The notes beneath the pieces were generated by a model. The model had not been told where the DNA came from and did not search any database. It saw only the letters and a list, made by a program, of their open reading frames with translations. A DNA stretch of 64,000 nucleotides from Gammaproteobacteria bacterium (lineage in GTDB: Bacteria > Pseudomonadota > Gammaproteobacteria > Eutrophobiales > Eutrophobiaceae), in the NCBI GenBank assembly GCA_965222155.1, contig CBDCTH010000012.1:1536001-1600000 (forward strand), read 5' to 3'. Of this stretch, positions 1 to 64,000 are shown piece by piece. Within the stretch, counting starts at the first letter, position 1. The number at the start of each line of letters is the position of its first letter. The position numbers and the translations under genes are program-made.

Positions 1-1
1 G

Positions 2-2036
2 GGCAGCGGGGCGGACACGGCGGCCTACACCGACTCGGACGCCGCGGTGCAGGTGGACTTGCGCGCCGGGACGGCCACGGGCGGTCATGCCCAGGGCGAC
101 ACCCTGACGGGCATTGAGCACCTGCGCGGCTCGGCGCACGCGGATGTGCTGCGCGGGGACGACGGCGCCAACCGGCTGTGGGGCGGCGCCGGGGATGACA
201 AGCTGGTGGGGCTGGGTGGTCATGACTGGCTGTATGGCGAGGCGGGCGCTGACCGCCTGTTCGGCAGCTGGGGGGACGACATACTGGCCGGCGGCGCCGG
301 GGCGGACGTGCTGGACGGTGAAGGCGGTACCGATACGCTGTCCTATGCCGGCTCGGCGTCAGGGGTGGCGGTCAACCTGGCCACCGGTACGGTATCGGGC
401 GGGGATGCCCAGGGTGACACGATTGCCAGCGTTGAGAACGTGCTCGGCTCGGCGCAGGCCGATGTGCTGGTCGGGAACGGCAGTGCCAACCGGCTGGGCG
501 GCGGCGGCGGGGATGATACCTTACGCGGGGCCGGGGGCGCCGACACCCTGGCCGGGGGCAGCGGGGCGGACACCTTCCACTACAAGGCAGCGGCGGACTC
601 GACCGTGGCCAATCCGGACCGGATTGTGGACTTCTCAGGTAGTGACGGGGACGGTGACCAACTGGACTTATCCGGCCTGGGCAACAACCTGACGTTTATC
701 GGCACGGCGGCCTTCTCCAACAGTGCGGGCGAGGTGCGCTCTGTGCAGCGCGGCGCGGCCACAAGCAGCAACACTGGCGATGATTACACCGACGTACTGG
801 TGGACCTGGACGGCAACGGTACAGCGAATGTCAAGCTCACCCTGGTCGGATTACACAGCCTGACGCTGGATGACCTGCGGGGGGTGCGCGCCGCGCCCCC
901 TGCACCGGCCGACCCCCCTGCGCCCCCGCCTGAGCCGAGTGGCCCGGCGCCTATTGTCGGGACAGCGGGTAACGATGCCTTGCACGGGGATGCCCAGGCC
1001 AACGTCCTGCGCGGGCTGGCCGGCCAGGACGTCCTGGCCGGTCAGGGCGGCGCCGACACCCTGGACGGGGGCAGCGGGGAGGACACCGCGTCCTACACCG
1101 ACTCGGACGCCGCGGTGCGGGTGGACCTGGGGCGCGGCACGGCGAGCGGCGGCCATGCCGACGGGGACACGTTCATCAGCATCGAGCATGTCATCGGCTC
1201 GGCCCATGGCGATACGCTGCGCGGCGATGCCGGCGACAACACGCTGCGCGGGCTGGCCGGCGACGACACCCTGGCCGGCAACGGCGGGCGCGACGTGCTG
1301 GACGGCGGCGCCGGCAATGACACGCTGGCCGGCGGCGGCGGGGCGGACCGCTTCTACGGCAGTGGCGGCGCCGACGTGCTGGACGGCGGGACCCATTACG
1401 ACCTGGTGTCGTATGCGCACTCACCCGCCGGGGTGCGGGTGGACGTGCAGCTCGGCACCGGCGCCGGCGGGGATGCCGAGGGCGACACGCTCACCAGCAT
1501 CGAGAGCGTCATCGGCTCGGCGCACGATGACGAGCTCCGGGGCGACTACGGCAACAACCTGCTGTCCGGCCTGGCCGGTAACGACCGGTTGGTGGGGCAG
1601 GGCGGGCGCGACATGCTGTATGGCGGGGGCGGTGATGACACGCTGGACGGCGGCGCCGGGGACGACAGGCTGAAGGGCGATGGCGGCAGCGACCGGCTCA
1701 GCGGCGGGTCGGGGGCGGACATTTTCTGGTTTATCAGCGCGCCCGACTCGACCCCGGCGACCCCGGACCAGGTGCTGGATTTCTCAGGGAAGGGGGGTGA
1801 CGGCGACCGGCTGGACCTGGTCCGACCTGGGCAACGACCTGGCCTTCATCGGCACGGCGGCCTTTACCGACACACCGGGGCAGGTGCGCTATAGCCAGCG
1901 CGGCGCCGGCACGGGCGGCAACACCGACGATGACTACACCGACGTGTTGGCCGATCTGAACGGCGACGGCGCGGCCGACTTCATGCTGAGCCTGGTTGGG
2001 CTGCACAGCCTGACCGACAACGACTTCATCGTGTGA
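2..2036 (+). CDS. RTX/hemolysin-type Ca2+-binding repeat protein, 5'-truncated by the window, with a +1 frameshift near 1820
   Basis: Many GGxGxDxL nonapeptides; a serralysin-like C-terminal beta domain occurs twice with a Pro-rich linker. ORF 47..1894 continues in the frame of ORF 1680..2036 (SDLGNDLAFIGTAAF...TDNDFIV) after an extra G in ctggacctgGtcc. Confidence 0.85.
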
Positions 2037-2330
2037 GCCGGGTCCGGCAGCCGTCAACGTGACCCGCGCTGCGGTCGTAGTCCGCGCGTCAGCCCAGTGA
2101 ACAACGCCAGAGGCAGACAGCTGTTTGTCATCCTGCAGACAGTCTCGATTTTCGATGCGCTTAAAAGGGTATTCACCGGCGCCGGGGAATGCGCCGAATG
2201 GCGCCGGGTCTGGTTTGCCGCATCATCAGTCCTGCTGTCAGCCTGGTCTGTGCAGCAGTTCCCGCTGATGTTATCAGCACGCAGGTGCGCCCGCTCACTC
2301 GAGGTCAATACAATGATGGTTGCCGGATTC

Positions 2331-2453
2331 GGGCAGACTCTGACCCTAACGGGGCCTGTTTCCCTGCAAGACAGGGGGGACAGATTTAAATCTGTCCCCC
2401 AGGAGTCACGGGGCCTGTTTCCCTGGGAGGGAGGGCAGGAGGCCCTCGCTCCC
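2331..2453. repeat. Mosaic of three different palindromes separated by two identical 18-bp direct repeats
   Basis: gggcagactctgaccc (2331), ACGGGGCCTGTTTCCCTG (2349, 2408), gggggacagatttaaatctgtccccc (2375-2400), gggagggagggcaggaggccctcgctccc (2425-2453). Confidence 0.85.
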
Positions 2454-2527
2454 GGGCGTTAGCGGGAACGGCTGCTCAGCACGTCGCGCGCTTGCCTTCG
2501 GTCTGCTGTTTCACATACGATAACAAG

Positions 2528-3778
2528 ATGAAACTGCAACGCAGGTTATATACTATTCTTGGCCCCGGGTTGTTGATGGCTGCGGCGTCCATCGGCGTGT
2601 CACACCTGGTGCAGGCCACCCGCGCCGGCGCTATGTACGGGATGGATTTGTTGCTGTTCATCCTGCTGGCTTTTGTCATCAAGTACCCTACTTTTCGTTT
2701 CGGACATGCGTACGCGCATGCGACCGGGCAACACCTGTTGACCGGGTTCCGCAGGCAGGGAACCTGGGCAGTACTACTGTGTGCTGTGGTGATAGTCTGC
2801 GTCATGTTTACCGGGTTTGCGGCAGTCCTGCTGGTGACATCCGGGTTGGCCGTTATCAGTTTTGACCTGGACCTGCCCGTCGCCTTTGTGGCTGCCTGCA
2901 TCTGCGTTTTTTCCGGCGCCTGCCTGGTAGTTGGTCAGTATCGGTGGCTGGACGGCATCGTGAAGATAGTGCTCATCGTCCTGTTTATCTCAACCCTGAC
3001 GGCAACGGCATTAGCCGTGCCCTTATTCGAATGGCAGCACACCGACCTCTTAACCCCGGATATAGTGAACAGGTCATCACTGCTGTTCCTGGCTGCCTTG
3101 GTCGGCTTTATGCCGGCGCCGTTTGAAACCTGTCTCTGGCAGTCGTTATGGCTCCTGGAAAAGGACCAACAGGAGAACCTGTCACGTGCGGAAGTACAAC
3201 TGGATTATCATGTCGGGTATTTCTCCACGCTGTTGACCGCGGTCTGTTTCCTGCTGCTTGGCGCAGCCGTGATGCACGGGTCCGGCCAGCAGTTCTCAGC
3301 CGGCGCCGCCGAATTTTCGGCGCAACTCATCAACATCTATACGTCGCTTCTGGGCCCGTGGGCCAAGCCGCTCATTGCCATAGCAGCGTTCGCGGTCATG
3401 TTGTCAACGGTGCTGGTGATACATGACGGGTACCCGCGTACGGTGTGTGCGCTCCTGGACTGTTTTCGGGATACGGCATTACCGGAAAAACTGCGCGTCA
3501 GAATCTACCTGGGCGCAATTCTGATGATGATCCTGATTTCCCTGTCCATCTTGCTGTTTTTTATCCAGTCCTTTAAAACCCTGATCGATATCGCGACGAC
3601 CCTGGCGTTTCTCACTGCGCCGGTACTGGCCTGGTTGATTCACCGATCCATGCACTCGGAGGACGTGCCGGCAGCAATGAAACCCAGCCCGGGGCTGACC
3701 CGTTACAGCGTGGCCTGCGTCTGGGCGCTGACATTGTTTGCGGTGTTCTACCTGGGCGTGCGCCTGCTTACTATATAA
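2528..3778 (+). CDS. NRAMP-like (APC superfamily) membrane transporter
   Basis: LGPGLLMAAASIGVSHLVQATRAGA N-terminal motif and about 11 hydrophobic segments; start moved to ATG 2528. Confidence 0.75.
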   Translation: MKLQRRLYTILGPGLLMAAASIGVSHLVQATRAGAMYGMDLLLFILLAFVIKYPTFRFGHAYAHATGQHLLTGFRRQGTWAVLLCAVVIVCVMFTGFAAVLLVTSGLAVISFDLDLPVAFVAACICVFSGACLVVGQYRWLDGIVKIVLIVLFISTLTATALAVPLFEWQHTDLLTPDIVNRSSLLFLAALVGFMPAPFETCLWQSLWLLEKDQQENLSRAEVQLDYHVGYFSTLLTAVCFLLLGAAVMHGSGQQFSAGAAEFSAQLINIYTSLLGPWAKPLIAIAAFAVMLSTVLVIHDGYPRTVCALLDCFRDTALPEKLRVRIYLGAILMMILISLSILLFFIQSFKTLIDIATTLAFLTAPVLAWLIHRSMHSEDVPAAMKPSPGLTRYSVACVWALTLFAVFYLGVRLLTI

Positions 3779-3803
3779 GGGGGATAGCTTTAAACCTGTC
3801 CCC
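3779..3803. repeat. Degenerate copy of the GGGGACAGATTTAAATCTGTCCCC palindrome
   Basis: gggggatagctttaaacctgtcccc directly after the stop codon at 3778. Confidence 0.7.
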
Positions 3804-3831
3804 ATTGAGGCCCCCTGTCTGCTATCCGGTA

Positions 3832-5060
3832 ATGAAGAAAGTTGTAGCAAACAGCATTACGGATAACGCCGAACGCCTACCACACAATCCGGCGCTTATC
3901 GACCGGGGCAGGACATATCCCTTCCTGCAGCAGGCAAATCGGGTCTGCCAGCGGTCGATGCGCTGGAGCAAGCCGGTTGCCGGCGCCGGGACCGGATTGC
4001 CGTTCTGTCCCGTAACTGTGCCGAGTACCTGGAAATCTACGGCGCCTGTGAGTTGGGCGGGTGTATTGCAGCGCCGGTCAACCATCGGCTGACGGCGGCC
4101 GAAATCAACCATATAGTCGGCGATACCACAGCGATGTTCTATAGTGCAGAATATCTGCAACTGGCCCACCACCTGCACGGTGCGGCCAGTTACATACAAC
4201 AGGAGTTTAACCCGGCTGTCATCTGGGACACCCTGCAAACGGAAGGCATTACCACCCTGCAACTGGTTCCGACCATGATCGAAATGCTGCTTGCCGATGA
4301 CTATGCAGCCAGTCGTAATCCGACCCGGGTGAAGACTATTTTCTATTCCACCGCGCCGATAAGGGAAGCATTATTGAGGAAGGCCCGGGCCGTATTCGGC
4401 CCGGTCTTTATCCAGCAATACGGTTCCACAGAGGGTGGTTCCGTATCGACCCTGACGAAGAACCAGCACCAGCCTGACGGAACTGGAGAACAGCAACGCC
4501 GCCTGTTGTCCGCCGGCCAGGTCTGTGACGGTGTGGAGATTAAGATCGTCAAGTCAGACGGGACCGTTGCCGATACCGGCGAGACGGGCGAGATTGTCGT
4601 GCGTCATCCCGATATCATGCTGGAATACTGGAACGATCCGAAAGTAACCGCTGCATCCATAAGGGACGGCTGGCTGGGCATGGGAGATATAGGGTACCTG
4701 GATGATCAGGGGTTTCTGTTCATTGTCGACCGTAAAAAGGACATGATTATCTCCGGCGGGGAGAATATCTACCCGCGGGAAGTCGAAATCGCATTGGAAC
4801 AGCACCATGCAGTCAAGCAATGTGCCGTGATCGGCATCCCTGACAAGCGCTGGGGTGAGGCAGTCTGCGCGTTCGTGGTGTTGTGTGCAGATTGTACCGC
4901 GCAGGAGTTGACGGACCACTGTCGTAAACACATAGCGAGCTATAAGAAACCGAAAGAACTCATGTTCGTGGAAGAACCACCCCGCCTGGCCACCGGCAAG
5001 GTCGACAAGGTCAGGCTGCGCGCACCCTACTGGCAGGAACGACAATCGCAAATAATCTGA
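3832..5060 (+). pseudogene. Acyl/aryl-CoA ligase (AMP-binding) pseudogene
   Basis: N-terminus MKKVVANSITDNAERLP shifts frame near 3950 into ..DRIAVLSRNCAEYLE..; YGSTE, GDIG and DRKKDMIISGGENIYP motifs are present but the YTSGTTG P-loop region is missing (internal deletion near 4165). Confidence 0.8.
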
Positions 5061-5098
5061 TTTTCGTGCGCCGCTACCCGTACAGTGGCTAATCCGGA

Positions 5099-5830
5099 TT
5101 ATAAGGCCAGTGAACCCAGGCTGGCGCCGCCGCAGATGTACCAGGTTTGCCCGGTAATAAATCCGCTGTCTTCCTCGCATAAAAATTTGACTACGCGGCC
5201 GATGTCTTCCGGGGTTCCCAGGCGTTTGACCGGAACGCTCTGCGCGATCCTGCTCTTCTGTTCGCTGTCTTCCGGCACCAGTTCATGGAACATGTCCGTC
5301 ACGATGGGACCGGGAGCGACACAGTTTACGGTGATCCCGTCTTTAGCCAATTCCAGCGCCCAGGTGCGAACCATACCGATTTGACCGGCTTTGGTAGCGG
5401 CATAGTTTGTCCTGGTAACCAGCCCCAGTACGCCGCGGGATGATATGAGAATGATCCGGCCGTACTGTGCGCTGCGCATGGCCGGGATAAATTGTTGCGC
5501 CAGCGTGATGGCGCTACCCAGGTGCAGTTGGGTCAGGTAGTCCAGGTCCTCGAGTTTTACGTCTTCCAGTAAATCCGGACGGATCACTCCGGCATTATGA
5601 ATGAAGTCCGTTACCGCATGTTTATTCGCTATCTCCATGCCGACGTCCCGGGTTGCCTGCGGGTCAGCCAGGTCCGCGCTGTAATTGAGCAGACGTTCAC
5701 CAGAGAAGTCGGGAAGCTGCCGGGAGATATTGACGACCCGGTAACCACCGTCCAAAAAACGCCGGGTGATATCGGCCCCGATACCTCGGTTGCCACCTGT
5801 AACGACTACCACTTTATTATTATCTGTCAT
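5099..5830 (-). CDS. Short-chain dehydrogenase/reductase
   Basis: TGGNRGIG, NAG, YAATK motifs. Confidence 0.92.
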   Translation of the reverse strand: MTDNNKVVVVTGGNRGIGADITRRFLDGGYRVVNISRQLPDFSGERLLNYSADLADPQATRDVGMEIANKHAVTDFIHNAGVIRPDLLEDVKLEDLDYLTQLHLGSAITLAQQFIPAMRSAQYGRIILISSRGVLGLVTRTNYAATKAGQIGMVRTWALELAKDGITVNCVAPGPIVTDMFHELVPEDSEQKSRIAQSVPVKRLGTPEDIGRVVKFLCEEDSGFITGQTWYICGGASLGSLAL

Positions 5831-5850
5831 CTTTTATCTCTCTAAGTTAT

Positions 5851-5879
5851 CCATCATTCCGGCGCAAGCTGGAATCCAG
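5851..5879. repeat. REP-like palindrome (CNTCATTCCGGCGCAAGCNGGAATCCAG type)
   Basis: ccatcattccggcgcaagctggaatccag; same unit as inside the 206-bp MITEs. Confidence 0.75.
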
Positions 5880-5901
5880 CCAATACCGTCACGTTTTACT
5901 C

Positions 5902-6336
5902 CTACAGGAGCTCGCTGAATTCGACTGCCGGATCAGCATCCGGCGACGTAGCAAAAAAAACGACCTGACCGGATTTATCCGGCCTGTTGGCGATCCGCAC
6001 CCTACTCCCTGTGTGCAAGGAATCCGCAGCCAGGTATGCAAACAGAACAGGACCACAATCCAGTTTTATCATCCCTGTGTGTAAAGGCAATATATCCTTG
6101 AAAAACCGGTTGGTGCTGGCATGGGTTGTGGTCCAGGAAAGCACCGTGCCCAACGAACTGACTTGTTGCCATAGTAACGTGCTGGTTAAGCAGTGATGAC
6201 AGAACTCCTGCGGGGGATACTGAACCTCATCACACCTGCTACAGACCTGTAGCTTGAATAGCCCATCCCTGGCTGCCTGATTGACCTGCTGCCACAAGGA
6301 GGAGCGTTCAGCGGGGGGGGCTGATTGATTGTTCAT
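5902..6336 (-). CDS. DUF35 Zn-ribbon/OB-fold protein (thiolase partner)
   Basis: CSRC..YPPQEFCHHC Zn ribbon followed by GTVLSWT; overlaps the thiolase stop. Confidence 0.85.
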   Translation of the reverse strand: MNNQSAPPAERSSLWQQVNQAARDGLFKLQVCSRCDEVQYPPQEFCHHCLTSTLLWQQVSSLGTVLSWTTTHASTNRFFKDILPLHTGMIKLDCGPVLFAYLAADSLHTGSRVRIANRPDKSGQVVFFATSPDADPAVEFSELL

Positions 6337-7499
6337 TCAGTTCCCCTCCCCAGGATCACGGCACTGGCACATAAACATCGATCATAATTTACCATGCCAT
6401 AACCGCTGGCCATACCGGTCTTTGCCGCGGCGACCTGGTTGGGCAAACCGGTTGAGGTCAACTGGCGGATCGTCTCAACCGTTCCCAGGAACCCACCTGC
6501 GGCGCCGGCCTGACCCGCGGACAGTTGCCCGCCTCTGGTATTGTGAGGCAGACCCCCGCCGTTCCATGTTAACGGTTGGGTACGTACAAATTCCGCTGCC
6601 GCACCTTTATCACAAAACCCCAAGTCTTCCATCTGGATCATTGAAATGACCGGGTAATCATCGTAAGTCTGCAAAAAATCAATGTCACCGGGGCCAATGC
6701 CGGCCTGTTCATACATTTGATCACGATATAATAGCCAACCACCGCGAAAATGCACGTCATCTTCAAACCAGGCATTGTGTCTCTCCCCTGCTGCCAGCAT
6801 CCTGGCATAAGGAAGACGCAGGGATTCAGCCCGGTCAACCGTCATGACCAGGAAGCCGTCCGCGCCGGCAACGGGCATGACACAGTCGAACAGGTGCAAG
6901 GGTTCACTGATGGGGCGGGCGTTCAGGTAGTCATCCATCGATAGCGCAGTACTGAAGACAGCCGTGCCTGCTGCCAACGCGTTTTCCCTCTGGGCAATAC
7001 AGATACGGCCGAAATCTTCCCGCTCAGCCCCATATTTCTCCATATAGTTGCGGGTGATCATGGCGAAAACGGTATTGGGTCCGCCGGCGCAATAAGGATA
7101 GACGGCATCTGTTGAAAACCGGCTGAAATTTTTAACGAGGTTCACGAATGTATCGGCAGTGGCGGTATCGGCGCCGATACAGGCCACGATATCGGCATCG
7201 CCCGCCTGCACTGCCCGCGCCGCGCGCCGGGCGGCTACCGGGCCGCTGGCGCCTCCCATGGGTATCTGTTCCAGCCAGCCTGGCGAGATATCCAGGTATT
7301 CCGTCATGCTGATGACGCTGTCCGGCGCCAGGGTGAAGCTGGCGATGGCCAGGCCGTCAATGTTGTGTTTTTGCAATCCGGCTGTTTCAAGCATCCTTGC
7401 AAAGGCAGTACCGATAAACCAGGCAGCACTTCGTTCACTGCGCCGCACATAAGGCAAGCTGGTCGCGGCAACCAGCGCGACATCATTATAGGGCAGCAT
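6333..7499 (-). CDS. SCP-x-like thiolase-family protein
   Basis: PLHLFDCVMPVAGADG, YDDYP, NTRGGQLSAGQ motifs; MGGASG at the catalytic Cys position. Confidence 0.88.
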   Translation of the reverse strand: MLPYNDVALVAATSLPYVRRSERSAAWFIGTAFARMLETAGLQKHNIDGLAIASFTLAPDSVISMTEYLDISPGWLEQIPMGGASGPVAARRAARAVQAGDADIVACIGADTATADTFVNLVKNFSRFSTDAVYPYCAGGPNTVFAMITRNYMEKYGAEREDFGRICIAQRENALAAGTAVFSTALSMDDYLNARPISEPLHLFDCVMPVAGADGFLVMTVDRAESLRLPYARMLAAGERHNAWFEDDVHFRGGWLLYRDQMYEQAGIGPGDIDFLQTYDDYPVISMIQMEDLGFCDKGAAAEFVRTQPLTWNGGGLPHNTRGGQLSAGQAGAAGGFLGTVETIRQLTSTGLPNQVAAAKTGMASGYGMVNYDRCLCASAVILGRGTE

Positions 7500-9159
7500 C
7501 TTTTTTCCTGCGCTTGCGCTGTCTCAAGTCGACACAACTACCCTCTTCCACGAGTCTGTTGGCAAGGGTTTTGATTTCGCCACGCTGCAGCTTCTGTGAT
7601 GCAGTCATGGGCAACTCGGTTACGAACAGGTAATAAGCCGGAACCTTGTAGTAAATCAGGTGTTCAAGGCAGAAAGCGAATAAGGCATCTGCCACAGCTT
7701 CATCGGAAGCATATTCTCCCTGTGCGGCTTCACTCAGAATAATGCAAACGCCTACTTCTTCGCCGCGCATTTCATCATAAACAGGCGTTACCGCACAATT
7801 GGCGATTGCCGGGTGCTGGAACAGGATGTTTTCCACTTCCACTGCAGCGATATTTTCACCACTGCGCCGGATGATATTTTTACGGCGATCGACAAAATGA
7901 AAGGAACCGTCCTCACTGATGCGCACAACATCGCCGGTATGGAAATATCCACCATCCCATACCCTGGCAGTTTCCTCCGGGTTTTTATAGTAGCCGGAAA
8001 AGAATCCCTTGCGCGGGTTTTCCCCCCTGGCGCGGATCAATAACTCTCCCGGTTCGCCCGCTCCGACCTCTTCTCCCTGCTCATCCACGAGGCGATACTC
8101 GATGACCTCCGGCGCCCTGCCGATGCAGCGTGTTCCGATATGGCGCGGCTCCTTATTGGCGGTGATACAAACGTGAGTGCCGGTTTCCGTCATGGCCCAA
8201 CCCTCCACCAGGGGGAAACCAAAGCGCTGTTCGAAGCGTTGCAGGTGTTTCGGATCAACCCCCGCACCGAAACCAAATTTGACCTGTTTACCCAGGTTAT
8301 CATTCTCTGTTTCCGGCTGGTTCAATAAAATTGCCGGGATCACGCCCAGGTAGTGCAGGCAGGTGGCCCCGGTAGCGCGTACTGTGTCCCACCAGGTGGA
8401 AGCATGAAAACGGTCCAGCTGAATTATGCAACCGCCACTCATGATCATGGCCATCATGGAGCATAATGCATTCATATGCACCAACGGCAGAGGAGTCAGC
8501 ATTCGCTCCTCTCCATAAGTCAGCCGGCAGTAGCCGTCTATATCAGCGTACCAATCGCCCATGCAGGTAAAGTACTCATTGTTCAGCATGCAGCCCTTGG
8601 GTTTACCCGTTGTGCCGGAGGTATAAAGTACGGCGACCTCGGTATTTCTGTCAGGCGCTGCCGTTGCTGTTTCAAGGCTGCAAGGCGATAGCTGCGCCAT
8701 TGACACGGTGTCTGCGATTGGAATAGGAACAGGGGACAGATTTAAATCTGTCCCCTGTTCGGCTGTATCCTGACGGGCCAGGGCTGCCTGCACTTTCTCC
8801 CGGTAACAGGGCAAACACAGGACGAGACAGGCATCACTGTGGCTGATCACGTAGTTGATTTCACCGGGCAGGAAGCCGGAATTGACCGGTACGACGCTGA
8901 CCCCAAGCTTATTCAAGGCAAGAAAGTGCAGGAAAAAGTCGGCGCGATTGTCCAGCATGACGGCAATTCTATGGCCGTGCCCGTATCCGGCAGCAGCATA
9001 CTGTTCACTCAATGAATTGACGGCCTGGAGAGTCTGGCTATAGGTATAGTCAACCGGGCCTTGATGATACTCCCGGGTAGCCTGGTGCGGGATGTGCAGG
9101 AAGGCCTGTGTCGAGACGTTCCTCCCGGTTTCCAGAAATTTGTTGTACACGGTAGTCAT
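7486..9159 (-). CDS. Acyl/aryl-CoA ligase (CaiC-like)
   Basis: YTSGTTGKPKG, EGWAMTE, FHTGD, RRSGENI motifs. Confidence 0.92.
   Translation of the reverse strand: MTTVYNKFLETGRNVSTQAFLHIPHQATREYHQGPVDYTYSQTLQAVNSLSEQYAAAGYGHGHRIAVMLDNRADFFLHFLALNKLGVSVVPVNSGFLPGEINYVISHSDACLVLCLPCYREKVQAALARQDTAEQGTDLNLSPVPIPIADTVSMAQLSPCSLETATAAPDRNTEVAVLYTSGTTGKPKGCMLNNEYFTCMGDWYADIDGYCRLTYGEERMLTPLPLVHMNALCSMMAMIMSGGCIIQLDRFHASTWWDTVRATGATCLHYLGVIPAILLNQPETENDNLGKQVKFGFGAGVDPKHLQRFEQRFGFPLVEGWAMTETGTHVCITANKEPRHIGTRCIGRAPEVIEYRLVDEQGEEVGAGEPGELLIRARGENPRKGFFSGYYKNPEETARVWDGGYFHTGDVVRISEDGSFHFVDRRKNIIRRSGENIAAVEVENILFQHPAIANCAVTPVYDEMRGEEVGVCIILSEAAQGEYASDEAVADALFAFCLEHLIYYKVPAYYLFVTELPMTASQKLQRGEIKTLANRLVEEGSCVDLRQRKRRKKDAAL
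8727..8760. repeat. Perfect 34-bp palindrome inside the CoA ligase CDS
   Basis: gaacaggggacagatttaaatctgtcccctgttc; core identical to the intergenic palindrome at 2375-2400. Confidence 0.9.
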
Positions 9160-9187
9160 TTATACACAAAGTCTCTGACAGTATCGG

Positions 9188-9466
9188 CTATTGCGACCTG
9201 TTTTCATCCATAGGACAGTTCTCCGAGTACAGGGCAGCAGTAAGGATGAACAGGATGATGAGCAGCGCAATAGCGATGCCGATTGACACAACACTGCCTT
9301 CTACCAGGGGTGCACCCATGAATTCCGCTGCGTAAACACAGAGAAAATCGAACCCCGGCACCAGCGCGATCAGCACAATGATCAGCCTCCGGGACAGTCC
9401 GCCGTGAGTATGCCTGAATTTCAGATATGCGGCGGAGCTAATGGATTTAGGTCGTCCTGACGGCAT
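9188..9466 (-). CDS. Small membrane protein, DUF485/YjcH-like, possibly degenerate
   Basis: Two hydrophobic helices and YAAEFMGAPLVEGSVVSIGI, resembling DUF485; no actP partner follows. Confidence 0.55.
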   Translation of the reverse strand: MPSGRPKSISSAAYLKFRHTHGGLSRRLIIVLIALVPGFDFLCVYAAEFMGAPLVEGSVVSIGIAIALLIILFILTAALYSENCPMDENRSQ

Positions 9467-9967
9467 TTACAGGTAGATAAGAATGTTTTCCAGCGGCGCA
9501 TCACAGTTGAGCAGGTCTACACGCTTGCCGGCGATCCTGAATTCATTTCCCTCAATGCGCAACCGGTGATTGTAGGAACCGGCGAAAACATCCTGTTTTT
9601 CACGCCGATACTGCAACATGACAAAGCGCGAGTTGACGCTGCACTCTCCGCTGTCTGCATCAAAATTGTCCAGGATGATATTGCTTAGCAGGTGTACACT
9701 GCGCGGCTTGGGTTGCAGGGAAAATGCGTTCGGGTGTTTATAGCGCTTGATACGTACAGCCCTGAGCAGCCCGGTCTCATAGATCAGGGAGACATGGTTG
9801 TGCGGGTCCGGTTGGTCCGGAGCCGCCGGCACCCAGTATTCGGCGTCGTCCAGGTACAAAGCGTTCCATTCCTCCCAGCGCTGCTCATCCAGCAGGCGCG
9901 CTTCATGGTACAGGAACTGTTCAATCGATTTGATATCGGGCGGGTTGCCCGGTTGTTCATTCTGCAT
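9467..9967 (-). CDS. Aromatic ring-hydroxylating oxygenase beta subunit
   Basis: IEQFLYHEARLLDEQRWEEW...YWVP...KRVDLLNCD; start at ATG 9967. Confidence 0.92.
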   Translation of the reverse strand: MQNEQPGNPPDIKSIEQFLYHEARLLDEQRWEEWNALYLDDAEYWVPAAPDQPDPHNHVSLIYETGLLRAVRIKRYKHPNAFSLQPKPRSVHLLSNIILDNFDADSGECSVNSRFVMLQYRREKQDVFAGSYNHRLRIEGNEFRIAGKRVDLLNCDAPLENILIYL

Positions 9968-11294
9968 ACTGGGTATTGACCATATAGTTTTTCCAGGTCT
10001 GAAACTGGTGGCGAAAGACCATGTCAGACGTGCCTGCCGCATGCTTGGTCCCGTCTTCCTCTATCTCTTCCTTGCCCAGATAACGGTGTTGACTTACCCA
10101 TTCATTGCTATCCTGCGTCTGCAGGCCATATTGCAACCGGTGATAGGCTTCGTAGTCATCGGGACCAACCACGTTGGCATGGGAATTGATCAGGTTGCAA
10201 TAAGTGATGGAGCGTCGAAACAGTTCTTCCGGCGCCCCGACCTGCCTGAACACCCATGATTCGATAACGGTTTTATTCACGGCCACAGGTTTGACAACGC
10301 GAATCGAGGTGATTGCGCCCTTCAGGGTAAAGCTGGGATAAACCACGGTATTGTGGCGGTTTAGCGCGAGGATTTCCCGCGCCTTCTGCTCTCCGTATTT
10401 CTCGACCAGGGAGTCCATATAGCCGGGAATGGGTGAATAGGCTGAATGGATACTGAACTTGCCCCCGGTGACACTGTGTCCGTAGTTCCAGGCTGTGAGT
10501 CCCATCTTTTCAAAGAACTCGTAGTTGTTGGTGAACGGCGCCAGCATTTCAAGTTCGAACGGTACCGGGTCACCCTCTTTCAGACGTTCATCAAATACCC
10601 GTTTGGCTGTACCGCTGGAGGACTGATGAACGACCATCGGATGCATGGCGTCATTCAGGTTTTCCACAAACATCTTCCAGTTGGAATCATGCAGGTAACG
10701 GAAACAACCACCGGCAATTTCGATTCGCCCTTCCGGGGATCGTTCCACCAGGTTGTCAATGGATACCGCGGCGCCACTCAACCAGGTTTTCAAATCAGGT
10801 CCTTGTGCAGCCAGGCTGGCGAATACCAGACCGTGGTAACTGTCCACCCGCGGCACCCGCTGCATATTGGATTCCGCCTTGCCCTTGCCGAACCCGGAGT
10901 CGCCGTAGGCTTCTTCCCGGGGGATATGGATTAAGGTACCGTCGGTATCGAATACATAACCATGGTAGCTGCAGCGCAACTGCTGCATGTGGCCGCAACT
11001 CTCACCAACCACCTGGGCGCCCTTGTGGCTGCAGCGGTTGAATAACACGTAAACCTTTCCGTCACTGTGCCGGATCATGATGACCGCCTGCCTGCCGATG
11101 CTGGTAGCGAAATAGTCGCCCGGCTGTTTTACCTGGCTGTCGTGACCCACGTAGATCCAGGCCTTTTTCCAGATACGTTCCATCTCCAGGTCAAAGATTT
11201 CGGGATCGGTATAGACATTTCTGTGGACGCAATCCTCCCTGATCAAGCCAGCCAGCCGCTCATTGGTGTAATGTGTCATCTTCGATTCTCCCAT
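9957..11294 (-). CDS. Rieske aromatic ring-hydroxylating oxygenase alpha subunit
   Basis: CSH...CSYH Rieske motif, NWKMFVENLNDAMHPMVVH mononuclear Fe motif, PDD. Confidence 0.95.
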   Translation of the reverse strand: MGESKMTHYTNERLAGLIREDCVHRNVYTDPEIFDLEMERIWKKAWIYVGHDSQVKQPGDYFATSIGRQAVIMIRHSDGKVYVLFNRCSHKGAQVVGESCGHMQQLRCSYHGYVFDTDGTLIHIPREEAYGDSGFGKGKAESNMQRVPRVDSYHGLVFASLAAQGPDLKTWLSGAAVSIDNLVERSPEGRIEIAGGCFRYLHDSNWKMFVENLNDAMHPMVVHQSSSGTAKRVFDERLKEGDPVPFELEMLAPFTNNYEFFEKMGLTAWNYGHSVTGGKFSIHSAYSPIPGYMDSLVEKYGEQKAREILALNRHNTVVYPSFTLKGAITSIRVVKPVAVNKTVIESWVFRQVGAPEELFRRSITYCNLINSHANVVGPDDYEAYHRLQYGLQTQDSNEWVSQHRYLGKEEIEEDGTKHAAGTSDMVFRHQFQTWKNYMVNTQYAE

Positions 11295-11505
11295 TCATTC
11301 CGTTACATTCCGGGTAAATTATAACGCATGATCAATCCAATAACACCTCGCCGCGGGCTATGGCAATAGCCGGCATTTCCTGTGAATTAGGAGGTTTAGC
11401 GTTACTTCTGTGATCAGCCTCGTCCCGGTTTTCCTTGGCAGCATTCAGTTCGGCTGCGACTTGTTCCATTTAAGTCAGAGTCTAAATGAACCTATTTGCG
11501 TTATA

Positions 11506-11898
11506 TTATTCCGGCACTACCGCCGTCGTTTCTATTTCCACCTTGACCCGGTCCTCAATCAGGGCAGAGACTTGCACCATGGCCATCGCCGGGTAGTTCC
11601 TGCCCATGATTTCCCGGTAGACACGCCCAATGTCCTTTACCGAGGACAGATATTCCTGTTTATCCAGGATATACCAGGTCATCCTGGTTACATGCTCAGG
11701 TCCCGCATTCGCTTCGCCCAATACTGCGATAGTATTTGTCAGAGCCTGGCGGATCTGTTCAACGAGACTGTCGCTATGAATAATTTTGTTCTTATCCCAG
11801 CCAATCTGTCCGGCAATAAACACCATCCTGCCTTGTGCGACGATTCCGTTGGAATAGCCTTCAGGTCGGGGCCAATCCGGTGGTTGTAATATCCGCAT
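11506..11898 (-). CDS. RidA/YjgF family enamine deaminase (AbmF-like)
   Basis: LQPPDWPRPEGYSNGI, GQIGW, KVEIETTA. Confidence 0.9.
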   Translation of the reverse strand: MRILQPPDWPRPEGYSNGIVAQGRMVFIAGQIGWDKNKIIHSDSLVEQIRQALTNTIAVLGEANAGPEHVTRMTWYILDKQEYLSSVKDIGRVYREIMGRNYPAMAMVQVSALIEDRVKVEIETTAVVPE

Positions 11899-12078
11899 AA
11901 GTGATAGGTTATCTGATTAATGATTTTTTCAGGCCGTCAGTTCTACGATTGCATTATAGCCGCAATAGTATTCACATGTCTGCTGATATGATATAGTTCC
12001 TGCCTGTAATCCACCTACAAGGGTGAAGCCTTCACCCGGCATTTGACATCATTCGTTTCATATTGAGGAAAGCACCTT

Positions 12079-13812
12079 ATGAAGCCTTATTTTGAGAACA
12101 TGCAACGATTCGGCAAAGAACTGAAGCAAGGCCGGATCAAGCGTGCGACTCCAAGCATGGAACAGTTGAAGCAGGTTCAAGCGGGAATTGAAGAGCGTAA
12201 GAAAGACGTCGAGAACGCAGGTTTTTCTACGGAGCAAATCAACAAGCGCGGCGCCATGACCGTCTGGCAACGCCTGGAATATTTGATCGACCCAGGAACC
12301 TGGCGTCCATTGCACAGCCTTTACAATCCGATGGATAACGCAAACGGAGCAACCAACGTGGTCGACGGCCTTGCCAAGGTCGCCGGCCGCTGGGCGGTAG
12401 TGATCGGTTTTGATAACAAGGTGCTGGCCGGAGCCTGGCTCCCCGGCCAGTCGGATAATATACTGCGTGTTACCAACCTCGCAAAACGACTTCATATCCC
12501 GCTGATCTGGCTGGTCAACTGCAGCGGAGTAAAATTGGATGAACAGGAAAAGTTCTATGCCAACCGGCGTGGGTCCGGCACACCTTTTTATCGCAACGCA
12601 GAATTGAATCAACTGGGTATCCCGGTTCTAGCCGGTATTTACGGCACAAATCCTGCCGGTGGTGGTTATCACGGCATCAGTCCCACCATACTTCTTGCCC
12701 ATAAAGATGCGAACATGGCCATAGGCGGTGTCGGCATCGTCTCGGGCATGTCGCCAAGAGGGGGCTTCAGCGCGGAGATGCTTGAAGAACTGGTGGAAAA
12801 AACCCGCACGTTCAGCGCCAAACCTCCAGGCCGGGTTGAGACTCATTACCACGAAACCGGATTTTTTACGGCAGTCTACGAGGAAGAAACTGAAGTGCTT
12901 GACGGCATCAAGGAATATATGGAAGCCATACCTGCATACAAACCTCATTTTTTCCAGGTTGCCGAACCCGCCGCGCCGGCATATCCGGCTGACGACCTGT
13001 ATTACCTGTTACCCCATAACCAGAAAGAAGTGTATTCCTTTGACGATATACTATCCCGATTGACGGACGCCAGTGAACACATGGAATTCCGCCCGGACTA
13101 CGGGCCCGAGGTGTATACAGGACTGTGCAGATTTGACGGACTTGTGATTGGCTGTATAGGAAATCGTTCCGGCTACCTCGGTAAAGGTTATCCGGAATAT
13201 GCCGACTATCCCGGTATGGGAGGGAAACTGTATCGTCAGGGCTTGATTAAAATGAACGAATTCGTCACCCATTGCGGGCGCGACCGCATCCCCGTCATCT
13301 GGTTTCAGGATACCTCCGGTATCGACGTCGGCGATCTGGCGGAAAAAGCCGAGTTGCTTGGGCTGGGTCAAGGCTTAATTTATTCCATACAGCAAACCGA
13401 CCTGCCAATGATGCTTGTCGTCTTGCGCAAGGGGACAGCCGCAGCTCACTACCTGATGGGTGGGCCGACCGCAAACCAACACAACGCGTTTACGCTGGGC
13501 ACGCCGGCTACGGAGATTGCGGTCATGCATGGTGAGACCGCAGCAGTTGCCATGTACTCCAGACGTGCGGTCAAGGAAAAGGATGCCGGCAGGCCGCTGG
13601 ATGAGGTCGCCGATAAAATGAACAACCTGGCGGAGCAATACCGGAAACACTCCAGTCCTGAGTACTGTGCGCGTTATGGGCTGGTTGATGAGGTCGTTGA
13701 CCTGGCGGAATTAAGAAATTATCTTACGGCTTTTGCCGGCGCAGCTTATCAGAACCCGCGTTCCATCTGCCCCAAACACCAGTTGCTGCTGCCAAGAATT
13801 ATAAAGGGATAA
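12079..13812 (+). CDS. gcdA: Glutaconyl-CoA decarboxylase carboxyltransferase alpha subunit
   Basis: VNCSGVKLDEQEKFYANRRGSGTPF, GTNPAGGGYH, QDTSGIDVG, RKGTAAAHY and C-terminal YQNPRSICP, characteristic of GcdA. Confidence 0.9.
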   Translation: MKPYFENMQRFGKELKQGRIKRATPSMEQLKQVQAGIEERKKDVENAGFSTEQINKRGAMTVWQRLEYLIDPGTWRPLHSLYNPMDNANGATNVVDGLAKVAGRWAVVIGFDNKVLAGAWLPGQSDNILRVTNLAKRLHIPLIWLVNCSGVKLDEQEKFYANRRGSGTPFYRNAELNQLGIPVLAGIYGTNPAGGGYHGISPTILLAHKDANMAIGGVGIVSGMSPRGGFSAEMLEELVEKTRTFSAKPPGRVETHYHETGFFTAVYEEETEVLDGIKEYMEAIPAYKPHFFQVAEPAAPAYPADDLYYLLPHNQKEVYSFDDILSRLTDASEHMEFRPDYGPEVYTGLCRFDGLVIGCIGNRSGYLGKGYPEYADYPGMGGKLYRQGLIKMNEFVTHCGRDRIPVIWFQDTSGIDVGDLAEKAELLGLGQGLIYSIQQTDLPMMLVVLRKGTAAAHYLMGGPTANQHNAFTLGTPATEIAVMHGETAAVAMYSRRAVKEKDAGRPLDEVADKMNNLAEQYRKHSSPEYCARYGLVDEVVDLAELRNYLTAFAGAAYQNPRSICPKHQLLLPRIIKG

Positions 13813-13854
13813 GGAACCTCTGACAGGTCCCGGGTGGACTTGTTCAGTGCTTAC
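13813..13854. repeat. Short internally deleted copy of the GGAACCTCTGA MITE family
   Basis: taa-ggaacctctgac...ggacttgttcagtgcttac begins at the gcdA stop codon; both ends match the element at 38290-38464. Confidence 0.6.
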
Positions 13855-13880
13855 ACAACATTACTGGTAAAATCAGGTTT

Positions 13881-14009
13881 ATGGAACAGGCTTTGGTAGT
13901 TTTCTTCAATGGTCTCGGCGGCGTATTCGCCGGCATGGCAATGTTGTATCTTGCCATCAGGCTACTCGCCCTGATGGCCGATAAGCAGACCGGGGACAAG
14001 GAAGAATAA
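13881..14009 (+). CDS. gcdD: OadG/GcdD-like small membrane subunit (42 aa; not in the ORF track)
   Basis: MEQALVVFFNGLGGVFAGMAMLYLAIRLLALMADKQTGDKEE, single TM; TAATG overlap with the beta subunit start. Confidence 0.78.
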   Translation: MEQALVVFFNGLGGVFAGMAMLYLAIRLLALMADKQTGDKEE

Positions 14010-15112
14010 TGGCGTTTATCCAGAACATGGGAATTTTTTCCATTACGCCCGAATTGCTGGTGATGTGGCTGATAGGTCTGACACTGATCTACCTGGCTGT
14101 TACCAGGCAGTATGAACCACTGTTGTTGCTGCCGATAGGATTTGGCATTCTTCTGGCCAACCTGCCGCTGACCCAACTAATGGAGCCCGGCGCTGGTTTG
14201 CTTTGGCGCTTCTATCACTATGGGATCGAATGGCGCATCATTCCACCCCTGATCTTCCTGGGCCTTGGCGCACTGACCGATTTCGGCCCGTTACTGTCGC
14301 GACCATTGCTTATCTTTCTGGGCGCCGGTGCACAGGTGGGAGTTTACCTTACTTTTTTTCTGGCCTACGGGATGGGATTCAACCTGGAAGACGCTGCCAC
14401 CATCAGCATTATCGGCGGTGCGGACGGACCGACGACCATCTTTCTTGCGGCCGAACTGGCGCCGCACCTGCTTGGCGCCTGCGCCGTTGCCGCCTATTCC
14501 TATATGGCCCTGGTGCCTATTATTCAACCCCCTATCATGCGTCTGCTGACAACAGAGAATGAACGGAAAATCCGTATGCATAAAGGTCGCAAGGTCAGTT
14601 CCAGGGAGAAACTGTTGTTTCCGATAACAGCTGCCCTGGTGATCATATTGATGGTGCCGGCTTCGGCGCCCCTGATATCCATGTTCATGTTGGGCAACCT
14701 GTTCCGCGAATCCAAGGTAGTCGAGCGCCTGACCGACGCCGCCCAGAATTCCCTGATGAATATTGCGACCATATTCCTCGGCATCAGCGTAGGCGCCACC
14801 ATGAGCGCAGACAGTTTTTTGCGCGCCGATGTCATTCTTATTTTCTTCCTGGGCCTGTTCGCGTTCATGATCAGTACGGCAAGCGGCATACTGCTGGCTA
14901 AGCTGCTGAATATTTTTATCACGAATAAAATCAATCCCCTGGTCGGCGCCGCCGGCGTATCTGCCGTGCCTATGGCAGCCCGGGTTGTTCAGAAAATCGG
15001 TGCTGAGGCCGATAAAAAGAATTATTTACTTATGTTTGCCATGGGCCCCAATATCGCCGGTGTTATCGGCACCGTCATTGCGGCCGGTATATTTTTAACG
15101 ATGTTGCAATAA
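14009..15112 (+). CDS. gcdB: Na+-translocating decarboxylase beta subunit
   Basis: EPLLLLPIGFG, IIGGADGPT, AYSYMALVP, GVSAVPMAARV, GPNIAGVIG (OadB/GcdB motifs). Confidence 0.95.
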   Translation: MAFIQNMGIFSITPELLVMWLIGLTLIYLAVTRQYEPLLLLPIGFGILLANLPLTQLMEPGAGLLWRFYHYGIEWRIIPPLIFLGLGALTDFGPLLSRPLLIFLGAGAQVGVYLTFFLAYGMGFNLEDAATISIIGGADGPTTIFLAAELAPHLLGACAVAAYSYMALVPIIQPPIMRLLTTENERKIRMHKGRKVSSREKLLFPITAALVIILMVPASAPLISMFMLGNLFRESKVVERLTDAAQNSLMNIATIFLGISVGATMSADSFLRADVILIFFLGLFAFMISTASGILLAKLLNIFITNKINPLVGAAGVSAVPMAARVVQKIGAEADKKNYLLMFAMGPNIAGVIGTVIAAGIFLTMLQ

Positions 15113-15128
15113 ACTCAGGAGAAAAGTT

Positions 15129-15350
15129 ATGGCGGAAGACGTGTTGGCGCCCTTGTCAGGCACCATCTGGAAGATCACGGCAGCGCCGGGTGAAGTCGTA
15201 GAAGAAGATGATGAGGTGCTGATCATTGAGGCATTGAAGATGGAAACACCGATATTTGCACCTTGTGACGGCAAGGTGAAAGAGATTTACGTGAAGGAAG
15301 GCGATACGGTGGATGAAGATCAATCCTTGATGTCTATTGAGCCTGAATAA
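15129..15350 (+). CDS. gcdC: Biotin carboxyl carrier subunit
   Basis: APLSGTIWK...EALKMET biotinyl domain. Confidence 0.88.
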   Translation: MAEDVLAPLSGTIWKITAAPGEVVEEDDEVLIIEALKMETPIFAPCDGKVKEIYVKEGDTVDEDQSLMSIEPE

Positions 15351-15363
15351 TTGAGAGGTAACC

Positions 15364-16521
15364 ATGTTTTTTGAATTAACCGAAGAGCAGCGTCTGGTAC
15401 AAGACACTGCGCGACGATTTGCCTTGGAAGATATCGCACCTACGCTTGAAGAAGAAGAAAAAAACCATGAGTTCAAACTGGAACGCGTGGCTAAAATGGG
15501 CGAGCTGGGGTTTTTTTCGTGTGTGCTGCCGGAACAACTGGATGGAAACGGCATGGGTTTTCTGGAATCCGTACTCATGGCAGAACAGATTGGCCAGGTA
15601 TCGGCCTCCTGGCGACTGCCCTTCAACATGCAGAATCTTGGCGCCCCGTTATCGGTGGCCAAATTCGGTACGGACGAGCAGAAAGAGAAATACATTCCCG
15701 GCTGGATCAACGGCACGAAAATGGGATTCTTCGCCATGACCGAACCGGACACCGGCTCCGACGTCTCCAGCATGAAGACCCATGCCATCGACAGGGGCGA
15801 TCATTATGAACTGCATGGCAGTAAAATATGGATATCCAACGCCCACGTGGGCGATGCCGGCCTGTTGTATGCCTATACGGACAGGGCCAAAGGCAATAAA
15901 GGCATCAGTTGCTTTATCATCGAACCCAAGACCCTGGAAGGTTGTACTGCCCGGCCCATCGAAACCAAACTGGGACTGCATTGTTCTCCGACCGGTGAGT
16001 TTGTCTTCGAGGGCGCGCAGATTCCCAAAAGCGCCCGGCTCGGCGAACTCAATAACGGTTTCAAGATGTGCATGTGGCAATTGAACAATACCCGCATCGG
16101 TTGTGCCGCCGGCGCGCTTGGCGTGGCCGGCGGCGCATTGCAACTGGCCATCGACTATGCAAACGAGCGCAAACAATTCGGCAAGTCTATTTCACGTCAC
16201 CAGATGATCCAGTCGCAGATAGCCGACATGGTATTGGAACATCAGGCCGCGCAACTGCTGGTATACAAGGCTGCCTGGTTAAAGGATCAGGGGAAACCCA
16301 ACCAGTATGAGACATCCGTCGCCAAACTGGCCGCGTCCGAAGCTGCCGTACACGCGGCAAACGAGTGTATGAAAATCTTCGGTTCCTACGGCTATTCCAC
16401 GGAATATCCGGCTGAGCGGTTCTATCGCGACGCCAAGTCCCTGCAGATAGTGGAAGGGACTTCAAATATACAGAAAATGATCATAGCGGGCATGGCCTGT
16501 GGTCATACCTCCAACCGCTGA
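15364..16521 (+). CDS. Glutaryl-CoA dehydrogenase, non-decarboxylating type
   Basis: Acyl-CoA dehydrogenase fold with RxxxNM (WRLPFNM), YAYTD, GYSTEYP and VEG (Val rather than Tyr before the catalytic Glu), recalled from the Desulfococcus multivorans enzyme; adjacent to gcd. Confidence 0.8.
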   Translation: MFFELTEEQRLVQDTARRFALEDIAPTLEEEEKNHEFKLERVAKMGELGFFSCVLPEQLDGNGMGFLESVLMAEQIGQVSASWRLPFNMQNLGAPLSVAKFGTDEQKEKYIPGWINGTKMGFFAMTEPDTGSDVSSMKTHAIDRGDHYELHGSKIWISNAHVGDAGLLYAYTDRAKGNKGISCFIIEPKTLEGCTARPIETKLGLHCSPTGEFVFEGAQIPKSARLGELNNGFKMCMWQLNNTRIGCAAGALGVAGGALQLAIDYANERKQFGKSISRHQMIQSQIADMVLEHQAAQLLVYKAAWLKDQGKPNQYETSVAKLAASEAAVHAANECMKIFGSYGYSTEYPAERFYRDAKSLQIVEGTSNIQKMIIAGMACGHTSNR

Positions 16522-16531
16522 CTACGGAACA

Positions 16532-17296
16532 ATGGCTGAACTCAGTGATAAACACGTGGTGGTTACCGGCGGTGGCAGGGGTATAGGCGCGGCAATAGCC
16601 GCACAAATGAATCGGCTGGGAGCCAGGATTACCCTGATGGGTCGAACGGAAAGCTCGTTACGTTCCCAGGCCGAACGACTGGACCATGCATCCGGTGTGC
16701 AGGTAGACGTGACTAATGAAGATGACGTACAAGCAGGGTTTGCTGAAGCTGTAGCCCGGTTTGGCCCTGTTGACATCCTGGTGAATAACGCCGGCACTGC
16801 CAACAGCAGTCCATTCAAACGCATCGATAGCGATAGCTGGGGACGAGCGATAGCAGTTAACCTGAACGGTGTGTTTTATTGCAGCAAGCAGGTGCTGGAC
16901 GGAATGCTGGAGGCTGACTGGGGCCGTATCATCAATATAGCCAGCACTGCCGGGCTTACCGGCTATGCTTATGTTACGGCTTATTGCGCGGCCAAACACG
17001 GTGTAATCGGCTTGACACGCTCCCTGGCTCTGGAACTGTCCAGGACCGGCATAACCGTCAATGCGATCTGTCCGGGCTATACTAAAACGGACTTGATTAC
17101 TGACGCAATAACCAGAATTATGGATAAAACGGGCATGTCGCTGGAAGATGCCGAAGCGCGCCTCAAGTCAGCAAATCCGCAACATCGGTTTATCGAACCG
17201 GAAGAAGTGGCAACGGCGGTAGCCTGGTTATGTCAGCCCGGCAGCGAATCTATCACCGGCCAATCCATCCCCATCGCCGGTGGAGAAGTCATGTGA
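16532..17296 (+). CDS. SDR, 3-hydroxyacyl-CoA dehydrogenase-like (AbmB-like)
   Basis: TGGGRGIG, NNAG, STAGLTGYAYVTAYCAAKHG. Confidence 0.88.
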   Translation: MAELSDKHVVVTGGGRGIGAAIAAQMNRLGARITLMGRTESSLRSQAERLDHASGVQVDVTNEDDVQAGFAEAVARFGPVDILVNNAGTANSSPFKRIDSDSWGRAIAVNLNGVFYCSKQVLDGMLEADWGRIINIASTAGLTGYAYVTAYCAAKHGVIGLTRSLALELSRTGITVNAICPGYTKTDLITDAITRIMDKTGMSLEDAEARLKSANPQHRFIEPEEVATAVAWLCQPGSESITGQSIPIAGGEVM

Positions 17297-17317
17297 CAAA
17301 ACCAGGGAAATAAATCA

Positions 17318-18127
17318 ATGAATATGCAAGGATTTAAACCGAAACATTTTGACTGGTCATGTTCCGGAGGCATAGCCAAGTTGACCTTGAACAGGCCGGA
17401 GAGAAAAAACCCGCTGACTTTCGATTCCTATGCGGAACTGCGTGATACATTCCGTCATTTAACCGGCGCTGATGATGTCAAGGTCGTTATCATCACCGGC
17501 GCCGGAGGGAACTTCTGTTCCGGTGGCGACGTTCACGACATCATAGGCCCGCTGACGCAAATGGATATGAAGAGCCTGCTTGAATTTACCCGCATGACCG
17601 GAGACCTCATCAAGGCCATGATCCACTGCCCGCAACCCGTTATTGCTGCGGTAGACGGCATTTGTGTGGGCGCCGGCGCCGCTATCGCCATGGCGAGCGA
17701 TATCCGCATCGCTACCCCGGAAGCAACAACCGCTTTTTTGTTTACCCGCGTCGGCCTGGCCGGCTGCGACATGGGAGCTTGCGCCTTACTGCCCCGGATT
17801 ATCGGCCAGGGTCGCGCTGCCGAATTACTGTATACCGGCCGCTCCATGGCGGCGGAAGAAGGGATGCGCTGGGGATTTTATAACACCCTCTCATGCGCCG
17901 ATTCGTTACTCGCTGATGCAGACAAGCTGGCTGAGCAGTTGCTCAGAGGGCCGACTTTTGCCCACGGTATCACCAAGACCATGCTGCGTCAGGAATGGAA
18001 TATGTCCCTTGAACAGGCTATTGAGGCAGAAGCCCAGGCCCAGGCAATCTGCATGCAAACCGAAGATTTTCGCCGTGCGTATACTGCATTTACCAACAAG
18101 GAAAAGCCTGTATTCGAGGGTGACTGA
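17318..18127 (+). CDS. Enoyl-CoA hydratase/isomerase (AbmC-like)
   Basis: [33 protein letters not shown]. Confidence 0.9.
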
Positions 18128-19290
18128 TGGCGGACCGCAGCTACCTGGGCTGGCCTTTTTTTACCCCGGAACACAGGCAGTTAGCCGGGGAACTGGATGA
18201 GTGGGCCGGACGGCAATTGAATCATCCACTGCCGGATGATGTCGATAACGCCTGCAAAGAGTTGCTTGCCCGATTAGCCGAGGCCGGTTGGCTCAATTAT
18301 TCAGCGCCCGCTCCCGGAGATGTTTCCACCCTCCCCCTGGATGTGAGATCCTTGTGTCTCATTCGTGATATCCTGGCGCGCCATTCCGGTCTGGCGGATT
18401 TTGTTTTCGCAATGCAGGGTTTGGGCAGCGGAGCGATTACCTTATTTGGCAACCATACACAAAAAAATGATTATCTGCCCGCGGTCCGCAGTGGTAAAAA
18501 AATTGCCGCTTTTGCCCTGTCTGAGTCGGAAGCCGGTTCCGACGTTGTGGCCCTCGCCACCAACGCCGTTTGCGCTGGGGATGAGTACATAATCAATGGC
18601 GAGAAAACCTGGATTTCAAACGGAGGCATCGCCGATTATTATACCTTGTTCGTCAGGACCGGGGAGCAACCCGGCGCCCGCGGACTGAGCGCCTTCATTG
18701 TTGATGCCGACAGTGAGGGACTCGAAATAGCCGAACGTATCGATGTGATTGCGCCCCATCCACTGGCGCGTATCAGGTTCAAGGACTGCAGGGTAGCGAA
18801 AACAAAACTGCTGGGCATGCCGGGGGACGGTTTTAAAATTGCCATGACCACGCTGGATATCTTTCGTTCAAGCGTCGGCGCGGCCGCCCTGGGTTTTGCC
18901 CGACGCGCGCTGGATGAAACAGTGAACCATGCCGCTACGCGGCAACTGTTCGGCATGGCGCTGGCTGATATGCAAATGACCCAGGCCAGGATCGCCGACA
19001 TGGCTGTGGCCATTGATGCGAGCGCCCTGTTGGTTTACCGGGCCGCCTGGACTAAGGACAGCGGCGCTGCGCGGGTGACGCGGGAAGCGGCAATGGCTAA
19101 ATTGTACGCGACCGAATCCGCCCAGGAGGTTATCGACCAGGCCGTGCAATTATTTGGAGGGCGCGGCGTAACCCGCGGCGAAAAAGTGGAAGAACTGTAC
19201 AGGGAAATCCGCGCGTTGCGCATCTACGAAGGCGCATCCGAGATACAAAAACTGATCATAGCCCGCCAGACCCTGGATAATGCAGGTTGA
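18127..19290 (+). CDS. Acyl-CoA dehydrogenase (AbmD-like)
   Basis: [33 protein letters not shown]. Confidence 0.9.
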
Positions 19291-19311
19291 TATGATCATT
19301 TCCGTCTTCCT

Positions 19312-20601
19312 ATGCGGGTTGCATTAACTTCACTGGGGTGCCGCCTGAATGAAGCCGAGCTGGAACACTGGGCAACCGGTTTCCAGGCGGCCGGGTACCG
19401 GTTATCCAAATCCGTTGACGATGCCGACCTGGTGGTTGTCAATACCTGTGCCGTTACCGGGGAGGCAGTAAAAAAATCCAGGCAACTGATTCGGCGCACC
19501 CAGCGGCGCAATGCAAAAGCCAAACTTGTCGTCAGTGGGTGCTATGCAAGCCTGCAACCCGGTATCATAAATGAGCTGCCGGGTGTCGACTTGATTGTCA
19601 GTAATCCGGAAAAAGATAACCTGGTTGCCATTGTAAAACAGCGGCTCTCTGCTGAAGCCATGCCGGAAACGGCAACTGAGCCGGGGGAAGCAGCCTTGTT
19701 TGCCCGGGGGCGCAACCGGGCTTTTATCAAAATACAGGATGGTTGCCGGCATAAATGTACATTCTGCATAGTCACGGTTGCCCGGGGTGCGGAACGCAGC
19801 CGGGCAATTAAGGACATCATCGGGGAGATCAACGGATTACACTCACGCCAAATCCTGGAAGTTACCCTGACAGGCGTACACATCGGTGGCTACGGGCATG
19901 ATCTCGGAACGGATTTATCATTCTTAATTAAAACGATACTCAGTGAAACCGATGTGCCCCGGCTGCGTCTGGGTTCGCTGGAGCCCTGGAATCTCGATGA
20001 GAATTTTTTTATGCTTTTCGACAACCCCAGGGTCATGCCGCATTTACATCTGCCCCTGCAAAGCGGCAGTGATAGCGTACTCCGGCGCATGGGCCGGCGC
20101 TGTATGACCAAGGAATTTTTGGGCCTGGTACAAGCTGCAAGGGATTGTGTTCCTGAAATAAACGTAACAACAGACGTTATCACCGGATTTCCAGGTGAAA
20201 CTGACACGGAATGGCAACAAACCCTGGATTACTGCCACGCAATCGGGTTTCCTCATATCCACGTATTTCCTTATTCCCCGCGCACCGGCACCAGAGCTGC
20301 AACCTTGCCGGGACAAATACCTGTAGAAGTGAAAAAACAGCGCTGCCGGCAACTGCATTTACTGGCGCAACAATCGCACCATGACTTCATGCGGCGTTAC
20401 ATCGACCGTTCTTTCCCTGTATTGGTGGAAAACGACATCGGTATTATAAATGAACTACCGGTCCGCTTCGGTTATTCTCCAAATTACCTGCGCACCGCAA
20501 TACCTGTTTCCGGCAACTCCCCCGACGCCAATAACATTGTGACCGCCCATGTCAAATACTACGATACGGCTACTGCCACCTTGGTGGCGGCTGCAAAGTA
20601 G
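19312..20601 (+). CDS. mtaB: tRNA t6A37 methylthiotransferase MtaB
   Basis: SLGCRLN, NTCAVT, IKIQDGCRHKCTFC, HVFPYSPRTGT. Confidence 0.82.
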   Translation: MRVALTSLGCRLNEAELEHWATGFQAAGYRLSKSVDDADLVVVNTCAVTGEAVKKSRQLIRRTQRRNAKAKLVVSGCYASLQPGIINELPGVDLIVSNPEKDNLVAIVKQRLSAEAMPETATEPGEAALFARGRNRAFIKIQDGCRHKCTFCIVTVARGAERSRAIKDIIGEINGLHSRQILEVTLTGVHIGGYGHDLGTDLSFLIKTILSETDVPRLRLGSLEPWNLDENFFMLFDNPRVMPHLHLPLQSGSDSVLRRMGRRCMTKEFLGLVQAARDCVPEINVTTDVITGFPGETDTEWQQTLDYCHAIGFPHIHVFPYSPRTGTRAATLPGQIPVEVKKQRCRQLHLLAQQSHHDFMRRYIDRSFPVLVENDIGIINELPVRFGYSPNYLRTAIPVSGNSPDANNIVTAHVKYYDTATATLVAAAK

Positions 20602-20680
20602 CCGTACACGGGTCCTGAAACAGAGGGTTTACCGGTTCGACATCAGCGGATAACGCGCCATCAGGTCAACAAACAGGTAA

Positions 20681-21160
20681 TCAGCGCGTCTCCCGGGCGG
20701 CAATATACTCCTGCACGGTAATTTCCAGGGTTTTGAGTTTGTTGTCGATCACTTTTACTCTTGCCAGGTCCTTACGGATATCGCCCACACTGGAAAAAGC
20801 GCCCAGCATGGGTGGATTTTTCAGGGCCGCATAACCCTGCTGCATCTGTTCTCTGATAGTTCGGGCCTGATCAGGGGAGACTTGAAGTTTCCAGACCCGG
20901 GACTTGAGTTTTCCAAGCCGGCGCCGTACGGCATCACGGGCCAGTTCCAGTTCGGCATACTCAGCACGCATCTTTGCCCTGCGCCTGGCGTCTTCTGATA
21001 CATCCTGCTCCTGCGCCTGCTGGATGGGGGGCGCCTGCTGTGACGGAACGACAGACGCTTGTCCGGGCTCTTCTTTATGAGTTCCGGCAAAATCAAGGTA
21101 TAAGTACCCAACTCCTCCTGCAATCAGGATAAGAGTAATAATAACTATTTTTCCATTCAT
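20681..21160 (-). CDS. Hypothetical membrane-anchored coiled-coil protein
   Basis: N-terminal TM segment followed by a helical charged region. Confidence 0.6.
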   Translation of the reverse strand: MNGKIVIITLILIAGGVGYLYLDFAGTHKEEPGQASVVPSQQAPPIQQAQEQDVSEDARRRAKMRAEYAELELARDAVRRRLGKLKSRVWKLQVSPDQARTIREQMQQGYAALKNPPMLGAFSSVGDIRKDLARVKVIDNKLKTLEITVQEYIAARETR

Positions 21161-21311
21161 ATTACGAAGTTGTCCGATCGCTAACGCGCTTATTCAGGTT
21201 AAATATCATGTAGATCATTTAACTTTATGTTTTTCTGGAAATTCTGCTTGATTTATTCTCATCAACAGTGTACAAGTCATATCCTGGTTTAACGCGACAT
21301 GGTGAGAACTG

Positions 21312-21824
21312 ATGCTATTCAATAAAGTTAACAGCATAAAGAAAAAACGTTTTCAGGCCCAACACAGCGTATGTTACAATACTATTGGTCATGCACCCAT
21401 CACTGACGCACAAACGGGCTTTATCCACCACCGACAAGGCTTTCCTTTACATTTTAAACAGGTTCAATTTGACCTCGACAGCAATCATGGCGACGGCAAA
21501 CAGAGCAATTTTGGTTTATTGTTTCAATCAGATCAATACTTGAAACCAGGAACGACTATCGAAGCCGAAATATTCTCACATGACAGATCAGAAAAAGTTC
21601 GCGGCAAGGTAGTCATGGTACGGGACCGGGGGGATCATTTTGAGATAGGTTTATGGTTAAGACACCTTGAGGACGCCAGTCGGGCGCGGATAATGGAACA
21701 AGCCTGCCATATAGAGGCGTATATCAAAGAAAAGAAATTTCGCGATGGGCCTTATATTCTCAACCGGGACGGGGCAGCGGAAGAGTGGATAAATAAAAAT
21801 GCCACCACTGTACCCGGACTGTAA
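21312..21824 (+). CDS. PilZ-domain-like protein (start uncertain)
   Basis: FIHH..FPL, GKVV.VR...FEIGL and RARIMEQACHIEAY...AAEEWI resemble stand-alone gammaproteobacterial PilZ proteins. Confidence 0.65.
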   Translation: MLFNKVNSIKKKRFQAQHSVCYNTIGHAPITDAQTGFIHHRQGFPLHFKQVQFDLDSNHGDGKQSNFGLLFQSDQYLKPGTTIEAEIFSHDRSEKVRGKVVMVRDRGDHFEIGLWLRHLEDASRARIMEQACHIEAYIKEKKFRDGPYILNRDGAAEEWINKNATTVPGL

Positions 21825-21827
21825 TAC

Positions 21828-22481
21828 TCACCGGCAGCCGTTTCCGGTTTCAGGAAAGCTTACCCCGGTTCCTCCCAGACCACAGTAACCACCGGGATTT
21901 TTTGCCAGGTATTGCTGGTGGTAGTCTTCTGCGTAGTAGAACGGTGGGGCATCCAGTATCTCGGTGGTGATGCTGCCATAGCCCCTTTCCGACAGGCTCA
22001 ACTGGTATTTGTCCTTTGATTCCAGGGCCAACCTCTTTTGTTCATCCGTAAAGGTATAAATACCGGAACGATATTGCGTTCCCATATCATTTCCCTGGCG
22101 CATCCCCTGAGTCGGGTCGTGTAACTCCCAGAATACTTGCAGCAATTCCGGGTAGCTGATTGTATCAGGTTCATACACCACCAGCGTTACCTCGTTATGC
22201 CCGGTCATTCCGCTGCACACCTCGCGATAAGTGGGATTAGGCGTATAACCTGCGGCATAGCCGACCGCAGTCGTGTAGACTCCGGAAAGTTGCCAGAATT
22301 TCCGCTCCGCTCCCCAGAAACAACCCAGGCCGAACACAGCCTGCATCATCCGCTCAGGAAAAGGTGGTTTCAGCGTATGGCCGTTAACGAAATGCCTGTC
22401 GGTTACGGGAAGTGCCGTTGCACGGCCTGGTAAGGCATCGCTCATGCCGGGCATTTTCTGTTTGGTTGTATTGAATAACAC
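21828..22481 (-). CDS. msrA: Peptide methionine sulfoxide reductase A
   Basis: [20 protein letters not shown]. Confidence 0.97.
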
Positions 22482-22508
22482 TGTTTTATATCGGGATGGA
22501 ATGTAACA

Positions 22509-22616
22509 TTTTAACTGTAAAACAATTTTAACTGTAAAACAATTTTAATATTCGTATTGTTAAATTGAAAGAGCCGGATGTTGTATCAGCACAATTTGGT
22601 GTTGTCACAATTTGGT
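22509..22616. repeat. AT-rich tandem/direct repeats in the msrA-kamA-like divergent promoter region
   Basis: ttttaactgtaaaacaa x2.3 (22509-22548) and cacaatttggt x2 (22590, 22606). Confidence 0.7.
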
Positions 22617-22726
22617 TTTCATGGTCGAAATATTCTGCTATGATAGCATTTGGAAATTAATAAGAAATAACCCGCTGGGCCATAAAAAATAAAATAAAGG
22701 CCCTAAAAGATAGAGGGAGAGTCTCA

Positions 22727-24103
22727 ATGAATCATGCTGCCTTAGCAAGAAAGCCTGAACTTGTACCCAGTTCAAAATTTAAGGTTTATACAGAAAAGCA
22801 CCTGGATCAGATAAGTCACCTGGATTCCCTTTCCAAACGGTTGCGGCATGATATCCGGGTAGTTGCCAAAATATTGCCTTTCCGGGTTAACCGGTACGTA
22901 CTTGATCAGCTTATCGACTGGGAAAATGCCGAGACGGATCCCATATTCCTCCTCACTTTTCCACAAAGGGGGATGCTGGAGCCTGGTTCATTCAACAGAA
23001 TGGCCAAGCTGATGAGAACAGGCGCCGACTCTAAATCCATTCATGCACTGGCAACAGAGATTCGCCGACAACTCAACCCTCACCCGGCCGGGCAAATGGA
23101 ACTGAATGTACCGGTTCTGGATAACGAGCAGTTGATCGGCATGCAACACAAATACCATGAGACCGTCCTGTTTTTTCCATCACAAGGTCAGGTTTGCCAT
23201 TCCTACTGCACTTTCTGTTTTCGCTGGGCACAATTTATCGGTGATAAATCATTACGCTTTTCATCTGGCGAGGCGGACAGTCTCTACAATTATTTAAAAA
23301 AGCATAAGGAAGTCTCTGACCTGCTCATCACCGGTGGGGATCCCATGGTGATGAAAACCCACCACCTGAAGTATTATCTGGAACCCCTGCTTGACCGATC
23401 TGTTCAACACGTGCAGACCTTGCGCATAGGCAGCAAGTCCCTGACTTACTGGCCCCATCGTTTTGTTACTGATGAGGATGCTGATGACCTCCTGCGTTTA
23501 CTGGAGAGACTGGTGAGAGCGGGCAAACACGTAGCGTTCATGGCCCATTTCAATCATTGGCAGGAAATGGAATCAAACATGACCAAGCGCGCTATCCAGC
23601 GAATTCGCGGCACCGGTGCGGAAATTCGTTGTCAGGGACCGTTACTGGCTAATATCAATGATAATCCCGCCGTCTGGTCAAGAATGTGGCGTGAACAGGT
23701 GCGATTAGGTTTAATACCCTATTATATGTTCGTGGAACGGGATACCGGCGCCCGGAGGTATTTTGAGGTACCGCTGGCGCGGGCCCTGCAGGTATATCAA
23801 CAGGCCTATCAATCCGTATCGGGTCTTGCCCGTACGGTACGGGGTCCTTCAATGAGCGCTTCTCCGGGCAAAATACAGGTTCAGGGTGTAACGGAAATCA
23901 ACAATGAGAAGGTTTTTTTACTACGGTTCCTGCAAAGTCGCAATGAAAGCTGGACACAACAACCTTTCTTCGCCAGGTTTGATGAGAATGCGACCTGGCT
24001 GGACGACCTCAAACCGGCATTCGGGCAAAAACAATTCTTTTTTGAAGAAGAATACCGGCGAATCATAAACGGACGCCTGACGGATAACCGGCTGCCAAAC
24101 TGA
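22727..24103 (+). CDS. KamA-family radical SAM (lysine 2,3-aminomutase-like) protein
   Basis: HKY..TVLFFP, CHSYCTFCFR, ITGGDP, PYYMF, PGK. Confidence 0.85.
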   Translation: MNHAALARKPELVPSSKFKVYTEKHLDQISHLDSLSKRLRHDIRVVAKILPFRVNRYVLDQLIDWENAETDPIFLLTFPQRGMLEPGSFNRMAKLMRTGADSKSIHALATEIRRQLNPHPAGQMELNVPVLDNEQLIGMQHKYHETVLFFPSQGQVCHSYCTFCFRWAQFIGDKSLRFSSGEADSLYNYLKKHKEVSDLLITGGDPMVMKTHHLKYYLEPLLDRSVQHVQTLRIGSKSLTYWPHRFVTDEDADDLLRLLERLVRAGKHVAFMAHFNHWQEMESNMTKRAIQRIRGTGAEIRCQGPLLANINDNPAVWSRMWREQVRLGLIPYYMFVERDTGARRYFEVPLARALQVYQQAYQSVSGLARTVRGPSMSASPGKIQVQGVTEINNEKVFLLRFLQSRNESWTQQPFFARFDENATWLDDLKPAFGQKQFFFEEEYRRIINGRLTDNRLPN

Positions 24104-24211
24104 GAATGGCGCCGGTCGTCCCCGGATCGGCGACATTTCCAGGGCAAGTCCCGGAAATGCGTGTAATCCAGGGATATATCACTCAACTGTCATAATGAAA
24201 CCGGCGCAGAA

Positions 24212-24841
24212 CTAAGCTCCGGGTATGGTTGCCAAAGCCCTTTGCCAGGCAGCGGTTCCGAGGATTCCTCCTGACCAGTGCGTAATTTCCGCATAATTCT
24301 CCAGCGGCAATCCTGCGCCTCCCGCATGCACCAGCCATGACGCCACGGTATGGTCCGCAAGGGTTACCGAACTGCCCACCAGCGTATCACGACCCTTAAG
24401 ATGATCATTCAATACTTTGCCGAAGCGGGCAAACTCTTCCTGTCCTCTTGCCAGTTGCGCCGGATCCGGATCACCAATATTCAGGATTTTCTTAACCATG
24501 TTCTCAAAGGTAAAGATGCCGCAGGTGGGTCCCCAGTGGGCCGTATTCCACGACATCCATTGCACTGCCCGGGAGCGTTCACGAATATCTTCGGGAATTA
24601 AACTGCTTCCCGGATTTTTGTGACACAGGTATATCATAATTGCGCTGGACTCCCACAGTACAAAATCGCCGTCCACCAGGGTGGGAATCTTATGGTTTGG
24701 GTTCAGCGCTGTGAACTCGTCACTCAGCTGCGCGCCACTGCTTAGATCCAGTGAAATTAACTCCAGTTCGATACCCAACTGGTTGGCGACCACCTGGCAG
24801 CGCAATGAGTTGGGGGATGGGGGGAAAACATATAATTGCAT
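24212..24841 (-). CDS. Glutathione S-transferase
   Basis: LNPNHKIPTLVDG, LWESSAI. Confidence 0.92.
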   Translation of the reverse strand: MQLYVFPPSPNSLRCQVVANQLGIELELISLDLSSGAQLSDEFTALNPNHKIPTLVDGDFVLWESSAIMIYLCHKNPGSSLIPEDIRERSRAVQWMSWNTAHWGPTCGIFTFENMVKKILNIGDPDPAQLARGQEEFARFGKVLNDHLKGRDTLVGSSVTLADHTVASWLVHAGGAGLPLENYAEITHWSGGILGTAAWQRALATIPGA

Positions 24842-24870
24842 CTCGTTATAGCTCCTTATGTAATTTAATT

Positions 24871-25515
24871 TTAGTTATCTATGTGATCGCCCACGAAAGG
24901 ATTGGTTTTTCTTTCGTGGCCGAAGGTAGAAACGGGACCATGCCCGGGAACGAATTGTACATCATCCCCCAGGGTCCAGAGACGATTTTTTATGGAGTGA
25001 ACCAGCGTAGCATAATCTCCGCGGGGAAAATCCGTGCGCCCTATTGAACCGTTAAACAAAACATCGCCCACAATAGCGATATTCGACTCTGCTTCATAAA
25101 AAATGATATGCCCCGGCGTATGCCCGGGACAATGCCGCACCTCCATCCGCAGATTACCCAGTGTCACCACATCTCCTTCTTCCAACCACCGGTCCGGTGT
25201 AAACGGAGATGAACCAGGCAAGCCGAACATGACGCCCTGCTGTTCCAGCAGGTCAATCCAGAACCGATCTTCCCGCTGCGGTCCTTCAATCGGTAATCCC
25301 GTAGCTGCCGATAACTCGGCTACGCCTCCGGCATGGTCAATATGCGCGTGAGTGACCAGAATTTTTTCCAGAGTCACCCCAAGAGCCTCCACTTGTGCCA
25401 TGATCCGGTCCAGGTCTCCTCCAGGGTCTACTACCGCTGCCCGGTTTGTCTGTTCACATTGCAGGATAGTAGAATTCTGCCGGAATGGTGTGACGGGTAT
25501 AATCGTTACTTTCAT
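24871..25515 (-). CDS. MBL-fold metallo-hydrolase (YcbL/glyoxalase II-like)
   Basis: THAHIDHAG, PGHTPG, GRTDFP. Confidence 0.92.
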   Translation of the reverse strand: MKVTIIPVTPFRQNSTILQCEQTNRAAVVDPGGDLDRIMAQVEALGVTLEKILVTHAHIDHAGGVAELSAATGLPIEGPQREDRFWIDLLEQQGVMFGLPGSSPFTPDRWLEEGDVVTLGNLRMEVRHCPGHTPGHIIFYEAESNIAIVGDVLFNGSIGRTDFPRGDYATLVHSIKNRLWTLGDDVQFVPGHGPVSTFGHERKTNPFVGDHIDN

Positions 25516-25616
25516 ATTCCTTTAATTGAACATGGATGGACAGGATAAACATGACAGGACATCTATCCACACAGGATATAAAAGAGAGGAACTATCTGCA
25601 AGGGTTACGTTTTCAG

Positions 25617-26327
25617 ATGAAATTCAAACAGACTTTGATACCCGGTACATTGATTAAACGGTATAAGCGTTTCCTGGCTGATGTCACGCTGGCTGACGGG
25701 CAAACCGTTACGGCACATACGCCTAATACCGGTTCCATGCTGGGTTGTTGTGAACCCGGCTCGCGTGTCTGGTTGTCTGATTCAGGTAACCCGGAGCGCA
25801 AGTACCCCCTGAGTTGGGAACTGGTAGAGACAGCGCCAGGCGTCCTGGTAGGCATCAATACAGGTTTGCCGAACAAACTGGTGATTGAAGGAATACGGAA
25901 CGGTACCATAAACCAATTACAGGGATACGCCGGTATCCGCCGGGAAATACGCTATGGAAAAGAAAAAAGCCGTATCGACCTGCTACTGGAAGGACCCGGG
26001 AGAGCGCCCTGCTACGTCGAGGTGAAAAACGTAACCCTGGCGCGGGGCGGCATCGGTTATTTCCCTGATGCCGTCAGCGCGCGCGCCAGCAAACACCTGC
26101 GCGAACTGGCTGCGGTTGTAGCTGAGGGAAAGCGCGGTATCATCTGTTTTTGTGTACAACGAAAAGACGTATATGAAGTCAGGCCCGCCGATTCGATAGA
26201 CAGCAAATATGGTGCTACGCTGAGGCAGGCGCTTGACAGCGGTGTTGAAGCCATAGCATGGCAGGCTCATGTTTTACCGGATGAAATCAGGATTGATAAA
26301 AACCTGCCGGTACGGATACTTGCTTAG
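25617..26327 (+). CDS. sfsA: DNA/RNA nuclease SfsA
   Basis: KRYKRFLADV, HTPNTGSM, YVEVKNVT, FPDAV. Confidence 0.95.
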   Translation: MKFKQTLIPGTLIKRYKRFLADVTLADGQTVTAHTPNTGSMLGCCEPGSRVWLSDSGNPERKYPLSWELVETAPGVLVGINTGLPNKLVIEGIRNGTINQLQGYAGIRREIRYGKEKSRIDLLLEGPGRAPCYVEVKNVTLARGGIGYFPDAVSARASKHLRELAAVVAEGKRGIICFCVQRKDVYEVRPADSIDSKYGATLRQALDSGVEAIAWQAHVLPDEIRIDKNLPVRILA

Positions 26328-26333
26328 GATTGA

Positions 26334-26417
26334 ATATTTGGGGCCAGAGTAAAATACAGTCAACTTGGTAGGCAGTACTAGCAGACTGTTGAGTATTTTT
26401 ACTCTGACCCCAAATAT
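26334..26417. repeat. REPIN-like inverted-repeat element (GGGGTCAGAGTAAAA family)
   Basis: atatttggggccagagtaaaa...ttttactctgaccccaaatat; homolog at 52699-52781. Confidence 0.88.
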
Positions 26418-26418
26418 C

Positions 26419-28206
26419 TCAAGGCTGTTTGACGTAACTACCCGGGGCCTCCTCGATAATGTCTTGGCCATTTGCGCCGGGATGGCGCGCGGGGATTTTA
26501 TTGCCGGCATACTGTTCAAGCCACGCCTGCCAGTCCGTCCACCAGGAACCGGGATGGAGTTCGGCATTGTCGTACCATTCCCGGGATGGGGCATTAACAG
26601 ACGGCCCGGTATAATACCCGTACTTGTTTGCAGCAGGCGGGTTGATGATGCCGGCAATATGTCCGGACTTGCCCAGGACGAACTTCACCGGGCCTGCCAT
26701 GAGTTGTGCGCCCAGGTAGGTGCCCTCCCAGGGAGCGATATGATCCTCTTCCGTGGAAATGAAGTATGCCGGTGTTTGAATAGTCTTTACGTCAATGGGG
26801 CTACCGGCAATACTCAAGCCTCCAGGCTCCTTGAATGCGTTTTTCAGGTACATGGTGCGCAGGTACGTACTGTGCATTTTGGCCGGGAGGCGGGTCGAAT
26901 CGGCATTCCAGTAAAGCAGATCAAACGGGAACGGCTCTTTGCCCAACAGGTAATTACGCACGTAGAAAGACCAGATCAAGTCATTGGACCGCAACATGTT
27001 GAACGTGGCAGCCATTTCCTTACCGTCATGGTAGCCTCTCTCATTCATGGTTTTTTCCAGGCTCTCAAGTTGCTGATCATCAATAAACACGCCCAGGTCT
27101 CCAGGAATGGAAAAATCGATGAGCGAAACAAAATAGCTAGCCGAAGCCGCGCGCGTATCATCTTTTGTCCGCATATAAGCCAGCGTTGCAGCCAGAAGTG
27201 TTCCTCCGATACAATAACCGACCAGGTTGATAGCGGATTCACCGGTGATTTTTTCCACCGCGTCAATAGCCGCTAATGCTCCTTCCGTCACATAGTCTTC
27301 AAAATCCTTATGTCCCAGTTTCTCATCCGGATTTACCCAGGAAATGATAAATACCGTATGTCCCTGGTCAACCAGCCATTTAATCAAGGAATTCTGCGGT
27401 TGAAGATCAAGCACGTAATATTTATTGATCCAGGGCGGAATGATCAAGAGGGGCAGACGAAAGGCCTGCTCGGTCGACGGATTGTATTGAAGCAACTGCA
27501 ACAGGTCGTTCTGAAAAACCACTTTGCCGGGAGTAAGCGCAACATTCCTGCCCAGTTCAAATGCCTGGTCGTCCGTCATTTTAATCCGTAAACGGCCTGA
27601 ATCGGAATCAAAATCATCGATAAAATTTTGCATCCCCTTGACCAGGTTTTCCCCTTTTGACTCAAGAGTAGCCTCCAACACCTCCGGATTGGTAACAAGG
27701 AAATTTGTCGGCGACATGGCATCAACAAACTGCTTGGTATAGAATTGCGCCTTTTTGGCGGTATTCTCATCCAGGTCGTCCGCGTCAGCAACCGCAGAGT
27801 GAATGGCGTCGGCTGTGACCAGGTAAGACTGCTTGATAAAACTGAACAAAGGATTTTCATCCCAGGCCGAATGTTTAAAACGACGGTCGCCCTGTTCAGG
27901 TGTTCTAACCTCGCTGCTCTGCTCTCCCAAAAACGCCCTGGCGCTGTTAATCCAGAGGTCCGTATAAGCAGTCCAGGCTTGTGCCTGTGCCTCGATCAGC
28001 TTATCGGGATTTTTCATAAGTGACGCAGACAGTTCAAGAAATGCCCGCCCCGCTCCAGTCGAGTCGGCATTTCCACTGACGGCCTGTCCCTGATGTGACA
28101 TGAAGTTCTGTAATAAATCCTGATATCGGCCGCTAATATCAGCCATGATTCCAGCCAGTTTTTCCGTGTTGAAATCAGGCTGCCCGCCTTGTTCTGTTTT
28201 ACTCAA
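26419..28206 (-). CDS. phaC: Class I polyhydroxyalkanoate synthase
   Basis: PPWINKYY, GYCIGG lipase box, DHIAPW, SGHIAG; probable TTG start at 28206 with GGAG RBS. Confidence 0.95.
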   Translation of the reverse strand: MSKTEQGGQPDFNTEKLAGIMADISGRYQDLLQNFMSHQGQAVSGNADSTGAGRAFLELSASLMKNPDKLIEAQAQAWTAYTDLWINSARAFLGEQSSEVRTPEQGDRRFKHSAWDENPLFSFIKQSYLVTADAIHSAVADADDLDENTAKKAQFYTKQFVDAMSPTNFLVTNPEVLEATLESKGENLVKGMQNFIDDFDSDSGRLRIKMTDDQAFELGRNVALTPGKVVFQNDLLQLLQYNPSTEQAFRLPLLIIPPWINKYYVLDLQPQNSLIKWLVDQGHTVFIISWVNPDEKLGHKDFEDYVTEGALAAIDAVEKITGESAINLVGYCIGGTLLAATLAYMRTKDDTRAASASYFVSLIDFSIPGDLGVFIDDQQLESLEKTMNERGYHDGKEMAATFNMLRSNDLIWSFYVRNYLLGKEPFPFDLLYWNADSTRLPAKMHSTYLRTMYLKNAFKEPGGLSIAGSPIDVKTIQTPAYFISTEEDHIAPWEGTYLGAQLMAGPVKFVLGKSGHIAGIINPPAANKYGYYTGPSVNAPSREWYDNAELHPGSWWTDWQAWLEQYAGNKIPARHPGANGQDIIEEAPGSYVKQP

Positions 28207-28293
28207 GCTATAACTCCGGTTCTGAAACAATACATGTTTGTGCGCCGCATCATAGTGCCAGGAAGTTGATTTGTCAACGTTTATGCCAATTAT

Positions 28294-28621
28294 GGGGACA
28301 CAATACTTAATTCAGGAAAAATAAATCTGCTTCCTTTTCCACAGAACAGGGCAAACGCATACTTTTGAATTCAGACGTTTTTACCCGATTCCGTCATTCT
28401 GGCGCAAGCCAGAATCCAGTGAATAACCCTTCATTACCCTGAGCATGCGCTGTTGTTTGACTGGATGCTGGCATTCGCCAGCATGACGGGCGGCGTTGTC
28501 CGGTTGGTTTCCTGTCTTCTGCAACAGAATCCAAAAGTATGCGTTTGCCCTGTTCCACAGAATTAAATATTGTGTCCCCTGAATCCCCTCACAGAATTAA
28601 ATATTGTGTCCCCTGAATCCC
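28294..28621. repeat. REP doublet (GGGGACACAATA family) interrupted by a MITE, right arm tandemly duplicated
   Basis: ggggacacaatacttaattc (28294) versus gaattaaatattgtgtcccc (28560, 28594). Confidence 0.8.
28347..28552. mobile_element. 206-bp MITE, ISAs1-type ends
   Basis: TIR cagggcaaacgcatacttttg; 10-bp TSD ttccacagaa on both sides; near-identical inverted copy at 42593-42798. Confidence 0.93.
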
Positions 28622-28649
28622 TGAATACCCTGAATTACTGAAATGCGGG

Positions 28650-29066
28650 CTACGACCAGTTTCTGACTTGTAACCCTTTAAACGCCCGGAATTCGGCCGG
28701 GTTTGAGGTAGCGAGAGTCATCTTATTGACGTATGCAATCGCTGCGATCTGGGCAACGATGAATGAGGGTGTCTGGCCCATGGCTGCCAGTCTTGCGCGT
28801 TCAACGGCGTGCCAGTCCGCAGCTTTATGATCATATTCAAGGATGGGGAAACTGGCTAATATCACGTCTTCGATATAACGCGCTATCACTTCCCTTTGGC
28901 GTAAATGCGTAAGCCGTGAACAACCAAATCGTAACTCATGCCATACCAGCGCAGGAATTGCCACTTCGCCTTCGTGTTCGTACAGCCTGCGCATAATACC
29001 TTCGGATGGTCTTGATTTCAGCGGCTCCGATACCACACTGGTATCAAGTAAGTACTTTGCCATCAT
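28650..29066 (-). CDS. vapC: VapC PIN-domain toxin (conserved Asp replaced)
   Basis: YLLDTSVVSE, HEL, QIAAIA, TSN..EF. Confidence 0.88.
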   Translation of the reverse strand: MMAKYLLDTSVVSEPLKSRPSEGIMRRLYEHEGEVAIPALVWHELRFGCSRLTHLRQREVIARYIEDVILASFPILEYDHKAADWHAVERARLAAMGQTPSFIVAQIAAIAYVNKMTLATSNPAEFRAFKGLQVRNWS

Positions 29067-29344
29067 AGATTAACCTTACGTCCCTGTATGTCTTTGCGTG
29101 ATACCGGGAACAACCGGTCGGGTTGAATATTAAGATTCGCCAGGTCGACATTGACCGTAAAGTTACGGTATGTTTCCGCAAAGCCGCGCCGGCTGGAGGA
29201 AAGTTGCTCAAAGTGGCGCTGACCAATAAGCATTGCAACCAACTCGCCGCGCCGGGTCAGTCCAACTATTTTACCGTGTTCCGCCTCATGAACCAATCTC
29301 GGAAAAATACTGCGGGCAGCAGAGATAGAATAGCTTTCGCTCAT
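29063..29344 (-). CDS. Phd/YefM family antitoxin
   Basis: YSISAARSIFPRLVHEAEHG..LTRRGELVAML; start ATG 29344; 4-bp overlap with vapC. Confidence 0.88.
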   Translation of the reverse strand: MSESYSISAARSIFPRLVHEAEHGKIVGLTRRGELVAMLIGQRHFEQLSSSRRGFAETYRNFTVNVDLANLNIQPDRLFPVSRKDIQGRKVNL

Positions 29345-29362
29345 GATTTGACTATTATGTAC

Positions 29363-29393
29363 ATGTAGATGTACTATTATAGCACATCTACAT
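29363..29393. promoter_or_regulatory. Inverted repeat, probable TA autoregulatory operator
   Basis: atgtagatgt-N11-acatctacat about 20 bp upstream of the antitoxin start. Confidence 0.55.
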
Positions 29394-29433
29394 AAAATAT
29401 GTAACCATATCTGCAGCTTGTAGATATTTGGGG

Positions 29434-30618
29434 TCAGACGACTTCGAACAGACCTGCGGCGCCCATTCCACCACCGACACACATAGTGCAAACCACGTAT
29501 TTTGCTGCGCGACGCCTGCCTTCTATCAGGGCATGCGCCACCATACGGTTGCCGGACATGCCGTATGGGTGACCGATGGAAATAGCGCCACCATTTACGT
29601 TAAGCAGGTCGTTGGGAATACCGAGCTTGTCGCGACAATAGACTACCTGCACGGCAAAGGCTTCGTTTAATTCCCATAAGCCAACGTCATCCATGGTCAA
29701 ACCGTTTTGTTTCAGCAAGTTGGGGACGGCATACACCGGACCGATACCCATTTCATCAGGCTCCAGACCGGCAACTGCAAGGCCGCGATATACTCCCAGC
29801 GGCTCCAGATTCTTTTTTTCGGCCAGGCGGCTGTCCATCAATACACAGGCTGATGCGCCATCAGACAGTTGACTGGCATTCCCGGCAGTAATACATCCGC
29901 CATCAATTACCGGAGCCAGACCCTGCAGGCCCTCAAGGGTGGTTTCAGGGCGGTTGCCTTCATCATTTTTCAACACCACCTCCTGGTAGCTGACTTCCCC
30001 GGTTTGTTTGTCTATCACGGCTTTAGTTGAATTCAGGGGCGCCAGTTCTTCGTCGAATTTTCCTGCTTGCTGGGCGGCAGCCGTGCGTTGCTGGCTTTGC
30101 AGGGCGTATTCATCCTGGGTTTCCCGGTTGATCCGGTAACGTCGGGCCACTATTTCCGCGGTTTGCAGCATGGGGATATAGGCATGGGCGTTTTGTCGGG
30201 TCACGCTCTCATCGGTGCTCTTGCCGACAAGTTCAAAGGCGTCATTTTGAACCAGACTGATGGAGTCCAGACCTGCCGCCACGACCACAGGTACGTTATC
30301 CAGCATGACTTGTTTTGCTGCGTTTGCAATTGCGATCATGCCTGACGCACATTGCCGGTCCACCGACATCGCGCTTGTTGCCGCGGGGAGTCCGGCCGCC
30401 AGGGCGCTCGTTCTGCCTATATTCCAACCGCTTGTCCCGAGTTGCATGGCGCAACCCATTATAACGTCATCGACCTCGTCCGCCTCTATCCCGGCGCGTC
30501 GAACGGCTGCGTGAATTACGTGACCTCCCAAAGTCGGGGCTTTGGTGTTGTTGAAGGCGCCGCGCCAAGCCTTGCCGATGGGTGTACGCGCAGCCGCGAC
30601 GATTACAGCTTCTTTCAT
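29434..30618 (-). CDS. Acetyl-CoA C-acyltransferase (thiolase)
   Basis: [24 protein letters not shown]. Confidence 0.95.
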
Positions 30619-30678
30619 GGAACTTGCCTCGAGTATATAATGGTGGTTCCCGAGATATAAAGCAGATCCCAGGAGTTA

Positions 30679-31326
30679 TCAGTCGGTGTCCGGAAACAAC
30701 CAGGGTCTTTCTTTTGCTCTTTGCTGTTCATATTCCCTTATCAGGTCGTCGTTCTCCAGCGTGATACCGATATCATCCAGACCCAGCAACAGCCTTTCCT
30801 TGAGTGCCGGTTCAATATCGAACACCAGTATCTCTCCGGATGGAGTTGTGATCGTCTGTTCGCGCAGATCAACCCTTAGACGGTATCCCTCTGTTGTTTC
30901 GACTTCCCGGAATAACCGGTTAATCTGGTGTGCGGCAAGCACGATGGTCAATAAGCCATTCTTGCCCGAGTTGGTAAAAAAGATATCACCGAAACTCGGT
31001 GCAATCACACAGCGAAAACCATACTCATACAAGGCCCAGACAGCATGTTCCCTGGATGAACCGCAGCCGAAGTTTTCCCGGGCCAGGAGTATTTGCGCGC
31101 CCTGGTAACGCGGCAGGTTAAGCACAAAGTCTGCCCGTAACGGGCGTTGGCTGCAATCCTGTTCCGGCTCTCCCACATCAAGATAGCGCCAGGGATCAAA
31201 CAGGTTTGGACCAAAGCCGGTGCGGAGAATGGATTTCAGGAATTGCTTGGGAATCATGGCGTCAGTATCGACATTGGATCTGTCGAGGGGCGCAACCAGG
31301 CCATCGATTGTCGTAAATGCTTGCAT
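30679..31326 (-). CDS. leuD: 3-isopropylmalate dehydratase small subunit
   Basis: [16 protein letters not shown]; start ATG 31326. Confidence 0.97.
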
Positions 31327-31345
31327 AACCGTTATTGTCACATAG

Positions 31346-32773
31346 TTAAGGCAAGGGTACATCAGCTGCGGATAATAACTCGCGCACGTCAACAAAATGA
31401 CCGGCTATACCCGCCGCCGCCGCCATGGCCGGGCTGACCAGGTGAGTGCGGCCTCCCGCACCCTGGCGCCCTTCAAAATTGCGGTTGGAGGTTGATGCGC
31501 AACGTTCACCCGCACCCAGTTTGTCTTCGTTCATGCCCAGGCACATGGAACAACCCGGCTCGCGCCATTCAAAACCGGCATCAACGAAAATTCTGTTCAG
31601 TCCTTCTGTCTCCGCCTGGCGCTTGACCAATCCGGAACCCGGCACCACCAGGGCCTGTTTAACGCTTTTTGCGAGTCGTTTGCCGGCAACCACACGGGCG
31701 GCTTCTCTCAGGTCCTCGATACGTGAATTTGTGCAGGAACCGATAAATATCTTGTCCGGTCTTATCCCGCGAATCGGCGTACCCGGAAGCAGATCCATAT
31801 AAGCCAGGGCGTTCTGCATACCCTCCCGCTTTACAGGGTCAGGTTCGCCGTCCGGGTCCGGGATCCGGTCATCAATTGACGCTACCATCTCCGGTGATGT
31901 GCCCCAGGTTACACAGGGCTGTACCTGGGCGGCATCGATTTCAACGGTATGATCAAACAGCGCGTCCGGGTCACTGTGCAGGTTGTTCCAGATACTCACG
32001 GCATTGTCCCAGTCGCTTCCTGTCGGTGCAAACGGACGACCTCTAACGTAATCAATAGTCTTATCATCCACGCCAACCAGTCCTGAGCGGGCACCGGCTT
32101 CAATGGCCATATTGCACAGGGTCATGCGCCCTTCCATGGACAAGGCCGTAATACCCTCGCCGGCAAACTCAATAACGTAACCTACCCCACCGGCTGCGCC
32201 TATCGTGCTGATGATGTGCAGGATCAGGTCTTTGGCGGTCACCCCCGGCGCCAGCCTGTTCACTACGTTTATGCGCATGTTTTTCGATTTTTTTGCCACC
32301 AGGGTCTGGGTAGCCAGCACATGCTCCACCTCGGAAGTGCCGATGCCAATTGCCAATGCGGCCAACGCACCATTGGTGGTGGTGTGGGAATCACCGCAAA
32401 CAACAGTCATGCCCGGCAGGCAGGCGCCCTGCTCCGGACCGATGACATGTACTATGCCCTGGCGTTCGTCAAACAGCTCGAAATAGGGTATGCGCCATTC
32501 CCTGACATTTCTGTCCAGCGCATCAAGTTGTTTCTTTGAAACCGGATCATTAATGCTGTCCCTGTCTCTTGTGGGCACGTTGTGATCAGGCACTGCAAGA
32601 CTGGCTGAACGGCGCCAGGGCTTACGTCCCGCCATCCTGAGCCCTTCAAATGCCTGTGGCGACGTCACCTCATGAACCAACTGCCGGTCAATGTAAAGCA
32701 GGCAGGTGCCATTATGGTAGTCCTTTACCACGTGTTCTTCCCACAGTTTGTCGTACAGTGTTTTAGCCGTCAT
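31346..32773 (-). CDS. leuC: 3-isopropylmalate dehydratase large subunit
   Basis: [36 protein letters not shown]. Confidence 0.98.
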
Positions 32774-32863
32774 GGTGGTTATTCAAAGCGTAAATTCCGG
32801 AATCATGGTTACAGTTTATGGCATTTTTGATTACAATGTGCAACATACTAAAATAGTACATGC

Positions 32864-34339
32864 GTGTCACTCATGATTCGATATTCCCATTTTACTGGTA
32901 TTCTCATTACCCTCGCCCTCGCAGGCAGCCTTGTCGGCGGCGCTGAGGACGACGACTATGAGATCATCGACATTGAACTGATGCAGGAAGATGATGAGGA
33001 ATCAATTGCTGAGGAACCGGGTGAAAAGGAAAATATGGAAACCGCCGGATCTGACGAAAATATCGGTGCAGTGACGGAATCCGGACAAACCGATGCAGCC
33101 GCCGAGACCATAAATGCCGCTTATACTGCCCTGCAAGACCAGGAGTACGACATTGCCTATGACCTTTTTTATTCCCTTGCCTCACAGGATAATGCGCTTG
33201 GCCAATTTGAACTGGGCGCGCTGTACCATCGTGGCGTTGGCGTTGACACGGATGTAATACGAGCATCGCGCTGGTATGCCCGCGCTGCTGAGCAAGGCTA
33301 TGCTGAGGCTCAATATCGCCTTGGCAATATGTACCTGATGGGAGAAGGGGTAAGGCAGAGTGATACTGAAGCAGCGCACTGGTACGAAAAAGCGGTACAA
33401 CAAGGTCACGAGGATGCAAGAAACAACCTCTCCAGTCTCCAGCGTATCAGCGCGGCAAAAACCAGCGAGGTATTGGAGCGGGAAGCGGCCTCTCTTCCTC
33501 CGCTCAAGGTCGTAGACAGAACTGCCGCCAGGGAAAAGACAAAAAAGCGCGGTTTTTTCAAACGCATATTCGGCAAGGATGATAAAACCGGGCCACAGCC
33601 CGACAGCCCCGCACAGGAGCCGATAACACAGGAAGATAATTCCGCTGTGCAGGTCCGGGCTGACCGCAGCAGGACCGATATCGCTTCGGTCGAAACCGAT
33701 GATGCGTCCGATTCATCCACCACCAAAACCAAAAAAAAGGGATTTTTTTCCCGTCTGCTGGGTAAGAATAAAAAGGGAGACGAGACAACCACCGGGGATA
33801 TGAAGACAGCCGCAGCAGGCGACGCTAAACCAGACCCGGCAACACGGAACGATGCGGCTGCGGCGCAGCGCCCTGCCCCTCTGGCCGGCTCGGGCGCCGT
33901 GTCCAATTATGAACTGGGCATGGCCTACACCCTGAGTGATATCCTTGAACAGGATAGTATAAAAGCCTTTGAGCATTTTACCAGGTCAGCGCAACAGGGG
34001 TATGCGCCGGCCCAGTATCGTCTGGGCGTGGCTTATGCCAACGGTGACGGGACCGAAAAAGATCTGGCTAACGCCGTTGAATGGTACGATAAATCAGCCC
34101 GGCAGGGTTATATCATTGCCCAGCGCAGCCTGGCAATCATATATCTGAACGGTCAGGAAAATATTGTACAAGACAAACCCCTGGCCCTGGCCTGGTACAA
34201 CCTGCTGGCGGAGGACGGCAACCGTATGGATATCCATAGACGGGATACCTTACTGCAGGAGTTGTCGGACGCAGAAATCCGCACGTCAAAAGAAATAAAG
34301 TCTGAGATACTGAACCACTTGACCGCGGAAACGGAATAG
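32864..34339 (+). CDS. Exported Sel1-repeat protein
   Basis: Signal peptide, acidic region, and two Sel1 blocks (AQYRLG..Y..G.GV) separated by a low-complexity linker. Confidence 0.88.
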   Translation: MSLMIRYSHFTGILITLALAGSLVGGAEDDDYEIIDIELMQEDDEESIAEEPGEKENMETAGSDENIGAVTESGQTDAAAETINAAYTALQDQEYDIAYDLFYSLASQDNALGQFELGALYHRGVGVDTDVIRASRWYARAAEQGYAEAQYRLGNMYLMGEGVRQSDTEAAHWYEKAVQQGHEDARNNLSSLQRISAAKTSEVLEREAASLPPLKVVDRTAAREKTKKRGFFKRIFGKDDKTGPQPDSPAQEPITQEDNSAVQVRADRSRTDIASVETDDASDSSTTKTKKKGFFSRLLGKNKKGDETTTGDMKTAAAGDAKPDPATRNDAAAAQRPAPLAGSGAVSNYELGMAYTLSDILEQDSIKAFEHFTRSAQQGYAPAQYRLGVAYANGDGTEKDLANAVEWYDKSARQGYIIAQRSLAIIYLNGQENIVQDKPLALAWYNLLAEDGNRMDIHRRDTLLQELSDAEIRTSKEIKSEILNHLTAETE

Positions 34340-34364
34340 GAACCTCTGACTTAATCAGGGTTTC
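34339..34364. repeat. End fragment of the GGAACCTCTGA MITE family
   Basis: ggaacctctgacttaatcagggtttc at the TAG stop; matches 38438-38464. Confidence 0.65.
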
Positions 34365-34379
34365 GATTAACGTCCTTTA

Positions 34380-35759
34380 TTATTCGATCGATTTAAGCGC
34401 CTCGATGGCTTCGCTGAGTTTCCTGGCCGGGAGTATCTCGATTTGGCCGGTCTTTTTTTTCGGGGCATTGGCGGCGGGAATGACGGCCCTGGTAAACCCG
34501 TGTTTGCTTGCTTCTTTCAATCTTTCCTGGCCTTCCTGTACGGGCCTTATTTCGCCTGTCAGGCCGACTTCACCGAAGATAATCAGGTCATCAGCCAGAG
34601 GACGGTCGCGCAGACTCGACAGAACCGCCATGAGGATAGCCAGGTCCGCGGCGGTCTCAGTGAGCTTGACGCCGCCGACGACGTTGACGAAGACGTCCTG
34701 GTCGTAAGTAACAATACCCGCGTGCCGGTGTAACACTGCCAACAACATGGATAAACGGTTCTGCTCCAGGCCCACGGTTACCCGGCGCGGTTGATTGCCG
34801 TGGGATTGATCTACAAGGGCCTGGACTTCCACCAGCAAGGGTCGACTTCCTTCGCGGGTAACTAGTACGGCAGTACCCGGCGCCGGATCACTATGGGCGC
34901 TAAGGAAGATGGCTGACGGGTTGTTGACCTCGCGCAGACCTTTATCAGTCATGGCGAATACACCAAGTTCGTTGACCGCGCCGTAACGGTTCTTGACGGA
35001 ACGAATCATCCGATAACGGCTGTTACTGTCTCCCTCGAAATACAATACCGTATCGACTACATGCTCCAGCACCCGCGGCCCTGCCAGGGCGCCCTCTTTC
35101 GTCACGTGCCCTACCAGGAAAACCGTCGTTTGGGTCTGTTTGGCAAATCGCACCAGTCTGGCGGCGCACTCGCGCACCTGGGCAACCGAACCGGGGGCGG
35201 ATTGCAGCGCCTCGGAAAATACGGTCTGGATTGAATCAACCACGAGCACCTGCGGCAGGTGCCGACCTGCAACCGCAAAGATATTTTCCAACTGGTTTTC
35301 AGCCAATACATGCAGGCCTGCTGCCGGCAATCCCAACCTGGCTGCGCGCAGGCTGATCTGTTCGATGGATTCTTCCCCGCTGACGTACAGGGTATTGATC
35401 TCTATATTCTCGGACAGCGAAGACAGCACCTGGAGCAGTAGCGTGGATTTGCCTATACCGGGATCGCCGCCCAGCAGAACTACGGAACCGCTGACCAGTC
35501 CCCCGCCAAGGGAACGATCAAATTCTGCCGACCCGGTAGTCATACGCGGCTGTTTCACCAGGTCTACTTCATCCAGCCTGCGAACTATTGCCTGGCTGGA
35601 GAGATGGGATTGAAAGCGCTCGGCGGCCGGAGTTTTTTCTTCAACCGTAACCTCGCTCAGGGTATTCCAGGCACTGCAATCGGCGCATTGTCCGGTCCAC
35701 TTGGGCGTAACGGCGCCGCATTCGTTACACTGGTATCGGGTTTTAACCTTGCCGCTCAT
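34380..35759 (-). CDS. radA: DNA repair protein RadA/Sms
   Basis: CNECG..CADC Zn finger, GDPGIGKST, KNRYG; start ATG 35759. Confidence 0.97.
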   Translation of the reverse strand: MSGKVKTRYQCNECGAVTPKWTGQCADCSAWNTLSEVTVEEKTPAAERFQSHLSSQAIVRRLDEVDLVKQPRMTTGSAEFDRSLGGGLVSGSVVLLGGDPGIGKSTLLLQVLSSLSENIEINTLYVSGEESIEQISLRAARLGLPAAGLHVLAENQLENIFAVAGRHLPQVLVVDSIQTVFSEALQSAPGSVAQVRECAARLVRFAKQTQTTVFLVGHVTKEGALAGPRVLEHVVDTVLYFEGDSNSRYRMIRSVKNRYGAVNELGVFAMTDKGLREVNNPSAIFLSAHSDPAPGTAVLVTREGSRPLLVEVQALVDQSHGNQPRRVTVGLEQNRLSMLLAVLHRHAGIVTYDQDVFVNVVGGVKLTETAADLAILMAVLSSLRDRPLADDLIIFGEVGLTGEIRPVQEGQERLKEASKHGFTRAVIPAANAPKKKTGQIEILPARKLSEAIEALKSIE

Positions 35760-36831
35760 GCTCGATAAATTCCAGGCGTTTGTGCACCCCACAGAGTAAT
35801 TCATAGGGGACCGTATCCGCACAGGCCGCGGTTTCTTCAATGGGAAGTCCCTTGCCCCACAACACTACAGGGTCCCCGGTACGGGCTTCAGCGCAGCCAC
35901 GCAAGTCAATAGTAATCATATCCATGGACGGTTTACCTATTAACGCGCACGGCTTTCCGTTGACCAGTATCGGTGTGCCGGTTCTCGCGTGGCGCGGGTA
36001 ACCATCCCCGTAGCCTGCGGCAACCACCCCTACCGGCATGTCTTGCGGGCAGCGCCAGCTTGCCCCGTAGCCGACAGGGTCGCCGCGTTTCAGATATTTT
36101 ACGGAAATAAGCGCAGATTCAAGTGTCATCACGGGTTTAAGGTCAAATGCAGTCCCGATTTGTCCGTCTATCGGTGATACCCCGTATAGCATCAGACCGG
36201 GCCTGACCCAGTCCAGACAGTATTTCTGTCCCGCGATAACCGCGGCTGAATTAGCCAGGGACTTTTCCGCCTGGTAGGGTCTTGTCAGCTTTAAAAAAAC
36301 CTCAGCCTGCTGCGTAGTCATGGCGTTGTCCCGCTCATTCGCACAGGCCAGCTGGGTAATAAAGCGGATATCACCGGCCACGCCCTCGATTTGGCGCAAC
36401 TTTTTCCAGACCTTGTCAACCTCTGACGGAGCAAAGCCCAGGCGGTGCATGCCGCTGTCTACCTTTAACCAGACGTTGACGGGAGAATTGATGGTCGCAG
36501 AATCCAGCAAGTCGACCTGAAACCGGTGGTGAATGACCATATCCAGGCGGAGATGCTGGATATCATCCATTTCTTCAATGTTGTAAGGTCCTTCAAGCAA
36601 AAGAATTTGTTTATCGATCCCTGCTTGCCGCAACTGCCGGGCCTCTTCCAGGCAGGCAACACCAAAGCTGTCGGCATTCGCCAGCGTACGGGCTACCCGA
36701 CTGATGCCGTGGCCATAGGCATCCGCCTTGACGATAGCCATGATTTTGCTGTTCGGGGCGTAATGTCCGACCCTTGACAAATTATGGCGTAGTGCATCAA
36801 GGTCAATGATTACTTTGGCAGGTCGGGTCAT
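35743..36831 (-). CDS. alr: Alanine racemase
   Basis: VKADAYGHG, GMHRLG, GYGDGYPR. Confidence 0.96.
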   Translation of the reverse strand: MTRPAKVIIDLDALRHNLSRVGHYAPNSKIMAIVKADAYGHGISRVARTLANADSFGVACLEEARQLRQAGIDKQILLLEGPYNIEEMDDIQHLRLDMVIHHRFQVDLLDSATINSPVNVWLKVDSGMHRLGFAPSEVDKVWKKLRQIEGVAGDIRFITQLACANERDNAMTTQQAEVFLKLTRPYQAEKSLANSAAVIAGQKYCLDWVRPGLMLYGVSPIDGQIGTAFDLKPVMTLESALISVKYLKRGDPVGYGASWRCPQDMPVGVVAAGYGDGYPRHARTGTPILVNGKPCALIGKPSMDMITIDLRGCAEARTGDPVVLWGKGLPIEETAACADTVPYELLCGVHKRLEFIEHERQG

Positions 36832-38222
36832 TCATCTCTGCCCGGCATATATGAGCGCTCGTCAGTGTAATTTTCAAACCGGGTATATTGTCCGAGGAAT
36901 GTCAGTTTCACGGTGCCGATGGGACCGTTACGCTGTTTGCTTAGAATAATCTCTGCAATATTCTTGTCCGCAGTATCGTCGTTGTATACTTCATCCCGGT
37001 AGATAAACACAATGACGTCAGCGTCCTGTTCAATGGCGCCGGATTCACGCAAATCGGACATGACCGGCCGTTTGTTGGGACGCTGTTCGAGGCTGCGGTT
37101 CAACTGGGATAAAGCGACGACGGGGACTTTGAGTTCCTTGGCCATGGCTTTCAGGGAACGGGATATCTCCGATATTTCTGTCGCCCGGTTCTCCGATGTC
37201 CCCGGAATCTGCATCAACTGCAGATAGTCGATAATGACCAGGTCCAGTTTATGTTCCCTGGCAATTCGCCGGCATCTTGACCGCAGTTCTACCGGCGTCA
37301 ACGCCGGCGTATCATCTATAAACAGATTTTTGTCCTTTAATAGCGTCACTGCGGATGTGAGGCGCGGCCAGTCCTGATCGTCCAGCTTCCCGGTACGCAC
37401 CTTATGCTGATCCACCCGGCCCAATGACGACATCATCCGCATTGCCAGTTGTTCTCCCGGCATTTCCATGCTGAAGACAACAACCGACAATTCCTGCTTT
37501 ATGGCGGCATGTTCGGCAATGTTGATGGCAAATGCCGTTTTGCCCATGGAGGGTCTCCCGGCGATGATGACCAGATCGGAATTCTGTAATCCTGCAGTAC
37601 GTTCATCGAAATCGTCAAATCCGGTTGCGATTCCGGTGATAGGGGTTTTTTTGCGATATAGTTCGTCAACCCTGTCCAGGGCGCTGACCAGCAGGTCTTT
37701 GATGTTTTGATAAGCGCGCCTCCCCCGGTTTTCCTGCTCGGCTATTTCAAATACGGCCTGTTCGGCAAAATCGAGAATCTGTTCACTGCTGAACCCCCTG
37801 GGGTTAAAAACGGTTTCATTGATTTTTACGGTGGCGGATATCAGTTGCCTGAGTACCGAACGTTTACGCACGATGTCTGCATAAACGCCGACGTTGCTGG
37901 CGCTGGGCGTATTCTCGGCCAGTGCGGCCAGATAGGACAAACCGCCGACTTCATCGAGTTGCTGGTGGGATTCCAGCCACTCGGCAACCGTTACCAGATC
38001 AAACGGTTTTCCATCATTATCCAGGTCAATGATGGCTTTATAAATTATCCTGTGATCCTGACGGTAAAAGTCCTCCGCCTGCACCCGTTCCACGACCTTA
38101 ATTAGCGCGTCCTTATCCAGGAAAAGTCCGCCAAGTACCGATTGTTCGGCTTCAATGGAATGCGGTGGAATTTTTAACGCCCTCGTTTCCGGATCTGCCG
38201 TGGTATATGCGGGTTCTATCAT
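36828..38222 (-). CDS. dnaB: Replicative DNA helicase
   Basis: PPHSIEAEQSVLG, GRPSMGKT, DYLQL, DLRESGAIEQDAD. Confidence 0.98.
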   Translation of the reverse strand: MIEPAYTTADPETRALKIPPHSIEAEQSVLGGLFLDKDALIKVVERVQAEDFYRQDHRIIYKAIIDLDNDGKPFDLVTVAEWLESHQQLDEVGGLSYLAALAENTPSASNVGVYADIVRKRSVLRQLISATVKINETVFNPRGFSSEQILDFAEQAVFEIAEQENRGRRAYQNIKDLLVSALDRVDELYRKKTPITGIATGFDDFDERTAGLQNSDLVIIAGRPSMGKTAFAINIAEHAAIKQELSVVVFSMEMPGEQLAMRMMSSLGRVDQHKVRTGKLDDQDWPRLTSAVTLLKDKNLFIDDTPALTPVELRSRCRRIAREHKLDLVIIDYLQLMQIPGTSENRATEISEISRSLKAMAKELKVPVVALSQLNRSLEQRPNKRPVMSDLRESGAIEQDADVIVFIYRDEVYNDDTADKNIAEIILSKQRNGPIGTVKLTFLGQYTRFENYTDERSYMPGRDE

Positions 38223-38289
38223 CGCAGTAAGGAATTATTCCTGTCGCAGCTGGCGCCGGTCGTTTCCGGCACCGGTTCAATATTATTAA

Positions 38290-38464
38290 GGAAACTCTGA
38301 ACAAGTCCATTCCCGTATCAAGTACGGGACAGGCTCTGGACTTGTCAGAGCACGGAAAACAAAAATGCTATTTTTGTTTTCCTCACAAACTCAATGACTT
38401 ATTGTCATTGAGTTTGGCGATACATCCCTGTATCGCAGGAACCTCTGACTTAACCAGAGGTTCC
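38290..38464. mobile_element. 175-bp MITE-like element flanked by TTAA (IS5-like ends)
   Basis: ttaa-ggaaactctg...cagaggttcc-ttaa with several internal hairpins (cccgta/tacggg; aaactcaatgac/gtcattgagttt; gcgataca/tgtatcgc). Confidence 0.75.
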
Positions 38465-38514
38465 TTAACTGAACCTGGTCCAGATTCAGCGTATTTCGAG
38501 AATATCAGTCGGGT

Positions 38515-38979
38515 TCAGCTTCCGTCCGAGCCTTGTTCTGCAGCAATGATCAGCGTAATGCGGGTATTGACGTCCGCGTGCAAATGCAGTTCTACCTCAT
38601 ATTCCCCCAAAGTCCTGAATGGTCCGTCCGGCAACCTGATTTCATGTTTCGTGACTTCCGAACCGGCTTCAGTAACCGCAGTTACGATATCGTTTACGCC
38701 TACCGAACCAAATAACCTGTCTTCAGAAACAGTCTTTCTATGCAGGGTAATGCTAAGGGCATTGAGCTTCTCTGCCCTGGTTTGTGCCGCGGCCAGAACC
38801 TCTTCCTGTGCTTTTTCCAGTTCGGCCCTTTCCGTTTCAAATTTTTCTACATTTCCGAGCGTAGCCGGTAGCGCCTTGCCGTTGGGGATTAGGAAATTCC
38901 TTCCATATCCCGGTTTGACGTGGACTTGTTGTCCCAATTCACCCAGTTTCGCGATCTTTTCCAGTAATATTACCTGCAT
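38515..38979 (-). CDS. rplI: 50S ribosomal protein L9
   Basis: VKPGYGRNFLIP, LFGSV. Confidence 0.98.
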   Translation of the reverse strand: MQVILLEKIAKLGELGQQVHVKPGYGRNFLIPNGKALPATLGNVEKFETERAELEKAQEEVLAAAQTRAEKLNALSITLHRKTVSEDRLFGSVGVNDIVTAVTEAGSEVTKHEIRLPDGPFRTLGEYEVELHLHADVNTRITLIIAAEQGSDGS

Positions 38980-39015
38980 TGGTCTACTCCAAAGTTACAA
39001 TTAATCATAGCATAC

Positions 39016-39924
39016 TCACATATTCTTATCCGTGACCTGCTCCGGTTCTTTTCCCCTGCAGGCATTCACAATCCCGACACAGCTTACAAATAACAGGATG
39101 ACATGAGGTAACAGAAAAAAAGTCCCATACATGCCTATCAGCCAGACCCTGGAAAATGCTCTGGTATGAAAAAACCCGTGTATGACTGACAACCCCTGAT
39201 ACAGGTACAGAATCAGCATCAATATCACCACGTCCCGGGTCAGTATCGATACATTATCAGGCGCAAGCAGTAATACGAACAGACCCGCCAGTGTCGGAAA
39301 TACCAGGACACGCGGCAATCTTAATGAATAAAATTCTTTCCTGAATCCACCGGGATTATACAATACCGACTGCCACCAACGCGCCAGCAGCAAGGTGGTA
39401 ATAAGGCTGACGACAAAACCGGTTGCGATAAATGCGGATAGCAGCGGGCTGATGAACTGGTATACCTGGTCAAGCTGTTGTGCGGTTTGATCAGTTGTCG
39501 CATATTCTTTCCAACTATCGAACCACTCCTGCCACCATCCCTGGATATCTTCGAGCTTAAAATAAATATAGGCAGTAAACAAACTGCCTGTAGCGCCGGC
39601 GCACAGAAGCATCAGGCCCTGAGATTGCGTTCTTCTTAATATCCCTGCACACAGGATCACAGGCAACCAGACAGAAACCATGAAGGCTATCGGTATTCCT
39701 GTCTGCACACTCAACGCTACTGCCATCAATGCAATCAGCAACAAGCTGCCGCAGGCAACCTGCAAGCTGACAAGGGGCCCTCTGCGCAAGGCCACCAGTC
39801 CCATTGGCGCGCCACTGATAAAATAGGACAAGGGTGAGATAAATACCGACAGTATGGTCAACGCACTGATAGTAAAAACCGCATGAATGCGTGTTTTTAA
39901 TAGATAATTACCAAGTGCTATCAT
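39016..39924 (-). CDS. DUF2232-like membrane protein
   Basis: LLLARWWQSVLYNPGGFRKEF motif; conserved position between rpsR and rplI; start ATG 39924. Confidence 0.82.
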   Translation of the reverse strand: MIALGNYLLKTRIHAVFTISALTILSVFISPLSYFISGAPMGLVALRRGPLVSLQVACGSLLLIALMAVALSVQTGIPIAFMVSVWLPVILCAGILRRTQSQGLMLLCAGATGSLFTAYIYFKLEDIQGWWQEWFDSWKEYATTDQTAQQLDQVYQFISPLLSAFIATGFVVSLITTLLLARWWQSVLYNPGGFRKEFYSLRLPRVLVFPTLAGLFVLLLAPDNVSILTRDVVILMLILYLYQGLSVIHGFFHTRAFSRVWLIGMYGTFFLLPHVILLFVSCVGIVNACRGKEPEQVTDKNM

Positions 39925-39982
39925 AACGGGATTACCCAATAAACCAGGGATAAGGAGCGCACCCGGAAGCGATTTACCTGTC

Positions 39983-40144
39983 AACCCGCATTTCTCACCA
40001 GTTGATGCGCCCTCGCTTGTCTTTTGGCTGCCAGCGGGCACGTGCTCCCTCAACCATAGCTACGGCTATGCTCTCGGTCGCAGGCGCCCGCTGGCAGCCA
40101 AAATCCTGCGCTATCATCGCATCAACTGGTGAGAAATACGGGTT
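39983..40144. mobile_element. 162-bp fold-back (MITE-like) element
   Basis: 27-bp terminal IR with one mismatch (aacccgcatttctcaccagttgatgcg), 18-bp inner IR, central catagc-tacg-gctatg. Confidence 0.78.
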
Positions 40145-40175
40145 AACCACGTCCTTCCGGCGAACAGGTAAACTG

Positions 40176-40400
40176 CTAATGGGCCTCGCTGTAGGGCAGT
40201 AAAGACAGATATCTCGCGCGCTTGATCGCTGCAGCCAACTGACGCTGATACTTTGCTTTGGTGCCTGATATCCTGCTGGGCACAATTTTACCTGTTTCAG
40301 TAATATATGCTTTTAAGGTATTGATATCTTTATAATCAATTTCTTCAATGCCTTCTGCAGAAAACTTGCAGAAGCGCTTTCTTCTAAAATATCTCGCCAT
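40176..40400 (-). CDS. rpsR: 30S ribosomal protein S18
   Basis: [16 protein letters not shown]. Confidence 0.98.
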
Positions 40401-40415
40401 GGGTCTCCTGGGGTG

Positions 40416-40883
40416 TTATATGTTTTCTTCAACTTCCGGCTCCGCCGCAGCCTCGGCTGAAACGGATACCTGCTCAACTTCCTCATCTACGAGGGAATCC
40501 CTGTCTGCTTCCACAGCGGCAAGTGGATTCGTGCTGTCGGTAAATTCCCCCTCTTGTTCCAGCTCTGTGCTTTTCACCAAGGGTGATGGATCTGTGACGG
40601 CCCTCTCCTTCCGGAAAACAAGATCACGAATAACAGCGTCATTGAACCTGAATGCGTGATTCAACTGGTCCAGGGTGGTCTGGTCACACTCAATGTTCAT
40701 TAACACATAGTGAGCCTTGTGGATCTTGTTGATTGGATAAGCCAGTTGCCGGCGTCCCCAGTCTTCCAGTCGATGGATTACACCCTGGTTCGACTCGATG
40801 ATGGAATGGTACCGTTCAATCATGGCAGGAACCTGTTCGCTCTGGTCCGGATGGACCAGAAACACGATTTCATAATGTCTCAT
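40416..40883 (-). CDS. rpsF: 30S ribosomal protein S6
   Basis: [18 protein letters not shown]. Confidence 0.98.
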
Positions 40884-40935
40884 TGTTATATCCTCATGGA
40901 TTCAGCCTCCCGTCAATGCGGTGAGGCAAGGATTC
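40884..40935 (-). ncRNA. S6:S18-binding rpsF leader RNA
   Basis: Minus strand ccttgcctc...ggaggctgaatccatgagga resembles the gammaproteobacterial rpsF leader (GCCTC/GAGGC stem, CCR motif next to the SD). Confidence 0.65.
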
Positions 40936-40983
40936 TGGAAGGCGCAGTATAGTGTATAGACGTTGAGGTTGCAAATGGATGAT

Positions 40984-41919
40984 TCAACGAAAAGAATAAC
41001 CGAATTCCTGTTTGAATAAATCCGAGAATTCCTGCCCGGTAAACTGGTGATTCTGCGTGCCTGGTACTTCGATCTTGATTTTTCCCATAAGGGAGGCAAT
41101 CCTGCCGGTCGTATCCCAATCCATATCATGCATCAGTCCATATAACAAACCGGCCCGGTAAGCATCTCCGCAACCGGTGGGATCAACCAGGCAAGCGGCC
41201 TTTGCCGCCGGGATGTCAAAGCGTCCGCCACGGGTATGAATAAGTGAGCCGGACGCCCCGCGGGTAACAATCAGCGAATCCACCAGGTCCATGACACTGG
41301 CCATAGTCAATCCTGTCTTGTCTTCAACCAGTTGCCATTCATAATCATTGAAAACCAGCCAGGTCGCATACCCGAAACTGTTCAGCAATTCATCCCTGGA
41401 AAGCACCGTTACGTTCTGGCCGGGGTCAAAGATAAACGGGATATCCGCCTCGGCAAATTGCCGGGCGTGTTGCAACATCCCCTCCTTGCCGTCCGGCGCC
41501 ACTATACCGATACTGATTCCCTGGGCCATGGCTACCTTGTTTTCATGAGAATGAGCCATGGCGCCCACCTGAAATGACGTGATCTGGTTATCATCCAGGT
41601 CCGTGGTGATAAAACACTGAGCGGTATAGGTATCGTCAATAACGCGCAGGTGGCGCAGGTCGATGTCGTTCTTTTCCAGCCATTCCCTGTAGGCGGCAAA
41701 GTCAGTCCCTACCGTACCCATAGACAGACAGTCCGCGCCCAGCAACTTCATATTATAGATAATATTTCCGCCGCAACCGCCGAACTCGCGCTGCATGTCG
41801 GGCACCACGAAGCAAACATTCAGCATGTGTATTTTTTCCGGCAATATGTGTTCTTTAAAACGGCCCGGAAACACCATGATATGGTCATAGGCGAAGGAAC
41901 CGCAGATGAGTACAGTCAT
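40984..41919 (-). CDS. PfkB-family kinase (adenosine kinase-like)
   Basis: GSFAYD, DPGQ, DPTGCGDAYRAG. Confidence 0.9.
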   Translation of the reverse strand: MTVLICGSFAYDHIMVFPGRFKEHILPEKIHMLNVCFVVPDMQREFGGCGGNIIYNMKLLGADCLSMGTVGTDFAAYREWLEKNDIDLRHLRVIDDTYTAQCFITTDLDDNQITSFQVGAMAHSHENKVAMAQGISIGIVAPDGKEGMLQHARQFAEADIPFIFDPGQNVTVLSRDELLNSFGYATWLVFNDYEWQLVEDKTGLTMASVMDLVDSLIVTRGASGSLIHTRGGRFDIPAAKAACLVDPTGCGDAYRAGLLYGLMHDMDWDTTGRIASLMGKIKIEVPGTQNHQFTGQEFSDLFKQEFGYSFR

Positions 41920-42007
41920 AAGGTTGGGATTTTATGATAACCGGGGTTAATCGAACATGTCTGATTTCAGTATAATAGACCTGCTTTACAACTCTATTAT
42001 ACAACCA

Positions 42008-42568
42008 ATGAAGAATAACAAGGTATGTGTATTTGCCGGTTCCAATAACGGCGCAGGCTCTGAATATGCAGACGCGGCTTCAGCTCTCGGCAGAGAATTG
42101 GCAAAACGCGGCCTGGGTCTTGTCTTTGGCGGCGGAGGGACCGGCCTGATGGGTGCGGCAGCAGATGCGGTTTTGCACCAGGGTGGTGAGGTGATCGGGG
42201 TCATCCCGACGTTTCTGGTAAATAAGGAGGGTAGAATAGTACATGATCAGGTAACCGAACTTCATGTGGTCGGTTCAATGCATGAACGAAAAGCGTTGAT
42301 GTTTGAGTTATCTGACTGCTTTATTGCACTCCCCGGCGGTCTTGGGACATTTGAAGAAATTCTCGAAGTGTTAACCTGGAGACAACTGGGTCTGCATGAC
42401 AAACCCTGCGCCGTATTAAACGTTGACGGTTATTTCGACCGACTTCTTGACTTTCTTGACCACGCCGTGGCAGAACGGTTTATCCAACCCGAGGAACGCA
42501 ACAGGTTGATCGCGGAAACAACCCCGGAATCCGTTCTGAATACGATGGAAAAACAGAATATTATCTAA
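42008..42568 (+). CDS. LOG family nucleotide 5'-monophosphate nucleosidase
   Basis: GGGGTGLMG, MHERK, PGGLGTFEE. Confidence 0.92.
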   Translation: MKNNKVCVFAGSNNGAGSEYADAASALGRELAKRGLGLVFGGGGTGLMGAAADAVLHQGGEVIGVIPTFLVNKEGRIVHDQVTELHVVGSMHERKALMFELSDCFIALPGGLGTFEEILEVLTWRQLGLHDKPCAVLNVDGYFDRLLDFLDHAVAERFIQPEERNRLIAETTPESVLNTMEKQNII

Positions 42569-42592
42569 AATAATATGATGTCATAGAATATT

Positions 42593-42798
42593 CAGGGCAA
42601 ACGCATACTTTTGGATTCTGTTGCAGAAGACAGGAAACCAACCGGAAAACGCCGCCCGTCATGCTGGCGAATGCCAGCATCCAGTCAAACAACAGCGCAT
42701 GATCATGGTGATGAAGGGTTATTCACTGGATTCTGGCTTGCGCCAGAATGACGGAATCGGGTAAAAACATCTGAATTCAAAAGTATGCGTTTGCCCTG
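42593..42798. mobile_element. 206-bp MITE, second copy (inverted)
   Basis: Same TIRs; 10-bp TSD atagaatatt at 42583-42592 and 42799-42808. Confidence 0.93.
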
Positions 42799-42827
42799 AT
42801 AGAATATTATTAATAATATACTTTACT

Positions 42828-45707
42828 TTAATTTGTCAATAACTCCGCCTGTCTCACAATATTTTCAGGTTTAGCCGCACTGAATTTTCTGATAATCGGC
42901 GCCAGGTAGCGACCGGTATAAGACCGCACTTGCCTTGCCAGGTCTTCAGGTGTGCCGGCGGCTATGATCTCACCCCCGCCGTCTCCGCCTTCTGGCCCCA
43001 GGTCGATTATCCAGTCCGCGGTTTTAATGACATCCAGGTTGTGTTCGATGACAACCACAGTATTGCCGTGATCGCGCAACTGGTGCAGTACGCCGAGCAA
43101 CTGTTTTACATCATGGAAATGCAGGCCGGTCGTCGGTTCATCCAGTATGTACAGGGTCTTGCCGGTATCCCGTTTGGATAACTCCCTGGACAGCTTTACC
43201 CTCTGCGCTTCACCCCCGGAGAGCGTTGTCGCATTCTGTCCGAGACGGATATAGGCCAGCCCGACGTCAATCAAAGTCTGCAGTTTACGGGCGATGACCG
43301 GCACTGCGGTGAAGAACTCCCGGGCATCTTCCACCGTCATATCCAGTATTTCGTGGATGTTTTTGCCTTTATATCTGACTTGCAGGGTTTCCCTGTTATA
43401 GCGTTTGCCTTTACAGACATCGCACATTACGTAGATATCCGGTAAAAAGTGCATTTCAACCTTGATGAGCCCGTCGCCCTGGCAGGCTTCACAACGCCCC
43501 CCCTTGACGTTGAAGCTGAAACGACCAGGCTTGTATCCCCTGGAACGCGCTTCCCGGGTGGCGGCAAACAGTTCCCGGATTGGCGTAAACAAACCGGTAT
43601 ACGTAGCCGGATTCGAACGCGGGGTGCGCCCGATAGGGCTTTGATCAATATCCACCACCTTATCGATATACTCCAGACCGGATATGGACTGGTAGGGGGC
43701 AGGCTTGGCTGCGGCGTGATTCAGTTCGCCCGCGGCAATACGGTACAAAGTATCATTGATCAAAGTCGATTTGCCCGAGCCGGAAACGCCGGTGACACAA
43801 GTCATCAGTCCAAGCGGCAGTTCAAGTTGAATTGATTTCAGGTTATTCCCTGTGGCACCGGTCAGCACCACCACCTGCTCCGGGTCAGGCTTGACCCGTA
43901 AGCGCGGCATGTTGATACACTCCCGTCCCGATAAGTATGCCCCGGTCAACGAATCTTCGCATTGCGCTATTTGTTCCGGCCGGCCCTGCGCTACAACCCT
44001 GCCGCCGTGAACGCCGGCGCCCGGCCCCATATCAATGACATGGTCAGCCGCATTGATTGCCTCTTCATCATGCTCAACAACAATAACCGTATTGCCCAGG
44101 TCCCGCAGTTGCCGTAACGTCTCCAGCAGCCGCTTATTATCCCGTTGATGCAGGCCTATTGAAGGCTCATCCAGGACATACATGACGCCGACCAGCCCCG
44201 CACCTATCTGGCTCGCCAGGCGGATACGCTGGGCCTCTCCGCCGGACAGGGTTTCCGCGCTCCGGTCCAGGGTCAGGTAGTCCAGACCTACATTGATAAG
44301 AAAGCGCAGCCGGTCCTCCACTTCCTTCAATATGCGTGCGGCAATTTCTCCGCGCTGTCCGGTAATTACCATGCGTTGAAAAAATGCCTGTGCCTGCATC
44401 ACGGGCATGGCAGTGATTGTCGGCAGATTAATATTATTTATAAACACATGCCGGGCAGCTTCGTTAAGGCGTTGTCCGCTACAGGACGGACAGGGCTGAC
44501 TACTCTGGTATTTGTTCAAGTCTTCCCTGATCATGACTGATTCGGTTTCCCGATAACGTCGCTGCATATTAGGGATGACACCCTCAAAGGCATGAGAGCG
44601 TTTGACGATACCGCGCTTGCTGTGCAGGTATTCAAATGCAATTTCCTCGCTGCCGCTGCCGTACAGGATAACCTGCCGGATTTGTTCATCCAGCTCGGCA
44701 AACGGCGTATCGATAGCAAACTCATAGTGCTTTGCGAGCGATTTGATCAACTGATAGTAATAGGCATTACGCCTGTCCCAGCCGCGTATGGCGCCGTCTG
44801 GCAGACTTAGTGAACGATCCTGGATTATCTTGTCGGCATCAAAAAACTGGATGACGCCAAGGCCGTCACAACGGGAACAGGCGCCGACGGGGTTATTAAA
44901 AGAAAATAACCTGGGTTCCAACTCACTCAGACTGTAGCCGCATTGCGAACAGGCAAACCGGGTTGAGAACACCGTATCACCCGCATCAAGGTCATCCATT
45001 GACGCAACAATGGCCAGGCCGTCTGACAGGCGCACTGTGGTTTCCAGGGATTCAGCGAGCCGTAAACCGATGTCGGGACGTACCCGAAAGCGGTCCACTA
45101 CTACCTCGATTGTATGTTTTCTGCGCAGGTCCAATGCAGGGGTACTATCCAGTTCAACCACCTTCCCATCTATGCGGGCGCGCACGAAACCCTCCGCCCT
45201 GATCCTTTCAATCTGTTGTATATGCTCGCCTTTTCTGCCTTGTACCACTGGCGCCAGCAGCATCAATCGACGCCCATGAGGTTGTTCAATTATAACATCC
45301 ACCATCTGGGTAATAGTCTGGGCGGCCAGTAGTGTCTGGTGTTCCGGACAGTGCGGCTCTCCCACCCTGGCAAATAACAGACGCAGGTAATCATAGATTT
45401 CGGTAATAGTGCCTACGGTGGATCGCGGGTTATGAGATGTCGACTTCTGTTCTATGCTGATAGCCGGGGACAGTCCTTCTATATGATCCACGTCAGGTTT
45501 TTCCATCATGGACAGGAACTGCCTGGCATAAGCGGACAAGGATTCCACGTAGCGGCGCTGGCCGTCGGCATAGATGGTATCAAACGCCAGAGATGACTTG
45601 CCCGACCCCGATAAACCGGTGATCACAATCATCCGGTCCCTGGGAATATCCAGGTTGATGTTGTTCAGGTTATGGGTCCTGGCGCCCCTGATTCGTATGC
45701 TGTCCAC
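42828..45707 (-). CDS. uvrA: Excinuclease ABC subunit A
   Basis: GLSGSGKSS, two ABC domains, Zn fingers. Confidence 0.98.
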
Positions 45708-45860
45708 GTTAGCTGCTTTTGTTTGGCTGAATTTAATTCAACCTGCTAATATAAGGGATGATTCGCATGAGTCCAACCGGGTTTTATCCCCGGCTGAAAA
45801 AACAGCAGTACAAGCGTTGTTTTTTTTAACACTAAAATTAAATCGTAAAGGAGTGGAATA

Positions 45861-46328
45861 ATGGCCAGAGGAATTAATAAAGTCATCCTTATTGGAAACT
45901 TAGGAAACGATCCGGATGTAAGGTATACGTCCGGCGGGGCGCCCATCGCCAATGTCAGTGTGGCGACTTCTGAATCGTGGCGGGATAAGGAAACAGGTGA
46001 CCTGCAGGAGCGAACGGAATGGCATCGTGTCGTATTTTTCAGTCGGCTGGCGGAGATAGTGTCTGAATATTTGCGCAAAGGCTCAAAGATCTACGTAGAA
46101 GGACGGCTGCAAACGCGCAAATGGCAGGATCGCGATGGCAATGATCGGTATACGACTGAAGTCGTAGCCAATGAAATGCAAATGCTGGATAGCAAGGGTG
46201 CTTCGGGGGAATTCACCGGGACATCATCTGCACCGACGCGCAAACCGGCCGCTGCAAATGCTCCCGTGCAACAGGACAACAGTCCTGGTGATGGCGGTGA
46301 ATTTGTTGATGATGATATCCCGTTTTAA
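45861..46328 (+). CDS. ssb: Single-stranded DNA-binding protein
   Basis: [13 protein letters not shown]...DDDIPF. Confidence 0.98.
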
Positions 46329-46436
46329 ATAAAGCATCTCTACAAGTAATGTTACGCTGAGAGCAGCGACGCCTTTTTCTGCCGGAGCCCTGGTTATTAA
46401 ACAGAAAATCATGAACCCCGAAGGGTTTCAGAAACT

Positions 46437-49256
46437 ATGGACTTACAAAAAAACTTCCTGATTATTTTTGCGTCCATCGTGACGCTGATGCTGCTGTCAC
46501 TGATCCTTTACATGAACGTACTGGAAAATGAAGCAACCATTGTAGAAGCGGCTGAAAAAAGATACAAATCATACCTGCTGGCTGATGAATTGCGCCAGAG
46601 TTCGGATGACCTTACCCGCATGGCGAGAACCTATACGCTCACCGCCGATGCAAAATACAAAGAGTACTTCGAAAGAATTCTGGCCATAAGGAGCGGAGCT
46701 GCGCCGCGTCCTGTGGATTATCATAATATCTACTGGGACTTCGTTGCCGCCACAGGCGCACTACCCCGGATAGAAACGCCTCCAAAGCCTTTGAAACAAT
46801 TGATGAAAGAAGCGGACTTCACGGAAACCGAGTTTGCTCTCCTACAGGAAACGGAGACTGAATCCAACGAGCTTGTCAACCTGGAAAACCGGGCAATGAA
46901 TGCCATGGTGGGAATCTTTGAAGACGCTACGGGTCGCTATACCAGAAGTGAACCCGATAGAGAACTGGCTCGTAATCTGCTGCACGGTGACGCGTATCAT
47001 AAGGCAAAGGAAAAAGTTATGACGCCACTGGAGAAATTTTTCGACGCTATCGATCACAGGACTTCGGGGGAAATCGCAGTTTACCGTGATAAACAACGCA
47101 GGGTTAACCTTGTATTGATGCTCACCCTTGGCTTGTCAGCCTGTCTCGCCTTTATTTCCCTGCTCCTGGGGGCGGCCTCCTTGAAAAAGAAAGGTGCGGA
47201 CACGGGGAAGTCAAGGCTGGCGCAACGTCTGGCCGCTAGTGGTTACCCTTCTCCCTCTTCAGATAACAAGCTGCCGGCTCGAGACAGGCTGGCCCAGCGC
47301 CTGTCGACCTCTGCTTCTCCCGCCGCTGCCAAAGAAGGTCAGGAAATAAAAAAAGAAAACTCATCCCTGTTATTTTTTGTCAGGAACTTCTGGAATAACT
47401 GGCCTATTATCGTAGCGGCTATCGTCATTACCTTTATGACGCTGGGACTGTCATGGTGGTTTGTGAGCGAGAACAGAATTCAATCATATACCAAGGTCAG
47501 GGATGAGTTGAAATTTACCTTGGATGCCACCCACGGCGCGGTTCTGGACTGGTTAAATCAAACCAGCCGGGACGCTGCCAACTTTGCCGAAGCGGTCGGC
47601 CGCCAAGTGTCCGAAGAAACCCTGCAACTGATAAAAGATTATCCGGACCATGTATTGCATCAGGAACTGGCAGCTTCAATGATTGCAGATCCGGAGAACC
47701 TCAAAAACATTTCAGTCGAGCAAGAACTAAAGTCACTCGCCGTAGATTCGAGTATCGCCGACCCCGACCTGTTTGAAAACTACATGATCGTCGATAATAA
47801 AGGCATCGTACTTTCCAGCAATCGGGCAGATCTTATCGGGAAATATTTTGCATTTCCAGGCGGCACCATGGAACGATTGTTGACCCAAAAAACGATTATC
47901 AGTTTTCCTGATCGGCAGGCCGGCGATAATTTACTATCCAGAAATATAGTTTTTGGTTCCCTGATAGATGAAAATAAGGGCGCAGTATTCATCATGGCGT
48001 CACCCAGGCGAATGTTGTCTACAATCTTGAGGAGGGGATATTCCGGTAATTACGGTGAGATTTATATGGTTGACGCCGAGGGTCGTTTTATCAGCGAACC
48101 GCGCTGGAAAGAGGAAATGATTGATAAGGGCCGGGTCCGCGCGGACACCCTCTCCGTTGTGGGGATGAGTGTCAGCCAATACGAAAACGCTACCCGGCAA
48201 GCCGGCTTTCCGCTCTCTGTCGGGCGCGTCATATCGGGTGTAAGCGGCGAGGAATTGGATGACTATGAAAATTACCTGGGGGACGAGGTAGTGGGGTACT
48301 GGAACTGGAACAACACCTACGGATTTGGCATTATCAATGAGTACAAAAGTCAAGATGCCTTTGCCACATTCAATGCCTATAAAAATCAGGCCCTGGCAGG
48401 CAGTTGGTTCACGGTACTACTATTCCTGATCCTGACCTTGATGTCCATCTGGAGTCGAACCAAGGTTGCCAGAGCCAACGAGGACCTGAAAGGCGCCTTC
48501 AAGACGATCAAGTCGCATAATGACAAGCTTGCCCAGGACCTCAGGATTGGCCAAAAAGTGCAGTTGGATATGTTACCCGATCCGATAGAAGGTGACGGTT
48601 TTAACCTGGAGGCGTTTTTGAAACCGGCGCAAAGTGTTTCGGGGGACTTTTATGATTTCTCACTCATGCAGGATGGAAAAGTGTACTTTTGCGTGGGTGA
48701 CGTTTCCGGTAAAGGCATACCGGCCTCTCTTTTCATGTCCGTCAGCAAGTCCCTGCTCAATAAGATACTGGACCAGACCGACCAGACAAAAGATATCATA
48801 ACCAGGGTTAACCGGGAATTGTCCTTGAACAATGACAGCAACATGTTTGTAACACTGATTCTGGGGATTATGGATCTGAAAACAGGGAAACTGCTCATTA
48901 CCAATGCAGGACATAACCTGCCATTTATTAAAAAGCAGTCTGGCGAACTTATATGTCTCGATAAGATACAAGGACCCCTGGTGGGTACCTTTGAAGACAT
49001 AGAATTTGAACAACAATCAATTGAAATGGCCAAGGGTGATATGGTGCTGTTTTATACCGATGGCGTGACTGAGGCACAGAACATACGGGATGATTTCTAT
49101 GAGGATGACCGGTTAGAGGAATTGTTGAAACAAAACGAGTTTGAAAGCGCCAGCGATATGACAAATAGCGTCATCAGAAGCGTTCTTCGGTTTATAGGAC
49201 GAGCAGATCAATTTGATGACATCACCATCCTGTCCTTTCAATATACCGGCCTGTAA
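46437..49256 (+). CDS. Membrane sensor PP2C/SpoIIE (RsbU-like) phosphatase
   Basis: Four TM segments, two extracytoplasmic domains; C-terminal SGDFYD, GDVSGKG, YTDGVTEA, DDIT. Confidence 0.9.
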   Translation: MDLQKNFLIIFASIVTLMLLSLILYMNVLENEATIVEAAEKRYKSYLLADELRQSSDDLTRMARTYTLTADAKYKEYFERILAIRSGAAPRPVDYHNIYWDFVAATGALPRIETPPKPLKQLMKEADFTETEFALLQETETESNELVNLENRAMNAMVGIFEDATGRYTRSEPDRELARNLLHGDAYHKAKEKVMTPLEKFFDAIDHRTSGEIAVYRDKQRRVNLVLMLTLGLSACLAFISLLLGAASLKKKGADTGKSRLAQRLAASGYPSPSSDNKLPARDRLAQRLSTSASPAAAKEGQEIKKENSSLLFFVRNFWNNWPIIVAAIVITFMTLGLSWWFVSENRIQSYTKVRDELKFTLDATHGAVLDWLNQTSRDAANFAEAVGRQVSEETLQLIKDYPDHVLHQELAASMIADPENLKNISVEQELKSLAVDSSIADPDLFENYMIVDNKGIVLSSNRADLIGKYFAFPGGTMERLLTQKTIISFPDRQAGDNLLSRNIVFGSLIDENKGAVFIMASPRRMLSTILRRGYSGNYGEIYMVDAEGRFISEPRWKEEMIDKGRVRADTLSVVGMSVSQYENATRQAGFPLSVGRVISGVSGEELDDYENYLGDEVVGYWNWNNTYGFGIINEYKSQDAFATFNAYKNQALAGSWFTVLLFLILTLMSIWSRTKVARANEDLKGAFKTIKSHNDKLAQDLRIGQKVQLDMLPDPIEGDGFNLEAFLKPAQSVSGDFYDFSLMQDGKVYFCVGDVSGKGIPASLFMSVSKSLLNKILDQTDQTKDIITRVNRELSLNNDSNMFVTLILGIMDLKTGKLLITNAGHNLPFIKKQSGELICLDKIQGPLVGTFEDIEFEQQSIEMAKGDMVLFYTDGVTEAQNIRDDFYEDDRLEELLKQNEFESASDMTNSVIRSVLRFIGRADQFDDITILSFQYTGL

Positions 49257-49319
49257 CAGCCCGCTGTGGATATCGCTGTACCTGTAGCGGGACTGCTGCT
49301 ATTTTCAATAGTGCCGTAG

Positions 49320-49772
49320 TTACAGTTTAGACTTGATAATGACTACTTCGTTTCCATCCTGTGAACCATAGTATTCGAGCCGATCATTAAGGCTTTTTAC
49401 CAGGTGAATCCCCAATCCTCCCCCTTTCTCCTTTTTTTGTTCAGGGTCTTTGCCTCCAAGCCGCGGCTCCGGCGCATTTCTTAATAAATCAAAAGGTGGC
49501 GCCTGATCTCGCATACAAATTCTGAGATCTGTACCGATGTTTTCGGCTTCCACAACTACAGTGCCTTCTTGCCCTTCGGGGTAACCATGAGTGAATGAAT
49601 TTACAATCAATTCCTCCATGGAAAGCTCCAGTTCAAATATCTTGCCGTCATCCAAACCCTGCTCTTCACAATACGACCTTAAATCATCAGAAAAACTGGG
49701 CAGATCATTGGAAAGGTCAGATAAAACCCATTTAAAAGAATCGTCTTTTACCACCATAATTGTGTCTCGCAA
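49320..49772 (-). CDS. RsbW-like anti-sigma/Ser kinase (HATPase_c)
   Basis: EELIVNSFTHGY, D..PPFD, GGLGIHLV. Confidence 0.88.
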   Translation of the reverse strand: MRDTIMVVKDDSFKWVLSDLSNDLPSFSDDLRSYCEEQGLDDGKIFELELSMEELIVNSFTHGYPEGQEGTVVVEAENIGTDLRICMRDQAPPFDLLRNAPEPRLGGKDPEQKKEKGGGLGIHLVKSLNDRLEYYGSQDGNEVVIIKSKL

Positions 49773-49958
49773 AAAAGTTATAATGTATTATTCATATATT
49801 GATTGGTATACTATACCAATCGGTATTTATTCGGCACCCGGATTTTAGATAATGTCTTGCCTCTCACAGCGCAGTATAAAAGACTGGGCAGTTAAATTCA
49901 AAATTAGCTACAATGCCGGTCACAACCAGCAAGTACTTATAACAACAAGAGAAAAATA

Positions 49959-50300
49959 ATGAGCGATATTCAAACGGTAAACCAGGATGGTATAGTTATA
50001 CTAAATCTGAAAGGGCGGGTTGATGCAACAAATTCAGGAACGGTTCATGATAAGGTCATGGATGAAATTAAAAACGGTTGCAACAAGATGATCATTAATT
50101 TTTCAGACGTTAATTACATCTCCAGTGCCGGCTTACGCGTCCTGATATTTGCTACAAAGAGTTTTGCCAAGAGTTCAGGATCATTTTCTGTTTGTTCCCT
50201 GAATGAAAATATCATGAAGATATTTGAAATAAGTGGTCTGGTGAACCTGTTTACCATCCATGATGACCTGGAGAAAGGCATCGCTTCAATCAAGGATTAA
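49959..50300 (+). CDS. STAS anti-sigma factor antagonist (RsbV-like)
   Basis: LKGRVDA, YISSAGLRVL, IFEISG. Confidence 0.92.
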   Translation: MSDIQTVNQDGIVILNLKGRVDATNSGTVHDKVMDEIKNGCNKMIINFSDVNYISSAGLRVLIFATKSFAKSSGSFSVCSLNENIMKIFEISGLVNLFTIHDDLEKGIASIKD

Positions 50301-50307
50301 ACGGGCA

Positions 50308-50808
50308 TCACAAGCCTCGCTGTCTGTGTTTATAGACAGGTAGGGCCCCATCCGCAGCCGTCTGGTATTTGACGGTAAAATCAGACAGTCCCTTCAAAGC
50401 ATCTTCCGGGTTCTTGTCTTCACGGAGATGGAATGAATCAATACCGCAACGCTGCATAAAAAACAACTGATCCCTGAGCACATCTCCCAGCGCGCGTATC
50501 TCACCCCGGTAACCGAATCGATCACGTAATAATCGGGCATGGGAATAACTCCGCCCATCCGTGAATTTTGGAAACTCCAGGGCAATGAGTTCAAATAATC
50601 CCAGTGAGTCGGATAAATCCTCCAGGCTGTCATCACCATTTAAGCATACGGCAATCTTACCTTTATGCCGGGACAGCCGATCCCGGTTATCGCGCCAGTA
50701 GTCCAGGGGGATAATCCAGTCGCCGTCAGGTAATGACTGCTGTTGCTCCAATGCAGTGAGCCGTTGCCAACTGTCTTCCAGAACCTTGCCTGCCTTAATA
50801 ACCCGCAA
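50308..50808 (-). CDS. DUF934 protein (sulfite reductase partner)
   Basis: FPKFTDGRSYSHARLLR, GDVLRDQL. Confidence 0.9.
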   Translation of the reverse strand: MRVIKAGKVLEDSWQRLTALEQQQSLPDGDWIIPLDYWRDNRDRLSRHKGKIAVCLNGDDSLEDLSDSLGLFELIALEFPKFTDGRSYSHARLLRDRFGYRGEIRALGDVLRDQLFFMQRCGIDSFHLREDKNPEDALKGLSDFTVKYQTAADGALPVYKHRQRGL

Positions 50809-52489
50809 CGGCTCTCATCTCCGGTATTTCCTCCGTCCCGGAGGCATAAACTTTTTCCTTGAAGGGTTCCATACCCACACGCAGGTAGGTTTCCAGGAAC
50901 TGCTCAGATCCTTCGCGCCGGTCCAGATAGACTTGCAGTATAGTATCTATCGTCTCTGCTACATTTTCCTTTTCGATCGCGGGGCCCAGACGATCCCCAA
51001 GTCGGGCGTTATTTCCGGCCGCGCCACCCAGTGTCAATTGATAGAACTCCTTACCCTTTTTATCCACGCCGAGAATGCCGATATGTCCCACATGATGATG
51101 TCCGCAGGCATTCATACAACCCGACATCTTTATCTGGAAATCACCGATATCATGCAGATAATCCAGTTCGGCAAACCTGTCATTGATTTGCCTGGCAATG
51201 TCTATGGAACCGGCATTGGCCAGATTACAAAAATCCAGCCCGGGACAGCAGATCATATCCGTCAACAGACCTATATTCGGCGTGGCCAGCCGCTCCCCTT
51301 TCAATGCATTCCAAAGTGGATACAGGTCTACCTGTCTGACATGCGGAAGGATCAGGTTCTGATCATGGGTCACTCTTATTTCAGAGTGACTGTACTTGTC
51401 TGCCATAGCCGCGATAAAATTCATCTGCCCGGCTGTTGCATCTCCCGGCGCGGAAGCGGGATGTTTGAGTGACAGGTAAACGGATCGATAACCCGGCGCC
51501 TTATGGGCTTTAACATTGCGCTGCACCCATAGGTTAAAGTCTTTCTGCAATACCAGGCGCTTGGCGAACGTTGCATCAGCGGCGGCATTATTATCAAAAT
51601 CGGGTTCAGTGAAAAAGCCTTTGACTCGATCGATCTCAACTTGATCCAGCAATAATACCGAGTCCTTGAAACGGCGCCATTCCGTTTCGACCATATCGGT
51701 AAATTTATCCGGACCCACCGCGTTGACCAGGATTTTTATCCTTGCCTTGTGCATGTTATCGCGTCGGCCCAGCTGGTTGTATACCCGCAGAATGGCCTCC
51801 AGGTAAGAAAGCAGGTGCCGCTTCTCCAGAAACTCACGGATACATACGCCTATATACGGCGTGCGCCCCAAACCTCCGCCAACCAGTATTTTACAGCCGA
51901 TTTCACCCTCATCGTTCCTGACCAGATATATACCGATGTCATGGATCTGTACGGCGGCCCGATCATTCTCTGCACCGCACACGGCAATCTTGAACTTGCG
52001 CGGCAGGAAAGAAAATTCCGGATGAAACGTGGACCACTGGCGTATAATTTCACAATAAGGCCGCGGGTCTTCCAATTCATCCTCAGCGACACCGGCAAAA
52101 TGATCGGAGGAGATATTGCGGATGCAGTTACCACTGGTCTGGATAGCATGCATCTGTACACTGGCCAGGTCAGCCAGGATATCCGGTACGGTTTCCAGTT
52201 TAGGCCAGTTAAACTGAATATTCTGCCGGGTGCTGAAGTGACCGTAACCCTTGTCGTACTTCTTTGCGATATGCCCCAACATACGTAGCTGTGTGGCAGA
52301 CAGCAATCCGTAGGGAATCGCCACACGTAGCATCGGCGCATGCCTCTGGATATACAGGCCATTCATCAGACGCAACGGTCGATATTCATCTTCACTGAGT
52401 TCGCCGGCGAGGAAACGCCGGGTCTGGTCGCGAAAAGAGGCTACACGCTCGTCTACGATTTGCTGATCGTATTGATCATACTGGTACAT
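50795..52489 (-). CDS. cysI: Sulfite reductase hemoprotein (CysI-like)
   Basis: MYQYD start, TRQNIQ, SGNCIRN, CPG..C, SGCMNAC siroheme/4Fe-4S motifs. Confidence 0.88.
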   Translation of the reverse strand: MYQYDQYDQQIVDERVASFRDQTRRFLAGELSEDEYRPLRLMNGLYIQRHAPMLRVAIPYGLLSATQLRMLGHIAKKYDKGYGHFSTRQNIQFNWPKLETVPDILADLASVQMHAIQTSGNCIRNISSDHFAGVAEDELEDPRPYCEIIRQWSTFHPEFSFLPRKFKIAVCGAENDRAAVQIHDIGIYLVRNDEGEIGCKILVGGGLGRTPYIGVCIREFLEKRHLLSYLEAILRVYNQLGRRDNMHKARIKILVNAVGPDKFTDMVETEWRRFKDSVLLLDQVEIDRVKGFFTEPDFDNNAAADATFAKRLVLQKDFNLWVQRNVKAHKAPGYRSVYLSLKHPASAPGDATAGQMNFIAAMADKYSHSEIRVTHDQNLILPHVRQVDLYPLWNALKGERLATPNIGLLTDMICCPGLDFCNLANAGSIDIARQINDRFAELDYLHDIGDFQIKMSGCMNACGHHHVGHIGILGVDKKGKEFYQLTLGGAAGNNARLGDRLGPAIEKENVAETIDTILQVYLDRREGSEQFLETYLRVGMEPFKEKVYASGTEEIPEMRAVAGY

Positions 52490-52698
52490 AGAAACTATAA
52501 ACAACTTATCAGTTATGGACAGACCGGATAGGATAGCAAGCAAGCCTTATGCAGAAAAGTGCTTAATTTGACTATATATATGACATACAGATATAAGGAT
52601 ACCTGTGATCAGGCAACTTCACGGGACAACTGCGCTACGGGTCAGGCCCAGCCAATCAGGTGGAATTCCGCTATGGCGCGGGCTTTAATCGCTCTAGC

Positions 52699-52781
52699 AT
52701 TTGGGGTCAGAGTAAAAATACACTCAGCCTGGCAAGTGGTACTGGTTTATTGTTGAGTATTTTTACTCTGACCCCAAATAT
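52699..52781. repeat. REPIN-like element (GGGGTCAGAGTAAAA family), second copy
   Basis: atttggggtcagagtaaaaatac...gtatttttactctgaccccaaatat. Confidence 0.88.
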
Positions 52782-52785
52782 CAAA

Positions 52786-54834
52786 TCAATCTTCGTCCTC
52801 GGTCGGTTTGTATGCAGCGATCAGTTCTTTCTGTGTTTTCGCCGGCACGGGGTCATAATGACTGAAGCTCAGGGAATAGGAGCCTACCCCGCCGGTCATG
52901 GACTTCAGTTGTGATTGATAATTGTCCAACTCACTCAGCGGCACACTGGCTGTTATCGTCGTCATGCCTCCGGACAGCGCCAGGGTATTGCTGATACGTC
53001 CCCGTTTGCCGGATATATCTGCGTTAATATCACCCATGGCTTCATTCGGCGCAGTAACATTGATATTAACGATAGGTTCAAGCACCACCGGTCTGGCCTT
53101 GCTGAATGCGTCAAGAAAGGCCTTCTTGCCGGCAGCGACAAACGCCACTTCCTTGGAATCAACAGGGTGGTGTTTACCGTCATAGACTGTCACTCTTATA
53201 TCCTGCATGGGATTGCCGGACAAAGCGCCACTGTTCAGCGCCTGCCTGATGCCTTTCTCCACCGCAGGAATCAAGGGCTTGGGGATAACCCCGCCGACTA
53301 CGGCATCGACGAACTCAAAACCCGATCCTCGATTCAGCGGTTCAACTCTTAAGAAGACCTCACCGAACTGGCCTGCTCCTCCAGTTTGTTTCTTATGCCT
53401 GTGATGACCCTCAGCGTTAGCGCTGATGGTTTCCTTATAGGCTATCTTCGGGGGTCGCGTGGTCACATCCACGTTGTGACGGTGCTTCAGTTTTTCCAGC
53501 ATAATACGCAGGTGGAGTTCTCCAAGACCGCGAATGACCGTTTCATTCGTGGCCGCATTATGCTCTACGAGAAAACTTTGATCTTCCGCCTCAAGTTTGT
53601 GCAAGGCATCGGATATCTTTTGCTCATCTCCCCTGCTTTTTGTCTGTATGGCCAAGCCGTACATGGGAGCAGGAATATCGATTGACTGCAGGTGAACCTC
53701 ATCCTCATCATGGGAATCGTGCAAAACCGCATCAAAATGAATCTCATCGACTTTTGCGACGGCACAGATATCACCGGGCACACCCCGGTCAATTTCAATG
53801 TGCTCACTGCCCTGCAGTTTTAACAGATGCCCTACCTTGAATGGTTTACGTCCCTCACCGATAAATAACTGGCTATCCTTGGTTATTACCCCCTGGTGTA
53901 TCCTGAAAACACCCAGCCTGCCGACAAATGGATCAATATGGACTTTAAACACGTGGGCGATCACATTCTTGTCGGGATCCGGTTGAATATCGATCTGCTG
54001 CGCGGCATCACCCTCACCTCTGAAAACCGGAGGAGGATTACCCTCGCCGGGGTTTGGCATCAATTTAGCAAAAATGTCCAGTAACTCCTTCACGCCCACA
54101 CCCGTTTCTGCCGAAACAAAACATACAGGGATAAAATGACCTTCTCGTAATGCCTGCTCAAACGGCTCATGCAGTTGCTCCGGACTGATGTCGTCCCCTT
54201 GTTCAAGGTATTGCTCCATGAGCTCTTCGTCAAGTTCGACCACCTGGTCAACAATATTGACATGCGCCTCAGCAACAGAGAGGAAATCAGTTTCCCTGCC
54301 GTCTGACTGAAAGAAACAATCCACCACTTCGGCGCCACCTTCAGCCGGTAAATTCAGGGGCAGGCATTCGCTTCCGTAAGCTTCCCTGAGTTGTTGCAGG
54401 ATAGCCTCGAGATCAACGTCTTCGGCATCTATTTTATTTACGATCAACAGGTGGTCCATGCCCCTGTCTCCGGCCTGTTCCATCATTGTGCGGGTTACCA
54501 TTTCGACGCCCGATTGAGCATTAACAACCACTGCGCAGGTTTCCACGGCGGGTAGAATAGCCAAAGCACGGCCAAGAAAGTCAGGGTATCCCGGCGTATC
54601 GACGAGATTGACGTGGCTGCCGTGATAATCCAGGCTTGAAATGGCGCTATCCAGTGAATGCTGGTGTGTTTTTTCCTGAGGATCAAAATCACATACCGTT
54701 GTTCCCCGTTTTACCGAACCTTTCTGGTTGATCGCGCCGGCGTCGTGCAACAGGGCCTCAACCAATGTCGTCTTACCTGAGCCGCTGTGGCCTGTTATGG
54801 CTATATTTCGAATGTTTTCAGTAGTATAGGACAC
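52786..54834 (-). CDS. Elongation factor G paralog (EF-G2-like)
   Basis: GHSGSGKTT, DTPG, NKID, KKQTGGAGQFG; lacks RGITI and is not in a str operon. Confidence 0.9.
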   Translation of the reverse strand: MSYTTENIRNIAITGHSGSGKTTLVEALLHDAGAINQKGSVKRGTTVCDFDPQEKTHQHSLDSAISSLDYHGSHVNLVDTPGYPDFLGRALAILPAVETCAVVVNAQSGVEMVTRTMMEQAGDRGMDHLLIVNKIDAEDVDLEAILQQLREAYGSECLPLNLPAEGGAEVVDCFFQSDGRETDFLSVAEAHVNIVDQVVELDEELMEQYLEQGDDISPEQLHEPFEQALREGHFIPVCFVSAETGVGVKELLDIFAKLMPNPGEGNPPPVFRGEGDAAQQIDIQPDPDKNVIAHVFKVHIDPFVGRLGVFRIHQGVITKDSQLFIGEGRKPFKVGHLLKLQGSEHIEIDRGVPGDICAVAKVDEIHFDAVLHDSHDEDEVHLQSIDIPAPMYGLAIQTKSRGDEQKISDALHKLEAEDQSFLVEHNAATNETVIRGLGELHLRIMLEKLKHRHNVDVTTRPPKIAYKETISANAEGHHRHKKQTGGAGQFGEVFLRVEPLNRGSGFEFVDAVVGGVIPKPLIPAVEKGIRQALNSGALSGNPMQDIRVTVYDGKHHPVDSKEVAFVAAGKKAFLDAFSKARPVVLEPIVNINVTAPNEAMGDINADISGKRGRISNTLALSGGMTTITASVPLSELDNYQSQLKSMTGGVGSYSLSFSHYDPVPAKTQKELIAAYKPTEDED

Positions 54835-54919
54835 CTATTGACACCTCCTCTAGCTTGTTATTGCTGCCCCTGGCTGCTTGAATAATAACATAACCTGAAG
54901 TGCATTTTCGACAATGGCA

Positions 54920-56023
54920 TCAGGAAGGTAAATGGGCCTTCCCCAGGTAATCATGAGATTGCATTTCGATGAGTCTGCTGGCAGTGCGTTCATAAGATTT
55001 TGCGTGGCGCTTGCCGGTATATAACTCTGTTACTCCAACTGCCGCGCTGATAATCAGCTTAACATAACGGTCATAATACTCGTCCACCATTATGATAAAT
55101 CGCTTGACGCGATCATTGTCCAAGTCATCCATTTTCGGCACGTTTTCGATGAATACCGTTTGAAACTGTCTGGCAATTTCAATGTAGTCAGCCGCTCCCC
55201 TGGGACCACCACAGATATCCTGGAAATCAAACCAGACAACACCGGAAGCCAATCGTTTCACCTTTATATTACGACCTTCAATTTCTATGGTGGAATCGAT
55301 TCTGCCGGCATCCGGCGCTATATTAGCAAAACTTACCGCCAATTTCTCCCGCGCCTCAGCGCTCAGGGGATAATGGTAAATTTCGGCCTGATCCAGGTAA
55401 CGCAAGCGGTAGTCAACTGTACTATCCAGGTTAACAACCCTTGTATGTTGTTTGATTAACTCGATTGCGGGCAAAAACCGTTCACGCTGCAGTCCATCCC
55501 GGTAGAGCTTGTCAGGATGTTCATTGGAGGTTGCCACCAGGGTCACTCCCCGTTCAAACAGGGCATGGAACAAACCGCTCAACAGCATCGCATCGGTGAT
55601 GTCGGATACGTGGAATTCATCGAAGCAGATTACGCTGATATCTTGAGCCAGCTTGTCGGCAACCAGACGCAATGGCTCTTCGACATCTTTCAGTTGTTTT
55701 AATTCGGCATGTACCCATTGCATATATCGGTGAAAATGAACCCGCAGTTTATGCGTAAAAGGAAGACATTCATAAAACGTGTCAACGATATAAGTCTTGC
55801 CACTTCCGACGCTCCCCCACAGGTATAATCCTGTAACGGGCCGTTTCTGCTGCGTTGAAAACCGGGCAAAAAACCGTCTGGCCGGGTTTTTCTTGCCGGC
55901 AACGCGCGCAGACACCAACTCGTCATACAACAATTGTGTGTAGTTAATCACCGCTAATTGGAGCGGGTCAGGTATTATCCTGTCTTTATCAATATCAGAT
56001 TGGTATCGTTGTAAAGGAGTCAT
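54920..56023 (-). CDS. zapE: AFG1-family ATPase ZapE
   Basis: GLYLWGSVGSGKT, CFDEF, TSN, SRLIEMQS. Confidence 0.93.
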   Translation of the reverse strand: MTPLQRYQSDIDKDRIIPDPLQLAVINYTQLLYDELVSARVAGKKNPARRFFARFSTQQKRPVTGLYLWGSVGSGKTYIVDTFYECLPFTHKLRVHFHRYMQWVHAELKQLKDVEEPLRLVADKLAQDISVICFDEFHVSDITDAMLLSGLFHALFERGVTLVATSNEHPDKLYRDGLQRERFLPAIELIKQHTRVVNLDSTVDYRLRYLDQAEIYHYPLSAEAREKLAVSFANIAPDAGRIDSTIEIEGRNIKVKRLASGVVWFDFQDICGGPRGAADYIEIARQFQTVFIENVPKMDDLDNDRVKRFIIMVDEYYDRYVKLIISAAVGVTELYTGKRHAKSYERTASRLIEMQSHDYLGKAHLPS

Positions 56024-56048
56024 AATTTAATATCGACCACTAAAATAA

Positions 56049-56744
56049 ATGACTATGTTGATAGGCATTGCAGGTTTTTGTTTATTATTGGTATTAATCC
56101 TGGGACCTCAACTCTGGACAAAATACATATTCAAACGCTATCACTCGTCAATAGACAAATTGCCCGGCACGGGTGGAGAGCTTGCCCGACACTTAATCAC
56201 CCGGTTGCAGTTGACCGGTTATAATGTCGAAGCGCTGGAAACAGACGGCGACCATTATGACCCTGAAAGCAAGACCGTCTGTCTGTCTCCCGACGTTTAT
56301 GAGCGAAAATCATTAACCGCCGTGGTCATTGCCGCCCATGAAATCGGTCATGCCTTACAGCATCATTCCGGCTTTAAACCCCTTTACCTGCGCTGGAAAC
56401 TCGCCAAGTATATCGCCTTTACCGAAAAAACAGCATCTATCATCCTTGTCAGCTTTCCATTTGTCAGTTTGCTGGTTAAATCACCCGTGGTGGGAATCCT
56501 GATGCTTGCCTCCGGCATCCTGATACTGCTCCTGCCCGTGATATTTCACCTGGTGACGCTGCCGGTCGAATGGGACGCCAGTTTTAACCGGGCATTGCCT
56601 TTATTGATACAAGGTAATTACCTACCCAAAAGTGCGGAACCCGTAGCCCGTCGGATCCTGACGGCAGCCGCACTGACCTACGTCTCGGCTTCCCTGTCCA
56701 GCCTGCTTAATTTCTACCGCTGGATCGCATTCCTGCGCAGGTAA
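56049..56744 (+). CDS. Putative neutral zinc metallopeptidase
   Basis: DHYDP, AAHEIGHALQ, TLPVEWDAS, AAALTYV. Confidence 0.9.
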   Translation: MTMLIGIAGFCLLLVLILGPQLWTKYIFKRYHSSIDKLPGTGGELARHLITRLQLTGYNVEALETDGDHYDPESKTVCLSPDVYERKSLTAVVIAAHEIGHALQHHSGFKPLYLRWKLAKYIAFTEKTASIILVSFPFVSLLVKSPVVGILMLASGILILLLPVIFHLVTLPVEWDASFNRALPLLIQGNYLPKSAEPVARRILTAAALTYVSASLSSLLNFYRWIAFLRR

Positions 56745-56872
56745 CCCGCATAAAATAGTATTATCCGGACACCCATGATGAATAACAGTGACGTGATAAA
56801 GAGCGCCGGCGTCCCTGTGTCCGGCCAATCAAACCCTGATTCCAACTTCCGGGATAAGGCCGGATTTTTCAA

Positions 56873-58081
56873 CTACAACAACCAGTGGGGGGTAGGCAGG
56901 TTCAGCCGCAGCCGGCCGTAGACCTCTTTGATGATTTCTTCGTGCATCGCCTCGTGCATGGACATGGCGTTGATGTCGCGATGAAACCGTTGCATCTGGC
57001 TGCGTTCATGGAGCGCTGATCCCCCGGAATCCTGGAACAGGATATTCACCACTTCCCGACAGAGATGCATGGCGTGTACGCCGTATAGCCTTATGCGAGC
57101 CCGGTGTTCCGCACTCAATACCTTGGCATTATCGATTGCTGCCTCAAAACACAGGTCGCAGGCATGATCCGTCAGTAACCTGGCCGCTTCCAGTTTTGCC
57201 GTGACTTCGCCCAGGATGTGATGGGTTGAGGACAAGCGTTTTTTGGGAATATCTTCGGTATAGACCATCGGCCTGGCTGAGCGGCTTTGCAGCAGGTTTT
57301 CGTAGAATTCCAGCGCGCCTGCCGCGGCGCCCATGGTGGTGCCGGCGCTTAACGAAAGCACCAGTAACGCACCGAATGGCGCCCGGTAGAGTAACGGTCT
57401 TGCCGTCCCGCACTTGTGCGCCAGGGCGGTTTCCGCCTTCAGCATCCTGTGTTCGGGAACAAAGTATTCATCCGCTTTTAGACGTATGCTGTTGCTTCCC
57501 GTGGCCTTGAGACCGGCCACATACCAATCGTCGTTAATCGCGATATCATCGGGCGGCGCCAGGAAAAACGCTTTATCATGCCCCGGTGGCAGGCCGGGCA
57601 ACTGTGCGCCCAGCAGGAACCAATCAGCATGGTGACAACCGGAACCAAAGGGCCAGACACTGTTCTTCAGCAGGTAGCCGCCATCAACCCTGGTTGCGGT
57701 AGTTCGATCCGGCAGAATGCCGCTGACCCCCGCATTGGGGTCGGCGCCGAACACCTCTTCCTGGGCCTGTTCGGGAAATAAGGCCACTACGAAGCTGTGA
57801 CAGGACATGACGCTGTAAACCCAACTGGAAGATGGACAGCCCTTGGCAATTTCAGCCGCAATGCGCCAGAAATAACGAGGGTGCAACTCATACCCGCCGA
57901 AACGCACCGGCGCATAGGCGCGCAACAGGTCCGCCTGTTTCATGGCCCGGAAAGACTCCGCGTGAATTTGCCGCTGTTGCTCTGCCGCGCCGGCGCGTTC
58001 GCGCAAATCAGAGGCCACGACTCTGGCTCGATCAGTGAGGGTTGCGGCCAATTCCCGTTGATCGCTGAGAGCCGTATTCAT
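56873..58081 (-). CDS. Flavin-dependent monooxygenase, oxygenase component (HsaA/acyl-CoA dehydrogenase-like)
   Basis: P.RFGG.E, WPFGSGC.HADW, WYVAGLKATGS, QRFHRD. Confidence 0.85.
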   Translation of the reverse strand: MNTALSDQRELAATLTDRARVVASDLRERAGAAEQQRQIHAESFRAMKQADLLRAYAPVRFGGYELHPRYFWRIAAEIAKGCPSSSWVYSVMSCHSFVVALFPEQAQEEVFGADPNAGVSGILPDRTTATRVDGGYLLKNSVWPFGSGCHHADWFLLGAQLPGLPPGHDKAFFLAPPDDIAINDDWYVAGLKATGSNSIRLKADEYFVPEHRMLKAETALAHKCGTARPLLYRAPFGALLVLSLSAGTTMGAAAGALEFYENLLQSRSARPMVYTEDIPKKRLSSTHHILGEVTAKLEAARLLTDHACDLCFEAAIDNAKVLSAEHRARIRLYGVHAMHLCREVVNILFQDSGGSALHERSQMQRFHRDINAMSMHEAMHEEIIKEVYGRLRLNLPTPHWLL

Positions 58082-58090
58082 CCTGCCGGC

Positions 58091-58327
58091 TCAGAGGTTT
58101 TTATGGCTACCGTCACACAAATATGAATTGCCGCTGCGTTTACAGCCACACAACCACACAGACGTTGTCTCCGTCAACTCAAATCTGACCGGGCTAAACT
58201 CACTGCCGGCATGGGATCCATCACAAAAAGGCTGATTGGCGGAATGACCACATCTACACCAGAAATAAACACCTGCCTCAAGCTCCAGCCCATAAGGACT
58301 GCTTTGTGGGCATCCAGGTTCACTCAT
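58091..58327 (-). CDS. CDGSH iron-sulfur protein (two motifs)
   Basis: WCRCG.S..QPFCDGSH and LCGCK.S...LCDGSH. Confidence 0.93.
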   Translation of the reverse strand: MSEPGCPQSSPYGLELEAGVYFWCRCGHSANQPFCDGSHAGSEFSPVRFELTETTSVWLCGCKRSGNSYLCDGSHKNL

Positions 58328-58534
58328 AATATTTCCCCCATCTATTCTTTGTACCATGAAATAATCTCACAACAACATGGCTCGGACAAGCTGAATAAAA
58401 CGGCATCAGATGATTATTTTTCCTGTCCCTTCTGAATAATCTGCATTTTTTCCTCTTCCGAATGCCAACCGAACAGGCTCACCGGCATTGGGGTATGCTG
58501 CAATTACTGTTCTGGGTGGCGCCTTGCCAACCGC

Positions 58535-60076
58535 TTATGCTCTCTTGTACCTTGACTTTCCTTCAGCTATTGCAAGCTCCATCTGACCAGCAAAGCCGGC
58601 CGATTGAGATTCAATCAAACTGTGATACTGCTCAAGTTCCCCCAGTTCTCTCGCCACTTCTTTCAGTGACAGTCTTCTTAGAATTTCCACTGTAATGGGC
58701 CGTTTCTCGTCCCAGAATATCATTGACTCCAGAAATTCCATGGCGGGAACAGAAGTAATTAAACGATAAATAAATCTGGCTTCTTCCTCAGAATCGAAAG
58801 ATAGAAAATTCACAGTGTCATCGAATACTACAGTTTTTCCATCAAACAGCCCGACAAGATTAAATTTTAATCTTTTGTATAAGCCTGATATGACAATTTT
58901 CCATTGTTTGAAGGAATAAGACCCCACCCCGAACACAGAAAAATCCGGTTTGTTTTTGTAAATTGAACTTCTTCTTTTATCCAGATAATCCCTGTGTTCA
59001 ATTAAATATTTCCAGGTATCCGGGGATCTCTCTTTTATTTTTAAAGTATCCTCCCCAACTGTTTTTTGGGTTACTAACGCTACTTTTCTATAGGAAGTGA
59101 TCCTCCCGTTCCCGACATCTGAACCTTTCAACAGGGGATATAGGTAATCTTTTTCGCACTTGATGATTTTGCCCAGTCCATTTTTATAGCCATCGACAAC
59201 CGGCTCCAGTTCCATAATTTTTGAACAATCATGTTTGATTCCTGAGCGCCAGACATAGCGAGAGTCTTGTCCTTTTAAATGTCGCCATTTCTCGTAATGT
59301 TTGACATTACTGACAATGAACCCGTCCCTCTGGCCGATAACGCGGAAATAATTTACAGAATCCAGCGATTCATACACTTCACAATCTGCACTTCCGCTAC
59401 CCGTTGTCAGCACAAAAAGACATGCTTCCACTGATGCGCCAAAGTATGTACCAGCATCGACCAGGTAGATATGGCCCAAAAAACGACCTTCTGCACGTTG
59501 ACTGACTTGTCGCATTACTTTACGCGCAACCGAATATTTACATAGCATTGCTATTGCGCCGTCACGCTTCGAGAGCCAATTAACATGCCGCAACAGCATC
59601 CATTCGGAAATATCGAAATTGCCTGAACCCGTAATGGCCTCAATGCCTTTGCGGTTCTGAAAATTAGATTTTTCAGGAAGGTTTCGACTATTTAGAATAC
59701 CCAGGTCACTGCTTGTAACCCAAGGCGGGTTGCCGATTATAAGGATATATCCACTCAATCCGGACAATATTTGTTCCCAGTCAGTATCAAAAAAATTGGC
59801 TTTGATTACTGTTACACAGTCTGGTGCGGAAATATATCTCAGGGAAGAATTGGCATCCTTGATATGCCCGGGATTAATTTCAAATCCAAGAATATGAGCA
59901 TTCACAAATCCTTCATAAGCAGCCAGGACGAATGCGCCTTTGCCACAAGTGGGTTCAATAATTATATCAGGTTCGACCCCATGATTCTGTTTCAGAACTT
60001 TGATAACGTTTCTTGCCAGGCCAACAGGAGTCTGGAAATCACCATATTGCCGCTTGTCAATTGATTTCTTAGTCAC
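58535..60076 (-). CDS. Type II amino (probably N6-adenine) DNA methyltransferase
   Basis: GDFQTP, EPTCGKGAF (motif I), GNPPW (motif IV); low GC. Confidence 0.88.
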   Translation of the reverse strand: MTKKSIDKRQYGDFQTPVGLARNVIKVLKQNHGVEPDIIIEPTCGKGAFVLAAYEGFVNAHILGFEINPGHIKDANSSLRYISAPDCVTVIKANFFDTDWEQILSGLSGYILIIGNPPWVTSSDLGILNSRNLPEKSNFQNRKGIEAITGSGNFDISEWMLLRHVNWLSKRDGAIAMLCKYSVARKVMRQVSQRAEGRFLGHIYLVDAGTYFGASVEACLFVLTTGSGSADCEVYESLDSVNYFRVIGQRDGFIVSNVKHYEKWRHLKGQDSRYVWRSGIKHDCSKIMELEPVVDGYKNGLGKIIKCEKDYLYPLLKGSDVGNGRITSYRKVALVTQKTVGEDTLKIKERSPDTWKYLIEHRDYLDKRRSSIYKNKPDFSVFGVGSYSFKQWKIVISGLYKRLKFNLVGLFDGKTVVFDDTVNFLSFDSEEEARFIYRLITSVPAMEFLESMIFWDEKRPITVEILRRLSLKEVARELGELEQYHSLIESQSAGFAGQMELAIAEGKSRYKRA

Positions 60077-60079
60077 TAT

Positions 60080-60709
60080 TCAGCGAACTTTTGATATGCC
60101 TGGCACAATTCCAGCTTCCTGGATAACCCTGCCATATTGGAGCCTCCACTGAAGGGCGTTGGATATTGTCAAATAACCTTGGTTGGGAGAAGCTTCTATA
60201 ATTTTGTCGGCAAGCTGTCCCGCTGCTATTTCGTCCACAGGCAAATTCCTTTCGATGATAAAGGCGATAATATCATCCTTGTTTCCGTCTCGTTTAAGAA
60301 TATCCAACAATCCTTTTGTTGTTTGAAAATCTGCCGTATGTTCCTTTTCGACGAAGATTACGTGTTGCATATCAAGCCGACTGGTCTCATTTACATCATT
60401 ATCAGTTTTCTCATAGACAAAAACGAGTATATGATAGCCAAGACCGAATATCTTCTGCGATGCAGATTTGAAAGGGCATGATGATTGCGGTTGCTTAATA
60501 CTGGTGACCTTGATATCTACTTCAAGATCAGGGAAATCTATTCCAGACGCGGAGTTACCTTGTTCATAGTCATAAATTTCTGCAAGGTATGTCCCGACAG
60601 CTTTTCCATCAGTTTTACCATAAAGAGAAGGCTCATTATGAGTGGCTTCCTTCTCTGCGAATTTCGATGCTCCTTCTTGCAAGGTTTTAATTGTCAATCG
60701 TGGTTTCAT
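60080..60709 (-). CDS. Type II restriction endonuclease
   Basis: TDGKAVGT, GIDFP..VDIK PD-(D/E)xK-like motif, PQSSCPF, SNALQWRLQY; directly upstream of the MTase. Confidence 0.78.
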   Translation of the reverse strand: MKPRLTIKTLQEGASKFAEKEATHNEPSLYGKTDGKAVGTYLAEIYDYEQGNSASGIDFPDLEVDIKVTSIKQPQSSCPFKSASQKIFGLGYHILVFVYEKTDNDVNETSRLDMQHVIFVEKEHTADFQTTKGLLDILKRDGNKDDIIAFIIERNLPVDEIAAGQLADKIIEASPNQGYLTISNALQWRLQYGRVIQEAGIVPGISKVR

Positions 60710-60760
60710 GCTTCTCTCTTTGTATGGTATTGAGCAACCAATGGAGAACTGTCTTCTATT

Positions 60761-61513
60761 TTATGTCATCCGCCTCCTGAGTTCATACAGACAAACGCCG
60801 GCCGCCACTGACATATTCAGGCTCTCGACGGAACCATACATGGGGATTTTTACCAGTTGGTCGCAGTGGTTACGGGTGTTTTGACGCAGTCCACCTTCCT
60901 CCGAACCCATAACCAGCACGACCGGAAACGTCAACTCAATGTCGTAAAGGGTTTTATCCGCATCACCGGACGTCCCGATTATCTGGCAACCCGTTTCGCG
61001 CAACAGTCTCAGGCTGCGCGCAATGTTCGTGACCGTGATGATGTTGATGGTTTCCGCCGCCCCGCTGGCCACTTTTTTGACAGTCGCATTAAGCGGAGCC
61101 GAGTGGTCCTTCGGCAGGACCAGCGCGTCTACGCCGGCTGCGTCAGCCGTCCTGATACACGCGCCCAGATTATGTGGGTCCATTACCCTGTCGAGCGTCA
61201 GTATGATGCCGGCATCACCCAGGCCTTCGGCGCATAAATCGGCTATTGTCAGTTGTTTTTGTGTGTCGTCCGTGCGACATCTTGCCGCGATGCCCTGGTG
61301 ATTGTTTACCCCGGTTAACTTATCCAGTTTCAGGGGAGAAATAGACTGGATAGAAACCAGGGCTTCATCACAGGTACGCCGCAAGGCATCCAATTTTGTC
61401 GAGCGCGTCTTATTCTGCGCGATATAGATCTCCAGCACGTCATGGGAACGCCGGGACAGGACATGCCTGACCGCGTGATAACCATAAATGATTTCAACGT
61501 TTCTGCCGGGCAT
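60761..61513 (-). CDS. rlmB: 23S rRNA Gm2251 methyltransferase
   Basis: NHQG, DPHNLGACIR, MGSEEGG, VESLN.SVA; follows rnr. Confidence 0.95.
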   Translation of the reverse strand: MPGRNVEIIYGYHAVRHVLSRRSHDVLEIYIAQNKTRSTKLDALRRTCDEALVSIQSISPLKLDKLTGVNNHQGIAARCRTDDTQKQLTIADLCAEGLGDAGIILTLDRVMDPHNLGACIRTADAAGVDALVLPKDHSAPLNATVKKVASGAAETINIITVTNIARSLRLLRETGCQIIGTSGDADKTLYDIELTFPVVLVMGSEEGGLRQNTRNHCDQLVKIPMYGSVESLNMSVAAGVCLYELRRRMT

Positions 61514-61561
61514 TTATTATCGCCACAAAGAAAGTAGAGTTAAGACAGGTTTGCCCTGATA

Positions 61562-63682
61562 TTATTCAACATAATCGAAGTCGATCTTTCTCTCGTCCAC
61601 GTTGACACTGAGCAGCTTTATTTTGATCCGGTCCCCAAGAAAATATTTCCGCCCCGTTCTTTCCCCGGACAGGGAATGGGCAATGGAATCAAAATGATAA
61701 TAATCTACCGGCAAGGCGGAAATGTGTATCAACCCCTCAACGTAAATATCATCCAGTTCGACAAACAGGCCAAACCCGGTAACGCCGGATATAATCCCCT
61801 CGAATACCCTGTCGATTTTATCCAGCATGAACTCACACTTCATCCTGGCCATGACGTCCCGGGTGGCATCTTCCGCCCGGCGCTCCGTCAAGGAACAATG
61901 TGTGCCGAAATTATGCATGTCATTATTACCGTAATCATAATCGGCCTTTTCAACTATGTGCCGGATGGCGCGATGCACCAGCAAATCGGTATAGCGTCGA
62001 ATCGGTGAGGTAAAATGCGTGTAATGGTCGAAAGCCAGGCCGAAATGTCCATTATTCCTTCCTTCGTATACAGCCATGGGCATGCTGCGCAACAGTACGG
62101 TCTCGATTAAGTGCCTGTCATCCCTGGTTTCGATCAATTGCAGGATCTTTGCATAGTTTTTGGTTTTGGGGTCCACTCCCCCCCCCAACTGCAGGCCAAA
62201 GTCACCCAGGAATTGATTCAAGTCATTGATCTTTTCCTCGTTCGGGACTGCATGGTTGCGAAAGATAGCAGGTATTTCATTGATAAGCAGAAACTCTGCA
62301 ACCGCAACGTTTGCCGCCAGCATGAATTCTTCGATGATTCTGTGAGAGTCATGGCGCTCGACCGAATTGATATCGGCTACTTTGCCCTGTCCATCAAAAC
62401 TCAGCTTAATTTCATTCGATGAAAAATCCAGCACCCCCTGCTGTTGCCTATGCCGGCGCATGATGGAATACAGCTCATATAACTCCCTGATATGGGGAAT
62501 AATCGGCTGGTATTTTTTCCGGACAGCGGCGCCGGCCAGCATGGTGTCGACAAGTTTGTACGTCAGTCTGGCCTTGGAGCGGATGACGGCCGGATACAAG
62601 GAATATTGTTTGACCCGTCCGGCCCGGTTGATGCGCAGGTCACATACCATGGCCGGTCGGTCTTCGTCCGGTTTGAGCGAGCACAGGTCATTGGAAAGCA
62701 ATTCAGGCAGCATCGGCACGACCCGGTTGGGAAAGTAGACCGAATTGCCTCGTTCCTGCGCGACCTTATCCAGCGCCGTGCCGGGCCTGACGTAGTGTGA
62801 CACGTCAGCAATGGCAACCACCAGACGCCATTCAGTTCCTCGTTTCTCGCAATACACTGCGTCATCAAAATCCCTGGCGTCTTCTCCATCTATCGTCACC
62901 AGTGACAGTTCGCGCAGGTCTCGGCGGTTTTTATCCTTCTGTTTTCGCTCCAACCCGACCAGTTCCTTCTCGACTCCGGCGGGCCATTGATAGGGAATAT
63001 CGTAGGCGCGGATAGCTATTTCCGTTGCCATATCAATGGAGTTGGAACGGCCCAGGACCTCGATGATTTTACCCAGCGGCTGGGTATGCCCATCAGGCTG
63101 CCTGGTGATTTCGGTAACCACGTAATCACCTGTTTCCGCCTTTTTTCTCTGCCGTGACGGAACCAGAATATCCTGGCTGATACGTTTATTATCCGGTACG
63201 ACAAACGCGACGCTACCTTCCTGGAAGAAGCGCCCCACAACCGACCGGTTAACCCGTTCCAGCACTTCGACGATCACCGCCTCCCTGCGGCCGCGCCGGT
63301 CAAATCCTCCATAACGCACCACTACATGATCATCATGCAGGACGGTACGCATCTGTTTCAATGATAAATACAGATCATCACCGCCATGGTCCGGCCTGAA
63401 AAAACCATAACCTTCTGCGTGACCAATCACTTTCCCCGCCACCAGGTCCATCTTGTCCAACAGGCCGTAGCCTTCTCGACGGTTGCGGATGAGCTCGCCA
63501 TCCCGCAACATGGCCCTAAGGCGCTTATTCAACGCGTTGCGTTCCTCAGAGCTGTTAAGCCCCAGGGAGCCGGCTATTTCGCTCAACTGGCGTGGAATCT
63601 TGGAACGTTTTAAAAACTCGATGATTTCATCCCGTCCAGGGATTGTTACCTGATATTGTTTGCTACTTGTTTTTTTTGACAT
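61562..63682 (-). CDS. rnr: Ribonuclease R
   Basis: TIDGEDARDFDDA, HFTSPIRRY, C-terminal S1 domain. Confidence 0.96.
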   Translation of the reverse strand: MSKKTSSKQYQVTIPGRDEIIEFLKRSKIPRQLSEIAGSLGLNSSEERNALNKRLRAMLRDGELIRNRREGYGLLDKMDLVAGKVIGHAEGYGFFRPDHGGDDLYLSLKQMRTVLHDDHVVVRYGGFDRRGRREAVIVEVLERVNRSVVGRFFQEGSVAFVVPDNKRISQDILVPSRQRKKAETGDYVVTEITRQPDGHTQPLGKIIEVLGRSNSIDMATEIAIRAYDIPYQWPAGVEKELVGLERKQKDKNRRDLRELSLVTIDGEDARDFDDAVYCEKRGTEWRLVVAIADVSHYVRPGTALDKVAQERGNSVYFPNRVVPMLPELLSNDLCSLKPDEDRPAMVCDLRINRAGRVKQYSLYPAVIRSKARLTYKLVDTMLAGAAVRKKYQPIIPHIRELYELYSIMRRHRQQQGVLDFSSNEIKLSFDGQGKVADINSVERHDSHRIIEEFMLAANVAVAEFLLINEIPAIFRNHAVPNEEKINDLNQFLGDFGLQLGGGVDPKTKNYAKILQLIETRDDRHLIETVLLRSMPMAVYEGRNNGHFGLAFDHYTHFTSPIRRYTDLLVHRAIRHIVEKADYDYGNNDMHNFGTHCSLTERRAEDATRDVMARMKCEFMLDKIDRVFEGIISGVTGFGLFVELDDIYVEGLIHISALPVDYYHFDSIAHSLSGERTGRKYFLGDRIKIKLLSVNVDERKIDFDYVE

Positions 63683-63691
63683 ACATACACA

Positions 63692-63728
63692 TTGACAGCG
63701 CCTGTTGCTACCGGTAAAGTCCGCCCAC
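63692..63728 (+). promoter_or_regulatory. Sigma70 promoter for tRNA-Leu with GC-rich discriminator
   Basis: TTGACA-17 bp-TAAAGT-ccgcccac. Confidence 0.7.
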
Positions 63729-63760
63729 TAAAATAATTCCTGTTATATAATCCAAGCCAT

Positions 63761-63847
63761 GCCGAGGTGGCGGAATTGGTAGACGCGCTAGCTTCAGGTG
63801 CTAGTGGGGGTAACCCCGTGAAGGTTCAAGTCCTTTCCTCGGCACCA
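63761..63847 (+). tRNA. tRNA-Leu(CAG)
   Basis: GCCGAGG/CCTCGGC acceptor stem, CTAGC-TTCAGGT-GCTAG anticodon arm, long variable arm, GTTCAA T-loop, encoded CCA. Confidence 0.97.
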
Positions 63848-64000
63848 TAATTGCGGATAAGATCATTGTAACCGCATTGCGCCGCAGACGCCAAATTATC
63901 TGATACCCCCAAATCCCGCGTTAGGGATTTGAAACGGGCATTCAAGGCGCATTCTGTCTGTTTGTAGTGCCTTACTCAATAGCAATGAGCCATGGTTTAC

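Follow-up and report, generated by a model that had tools for sequence, protein, structure and literature searches.

A composite catabolic island joining iad-type auxin oxygenase genes, lower 2-aminobenzoyl-CoA genes and a predicted Na+-pumping glutaryl-CoA cassette, interrupted by deletions in its gammaproteobacterial host

Gene content of the island

Within the window, the whole 64,000-nt stretch of DNA that was analysed, the island consists of two divergent gene runs sharing an intergenic region at 11899–12078, read from the sequence, in which one promoter-like site was found on the minus strand (2 found against 1.3 expected, within chance). The minus-strand run starts there with a RidA-family enamine/imine deaminase, abmF-like by position (11506–11898; Pfam Ribonuc_L-PSP, 82.3 bits), followed by a 129-bp relic (11335–11463) comprising the last 43 codons of an AbmA-like FAD-monooxygenase/OYE fusion gene. 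It continues with the alpha (9957–11294) and beta (9467–10042) subunits of a Rieske oxygenase, a DUF485 membrane protein without its symporter (9188–9466; Pfam DUF485, 29.7 bits), an IadF-like AMP-forming acyl-CoA ligase (7486–9159; Pfam AMP-binding, 211 bits), an IadG-like thiolase of the SCP-x/lipid-transfer type (6333–7499; Pfam Thiolase_C_1, 102.8 bits), its IadH-like DUF35 partner with a Zn ribbon and an OB fold (5902–6336; Pfam OB_ChsH2_C and zf-ChsH2) and a short-chain dehydrogenase (SDR) that is IadJ-like by position (5099–5830; Pfam adh_short_C2, 141.7 bits). The remnant of a damaged PRK06187-type acyl-CoA ligase lies at about 3805–5060 on the plus strand.

The plus-strand run opens with the glutaconyl-CoA decarboxylase genes gcdA (carboxyltransferase, 12079–13812), a gcdD-like ORF for a small hydrophobic subunit of 42 aa (13881–14009), gcdB (Na+-translocating beta subunit, 14009–15112) and gcdC (biotin carrier of 73 aa containing EALKMET, 15129–15350), and proceeds through an acyl-CoA dehydrogenase gene, acd (15364–16521), to SDR2 (16499–17296; Pfam adh_short, 208.7 bits), an enoyl-CoA hydratase (ECH) family protein (17318–18127; NF006107, 487.9 bits, cut-off 330) and a second acyl-CoA dehydrogenase, ACAD2 (18127–19290; Pfam ACAD domains), the last three being abmB-, abmC- and abmD-like by position. 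Gene spacing along this strand is −23 to +68 bp. The end of acd is overlapped by the SDR2 ORF by 23 bp, the genes from acd to ACAD2 are tightly packed (overlaps or gaps of at most 21 bp), and the gene for MtaB starts 21 bp after ACAD2. A sequence-only reading of this DNA had described the same gene families in two divergent runs, with plus-strand gaps of at most about 70 bp, and the ORFs and family matches agree with it; all the families it named are present, although it omitted the DUF485 gene, the AbmA relic, the damaged second ligase and MtaB.

The iad module

Indole-3-acetate degradation by Variovorax paradoxus CL014 is described in PMC12633357, PMC10374108 and PMC9613470 as involving an oxygenase system (IadCDE) and downstream enzymes (IadF-J). 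The alpha subunit in the window matches PDB 9o71_A with 450.8 bits (E 5e-134) against at most 155 for the best non-Iad oxygenase chain, and the beta subunit matches 7yls_A/8h2t/9o71 with 130.2 bits against 55.2 for the next chain. The alpha subunit is about 52% identical to IadD, as counted from the alignment. When this alignment was matched by hand to the residues named in PMC10374108, all nine auxin-pocket residues were identical; identities at pocket and metal positions comprise N212, L213, H218, H223, F254, H314, K325, R332, Y365 and D380, with C88, H90, C108 and H111 in addition. On these similarities the two Rieske subunits are genuinely orthologous to IadD and IadE of the V. paradoxus CL014 system, with all pocket and metal residues conserved, and the alpha subunit groups with IadD.

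Among 80 related loci with IadD-like genes, the CoA ligase is present in 58, the SDR of 5099–5830 in 56, the IadG-like thiolase in 48 and the DUF35 gene in 46; the core is collinear, with all four partners in 38/80 loci and at least one in 68/80. Ligase, thiolase, DUF35 protein and SDR stand in the order found in iad-like loci of Burkholderiales; the sequence-only reading had likened the minus-strand order to Variovorax iadD-E-F-G-H. One of the iad-like loci (L038) carries the DUF35 domain fused to an SDR, whereas the window's DUF35 protein is unfused.

The locus also departs from the Variovorax cluster. Neither an IadC-type reductase nor an IadI amidase was seen among the family matches of the locus genes, and IadC, the cyclase-type amidase IadI, IadA/B and the ABC-transporter genes are all absent from it; in place of the ABC system, the host's relatives have the DUF485 protein and an ActP-like symporter. 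The MarR regulator of the V. paradoxus CL014 cluster is shared by close relatives of the host and deleted in the host itself. Variovorax is a root bacterium, whereas the present host is an uncultured marine-type gammaproteobacterium, whose genome encodes five more IadD-like Rieske alpha paralogues as well as stand-alone OYE proteins.

The gcd-acd cassette

GcdA scores 745.6 bits against 1pix_A and 712 against 3gf3_A, compared with at most 125 for other carboxyltransferases, and by this margin is a true glutaconyl-CoA decarboxylase subunit. GcdB matches Pfam OAD_beta (513.2 bits) and TIGR01109 (486.1 bits, cut-off 190.6), and GcdC matches biotin-carrier models (56–71 bits); the earlier assignments of all three are thus genuine. 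The 42-aa GcdD-like ORF gave no family-model match, and its position is kept in relatives at 46–90% identity. The cassette accordingly comprises orthologues of GcdA, GcdB and GcdC of Acidaminococcus fermentans (1PIX) and Clostridium symbiosum (3GF3), together with the GcdD-like ORF.

The adjoining Acd is probably a glutaryl-CoA dehydrogenase of the non-decarboxylating kind, closest to the Desulfococcus type. Its best NCBIfam model is NF045552 (427.3 bits, under the cut-off of 470; next model 350) and its best PDB chain is the Desulfococcus multivorans enzyme 3mpi (339.6 bits), which leads over a butyryl-CoA dehydrogenase (4l1f, 315) by only 25 bits. It shares with 3MPI an Arg at the R87 position and the Val that precedes the catalytic Glu, but Ala80 of 3MPI is replaced by Gly. 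Acd is the sole ACAD of those examined in the genome with NF045552 ranked top, and in the genomes compared acd always accompanies gcdADBC. A search of the host genome for classical GcdH gave a best match of 33% identity (71% in a sister genus), hence no classical GcdH match, and acd-gcdADBC appears to be the host's only glutaryl-CoA route.

The textbook view, as given in PMC5852087, assigns the pairing of GcdABCD with a non-decarboxylating dehydrogenase to obligate anaerobes. The present host, in contrast, respires oxygen, having a haem-copper oxidase (COX1 match of 527 bits) and many Rieske oxygenases, and its cassette adjoins genes for the oxygen-dependent breakdown of aromatics. The label "anaerobe-type" given to the cassette in the earlier reading agrees with the textbook, although MAGs named Woeseiaceae and Pseudomonadales hold numerous close GcdA homologues. 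No match to NqrA was found in the host genome.

The abm genes and their flavoenzyme partner

The gene letters abmA-G are those of the Azoarcus evansii 2-aminobenzoyl-CoA pathway. In a phylum sample, 57 AbmA-like places were located in 55 of 400 other genomes, and near them stood ACAD2 (45), ECH (45), MarR (45), SDR2 (44) and RidA (37); orthologues beside AbmA-like genes have 63–76% identity for ECH and 56–65% for ACAD2. These counts indicate that SDR2, ECH, ACAD2 and RidA are standard companions, across the phylum, of a flavoenzyme resembling the 2-aminobenzoyl-CoA monooxygenase/reductase, as they are in A. evansii, which bears out their earlier likening to abmB, C, D and F. The AbmA-like protein of relatives is a 794-aa FAD-monooxygenase/OYE fusion, the right architecture for the A. 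evansii enzyme; it scores 1039.7 against a cut-off of 1078 for the NCBI family salicylyl-CoA 5-hydroxylase/oxidoreductase. Of later breakdown in the aerobic 2-aminobenzoyl-CoA pathway of A. evansii, the review PMC4539516 states only that it proceeds via beta-oxidation enzymes.

In the island, unlike A. evansii, the abm genes adjoin gcd-acd and are divided between two operons running in opposite directions, and the flavoenzyme has been deleted. The benzoate-CoA-ligase-type ligase of abm clusters is likewise absent, none being present in the locus. The same junction in concept, where auxin catabolism supplies a CoA-thioester pathway with a 2-aminobenzoyl compound, is found in the anaerobic iaa route of Aromatoleum evansii/A. 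aromaticum, which leads from indoleacetate to 2-aminobenzoyl-CoA (PMC9613470); it is oxygen-independent and uses presumably unrelated genes, whereas here a Rieske oxygenase attacks.

Deletions and damage in the host genome

An AbmA-like gene, MarR and an ActP-like symporter, all kept in close relatives, are deleted in the host. Compared with L001 and L004, a MarR and AbmA-like stretch of about 2.9–3.1 kb is missing at 11457–11519. The remaining AbmA relic has 74% identity to residues 752–794 of the L001 protein (L001:7571–9955) and is flanked by a 16-nt inverted repeat. The rest of the assembly (4.55 Mb in 12 contigs) yielded no AbmA-like gene. A symporter stretch of about 1.64–1.68 kb is missing at 9161–9228; in relatives an ActP-like Na+/solute symporter comes after the DUF485 gene (L001:11944–13767; SSF family, ActP subfamily, 702 bits). 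Contigs of public runs X2 and X3 tile the deletion junctions and the whole stretch, one X2 contig (8731–11384) spanning the symporter junction.

In the damaged ligase about residues 162–247 are gone in frame, and the relative's equivalent carries TSGTTGNPKG. A tblastn search with L001:18194–19846 (551 aa) matches residues 29–75, 77–161 and 248–551, and DNA alignments show 314–330 bp absent relative to L001, L004 and L025. In the present assembly the gene is frameshifted near 3952 as well, the X2 and X3 contigs having one more G after that position. With 29% identity, the damaged gene was ruled out as the benzoate-CoA-ligase type of abm clusters.

Loss has gone further in some relatives, SDR2 being missing in L025 and all abm genes in G459, and AbmA is absent from 8 of 23 genus genomes, in which gcd-acd and iad are retained. 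We computed dN/dS against L012, neither genome having AbmA, at a dS of about 0.1. Values are about 0.05–0.09 for gcd and acd (GcdA 0.046) and about 0.08–0.17 for the iad genes (IadD 0.075, thiolase 0.08, SDR of 5099–5830 0.10), with the DUF35 gene at 0.43; ACAD2 has 0.12, SDR2 0.23, RidA 0.28 and ECH 0.35, next to 0.24 for neighbouring MtaB. By these ratios the remaining island genes are under purifying selection.

Distribution of the module junctions

The gene gcdA adjoins an IadD-like gene in 16/80 related loci, and iad and gcd are adjacent (within 8.7 kb) in 25 of the 29 host-family genomes holding both; no gcd was found within 7.5–10 kb upstream in L003 and L009. This recurrence, with the tiling contigs from two other runs, shows that the juxtaposition is neither an assembly artefact nor specific to this assembly. 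It was observed in the host's family only, whose members are kin and hence not independent, and may be traceable to a single event. Seven of 126 family genomes have iad without gcdA, the cassette has neither iad nor abm genes beside it in G409 and G410, and gcdA was found at none of the 57 AbmA-like places of the phylum sample. Since AbmA is absent from 12 of the 29 family genomes with iad and gcd, and all abm genes from some (e.g. G459, G434 and G529), an AbmA-dependent link cannot account for those genomes.

Other genomes have eight places where a classical GcdH sits either at an iad/abm cluster or no more than 5 kb from one, a finding that is new, as are the host's AbmA/MarR/symporter deletions. 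In L047/G005 GcdH shares its strand with AbmA, 68 bp away, and is divergent from abmBCD-RidA-iad; the order is AbmA-SDR2-ACAD2-RidA-GcdH in L093 (754 bits to 3GNC), RidA-GcdH in L126 and L143 and, within the host's family, GcdH-MarR-IadD-IadE in L018; in L152 AbmA and GcdH are divergent with 182 bp between them. Two cases are looser (L139, 4.7 kb off on the opposite strand; L186, 2.3 kb off). In the phylum sample GcdH is within 8.8 kb of only 4 of the 57 AbmA places, which speaks against the link, although by a rough estimate chance would give about 0.2 per 57. The eight places support glutaryl-CoA as the pathway's end product, and so give independent backing to the endpoint proposed in the sequence-only reading.

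A probable route, joined in relatives and cut in the host

We think it probable that this is a composite catabolic island of three known modules, forming one route in intact relatives and interrupted in the host. The iad module (IadD, E, F, G, H and J) would oxygenate indole-3-acetate at the pyrrole ring, form a CoA thioester and clip off acetyl-CoA, heading to anthranilate; RidA, SDR2, ECH and ACAD2 would represent the lower aerobic 2-aminobenzoyl-CoA genes. The abm branch would yield glutaryl-CoA; the five-gene cassette, replacing classical GcdH, would oxidize it to glutaconyl-CoA (acd) and decarboxylate this to crotonyl-CoA with Na+ export (gcdADBC). In L001 and other relatives with an intact cluster, the AbmA-like flavoenzyme, MarR and the Na+/solute symporter link the modules, most likely into one breakdown route from auxin to crotonyl-CoA. 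As the host lacks all three, the route is interrupted in this genome, the cut falling, in this scheme, between anthranilate and the beta-oxidation-like steps where the central ring-opening enzyme would act, and what is left of the island most likely functions as an upper pathway that transforms auxin and, uncoupled from it, a glutaryl-CoA route.

One intact, co-regulated indole/anthranilate-to-glutaryl-CoA route in the window, as the sequence-only reading proposed, is very improbable: every named gene family is present, IadD orthology included, but AbmA is down to 43 codons with no other copy found in the assembly, neither MarR nor the symporter survives, and the locus has no ligase of the benzoate-CoA-ligase type, while its second CoA ligase is damaged. 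We also doubt, if less strongly, that the host has a complete aromatic-to-crotonyl-CoA pathway in which another enzyme or entry compound feeds RidA, SDR2, ECH and ACAD2. The orphaned abm genes are intact, with dN/dS (0.12–0.35) akin to that of MtaB in a comparison of two AbmA-less genomes, yet relaxed selection is hard to detect at so small a divergence; the AbmA-less genus genomes keep gcd-acd and iad, but the losses in L025 and G459 resemble ongoing erosion. Despite the five Rieske paralogues and stand-alone OYE proteins, no replacement candidate for AbmA was found, and the match of an OYE-like gene lying 12 kb upstream is confined to AbmA residues 556–732 (29–35% identity).

Unlikely, though less so, are two independent neighbours, with a general glutaryl-CoA cassette (e.g. 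for lysine or dicarboxylates) having replaced GcdH, landed by iad/abm once and been kept there by synteny. The cassette seems to be the genome's sole glutaryl-CoA route, hence with a housekeeping role anyway, and is under strong purifying selection even where abm genes are gone; it stands alone in G409 and G410, from which no IadD orthologue was obtained, and the iad genomes without gcdA, the family-restricted adjacency and the lack of gcdA at phylum AbmA places fit such independence. Against this, the 25 of 29 genomes keep the two close together, and the overlap of acd with SDR2 and the continuation into ECH and ACAD2 make the cassette look co-transcribed with the abm genes. The composite route also agrees better with the presence of GcdH in or beside iad/abm clusters of several unrelated lineages (L047, L093, L126, L143, L152 and L018): in the host family, acd-gcdADBC sits in the spot filled by classical GcdH where such clusters occur in other genomes.

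Gene Organization and Host

The two gene runs proposed by the sequence-only reading of the window were both recovered in the ORF table and in Pfam and NCBIfam scans. The minus strand carries an SDR (IadJ-like, 5099–5830), a DUF35 protein (IadH-like, 5902–6336), an SCP-x-type thiolase (IadG, 6333–7499), an AMP-forming CoA ligase (IadF, 7486–9159), a 92-amino acid DUF485 protein absent from the earlier list (9188–9466), the Rieske beta (IadE, 9467–10042) and alpha (IadD, 9957–11294) subunits, and RidA (11506–11898). The plus strand carries a carboxyltransferase (GcdA, 12079–13812), a hydrophobic ORF of 42 amino acids (GcdD-like, 13881–14009), an OAD_beta protein (GcdB, 14009–15112), a biotin carrier of 73 amino acids (GcdC, 15129–15350), an acyl-CoA dehydrogenase (ACAD) termed Acd (15364–16521), a second SDR (SDR2, 16499–17296), an enoyl-CoA hydratase (ECH, 17318–18127), and a second acyl-CoA dehydrogenase (ACAD2, 18127–19290). 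Spacing on the plus strand ranges from a 23-bp overlap to a 68-bp gap, and MtaB starts 21 bp past the end of ACAD2.

The assembly (4.55 Mb in 12 contigs, rated 100% complete and 7.28% contaminated) holds the window on a contig of 3.5 Mb, and the nearest related loci all come from uncultured gammaproteobacterial metagenome-assembled genomes (MAGs). The genome encodes a haem-copper oxidase subunit (COX1, 527 bits) and five further IadD-like Rieske alpha paralogues, and we therefore regard the host as an oxygen user. One paralogue, with 50% identity to IadD, lies 12 kb before the window (G000:C12:1523107-1524387 in the window's own genome; L091:7089-8462 in the locus fetched around it); no beta subunit was detected for it, and its neighbors are an OYE-like protein and methylamine-dehydrogenase light and heavy chains. 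The other four share 45, 44, 37, and 30% identity with IadD.

An IadDE-Type Oxygenase and the iad Core

Among all PDB chains, the alpha subunit matches 9o71_A (450.8 bits, E 5e-134) and 7yls_B (449.7 bits) best, with the best other oxygenase at 155 bits. PMC12633357, a 2025 preprint, describes 9O71 as the crystal structure of IadDE from Variovorax paradoxus CL014, and the beta chain of 7YLS and 8H2T has the same sequence as that of 9O71, which fits a remark in section 7 of that paper on a near-identical earlier structure. Auxin-pocket and metal-binding residues were taken from section 8 of PMC10374108 and placed by hand on the alignment of the window alpha subunit: all nine pocket residues (N210, L211, H216, H221, F251, H311, K322, R329, and Y362 in reference numbering), the iron ligands including D377, and the four Rieske ligands are identical. 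The beta subunit likewise matches 7yls_A, 8h2t, and 9o71 (130.2 bits; next PDB chain 55.2). Because of the bit-score difference, the identical pocket and metal residues, and the IadE match, the alpha subunit clusters with IadD and not away from it, the placement that would have refuted the earlier reading. Judged by sequence, it is an IadD orthologue distinct from other ring-hydroxylating oxygenases, and we predict that the window IadDE turns over indole-3-acetate.

According to sections 5 and 6 of PMC12633357, IadCDE mono-oxygenates indole-3-acetate and IadJ dehydrogenates the hydrated product; IadF then forms the CoA ester, IadG with IadH removes the side chain, IadI acts at a later stage, and the pathway ends at anthranilate. 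The window holds IadD, E, F, and G, together with a free-standing, H-like DUF35 protein and one J-like SDR. On the minus strand, counterparts of IadF, G, H, and J, assigned by family and order, are all present and collinear. Three components were not found at the locus: an IadC-type reductase domain (the three NAD_binding_1 proteins of the genome are all encoded outside the window), a cyclase-type IadI amidase (a cyclase homologue of 35% identity is encoded 1.6 Mb away), and ABC-transporter genes of the iad kind.

Among the best 80 of 416 related IadD loci from species-representative genomes, a CoA ligase lies beside the IadD-like gene in 58, an SDR in 56, a thiolase in 48, and a DUF35 protein in 46, all four occurring together in 38. 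A cyclase-type IadI homologue is present at 22 of these 80 loci and gcdA at 16, with zero overlap between the two sets. According to record titles, the hosts of the best 80 loci include Burkholderiales, Steroidobacteraceae, Sphingomonadales, Kordiimonas, and others. A MAG titled Burkholderiaceae encodes a single 415-amino acid protein that combines DUF35 domains with an SDR domain (L038:14872-16119), and a fusion of this sort may be why the Variovorax IadH carries the annotation alcohol dehydrogenase.

The abm Genes and Loss of the AbmA-Like Flavoenzyme

A close relative with an intact cluster (L001, 93% identical) carries two genes between RidA and IadD: a MarR gene and a gene for a 794-amino acid fusion of an FAD monooxygenase and an OYE reductase, the AbmA-like flavoenzyme (1039.7 bits on NF006101, cut-off 1078). 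Searched against 400 other genomes drawn across the phylum, this flavoenzyme has full-length relatives in 55, at 57 places. Approximately 20 kb was fetched around each place, 4 of the 57 stretches being shortened by contig ends. Orthologues of ACAD2 (56–65% identity) and ECH (63–76% identity) are each found beside it at 45 of 57 places, SDR2 at 44, MarR at 45, RidA at 37, and a CoA ligase at 31; gcdA is found at none. The window's SDR2, ECH, ACAD2, and RidA therefore belong to a conserved AbmA cluster, in accord with their proposed likeness to genes of the 2-aminobenzoyl-CoA pathway, and ECH also exceeds the cut-off of NF006107 (487.9 vs 330 bits). These four genes would correspond to abmB, C, D, and F of Azoarcus evansii. 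The iad and abm genes occur together at 14 of the best 80 of 416 IadD loci (10 in the window's clade and 4 in other lineages) and also at L153 and L173 of the AbmA set.

The ligase usual in abm clusters is of the benzoate-CoA-ligase family (367.6 bits on TIGR02262 for the example at L160). No benzoate-CoA-ligase-type 2-aminobenzoate-CoA ligase was found at the window locus. The second CoA ligase of the window's clade was rejected as an anthranilate-CoA ligase, since it fits PRK06187 instead and is only 29% identical to the L160 ligase; in the window it is also damaged.

DNA alignments against three related loci (L001, L004, and L025) place three deletions in the window: approximately 2.9–3.1 kb at 11457–11519, approximately 1.64–1.68 kb at 9161–9228, and 314–330 bp near 4120–4156, inside the second CoA ligase. 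The L001 flavoenzyme has two matches only in the window's genome, an unrelated OYE protein and a 43-codon relic of AbmA (residues 752–794, 74% identity) at 11335–11463, between IadD and RidA; no other copy of the AbmA-like gene was found in the assembly. The MarR repressor, kept in L001 and other relatives, is also gone from the locus. In L001, DUF485 is followed by an ActP-like Na+/solute symporter (702 bits on PRK09395). The second ligase has lost residues approximately 162–247 in frame; the counterpart stretch in L001 holds the motif TSGTTGNPKG. The ligase remnant in the assembly also has a frameshift at 3952, which is removed by an extra G after 3952 in contigs of two public runs (X2 and X3); either an indel in the assembly or variation between strains may explain the discrepancy. 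Contigs of these two runs tile the whole stretch, with at least 99% likeness for most pieces, one spanning 8731–11384 and another 11441–19306. In these DNA data, two joints, one linking 5782 to 12357 and the other 16796 to 17059, were disregarded as probably foreign because the shorter side of each measures only 22–23 letters.

Loss of AbmA is recurrent in the genus, the orthologue being kept in 15 of 23 genomes and missing in 8, including the window's; these losses amount to a natural experiment showing which island genes the bacteria can do without. L012, a relative with an IadD of 94% identity, shows the same losses and further lacks the relic, DUF485, and the entire second ligase. Locus L020 retains a different AbmA relic (residues 582–658). 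Around the relic in the window lies a 16-nt inverted repeat (81% complementary; arms 11313–11328 and 11497–11512); L012 and an RNA-library contig from a related strain, both without the relic, have their joins near these arms. One genus genome encodes an AbmA orthologue 430 kb from its iad-gcd locus (G444:C1:3188649-3191024). As a stand-in for AbmA, two genes upstream of the window were considered, one encoding the OYE-like protein and the other the Rieske paralogue of 50% identity; this was not supported because the match of the OYE-like protein extends over part of the OYE domain only, at 29–35% identity, and the neighbors are methylamine-dehydrogenase genes.

A Probable Glutaryl-CoA/Glutaconyl-CoA Cassette in Place of GcdH

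Among PDB chains, GcdA matches the Acidaminococcus enzyme 1pix_A at 745.6 bits over residues 2–576 and the Clostridium symbiosum enzyme at 712 bits, with other carboxyltransferases at no more than 125. GcdB scores 513.2 bits on PF03977 and 486.1 bits on TIGR01109 (cut-off 190.6), and GcdC matches biotin-carrier models and contains EALKMET, which we take to be the biotin-bearing motif. The GcdD-like ORF matches zero family models, occupies the expected position, and is kept in relatives. Export of Na+ coupled to glutaconyl-CoA decarboxylation is predicted from these matches. Metagenomes contain many GcdA proteins of 75–80% identity, and MAGs named Woeseiaceae or Pseudomonadales account for some of them.

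The top NCBIfam model for Acd is NF045552 (Desulfococcus-type) at 427.3 bits, under its cut-off of 470, followed by a model at 349.9 bits. NF045552 is not the top model for any of the four ACAD paralogues with model matches (at most 315 bits), and three further paralogues have no model match at E ≤ 1e-60. Acd matches 3mpi_A best among PDB chains (339.6 bits vs 315 for the butyryl-CoA dehydrogenase 4l1f). Aligned with 3MPI, it has Arg opposite R87, a VEG motif with Val before the catalytic Glu, and Gly opposite A80; presumably Arg at R87, for the distal carboxylate, and Val rather than Tyr before Glu are marks of the non-decarboxylating type. Acd adjoins gcdC in all family loci examined other than L191 (genome G444), where acd and gcdC were not matched in the fetched stretch.

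Queried with a classical glutaryl-CoA dehydrogenase (GcdH) from the Burkholderiales locus L093, the window's genome gave a best match of 33% identity, compared with 71% in a sister genus. Two ACAD paralogues (L088 and L090) are ruled out as a hidden classical GcdH by their PDB matches, and none of three others (L086, L087, and L089) exceeds 33% identity to classical GcdH. Because no match rises above this level, acd-gcdADBC appears to be the only glutaryl-CoA route found in the window's genome. PMC5852087 presents the pairing of a non-decarboxylating dehydrogenase with a Na+-pumping decarboxylase as a trait of obligate anaerobes.

Eight places in other genomes have a classical GcdH within or next to an iad/abm cluster. 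L093 has IadI-AbmA-SDR2-ACAD2-RidA-GcdH on one strand (GcdH 754 bits on 3GNC). In Kordiimonas (L047, genome G005), GcdH and AbmA are 68 bp apart on one strand and divergent from SDR2-MarR-ECH-ACAD2-RidA-IadF-G-J-D-E. The order is SDR2-ECH-ACAD2-RidA-GcdH at L126, where the top ten PDB chains for GcdH are all glutaryl-CoA dehydrogenases, and AbmA-ECH-ACAD2-RidA-GcdH at L143; GcdH is divergent from AbmA, 182 bp apart, at L152 and lies 4.7 kb away on the opposite strand at L139. The remaining two places are in the window's own family: GcdH-MarR-IadD-IadE in G416 (L018), and in G417 a GcdH separated from IadD by 2.3 kb that holds unrelated gene fragments. In the phylum sample, GcdH is near AbmA at 4 of 57 places, in four genomes of four families, compared with approximately 0.2 expected by a rough estimate for one gene in a 4–6-Mb genome. 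These arrangements give good, not decisive, support to the view that the abm branch would yield glutaryl-CoA (C7 to C5 plus C2); the chemistry from the AbmA product to glutaryl-CoA we infer. Going by gene content, the window's family has acd-gcdADBC where others have GcdH.

Linkage, Selection, and Regulation

GcdA was found in 0 of the 400 other phylum genomes at E ≤ 1e-100. Within the window's family, 34 of the 125 other genomes have it, among them all 22 others of the window's genus. Cross-tabulated with IadD (at least 71% identity), 29 genomes have both genes, 6 gcdA only, 7 IadD only, and 84 neither. In 25 of the 29, gcdA and IadD share a contig at 92 bp to 8.7 kb, so the adjacency is not unique to this assembly, a point on which the sequence-only reading had called for a synteny check. 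The other 4 have them on separate contigs; in one of these (G446, L003), at least 7.5 kb of other DNA lies upstream of AbmA. Another locus of the close clade (L009) has zero gcd genes within 10 kb upstream of IadD. The gcdADBC-acd genes travel as a unit and stand alone in G409 and G410, and several genomes, such as G459, G434, and G529, keep iad and gcd-acd with zero abm genes. The link is therefore strong in the family, although it may have arisen only once and its modules are separable.

Between the window and L012, both without AbmA, dN/dS is 0.046–0.092 for gcdA, gcdB, gcdC, and acd, 0.075–0.099 for IadD, E, G, and J, 0.167 for IadF, and 0.43 for DUF35. The orphaned abm genes (ACAD2 0.116, SDR2 0.229, RidA 0.282, and ECH 0.350), set beside the neighbors MtaB (0.242) and NRAMP (0.317), are not visibly decaying, a weak test as dS is only approximately 0.1. 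The iad genes have a dS of 0.34–0.76 (DUF35 0.13) and the plus-strand gcd/abm genes 0.06–0.19; the two halves (5099–11294 and 12079–20601) therefore have different histories, and the iad block was probably exchanged by recombination within the genus.

The sequence AATTATAACGCA, considered as an operator common to both operons, has 3 matches in the window (at most 2 mismatches) vs 5.3 expected; both local copies flank the AbmA relic and zero lie in the RidA-gcdA spacer. A promoter scan of 11250–12150 gave 2 promoter-like sites vs 1.3 expected and found no terminator. Short contigs of two RNA runs (X19 and X20; 95–99% likeness, related strain) fall on RidA, gcdA, gcdB, SDR2, ECH, ACAD2, and the thiolase, leaving the IadD/E part without cover; because RNA-library contigs are not proof of transcription, we draw no conclusion on co-regulation.

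Proposed Route and Its Significance

In relatives with an intact cluster, aryl-acetate uptake would be Na+-coupled through the ActP-like carrier with DUF485. By homology to Variovorax, IadDE with an unlinked reductase and IadJ would oxidize the pyrrole ring, IadF would form the thioester, and IadG with IadH would release acetyl-CoA. The anthranilate-level product would be converted to 2-aminobenzoyl-CoA, which the AbmA-like flavoenzyme, again by homology, would dearomatize. RidA would take off the amino group, and SDR2, ECH, and ACAD2 would open the ring to give glutaryl-CoA and acetyl-CoA. For the steps after the first nonaromatic product, the review PMC4539516 names only “enzymes of beta-oxidation.” Acd would then form glutaconyl-CoA, and GcdADBC, by homology, crotonyl-CoA with export of Na+; the gradient perhaps drives the cluster's own Na+-coupled symporter.

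The single route proposed from the sequence stands insofar as all named gene families are present and fails in the window itself, where the AbmA-like enzyme, MarR, and the symporter are deleted. Uptake, dearomatization, and MarR control would thus be lost there while the upper and terminal modules remain, and these two modules are most likely uncoupled in the window's genome. The retention of iad and gcd-acd, often with abmBCD and RidA, after AbmA loss in many family members, the window's genome among them, may point to an unrecognized AbmA-independent link between indole catabolism and glutaryl-CoA. We offer only tentatively, as possible and somewhat doubtful, the full proposal that auxin breakdown in this oxygen-respiring, marine-type family runs via the aerobic 2-aminobenzoyl-CoA pathway to glutaryl-CoA, that a cassette displacing the classical GcdH at the same locus captures the energy of the final decarboxylation in a Na+ gradient, and that such an AbmA-independent link also exists.

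If true, the proposal would settle the lower half of the aerobic 2-aminobenzoyl-CoA pathway. Genes for glutaryl-CoA oxidation recur within or next to its clusters, as GcdH in several lineages and as acd-gcdADBC in the window, and so supply a concrete, testable end point. The Na+-pumping pair, seemingly the sole route for glutaryl-CoA detected in a host that respires oxygen, would be wired to an O2-dependent oxygenase pathway. The presence of an unchanged auxin pocket in MAGs of uncultured gammaproteobacteria, distant from the root bacteria in which iad was defined, raises the question of the role of indole-3-acetate or close analogues in their habitat. Each module is of a known kind. To our knowledge, their union is new, and so are three further points: the Na+-pumping pair takes the position of GcdH in a lineage that respires oxygen, comparison across genomes points to glutaryl-CoA as the product in which the aerobic 2-aminobenzoyl-CoA pathway ends, and the central AbmA-like enzyme has been lost recurrently. 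We found no literature linking these modules in a search that covers subscription journals sparsely, which is weak evidence of absence.

Other Features of the Genome

NqrA had no match in a search of the whole genome; if this absence holds, Gcd would be one of few primary Na+ pumps encoded, alongside several Na+/solute symporters. A second copy of NRAMP and of the initial two thirds of the damaged ligase piece (window 2492–4700) lies 1.57 Mb away at G000:C12:3114372-3116599, with 97–99% amino acid identity. Window positions 1–1894 hold a serralysin/RTX-type Ca-binding repeat frame that is open at the window start and continues upstream (L091:13923-19733); its G+C content is 0.71–0.73, compared with approximately 0.55 elsewhere, and a 1936-amino acid ORF lies just upstream in the genome.

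Follow-up and report, generated by a model that had tools for sequence, protein, structure and literature searches.

A gcd-acd1 cassette in the gcdH position of an uncultured gammaproteobacterium and a proposed sodium-pumping route for glutaryl-CoA

Glutaryl-CoA is formed from lysine, tryptophan and dicarboxylic acids, and the locus described here raises the question of how an uncultured gammaproteobacterium might degrade it. A passage of PMC5852087 assigns the decarboxylating glutaryl-CoA dehydrogenase (GcdH) to facultative anaerobes and the combination of Acd with glutaconyl-CoA decarboxylase (Gcd) to obligate anaerobes. Within the window, the whole 64,000-nucleotide stretch of DNA that we analysed, the genes gcdA, gcdD, gcdB, gcdC and acd1 were observed at positions 12079-16521 on the + strand. 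We consider it likely, judging from the comparisons below, that this aerobic host degrades glutaryl-CoA via Acd1 and a Na+-pumping Gcd complex, the cassette replacing gcdH function.

Gene content and enzyme assignments

The five genes were tightly packed, with intergenic gaps of -1 to 68 bases, and the gcdD stop codon overlapped the gcdB start. The features of the locus, with products as predicted, are:

5099..11294, - strand: divergent cluster, members assigned by Pfam matches: Rieske oxygenase alpha and beta subunits, DUF485, an acyl-CoA ligase, a thiolase-like protein, a DUF35/ChsH2-OB protein and an SDR
11506..11898, - strand: RidA-family protein (Ribonuc_L-PSP, 82.3 bits), divergent; left edge of the swapped slot
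12079..13812, + strand: gcdA, 577 aa, glutaconyl-CoA:biotin carboxyltransferase, alpha subunit
13881..14009, + strand: gcdD, 42 aa, delta membrane-anchor subunit, with the OAD-gamma-like N-terminal helix only
14009..15112, + strand: gcdB, 367 aa, Na+-translocating carboxybiotin decarboxylase, beta subunit
15129..15350, + strand: gcdC, 73-aa biotin carrier, with its lysine within E-A-L-K-M-E
15364..16521, + strand: acd1, 385 aa, putative glutaryl-CoA dehydrogenase of the non-decarboxylating type
16499..17296, + strand: SDR, probable 3-hydroxyacyl-CoA dehydrogenase (adh_short, 208.7 bits)
17318..18127, + strand: enoyl-CoA hydratase of the crotonase family (NF006107, 487.9 bits against a cut-off of 330)
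18127..19290, + strand: acd2, second acyl-CoA dehydrogenase by its domains, of ordinary type in its motifs (no Arg; Y-E-G)

The preliminary description had named four Gcd subunits, including a 42-aa delta, and a dehydrogenase, and all five open reading frames were present on the + strand at the coordinates given. Linkage of acd1 to gcdA or other gcd genes was observed in both gamma- and betaproteobacterial loci, and the placement of the SDR after acd1 was kept within the genus. The top NCBIfam models for this SDR were of the 3-hydroxybutyrate dehydrogenase and FabG types.

GcdA, which is single-copy in the genome, matched two solved GcdA structures over residues 2-576, with 745.6 bits to PDB 1pix (Acidaminococcus GcdA) and 712 to 3gf3, while the next-best PDB match, the propionyl-CoA carboxylase beta subunit, reached 124.9 bits; the Pfam Carboxyl_trans score was 318 bits. 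This full-length similarity identifies it as the predicted alpha subunit of glutaconyl-CoA decarboxylase. A grouping with the methylcrotonyl- or methylmalonyl-CoA carboxyltransferases was considered and rejected on the same distance between 1pix and the next match. The beta subunit reached 513.2 bits to OAD_beta (PF03977; cut-off 31.6) over profile positions 3-349 of 349 and 486.1 bits to TIGR01109 (cut-off 190.6), and gcdB was the sole OAD_beta gene of the genome.

GcdD scored 20.8 bits against OAD_gamma (PF04277), under the gathering score of 27, and covered only profile positions 1-40 of 76, so that the C-terminal half of the profile is missing. A tblastn search with GcdD gave a match in 22 of 80 related loci, 18 of which held a 38-43 aa open reading frame that stops where gcdB starts, and in an alignment of 16 rows F8, N10, G11, G14, V15, G18, L22 and Y23 were invariant. 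GcdC matched Biotin_lipoyl (PF00364) with 60.6 bits (cut-off 22.1) and carries E-A-L-K-M-E rather than A-M-K-M, the canonical biotinylation motif. Among 53 aligned GcdC homologues A-L-K-M was present in 32, every one from a proteobacterial locus, with A-M-K-M in 20 and A-M-K-T in the remaining one; the homologues at Desulfobacterota loci had A-M-K-M.

Acd1 contained four acyl-CoA dehydrogenase domains (Pfam). Its top NCBIfam model was NF045552 (Desulfococcus-type glutaryl-CoA dehydrogenase Acd) at 427.3 bits, which stays under the curated equivalog cut-off of 470, with the next model at 349.9. The best solved structure was 3mpi (339.6 bits), with a lead of only 24 bits over butyryl-CoA dehydrogenase 4l1f (315.1) in the PDB search. 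The RxxxN and VEG motifs noted in the preliminary description were confirmed, as R84-x-x-x-N88 and V363-E364-G365 aligned with identical residues of 3mpi. Both motifs were observed in 33 of 33 rows of the Acd1 clade and in all ten of the Desulfobacterales Acd rows, while all nine GcdH rows had R-S-x-M-S with Y-E-G, and the Arg was absent from the other acyl-CoA dehydrogenases compared. A Tyr-to-Val exchange before the catalytic Glu, together with a conserved carboxylate-binding Arg, reportedly marks the non-decarboxylating type, a distinction said to come from Wischgoll et al. 2010. Assignment of Acd1 as a decarboxylating GcdH was rejected on this Val and on the score of the GCDH structures, about 187 bits as opposed to 339.6 for 3mpi; identity to true GcdH was about 32%. 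As predictions from sequence, the enzyme assignments for GcdA, GcdD, GcdB, GcdC and Acd1 hold.

The gcdH position, distribution and origin of the cassette

Whether gcdH lies elsewhere in the genome had also been raised in the preliminary description, and no decarboxylating gcdH was found among all nine full-length acyl-CoA dehydrogenases of the genome. The best matches of these were to isovaleryl-, short-chain, long-chain and methylsuccinyl-CoA dehydrogenases and to the ACAD11, FadE5 and CarC types; of the rest, Acd1 matched 3mpi, and Acd2 was set apart by its motif and by the GcdH query. Using a bona fide GcdH as query (685.6 bits to 3d6b) and at least 42% identity to define an orthologue, we observed GcdH in 13 of 61 genomes, and among the family's 14 other genera it was present in 3. 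It was found in none of the 23 genomes of the genus and was also absent from the other Gcd-bearing genus, and within the family GcdH and Gcd plus Acd1 were mutually exclusive. A search for the 2-hydroxyglutaryl-CoA dehydratase family (HGD-D) gave no match, which leaves glutaconyl-CoA without a second visible source.

The locus of a sister genus (L091) has the order MarR, RidA, gcdH, and then SDR, hydratase and Acd2. Counterparts of the window genes in this locus were 63% (SDR), 73% (hydratase), 71% (Acd2) and 66% (RidA) identical, and the RidA counterpart directly adjoins gcdH. From this gene order and flank identity (63-73%) the cassette occupies the gcdH slot, which points to replacement of gcdH in situ by gcd-acd1.

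All 22 other genomes of the genus have GcdA. Elsewhere in the family it was observed in 1 of 14 genera; none of 24 other families sampled had it, and an even sample of the class gave 1 positive among 399 others. In a Desulfobacterota sample of 201 genomes it was present in 53. The other Gcd-bearing genus (G028, 97% complete) has gcdA, gcdC and acd1; GcdB was not found there with the window query. The preliminary description had proposed horizontal acquisition from a Desulfobacterota-like donor. A foreign origin of the gene is supported by its distribution (22/22 in the genus, 1/14 genera, 1/399 in the class), and the cassette appears to have reached this lineage horizontally. The direct donor part of the proposal is not supported in the form given. 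The tree has no outgroup, and only midpoint rooting makes it agree with a Desulfobacterota origin for the clade as a whole.

The window proteins fell inside strongly supported clades of 41 gamma- and betaproteobacterial rows in the GcdA tree and 33 such rows in the Acd1 tree. The sister of the 33-row clade was a Syntrophales protein with Leu-Glu-Gly. The Acd1 tree placed 44 signature rows on one side of a branch and 15 others on the opposite side, with a weak support of 78.9 and few outgroups, and Acd1 was 44-49% identical to Desulfobacterales Acd proteins neighbouring gcdA. The transfer thus appears to be old and common to a large gamma- and betaproteobacterial clade, rather than recent or specific to this organism. 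Given the placement within these clades and the GC content of the operon, which equals that of the genome, the immediate donor was probably another proteobacterium.

Proposed route and alternatives

The aa3 oxidase was the only haem-copper oxidase of the genome, where searches for bd oxidase, NarG and NqrA gave no match. With aa3 oxidase and without bd oxidase or NarG, the host is read as an aerobe; without NqrA, there is no sign of a wider sodium economy. Genes for ETF alpha, ETF:quinone oxidoreductase and the aa3 oxidase are all on the same 3.5 Mb contig. In the proposed route, the FAD enzyme Acd1 would oxidize glutaryl-CoA to glutaconyl-CoA with the carboxylate kept, Arg84 binding the carboxylate and Val363 standing for the Tyr of decarboxylating enzymes, and its electrons would pass through ETF and ETF:quinone oxidoreductase to the aerobic chain. 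GcdA would transfer the carboxyl group of glutaconyl-CoA to biotin on GcdC, releasing crotonyl-CoA, and GcdB, anchored with the 42-aa GcdD, would decarboxylate carboxybiotin and export Na+. The hydratase and SDR would convert crotonyl-CoA to acetoacetyl-CoA. The cassette in this genus would then be a functional stand-in for the gcdH of sister genera. A faint hint of expression comes from RNA-library contigs (four libraries from two studies), 90-99% alike, which cover pieces of gcdA, gcdD/B, gcdC, acd1, SDR, hydratase and acd2; these contigs are from relatives other than this strain and may include carried-over DNA.

It is unlikely, though the best placed of the alternatives, that the complex and Acd1 act on another substrate, for instance a glutaryl- or glutaconyl-CoA bearing a substituent, or a different 2-enoyl-dicarboxylyl-CoA, supplied by the Rieske/ligase/thiolase cluster. 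Throughout the genus this cluster lies upstream of gcdA, as it does in two further loci (L024, L046) and in the second Gcd-bearing genus (L092), and it was not present at the gcdH locus L091; it travels with the gcd cassette and is possibly a feeder pathway for it. Its Rieske alpha subunit is far under every NCBIfam cut-off (197.7 bits vs 780.95), and Acd1, which does not reach the NF045552 cut-off, stands in a clade of its own. Against another substrate are the full-length scores of GcdA to two solved glutaconyl-CoA enzymes, the Arg and Asn that Acd1 shares with 3mpi, and the position of the cassette exactly in the sister-genus gcdH slot, with the exclusion of one system by the other across the family.

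We regard as very unlikely a second alternative, that Acd1 is an ordinary short-chain or still decarboxylating enzyme and Gcd redundant, vestigial or fed by another source of glutaconyl-CoA. The small PDB margin over butyryl-CoA dehydrogenase and the missed NF045552 cut-off are in its favour, but Acd1 has the Arg that the ordinary type lacks and a Val where 9 of 9 GcdH rows have Tyr, the search for an HGD-D dehydratase gave no match, there is no GcdH to supply the function, and the five genes, all of them intact, are conserved throughout the genus (22 of 22 other genomes). Reverse operation, with a Na+ gradient driving carboxylation of crotonyl-CoA to glutaconyl-CoA and its reduction by Acd1, has reportedly been proposed for Syntrophus and biotin-dependent sodium pumps are reversible in principle, but we give it hardly any weight, as an aerobic chain with ETF:quinone oxidoreductase favours oxidation, the cassette takes the place of a catabolic gcdH that neighbours genes of beta-oxidation, and the analysis identified no low-potential donor to Acd1.

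Relation to known systems and meaning for glutaryl-CoA catabolism

The enzymes are of a known kind, and IMG already auto-names relatives of Acd1; what is new is the host. GcdABCD of Acidaminococcus fermentans and Clostridium symbiosum has the same four subunit types, with GcdA aligning end to end, but those hosts are glutamate fermenters and the present one is an oxygen-respiring gammaproteobacterium, in which glutaconyl-CoA would come from a dehydrogenase rather than from 2-hydroxyglutaryl-CoA dehydratase. The fermenters have a longer delta subunit and a linker-bearing GcdC, whereas here GcdD has only 42 aa and GcdC, with A-L-K-M, 73 aa. The Desulfococcus multivorans Acd (3mpi/3mpj; NF045552) shares with Acd1 the Arg..Asn pair, Val-Glu-Gly and the linkage to gcd genes, but Acd1 scores below the cut-off of that family (427.3 vs 470) and belongs to the separate 33-row proteobacterial clade. 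GcdH (3d6b, 1siq) has the substrate proposed for Acd1, the same carboxylate-binding Arg and, in L091, the same slot; it differs in its Tyr-Glu-Gly and R-S-x-M-S and works without a Gcd complex, the energy of decarboxylation not being conserved. The oxaloacetate decarboxylase Na+ pump (OadABG) has in common with this Gcd the beta family and a gamma-like N-terminal helix, but the carboxyltransferase here is of the acyl-CoA rather than the pyruvate/oxaloacetate type, and GcdB reaches about 420 bits against a cut-off of 820 for oxaloacetate-specific beta models.

An aa3-bearing genus with no detected bd oxidase or NarG, in which all genomes searched had Acd/Gcd and lacked GcdH, contradicts the division between facultative and obligate anaerobes, at least as it is drawn in that passage of PMC5852087. 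We lean, by a modest degree, towards a wider reading in which Na+-pumping glutaconyl-CoA decarboxylation is no speciality of strict anaerobes but is widespread, and has been overlooked, among uncultured aerobic gamma- and betaproteobacteria, which have an Acd subfamily of their own, a delta reduced to 42 aa and an A-L-K-M carrier. As part of the same reading, displacement of gcdH in situ in at least one lineage would suggest a selective gain from decarboxylation energy even under oxygen respiration. With its 42-aa delta and 73-aa carrier, the predicted Gcd complex is naturally minimal and may also be useful for structural work. Should the route be active, inferring lifestyle in metagenomes from gcdH versus acd/gcd would be unsafe, and glutaryl-CoA catabolism would give aerobes a sodium-motive bonus.

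Composition of the operon

Five open reading frames (ORFs) were observed on the forward strand at 12079-16521, all matching the preliminary description, including the 42-aa delta subunit. They belong to a tight row of nine ORFs on this strand, and the spacing from gcdA to acd1 ranged from a 1-base overlap up to 68 bases. A scan of 11400-21300 for promoters and terminators was uninformative, with 12 promoter-like sites (shuffle mean 9.2) and 10 terminator-like sites (shuffle mean 10.8).

Table. ORFs of the forward-strand row (coordinates, strand, description)
12079-13812, +, gcdA, carboxyltransferase subunit, 577 aa
13881-14009, +, gcdD, predicted delta subunit, 42 aa
14009-15112, +, gcdB, OAD_beta subunit, 367 aa
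15129-15350, +, gcdC, biotinyl subunit, 73 aa
15364-16521, +, acd1, predicted non-decarboxylating glutaryl-CoA dehydrogenase, 385 aa
16499-17296, +, SDR
17318-18127, +, hydratase
18127-19290, +, acd2, acyl-CoA dehydrogenase
19312-20601, +, ninth ORF of the row

GcdA was identified as a carboxyltransferase by the Pfam profile search (PF01039, 318 bits). In the PDB search its whole length aligned with two solved GcdA structures, 1pix from Acidaminococcus (745.6 bits) and 3gf3 from Clostridium symbiosum (712 bits); no other carboxyltransferase in the PDB exceeded 125 bits, and a grouping with the methylcrotonyl- or methylmalonyl-CoA carboxyltransferases was not seen. GcdB matched the whole OAD_beta profile (513 bits; TIGR01109, 486 vs a cut-off of 190.6) and is the sole OAD_beta gene found in a search of the whole assembly. 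GcdC contains a biotinyl domain (60.6 bits), and its biotinyl-lysine motif A-L-K-M was present in 32 of 53 aligned homologues from L001-L080, every one of the 32 from a proteobacterial locus; the Desulfobacterota homologues have A-M-K-M. The latter motif was also observed in one gammaproteobacterial locus, L011.

GcdD scored 20.8 bits against OAD_gamma, under the cut-off of 27 and over positions 1-40 of 76 only. For 22 of the 80 related loci kept from 167 relatives, tblastn gave a match in the corresponding position (E <= 0.01). Eighteen of these 22 hold a gcdD-like ORF of 38-43 aa that stops at the gcdB start, and in the other four a longer ORF is listed, with the frame open further upstream. 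The same-place matches, together with eight invariant positions in an alignment of 16 rows, argue that the predicted 42-aa GcdD is a real gene and no chance ORF. Binding of GcdD to GcdB is putative, from conservation.

Acd1, an acyl-CoA dehydrogenase with four domains, had as its top NCBIfam model the Desulfococcus-type Acd (NF045552, 427.3 bits, below the curated 470), with the runner-up at 349.9. Its top structure in the PDB search was the Desulfococcus Acd (3mpi, 339.6 bits), followed 24 bits behind by a butyryl-CoA dehydrogenase, and decarboxylating GCDH structures scored about 187 bits. The decarboxylating and non-decarboxylating types are reportedly told apart by a strictly conserved Tyr-to-Val exchange beside the catalytic Glu, and the carboxylate-binding Arg is said to be kept in both. 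We aligned 59 acyl-CoA dehydrogenases, comprising the window's two, four more from the genome and 53 from related loci (coverage >=90%, without a stop). All 33 rows of the Acd1 clade carried R-[LV]-P-F-N with V-E-G, and all ten Desulfobacterales Acd rows carried R-V-x-x-N with V-E-G; the single Syntrophales protein had the Arg and Asn but L-E-G, and the GcdH rows (9 of 9) had R-S-x-M-S with Y-E-G. The Arg was absent from all other rows. In the dehydrogenase tree the 44 signature-bearing rows fell on one side of a branch with weak support (78.9). The Acd1 subfamily carries the mechanistic signature and falls short of one curated cut-off. At the sequence level, the occurrence of a Gcd complex with a dehydrogenase of the predicted non-decarboxylating type in a gammaproteobacterium is confirmed.

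A protein search returned at least 120 metagenome clusters at >=79% identity to Acd1, many of them named "glutaryl-CoA dehydrogenase (non-decarboxylating)" by JGI. At NCBI such clusters go under "acyl-CoA dehydrogenase family protein" and carry organism labels that include Pseudomonadales, Xanthomonadales and Woeseia.

Relatives and ancestry of the cassette

About 14 gammaproteobacterial loci among the 80 kept have in common the whole operon and the upstream Rieske, ligase and RidA genes. The betaproteobacterial loci showed the order gcdC-acd1-gcdA, a GcdB about 50% identical and often a true gcdH close by, and both routes were present in a Burkholderiales MAG (G436). In the locus from this MAG (L027:8579-19088) gcdC, acd1 and gcdA share one strand; the opposite strand carries a MaoC-PTA fusion, a full-length OAD_beta gene (~50% identical to the window GcdB), the true gcdH, a thiolase and a 3-hydroxyacyl-CoA dehydrogenase. 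The locus from the other Gcd-bearing genus of the family (L092, G028:C1:2343000-2362900) has the order gcdA-gcdC-acd1, with no space between for gcdD or gcdB. No match to the window GcdB, used as a query without a positive control, was found in G028 (97% complete), G031, G024 or G035. For G028 this leaves two readings: a pump subunit that is absent or has diverged too far to match, or another destination for the carboxyl group.

The GcdA tree contained 77 rows, after four of the 80 loci were left out at coverage <95%. Every gamma- and betaproteobacterial row fell within one 41-row clade (support 100), which midpoint rooting placed among Desulfobacterota rows; the tree had no outgroup and the direction of transfer was left unrooted. 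The methylcrotonyl-type carboxyltransferase of the genome was not taken as an outgroup because it is only 24% identical. GcdA was found in all 22 other genomes of the genus. One of the family's 14 other genera has it, none of 24 other families in the sample of relatives does, and an evenly drawn class sample gave a single hit among 399 other genomes (one genome not scored). It was present in 53 of 201 genomes from the phylum of a Desulfobacteraceae MAG. These distribution counts favour the anaerobes as the older holders of GcdA. The GC content of the operon (0.52-0.55) equals that of the genome (0.51-0.57 per contig), and so the acquisition is old. Horizontal acquisition, as proposed in the preliminary description, stands in outline, but its scale and timing do not, given the 41-row clade and the matching GC content.

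GcdA and Acd1 are identical between L025, titled Anaerolineae, and L023, titled Betaproteobacteria, and several third-party MAGs titled Enterobacteriaceae (L006, L024, L037) were placed in uncultured gamma/beta clades. Such titles look unreliable.

Neighbouring genes and transcripts

The reverse strand at 5099-11294 encodes Rieske oxygenase alpha and beta subunits, DUF485, an acyl-CoA ligase, a thiolase-like protein with a DUF35/ChsH2-OB partner, and an SDR. The Rieske pair scored far under every NCBIfam cut-off. The cluster, next to which no reductase or ferredoxin gene was observed, accompanies the gcd cassette in two genera and in L024. An ORF at 4053-5060 matched only the C-terminal part of the AMP-binding profile (positions 222-384 of 384), together with AMP-binding_C; a ligase gene may be truncated or frameshifted here, or its start codon may have been called too late. 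The window opens with an ORF at 2-1894 that has an open 5' end; its product matches the RTX calcium-binding repeat seven times and also the serralysin C-terminal domain, and the GC content of the first 2 kb is 0.716 vs about 0.53 elsewhere.

Some 7-11 kb downstream of the operon, 26419-30618 encodes PhaC, a PHA synthase, and a thiolase of the acetoacetyl-CoA type; the PIN-domain gene between them (28650-29066) overlaps a 142-aa ORF, and these two may form a toxin-antitoxin pair. Further along is a 491-aa Sel1-repeat protein (32864-34339, 137 bits). The region 46437-49772 resembles a partner-switching module, with an HATPase_c_2 anti-sigma-type kinase adjoining a 939-aa protein that carries a SpoIIE phosphatase domain at its C-terminus. 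At 56873-58081 lies an HsaA-like flavin-dependent monooxygenase oxygenase subunit (229 bits, below the cut-off of 450).

Short contigs 90-99% alike to pieces of each operon gene were found in four metatranscriptome libraries from two studies, and also on RidA and the Rieske alpha subunit. The runs had been selected by searching with the operon, and what they hold are contigs from relatives that may include DNA. Cover was nil in several bins flanking the operon, gaps that prove nothing. We regard these contigs as a weak hint of operon transcription in relatives.

The gcdH slot and the host

The assembly (4.55 Mb, 12 contigs) was 100% complete by markers with 7.28% contamination, and contains nine full-length acyl-CoA dehydrogenases and one fragment, on which tblastn and the Pfam search agree. 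Since the NCBIfam models did not separate GcdH from other acyl-CoA dehydrogenases, we used PDB searches and the GcdH of L027 (L027:14689-15813, 685.6 bits to the GcdH structure 3d6b). With identities of 31-32%, the isovaleryl-CoA enzyme and Acd1 came closest to this GcdH in the window's genome. The seven dehydrogenases other than Acd1 and Acd2 had isovaleryl-CoA, short-chain, long-chain, methylsuccinyl-CoA, CarC-like, FadE5-like and ACAD11-like enzymes as best PDB matches, and Acd2 has Y-E-G without the Arg. No gcdH was thus found among the nine full-length enzymes or with the L027 query. At L084 (G000:C12:1204659-1206353) a 564-aa acyl-CoA dehydrogenase scored 599 bits to the 551-residue acyl-CoA dehydrogenase 6es9 and 289 bits to the (2S)-methylsuccinyl-CoA dehydrogenase 8ciw, which hints at an ethylmalonyl-CoA-type pathway.

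Orthologues of GcdH (>=42% identity to the L027 query) were observed in 13 of 61 genomes, among them, with 70-73% identity, members of three further genera in the family, and were absent from all 23 genomes of the genus and from the other Gcd-bearing genus. Among the 14 other genera of the family, three have GcdH, one has Gcd with Acd1, ten have neither and none has both. In a sister genus with gcdH (L091, G031), MarR, RidA and gcdH lie on one strand and SDR, hydratase and Acd2 on the opposite strand, with identities to the window proteins of 66% (RidA), 63% (SDR), 73% (hydratase) and 71% (Acd2). The same RidA-SDR slot is filled in the window by gcdA-D-B-C-acd1. Of all the evidence, this shared position argues most strongly that the cassette takes the role of GcdH, and the same flanks beside either enzyme type link glutaryl-CoA metabolism with the SDR, the hydratase and Acd2.

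By gene content the host is an aerobe. An aa3-type cytochrome c oxidase (CtaD 704.9 vs 670.75; CoxB 187.9 vs 147.7), the only haem-copper oxidase match, lies on the same 3.5 Mb contig, as do ETF alpha and ETF:quinone oxidoreductase, and a Rieske oxygenase adjoins the operon. Genome searches for bd oxidase, NarG, NqrA and the 2-hydroxyglutaryl-CoA dehydratase family gave no match; two Rnf/Nqr-type membrane subunits were present. A full-text search covering few subscription journals found no paper on the Acd and Gcd route in aerobic gamma- or betaproteobacteria or in invertebrate symbionts. Passages of PMC5852087 assign Acd plus Gcd to obligate anaerobes and decarboxylating GcdH to facultative ones; they also describe a nitrate-reducing consortium in which transcripts of acd and gcdBC were present. 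The enzymes are of known families; the host is unexpected.
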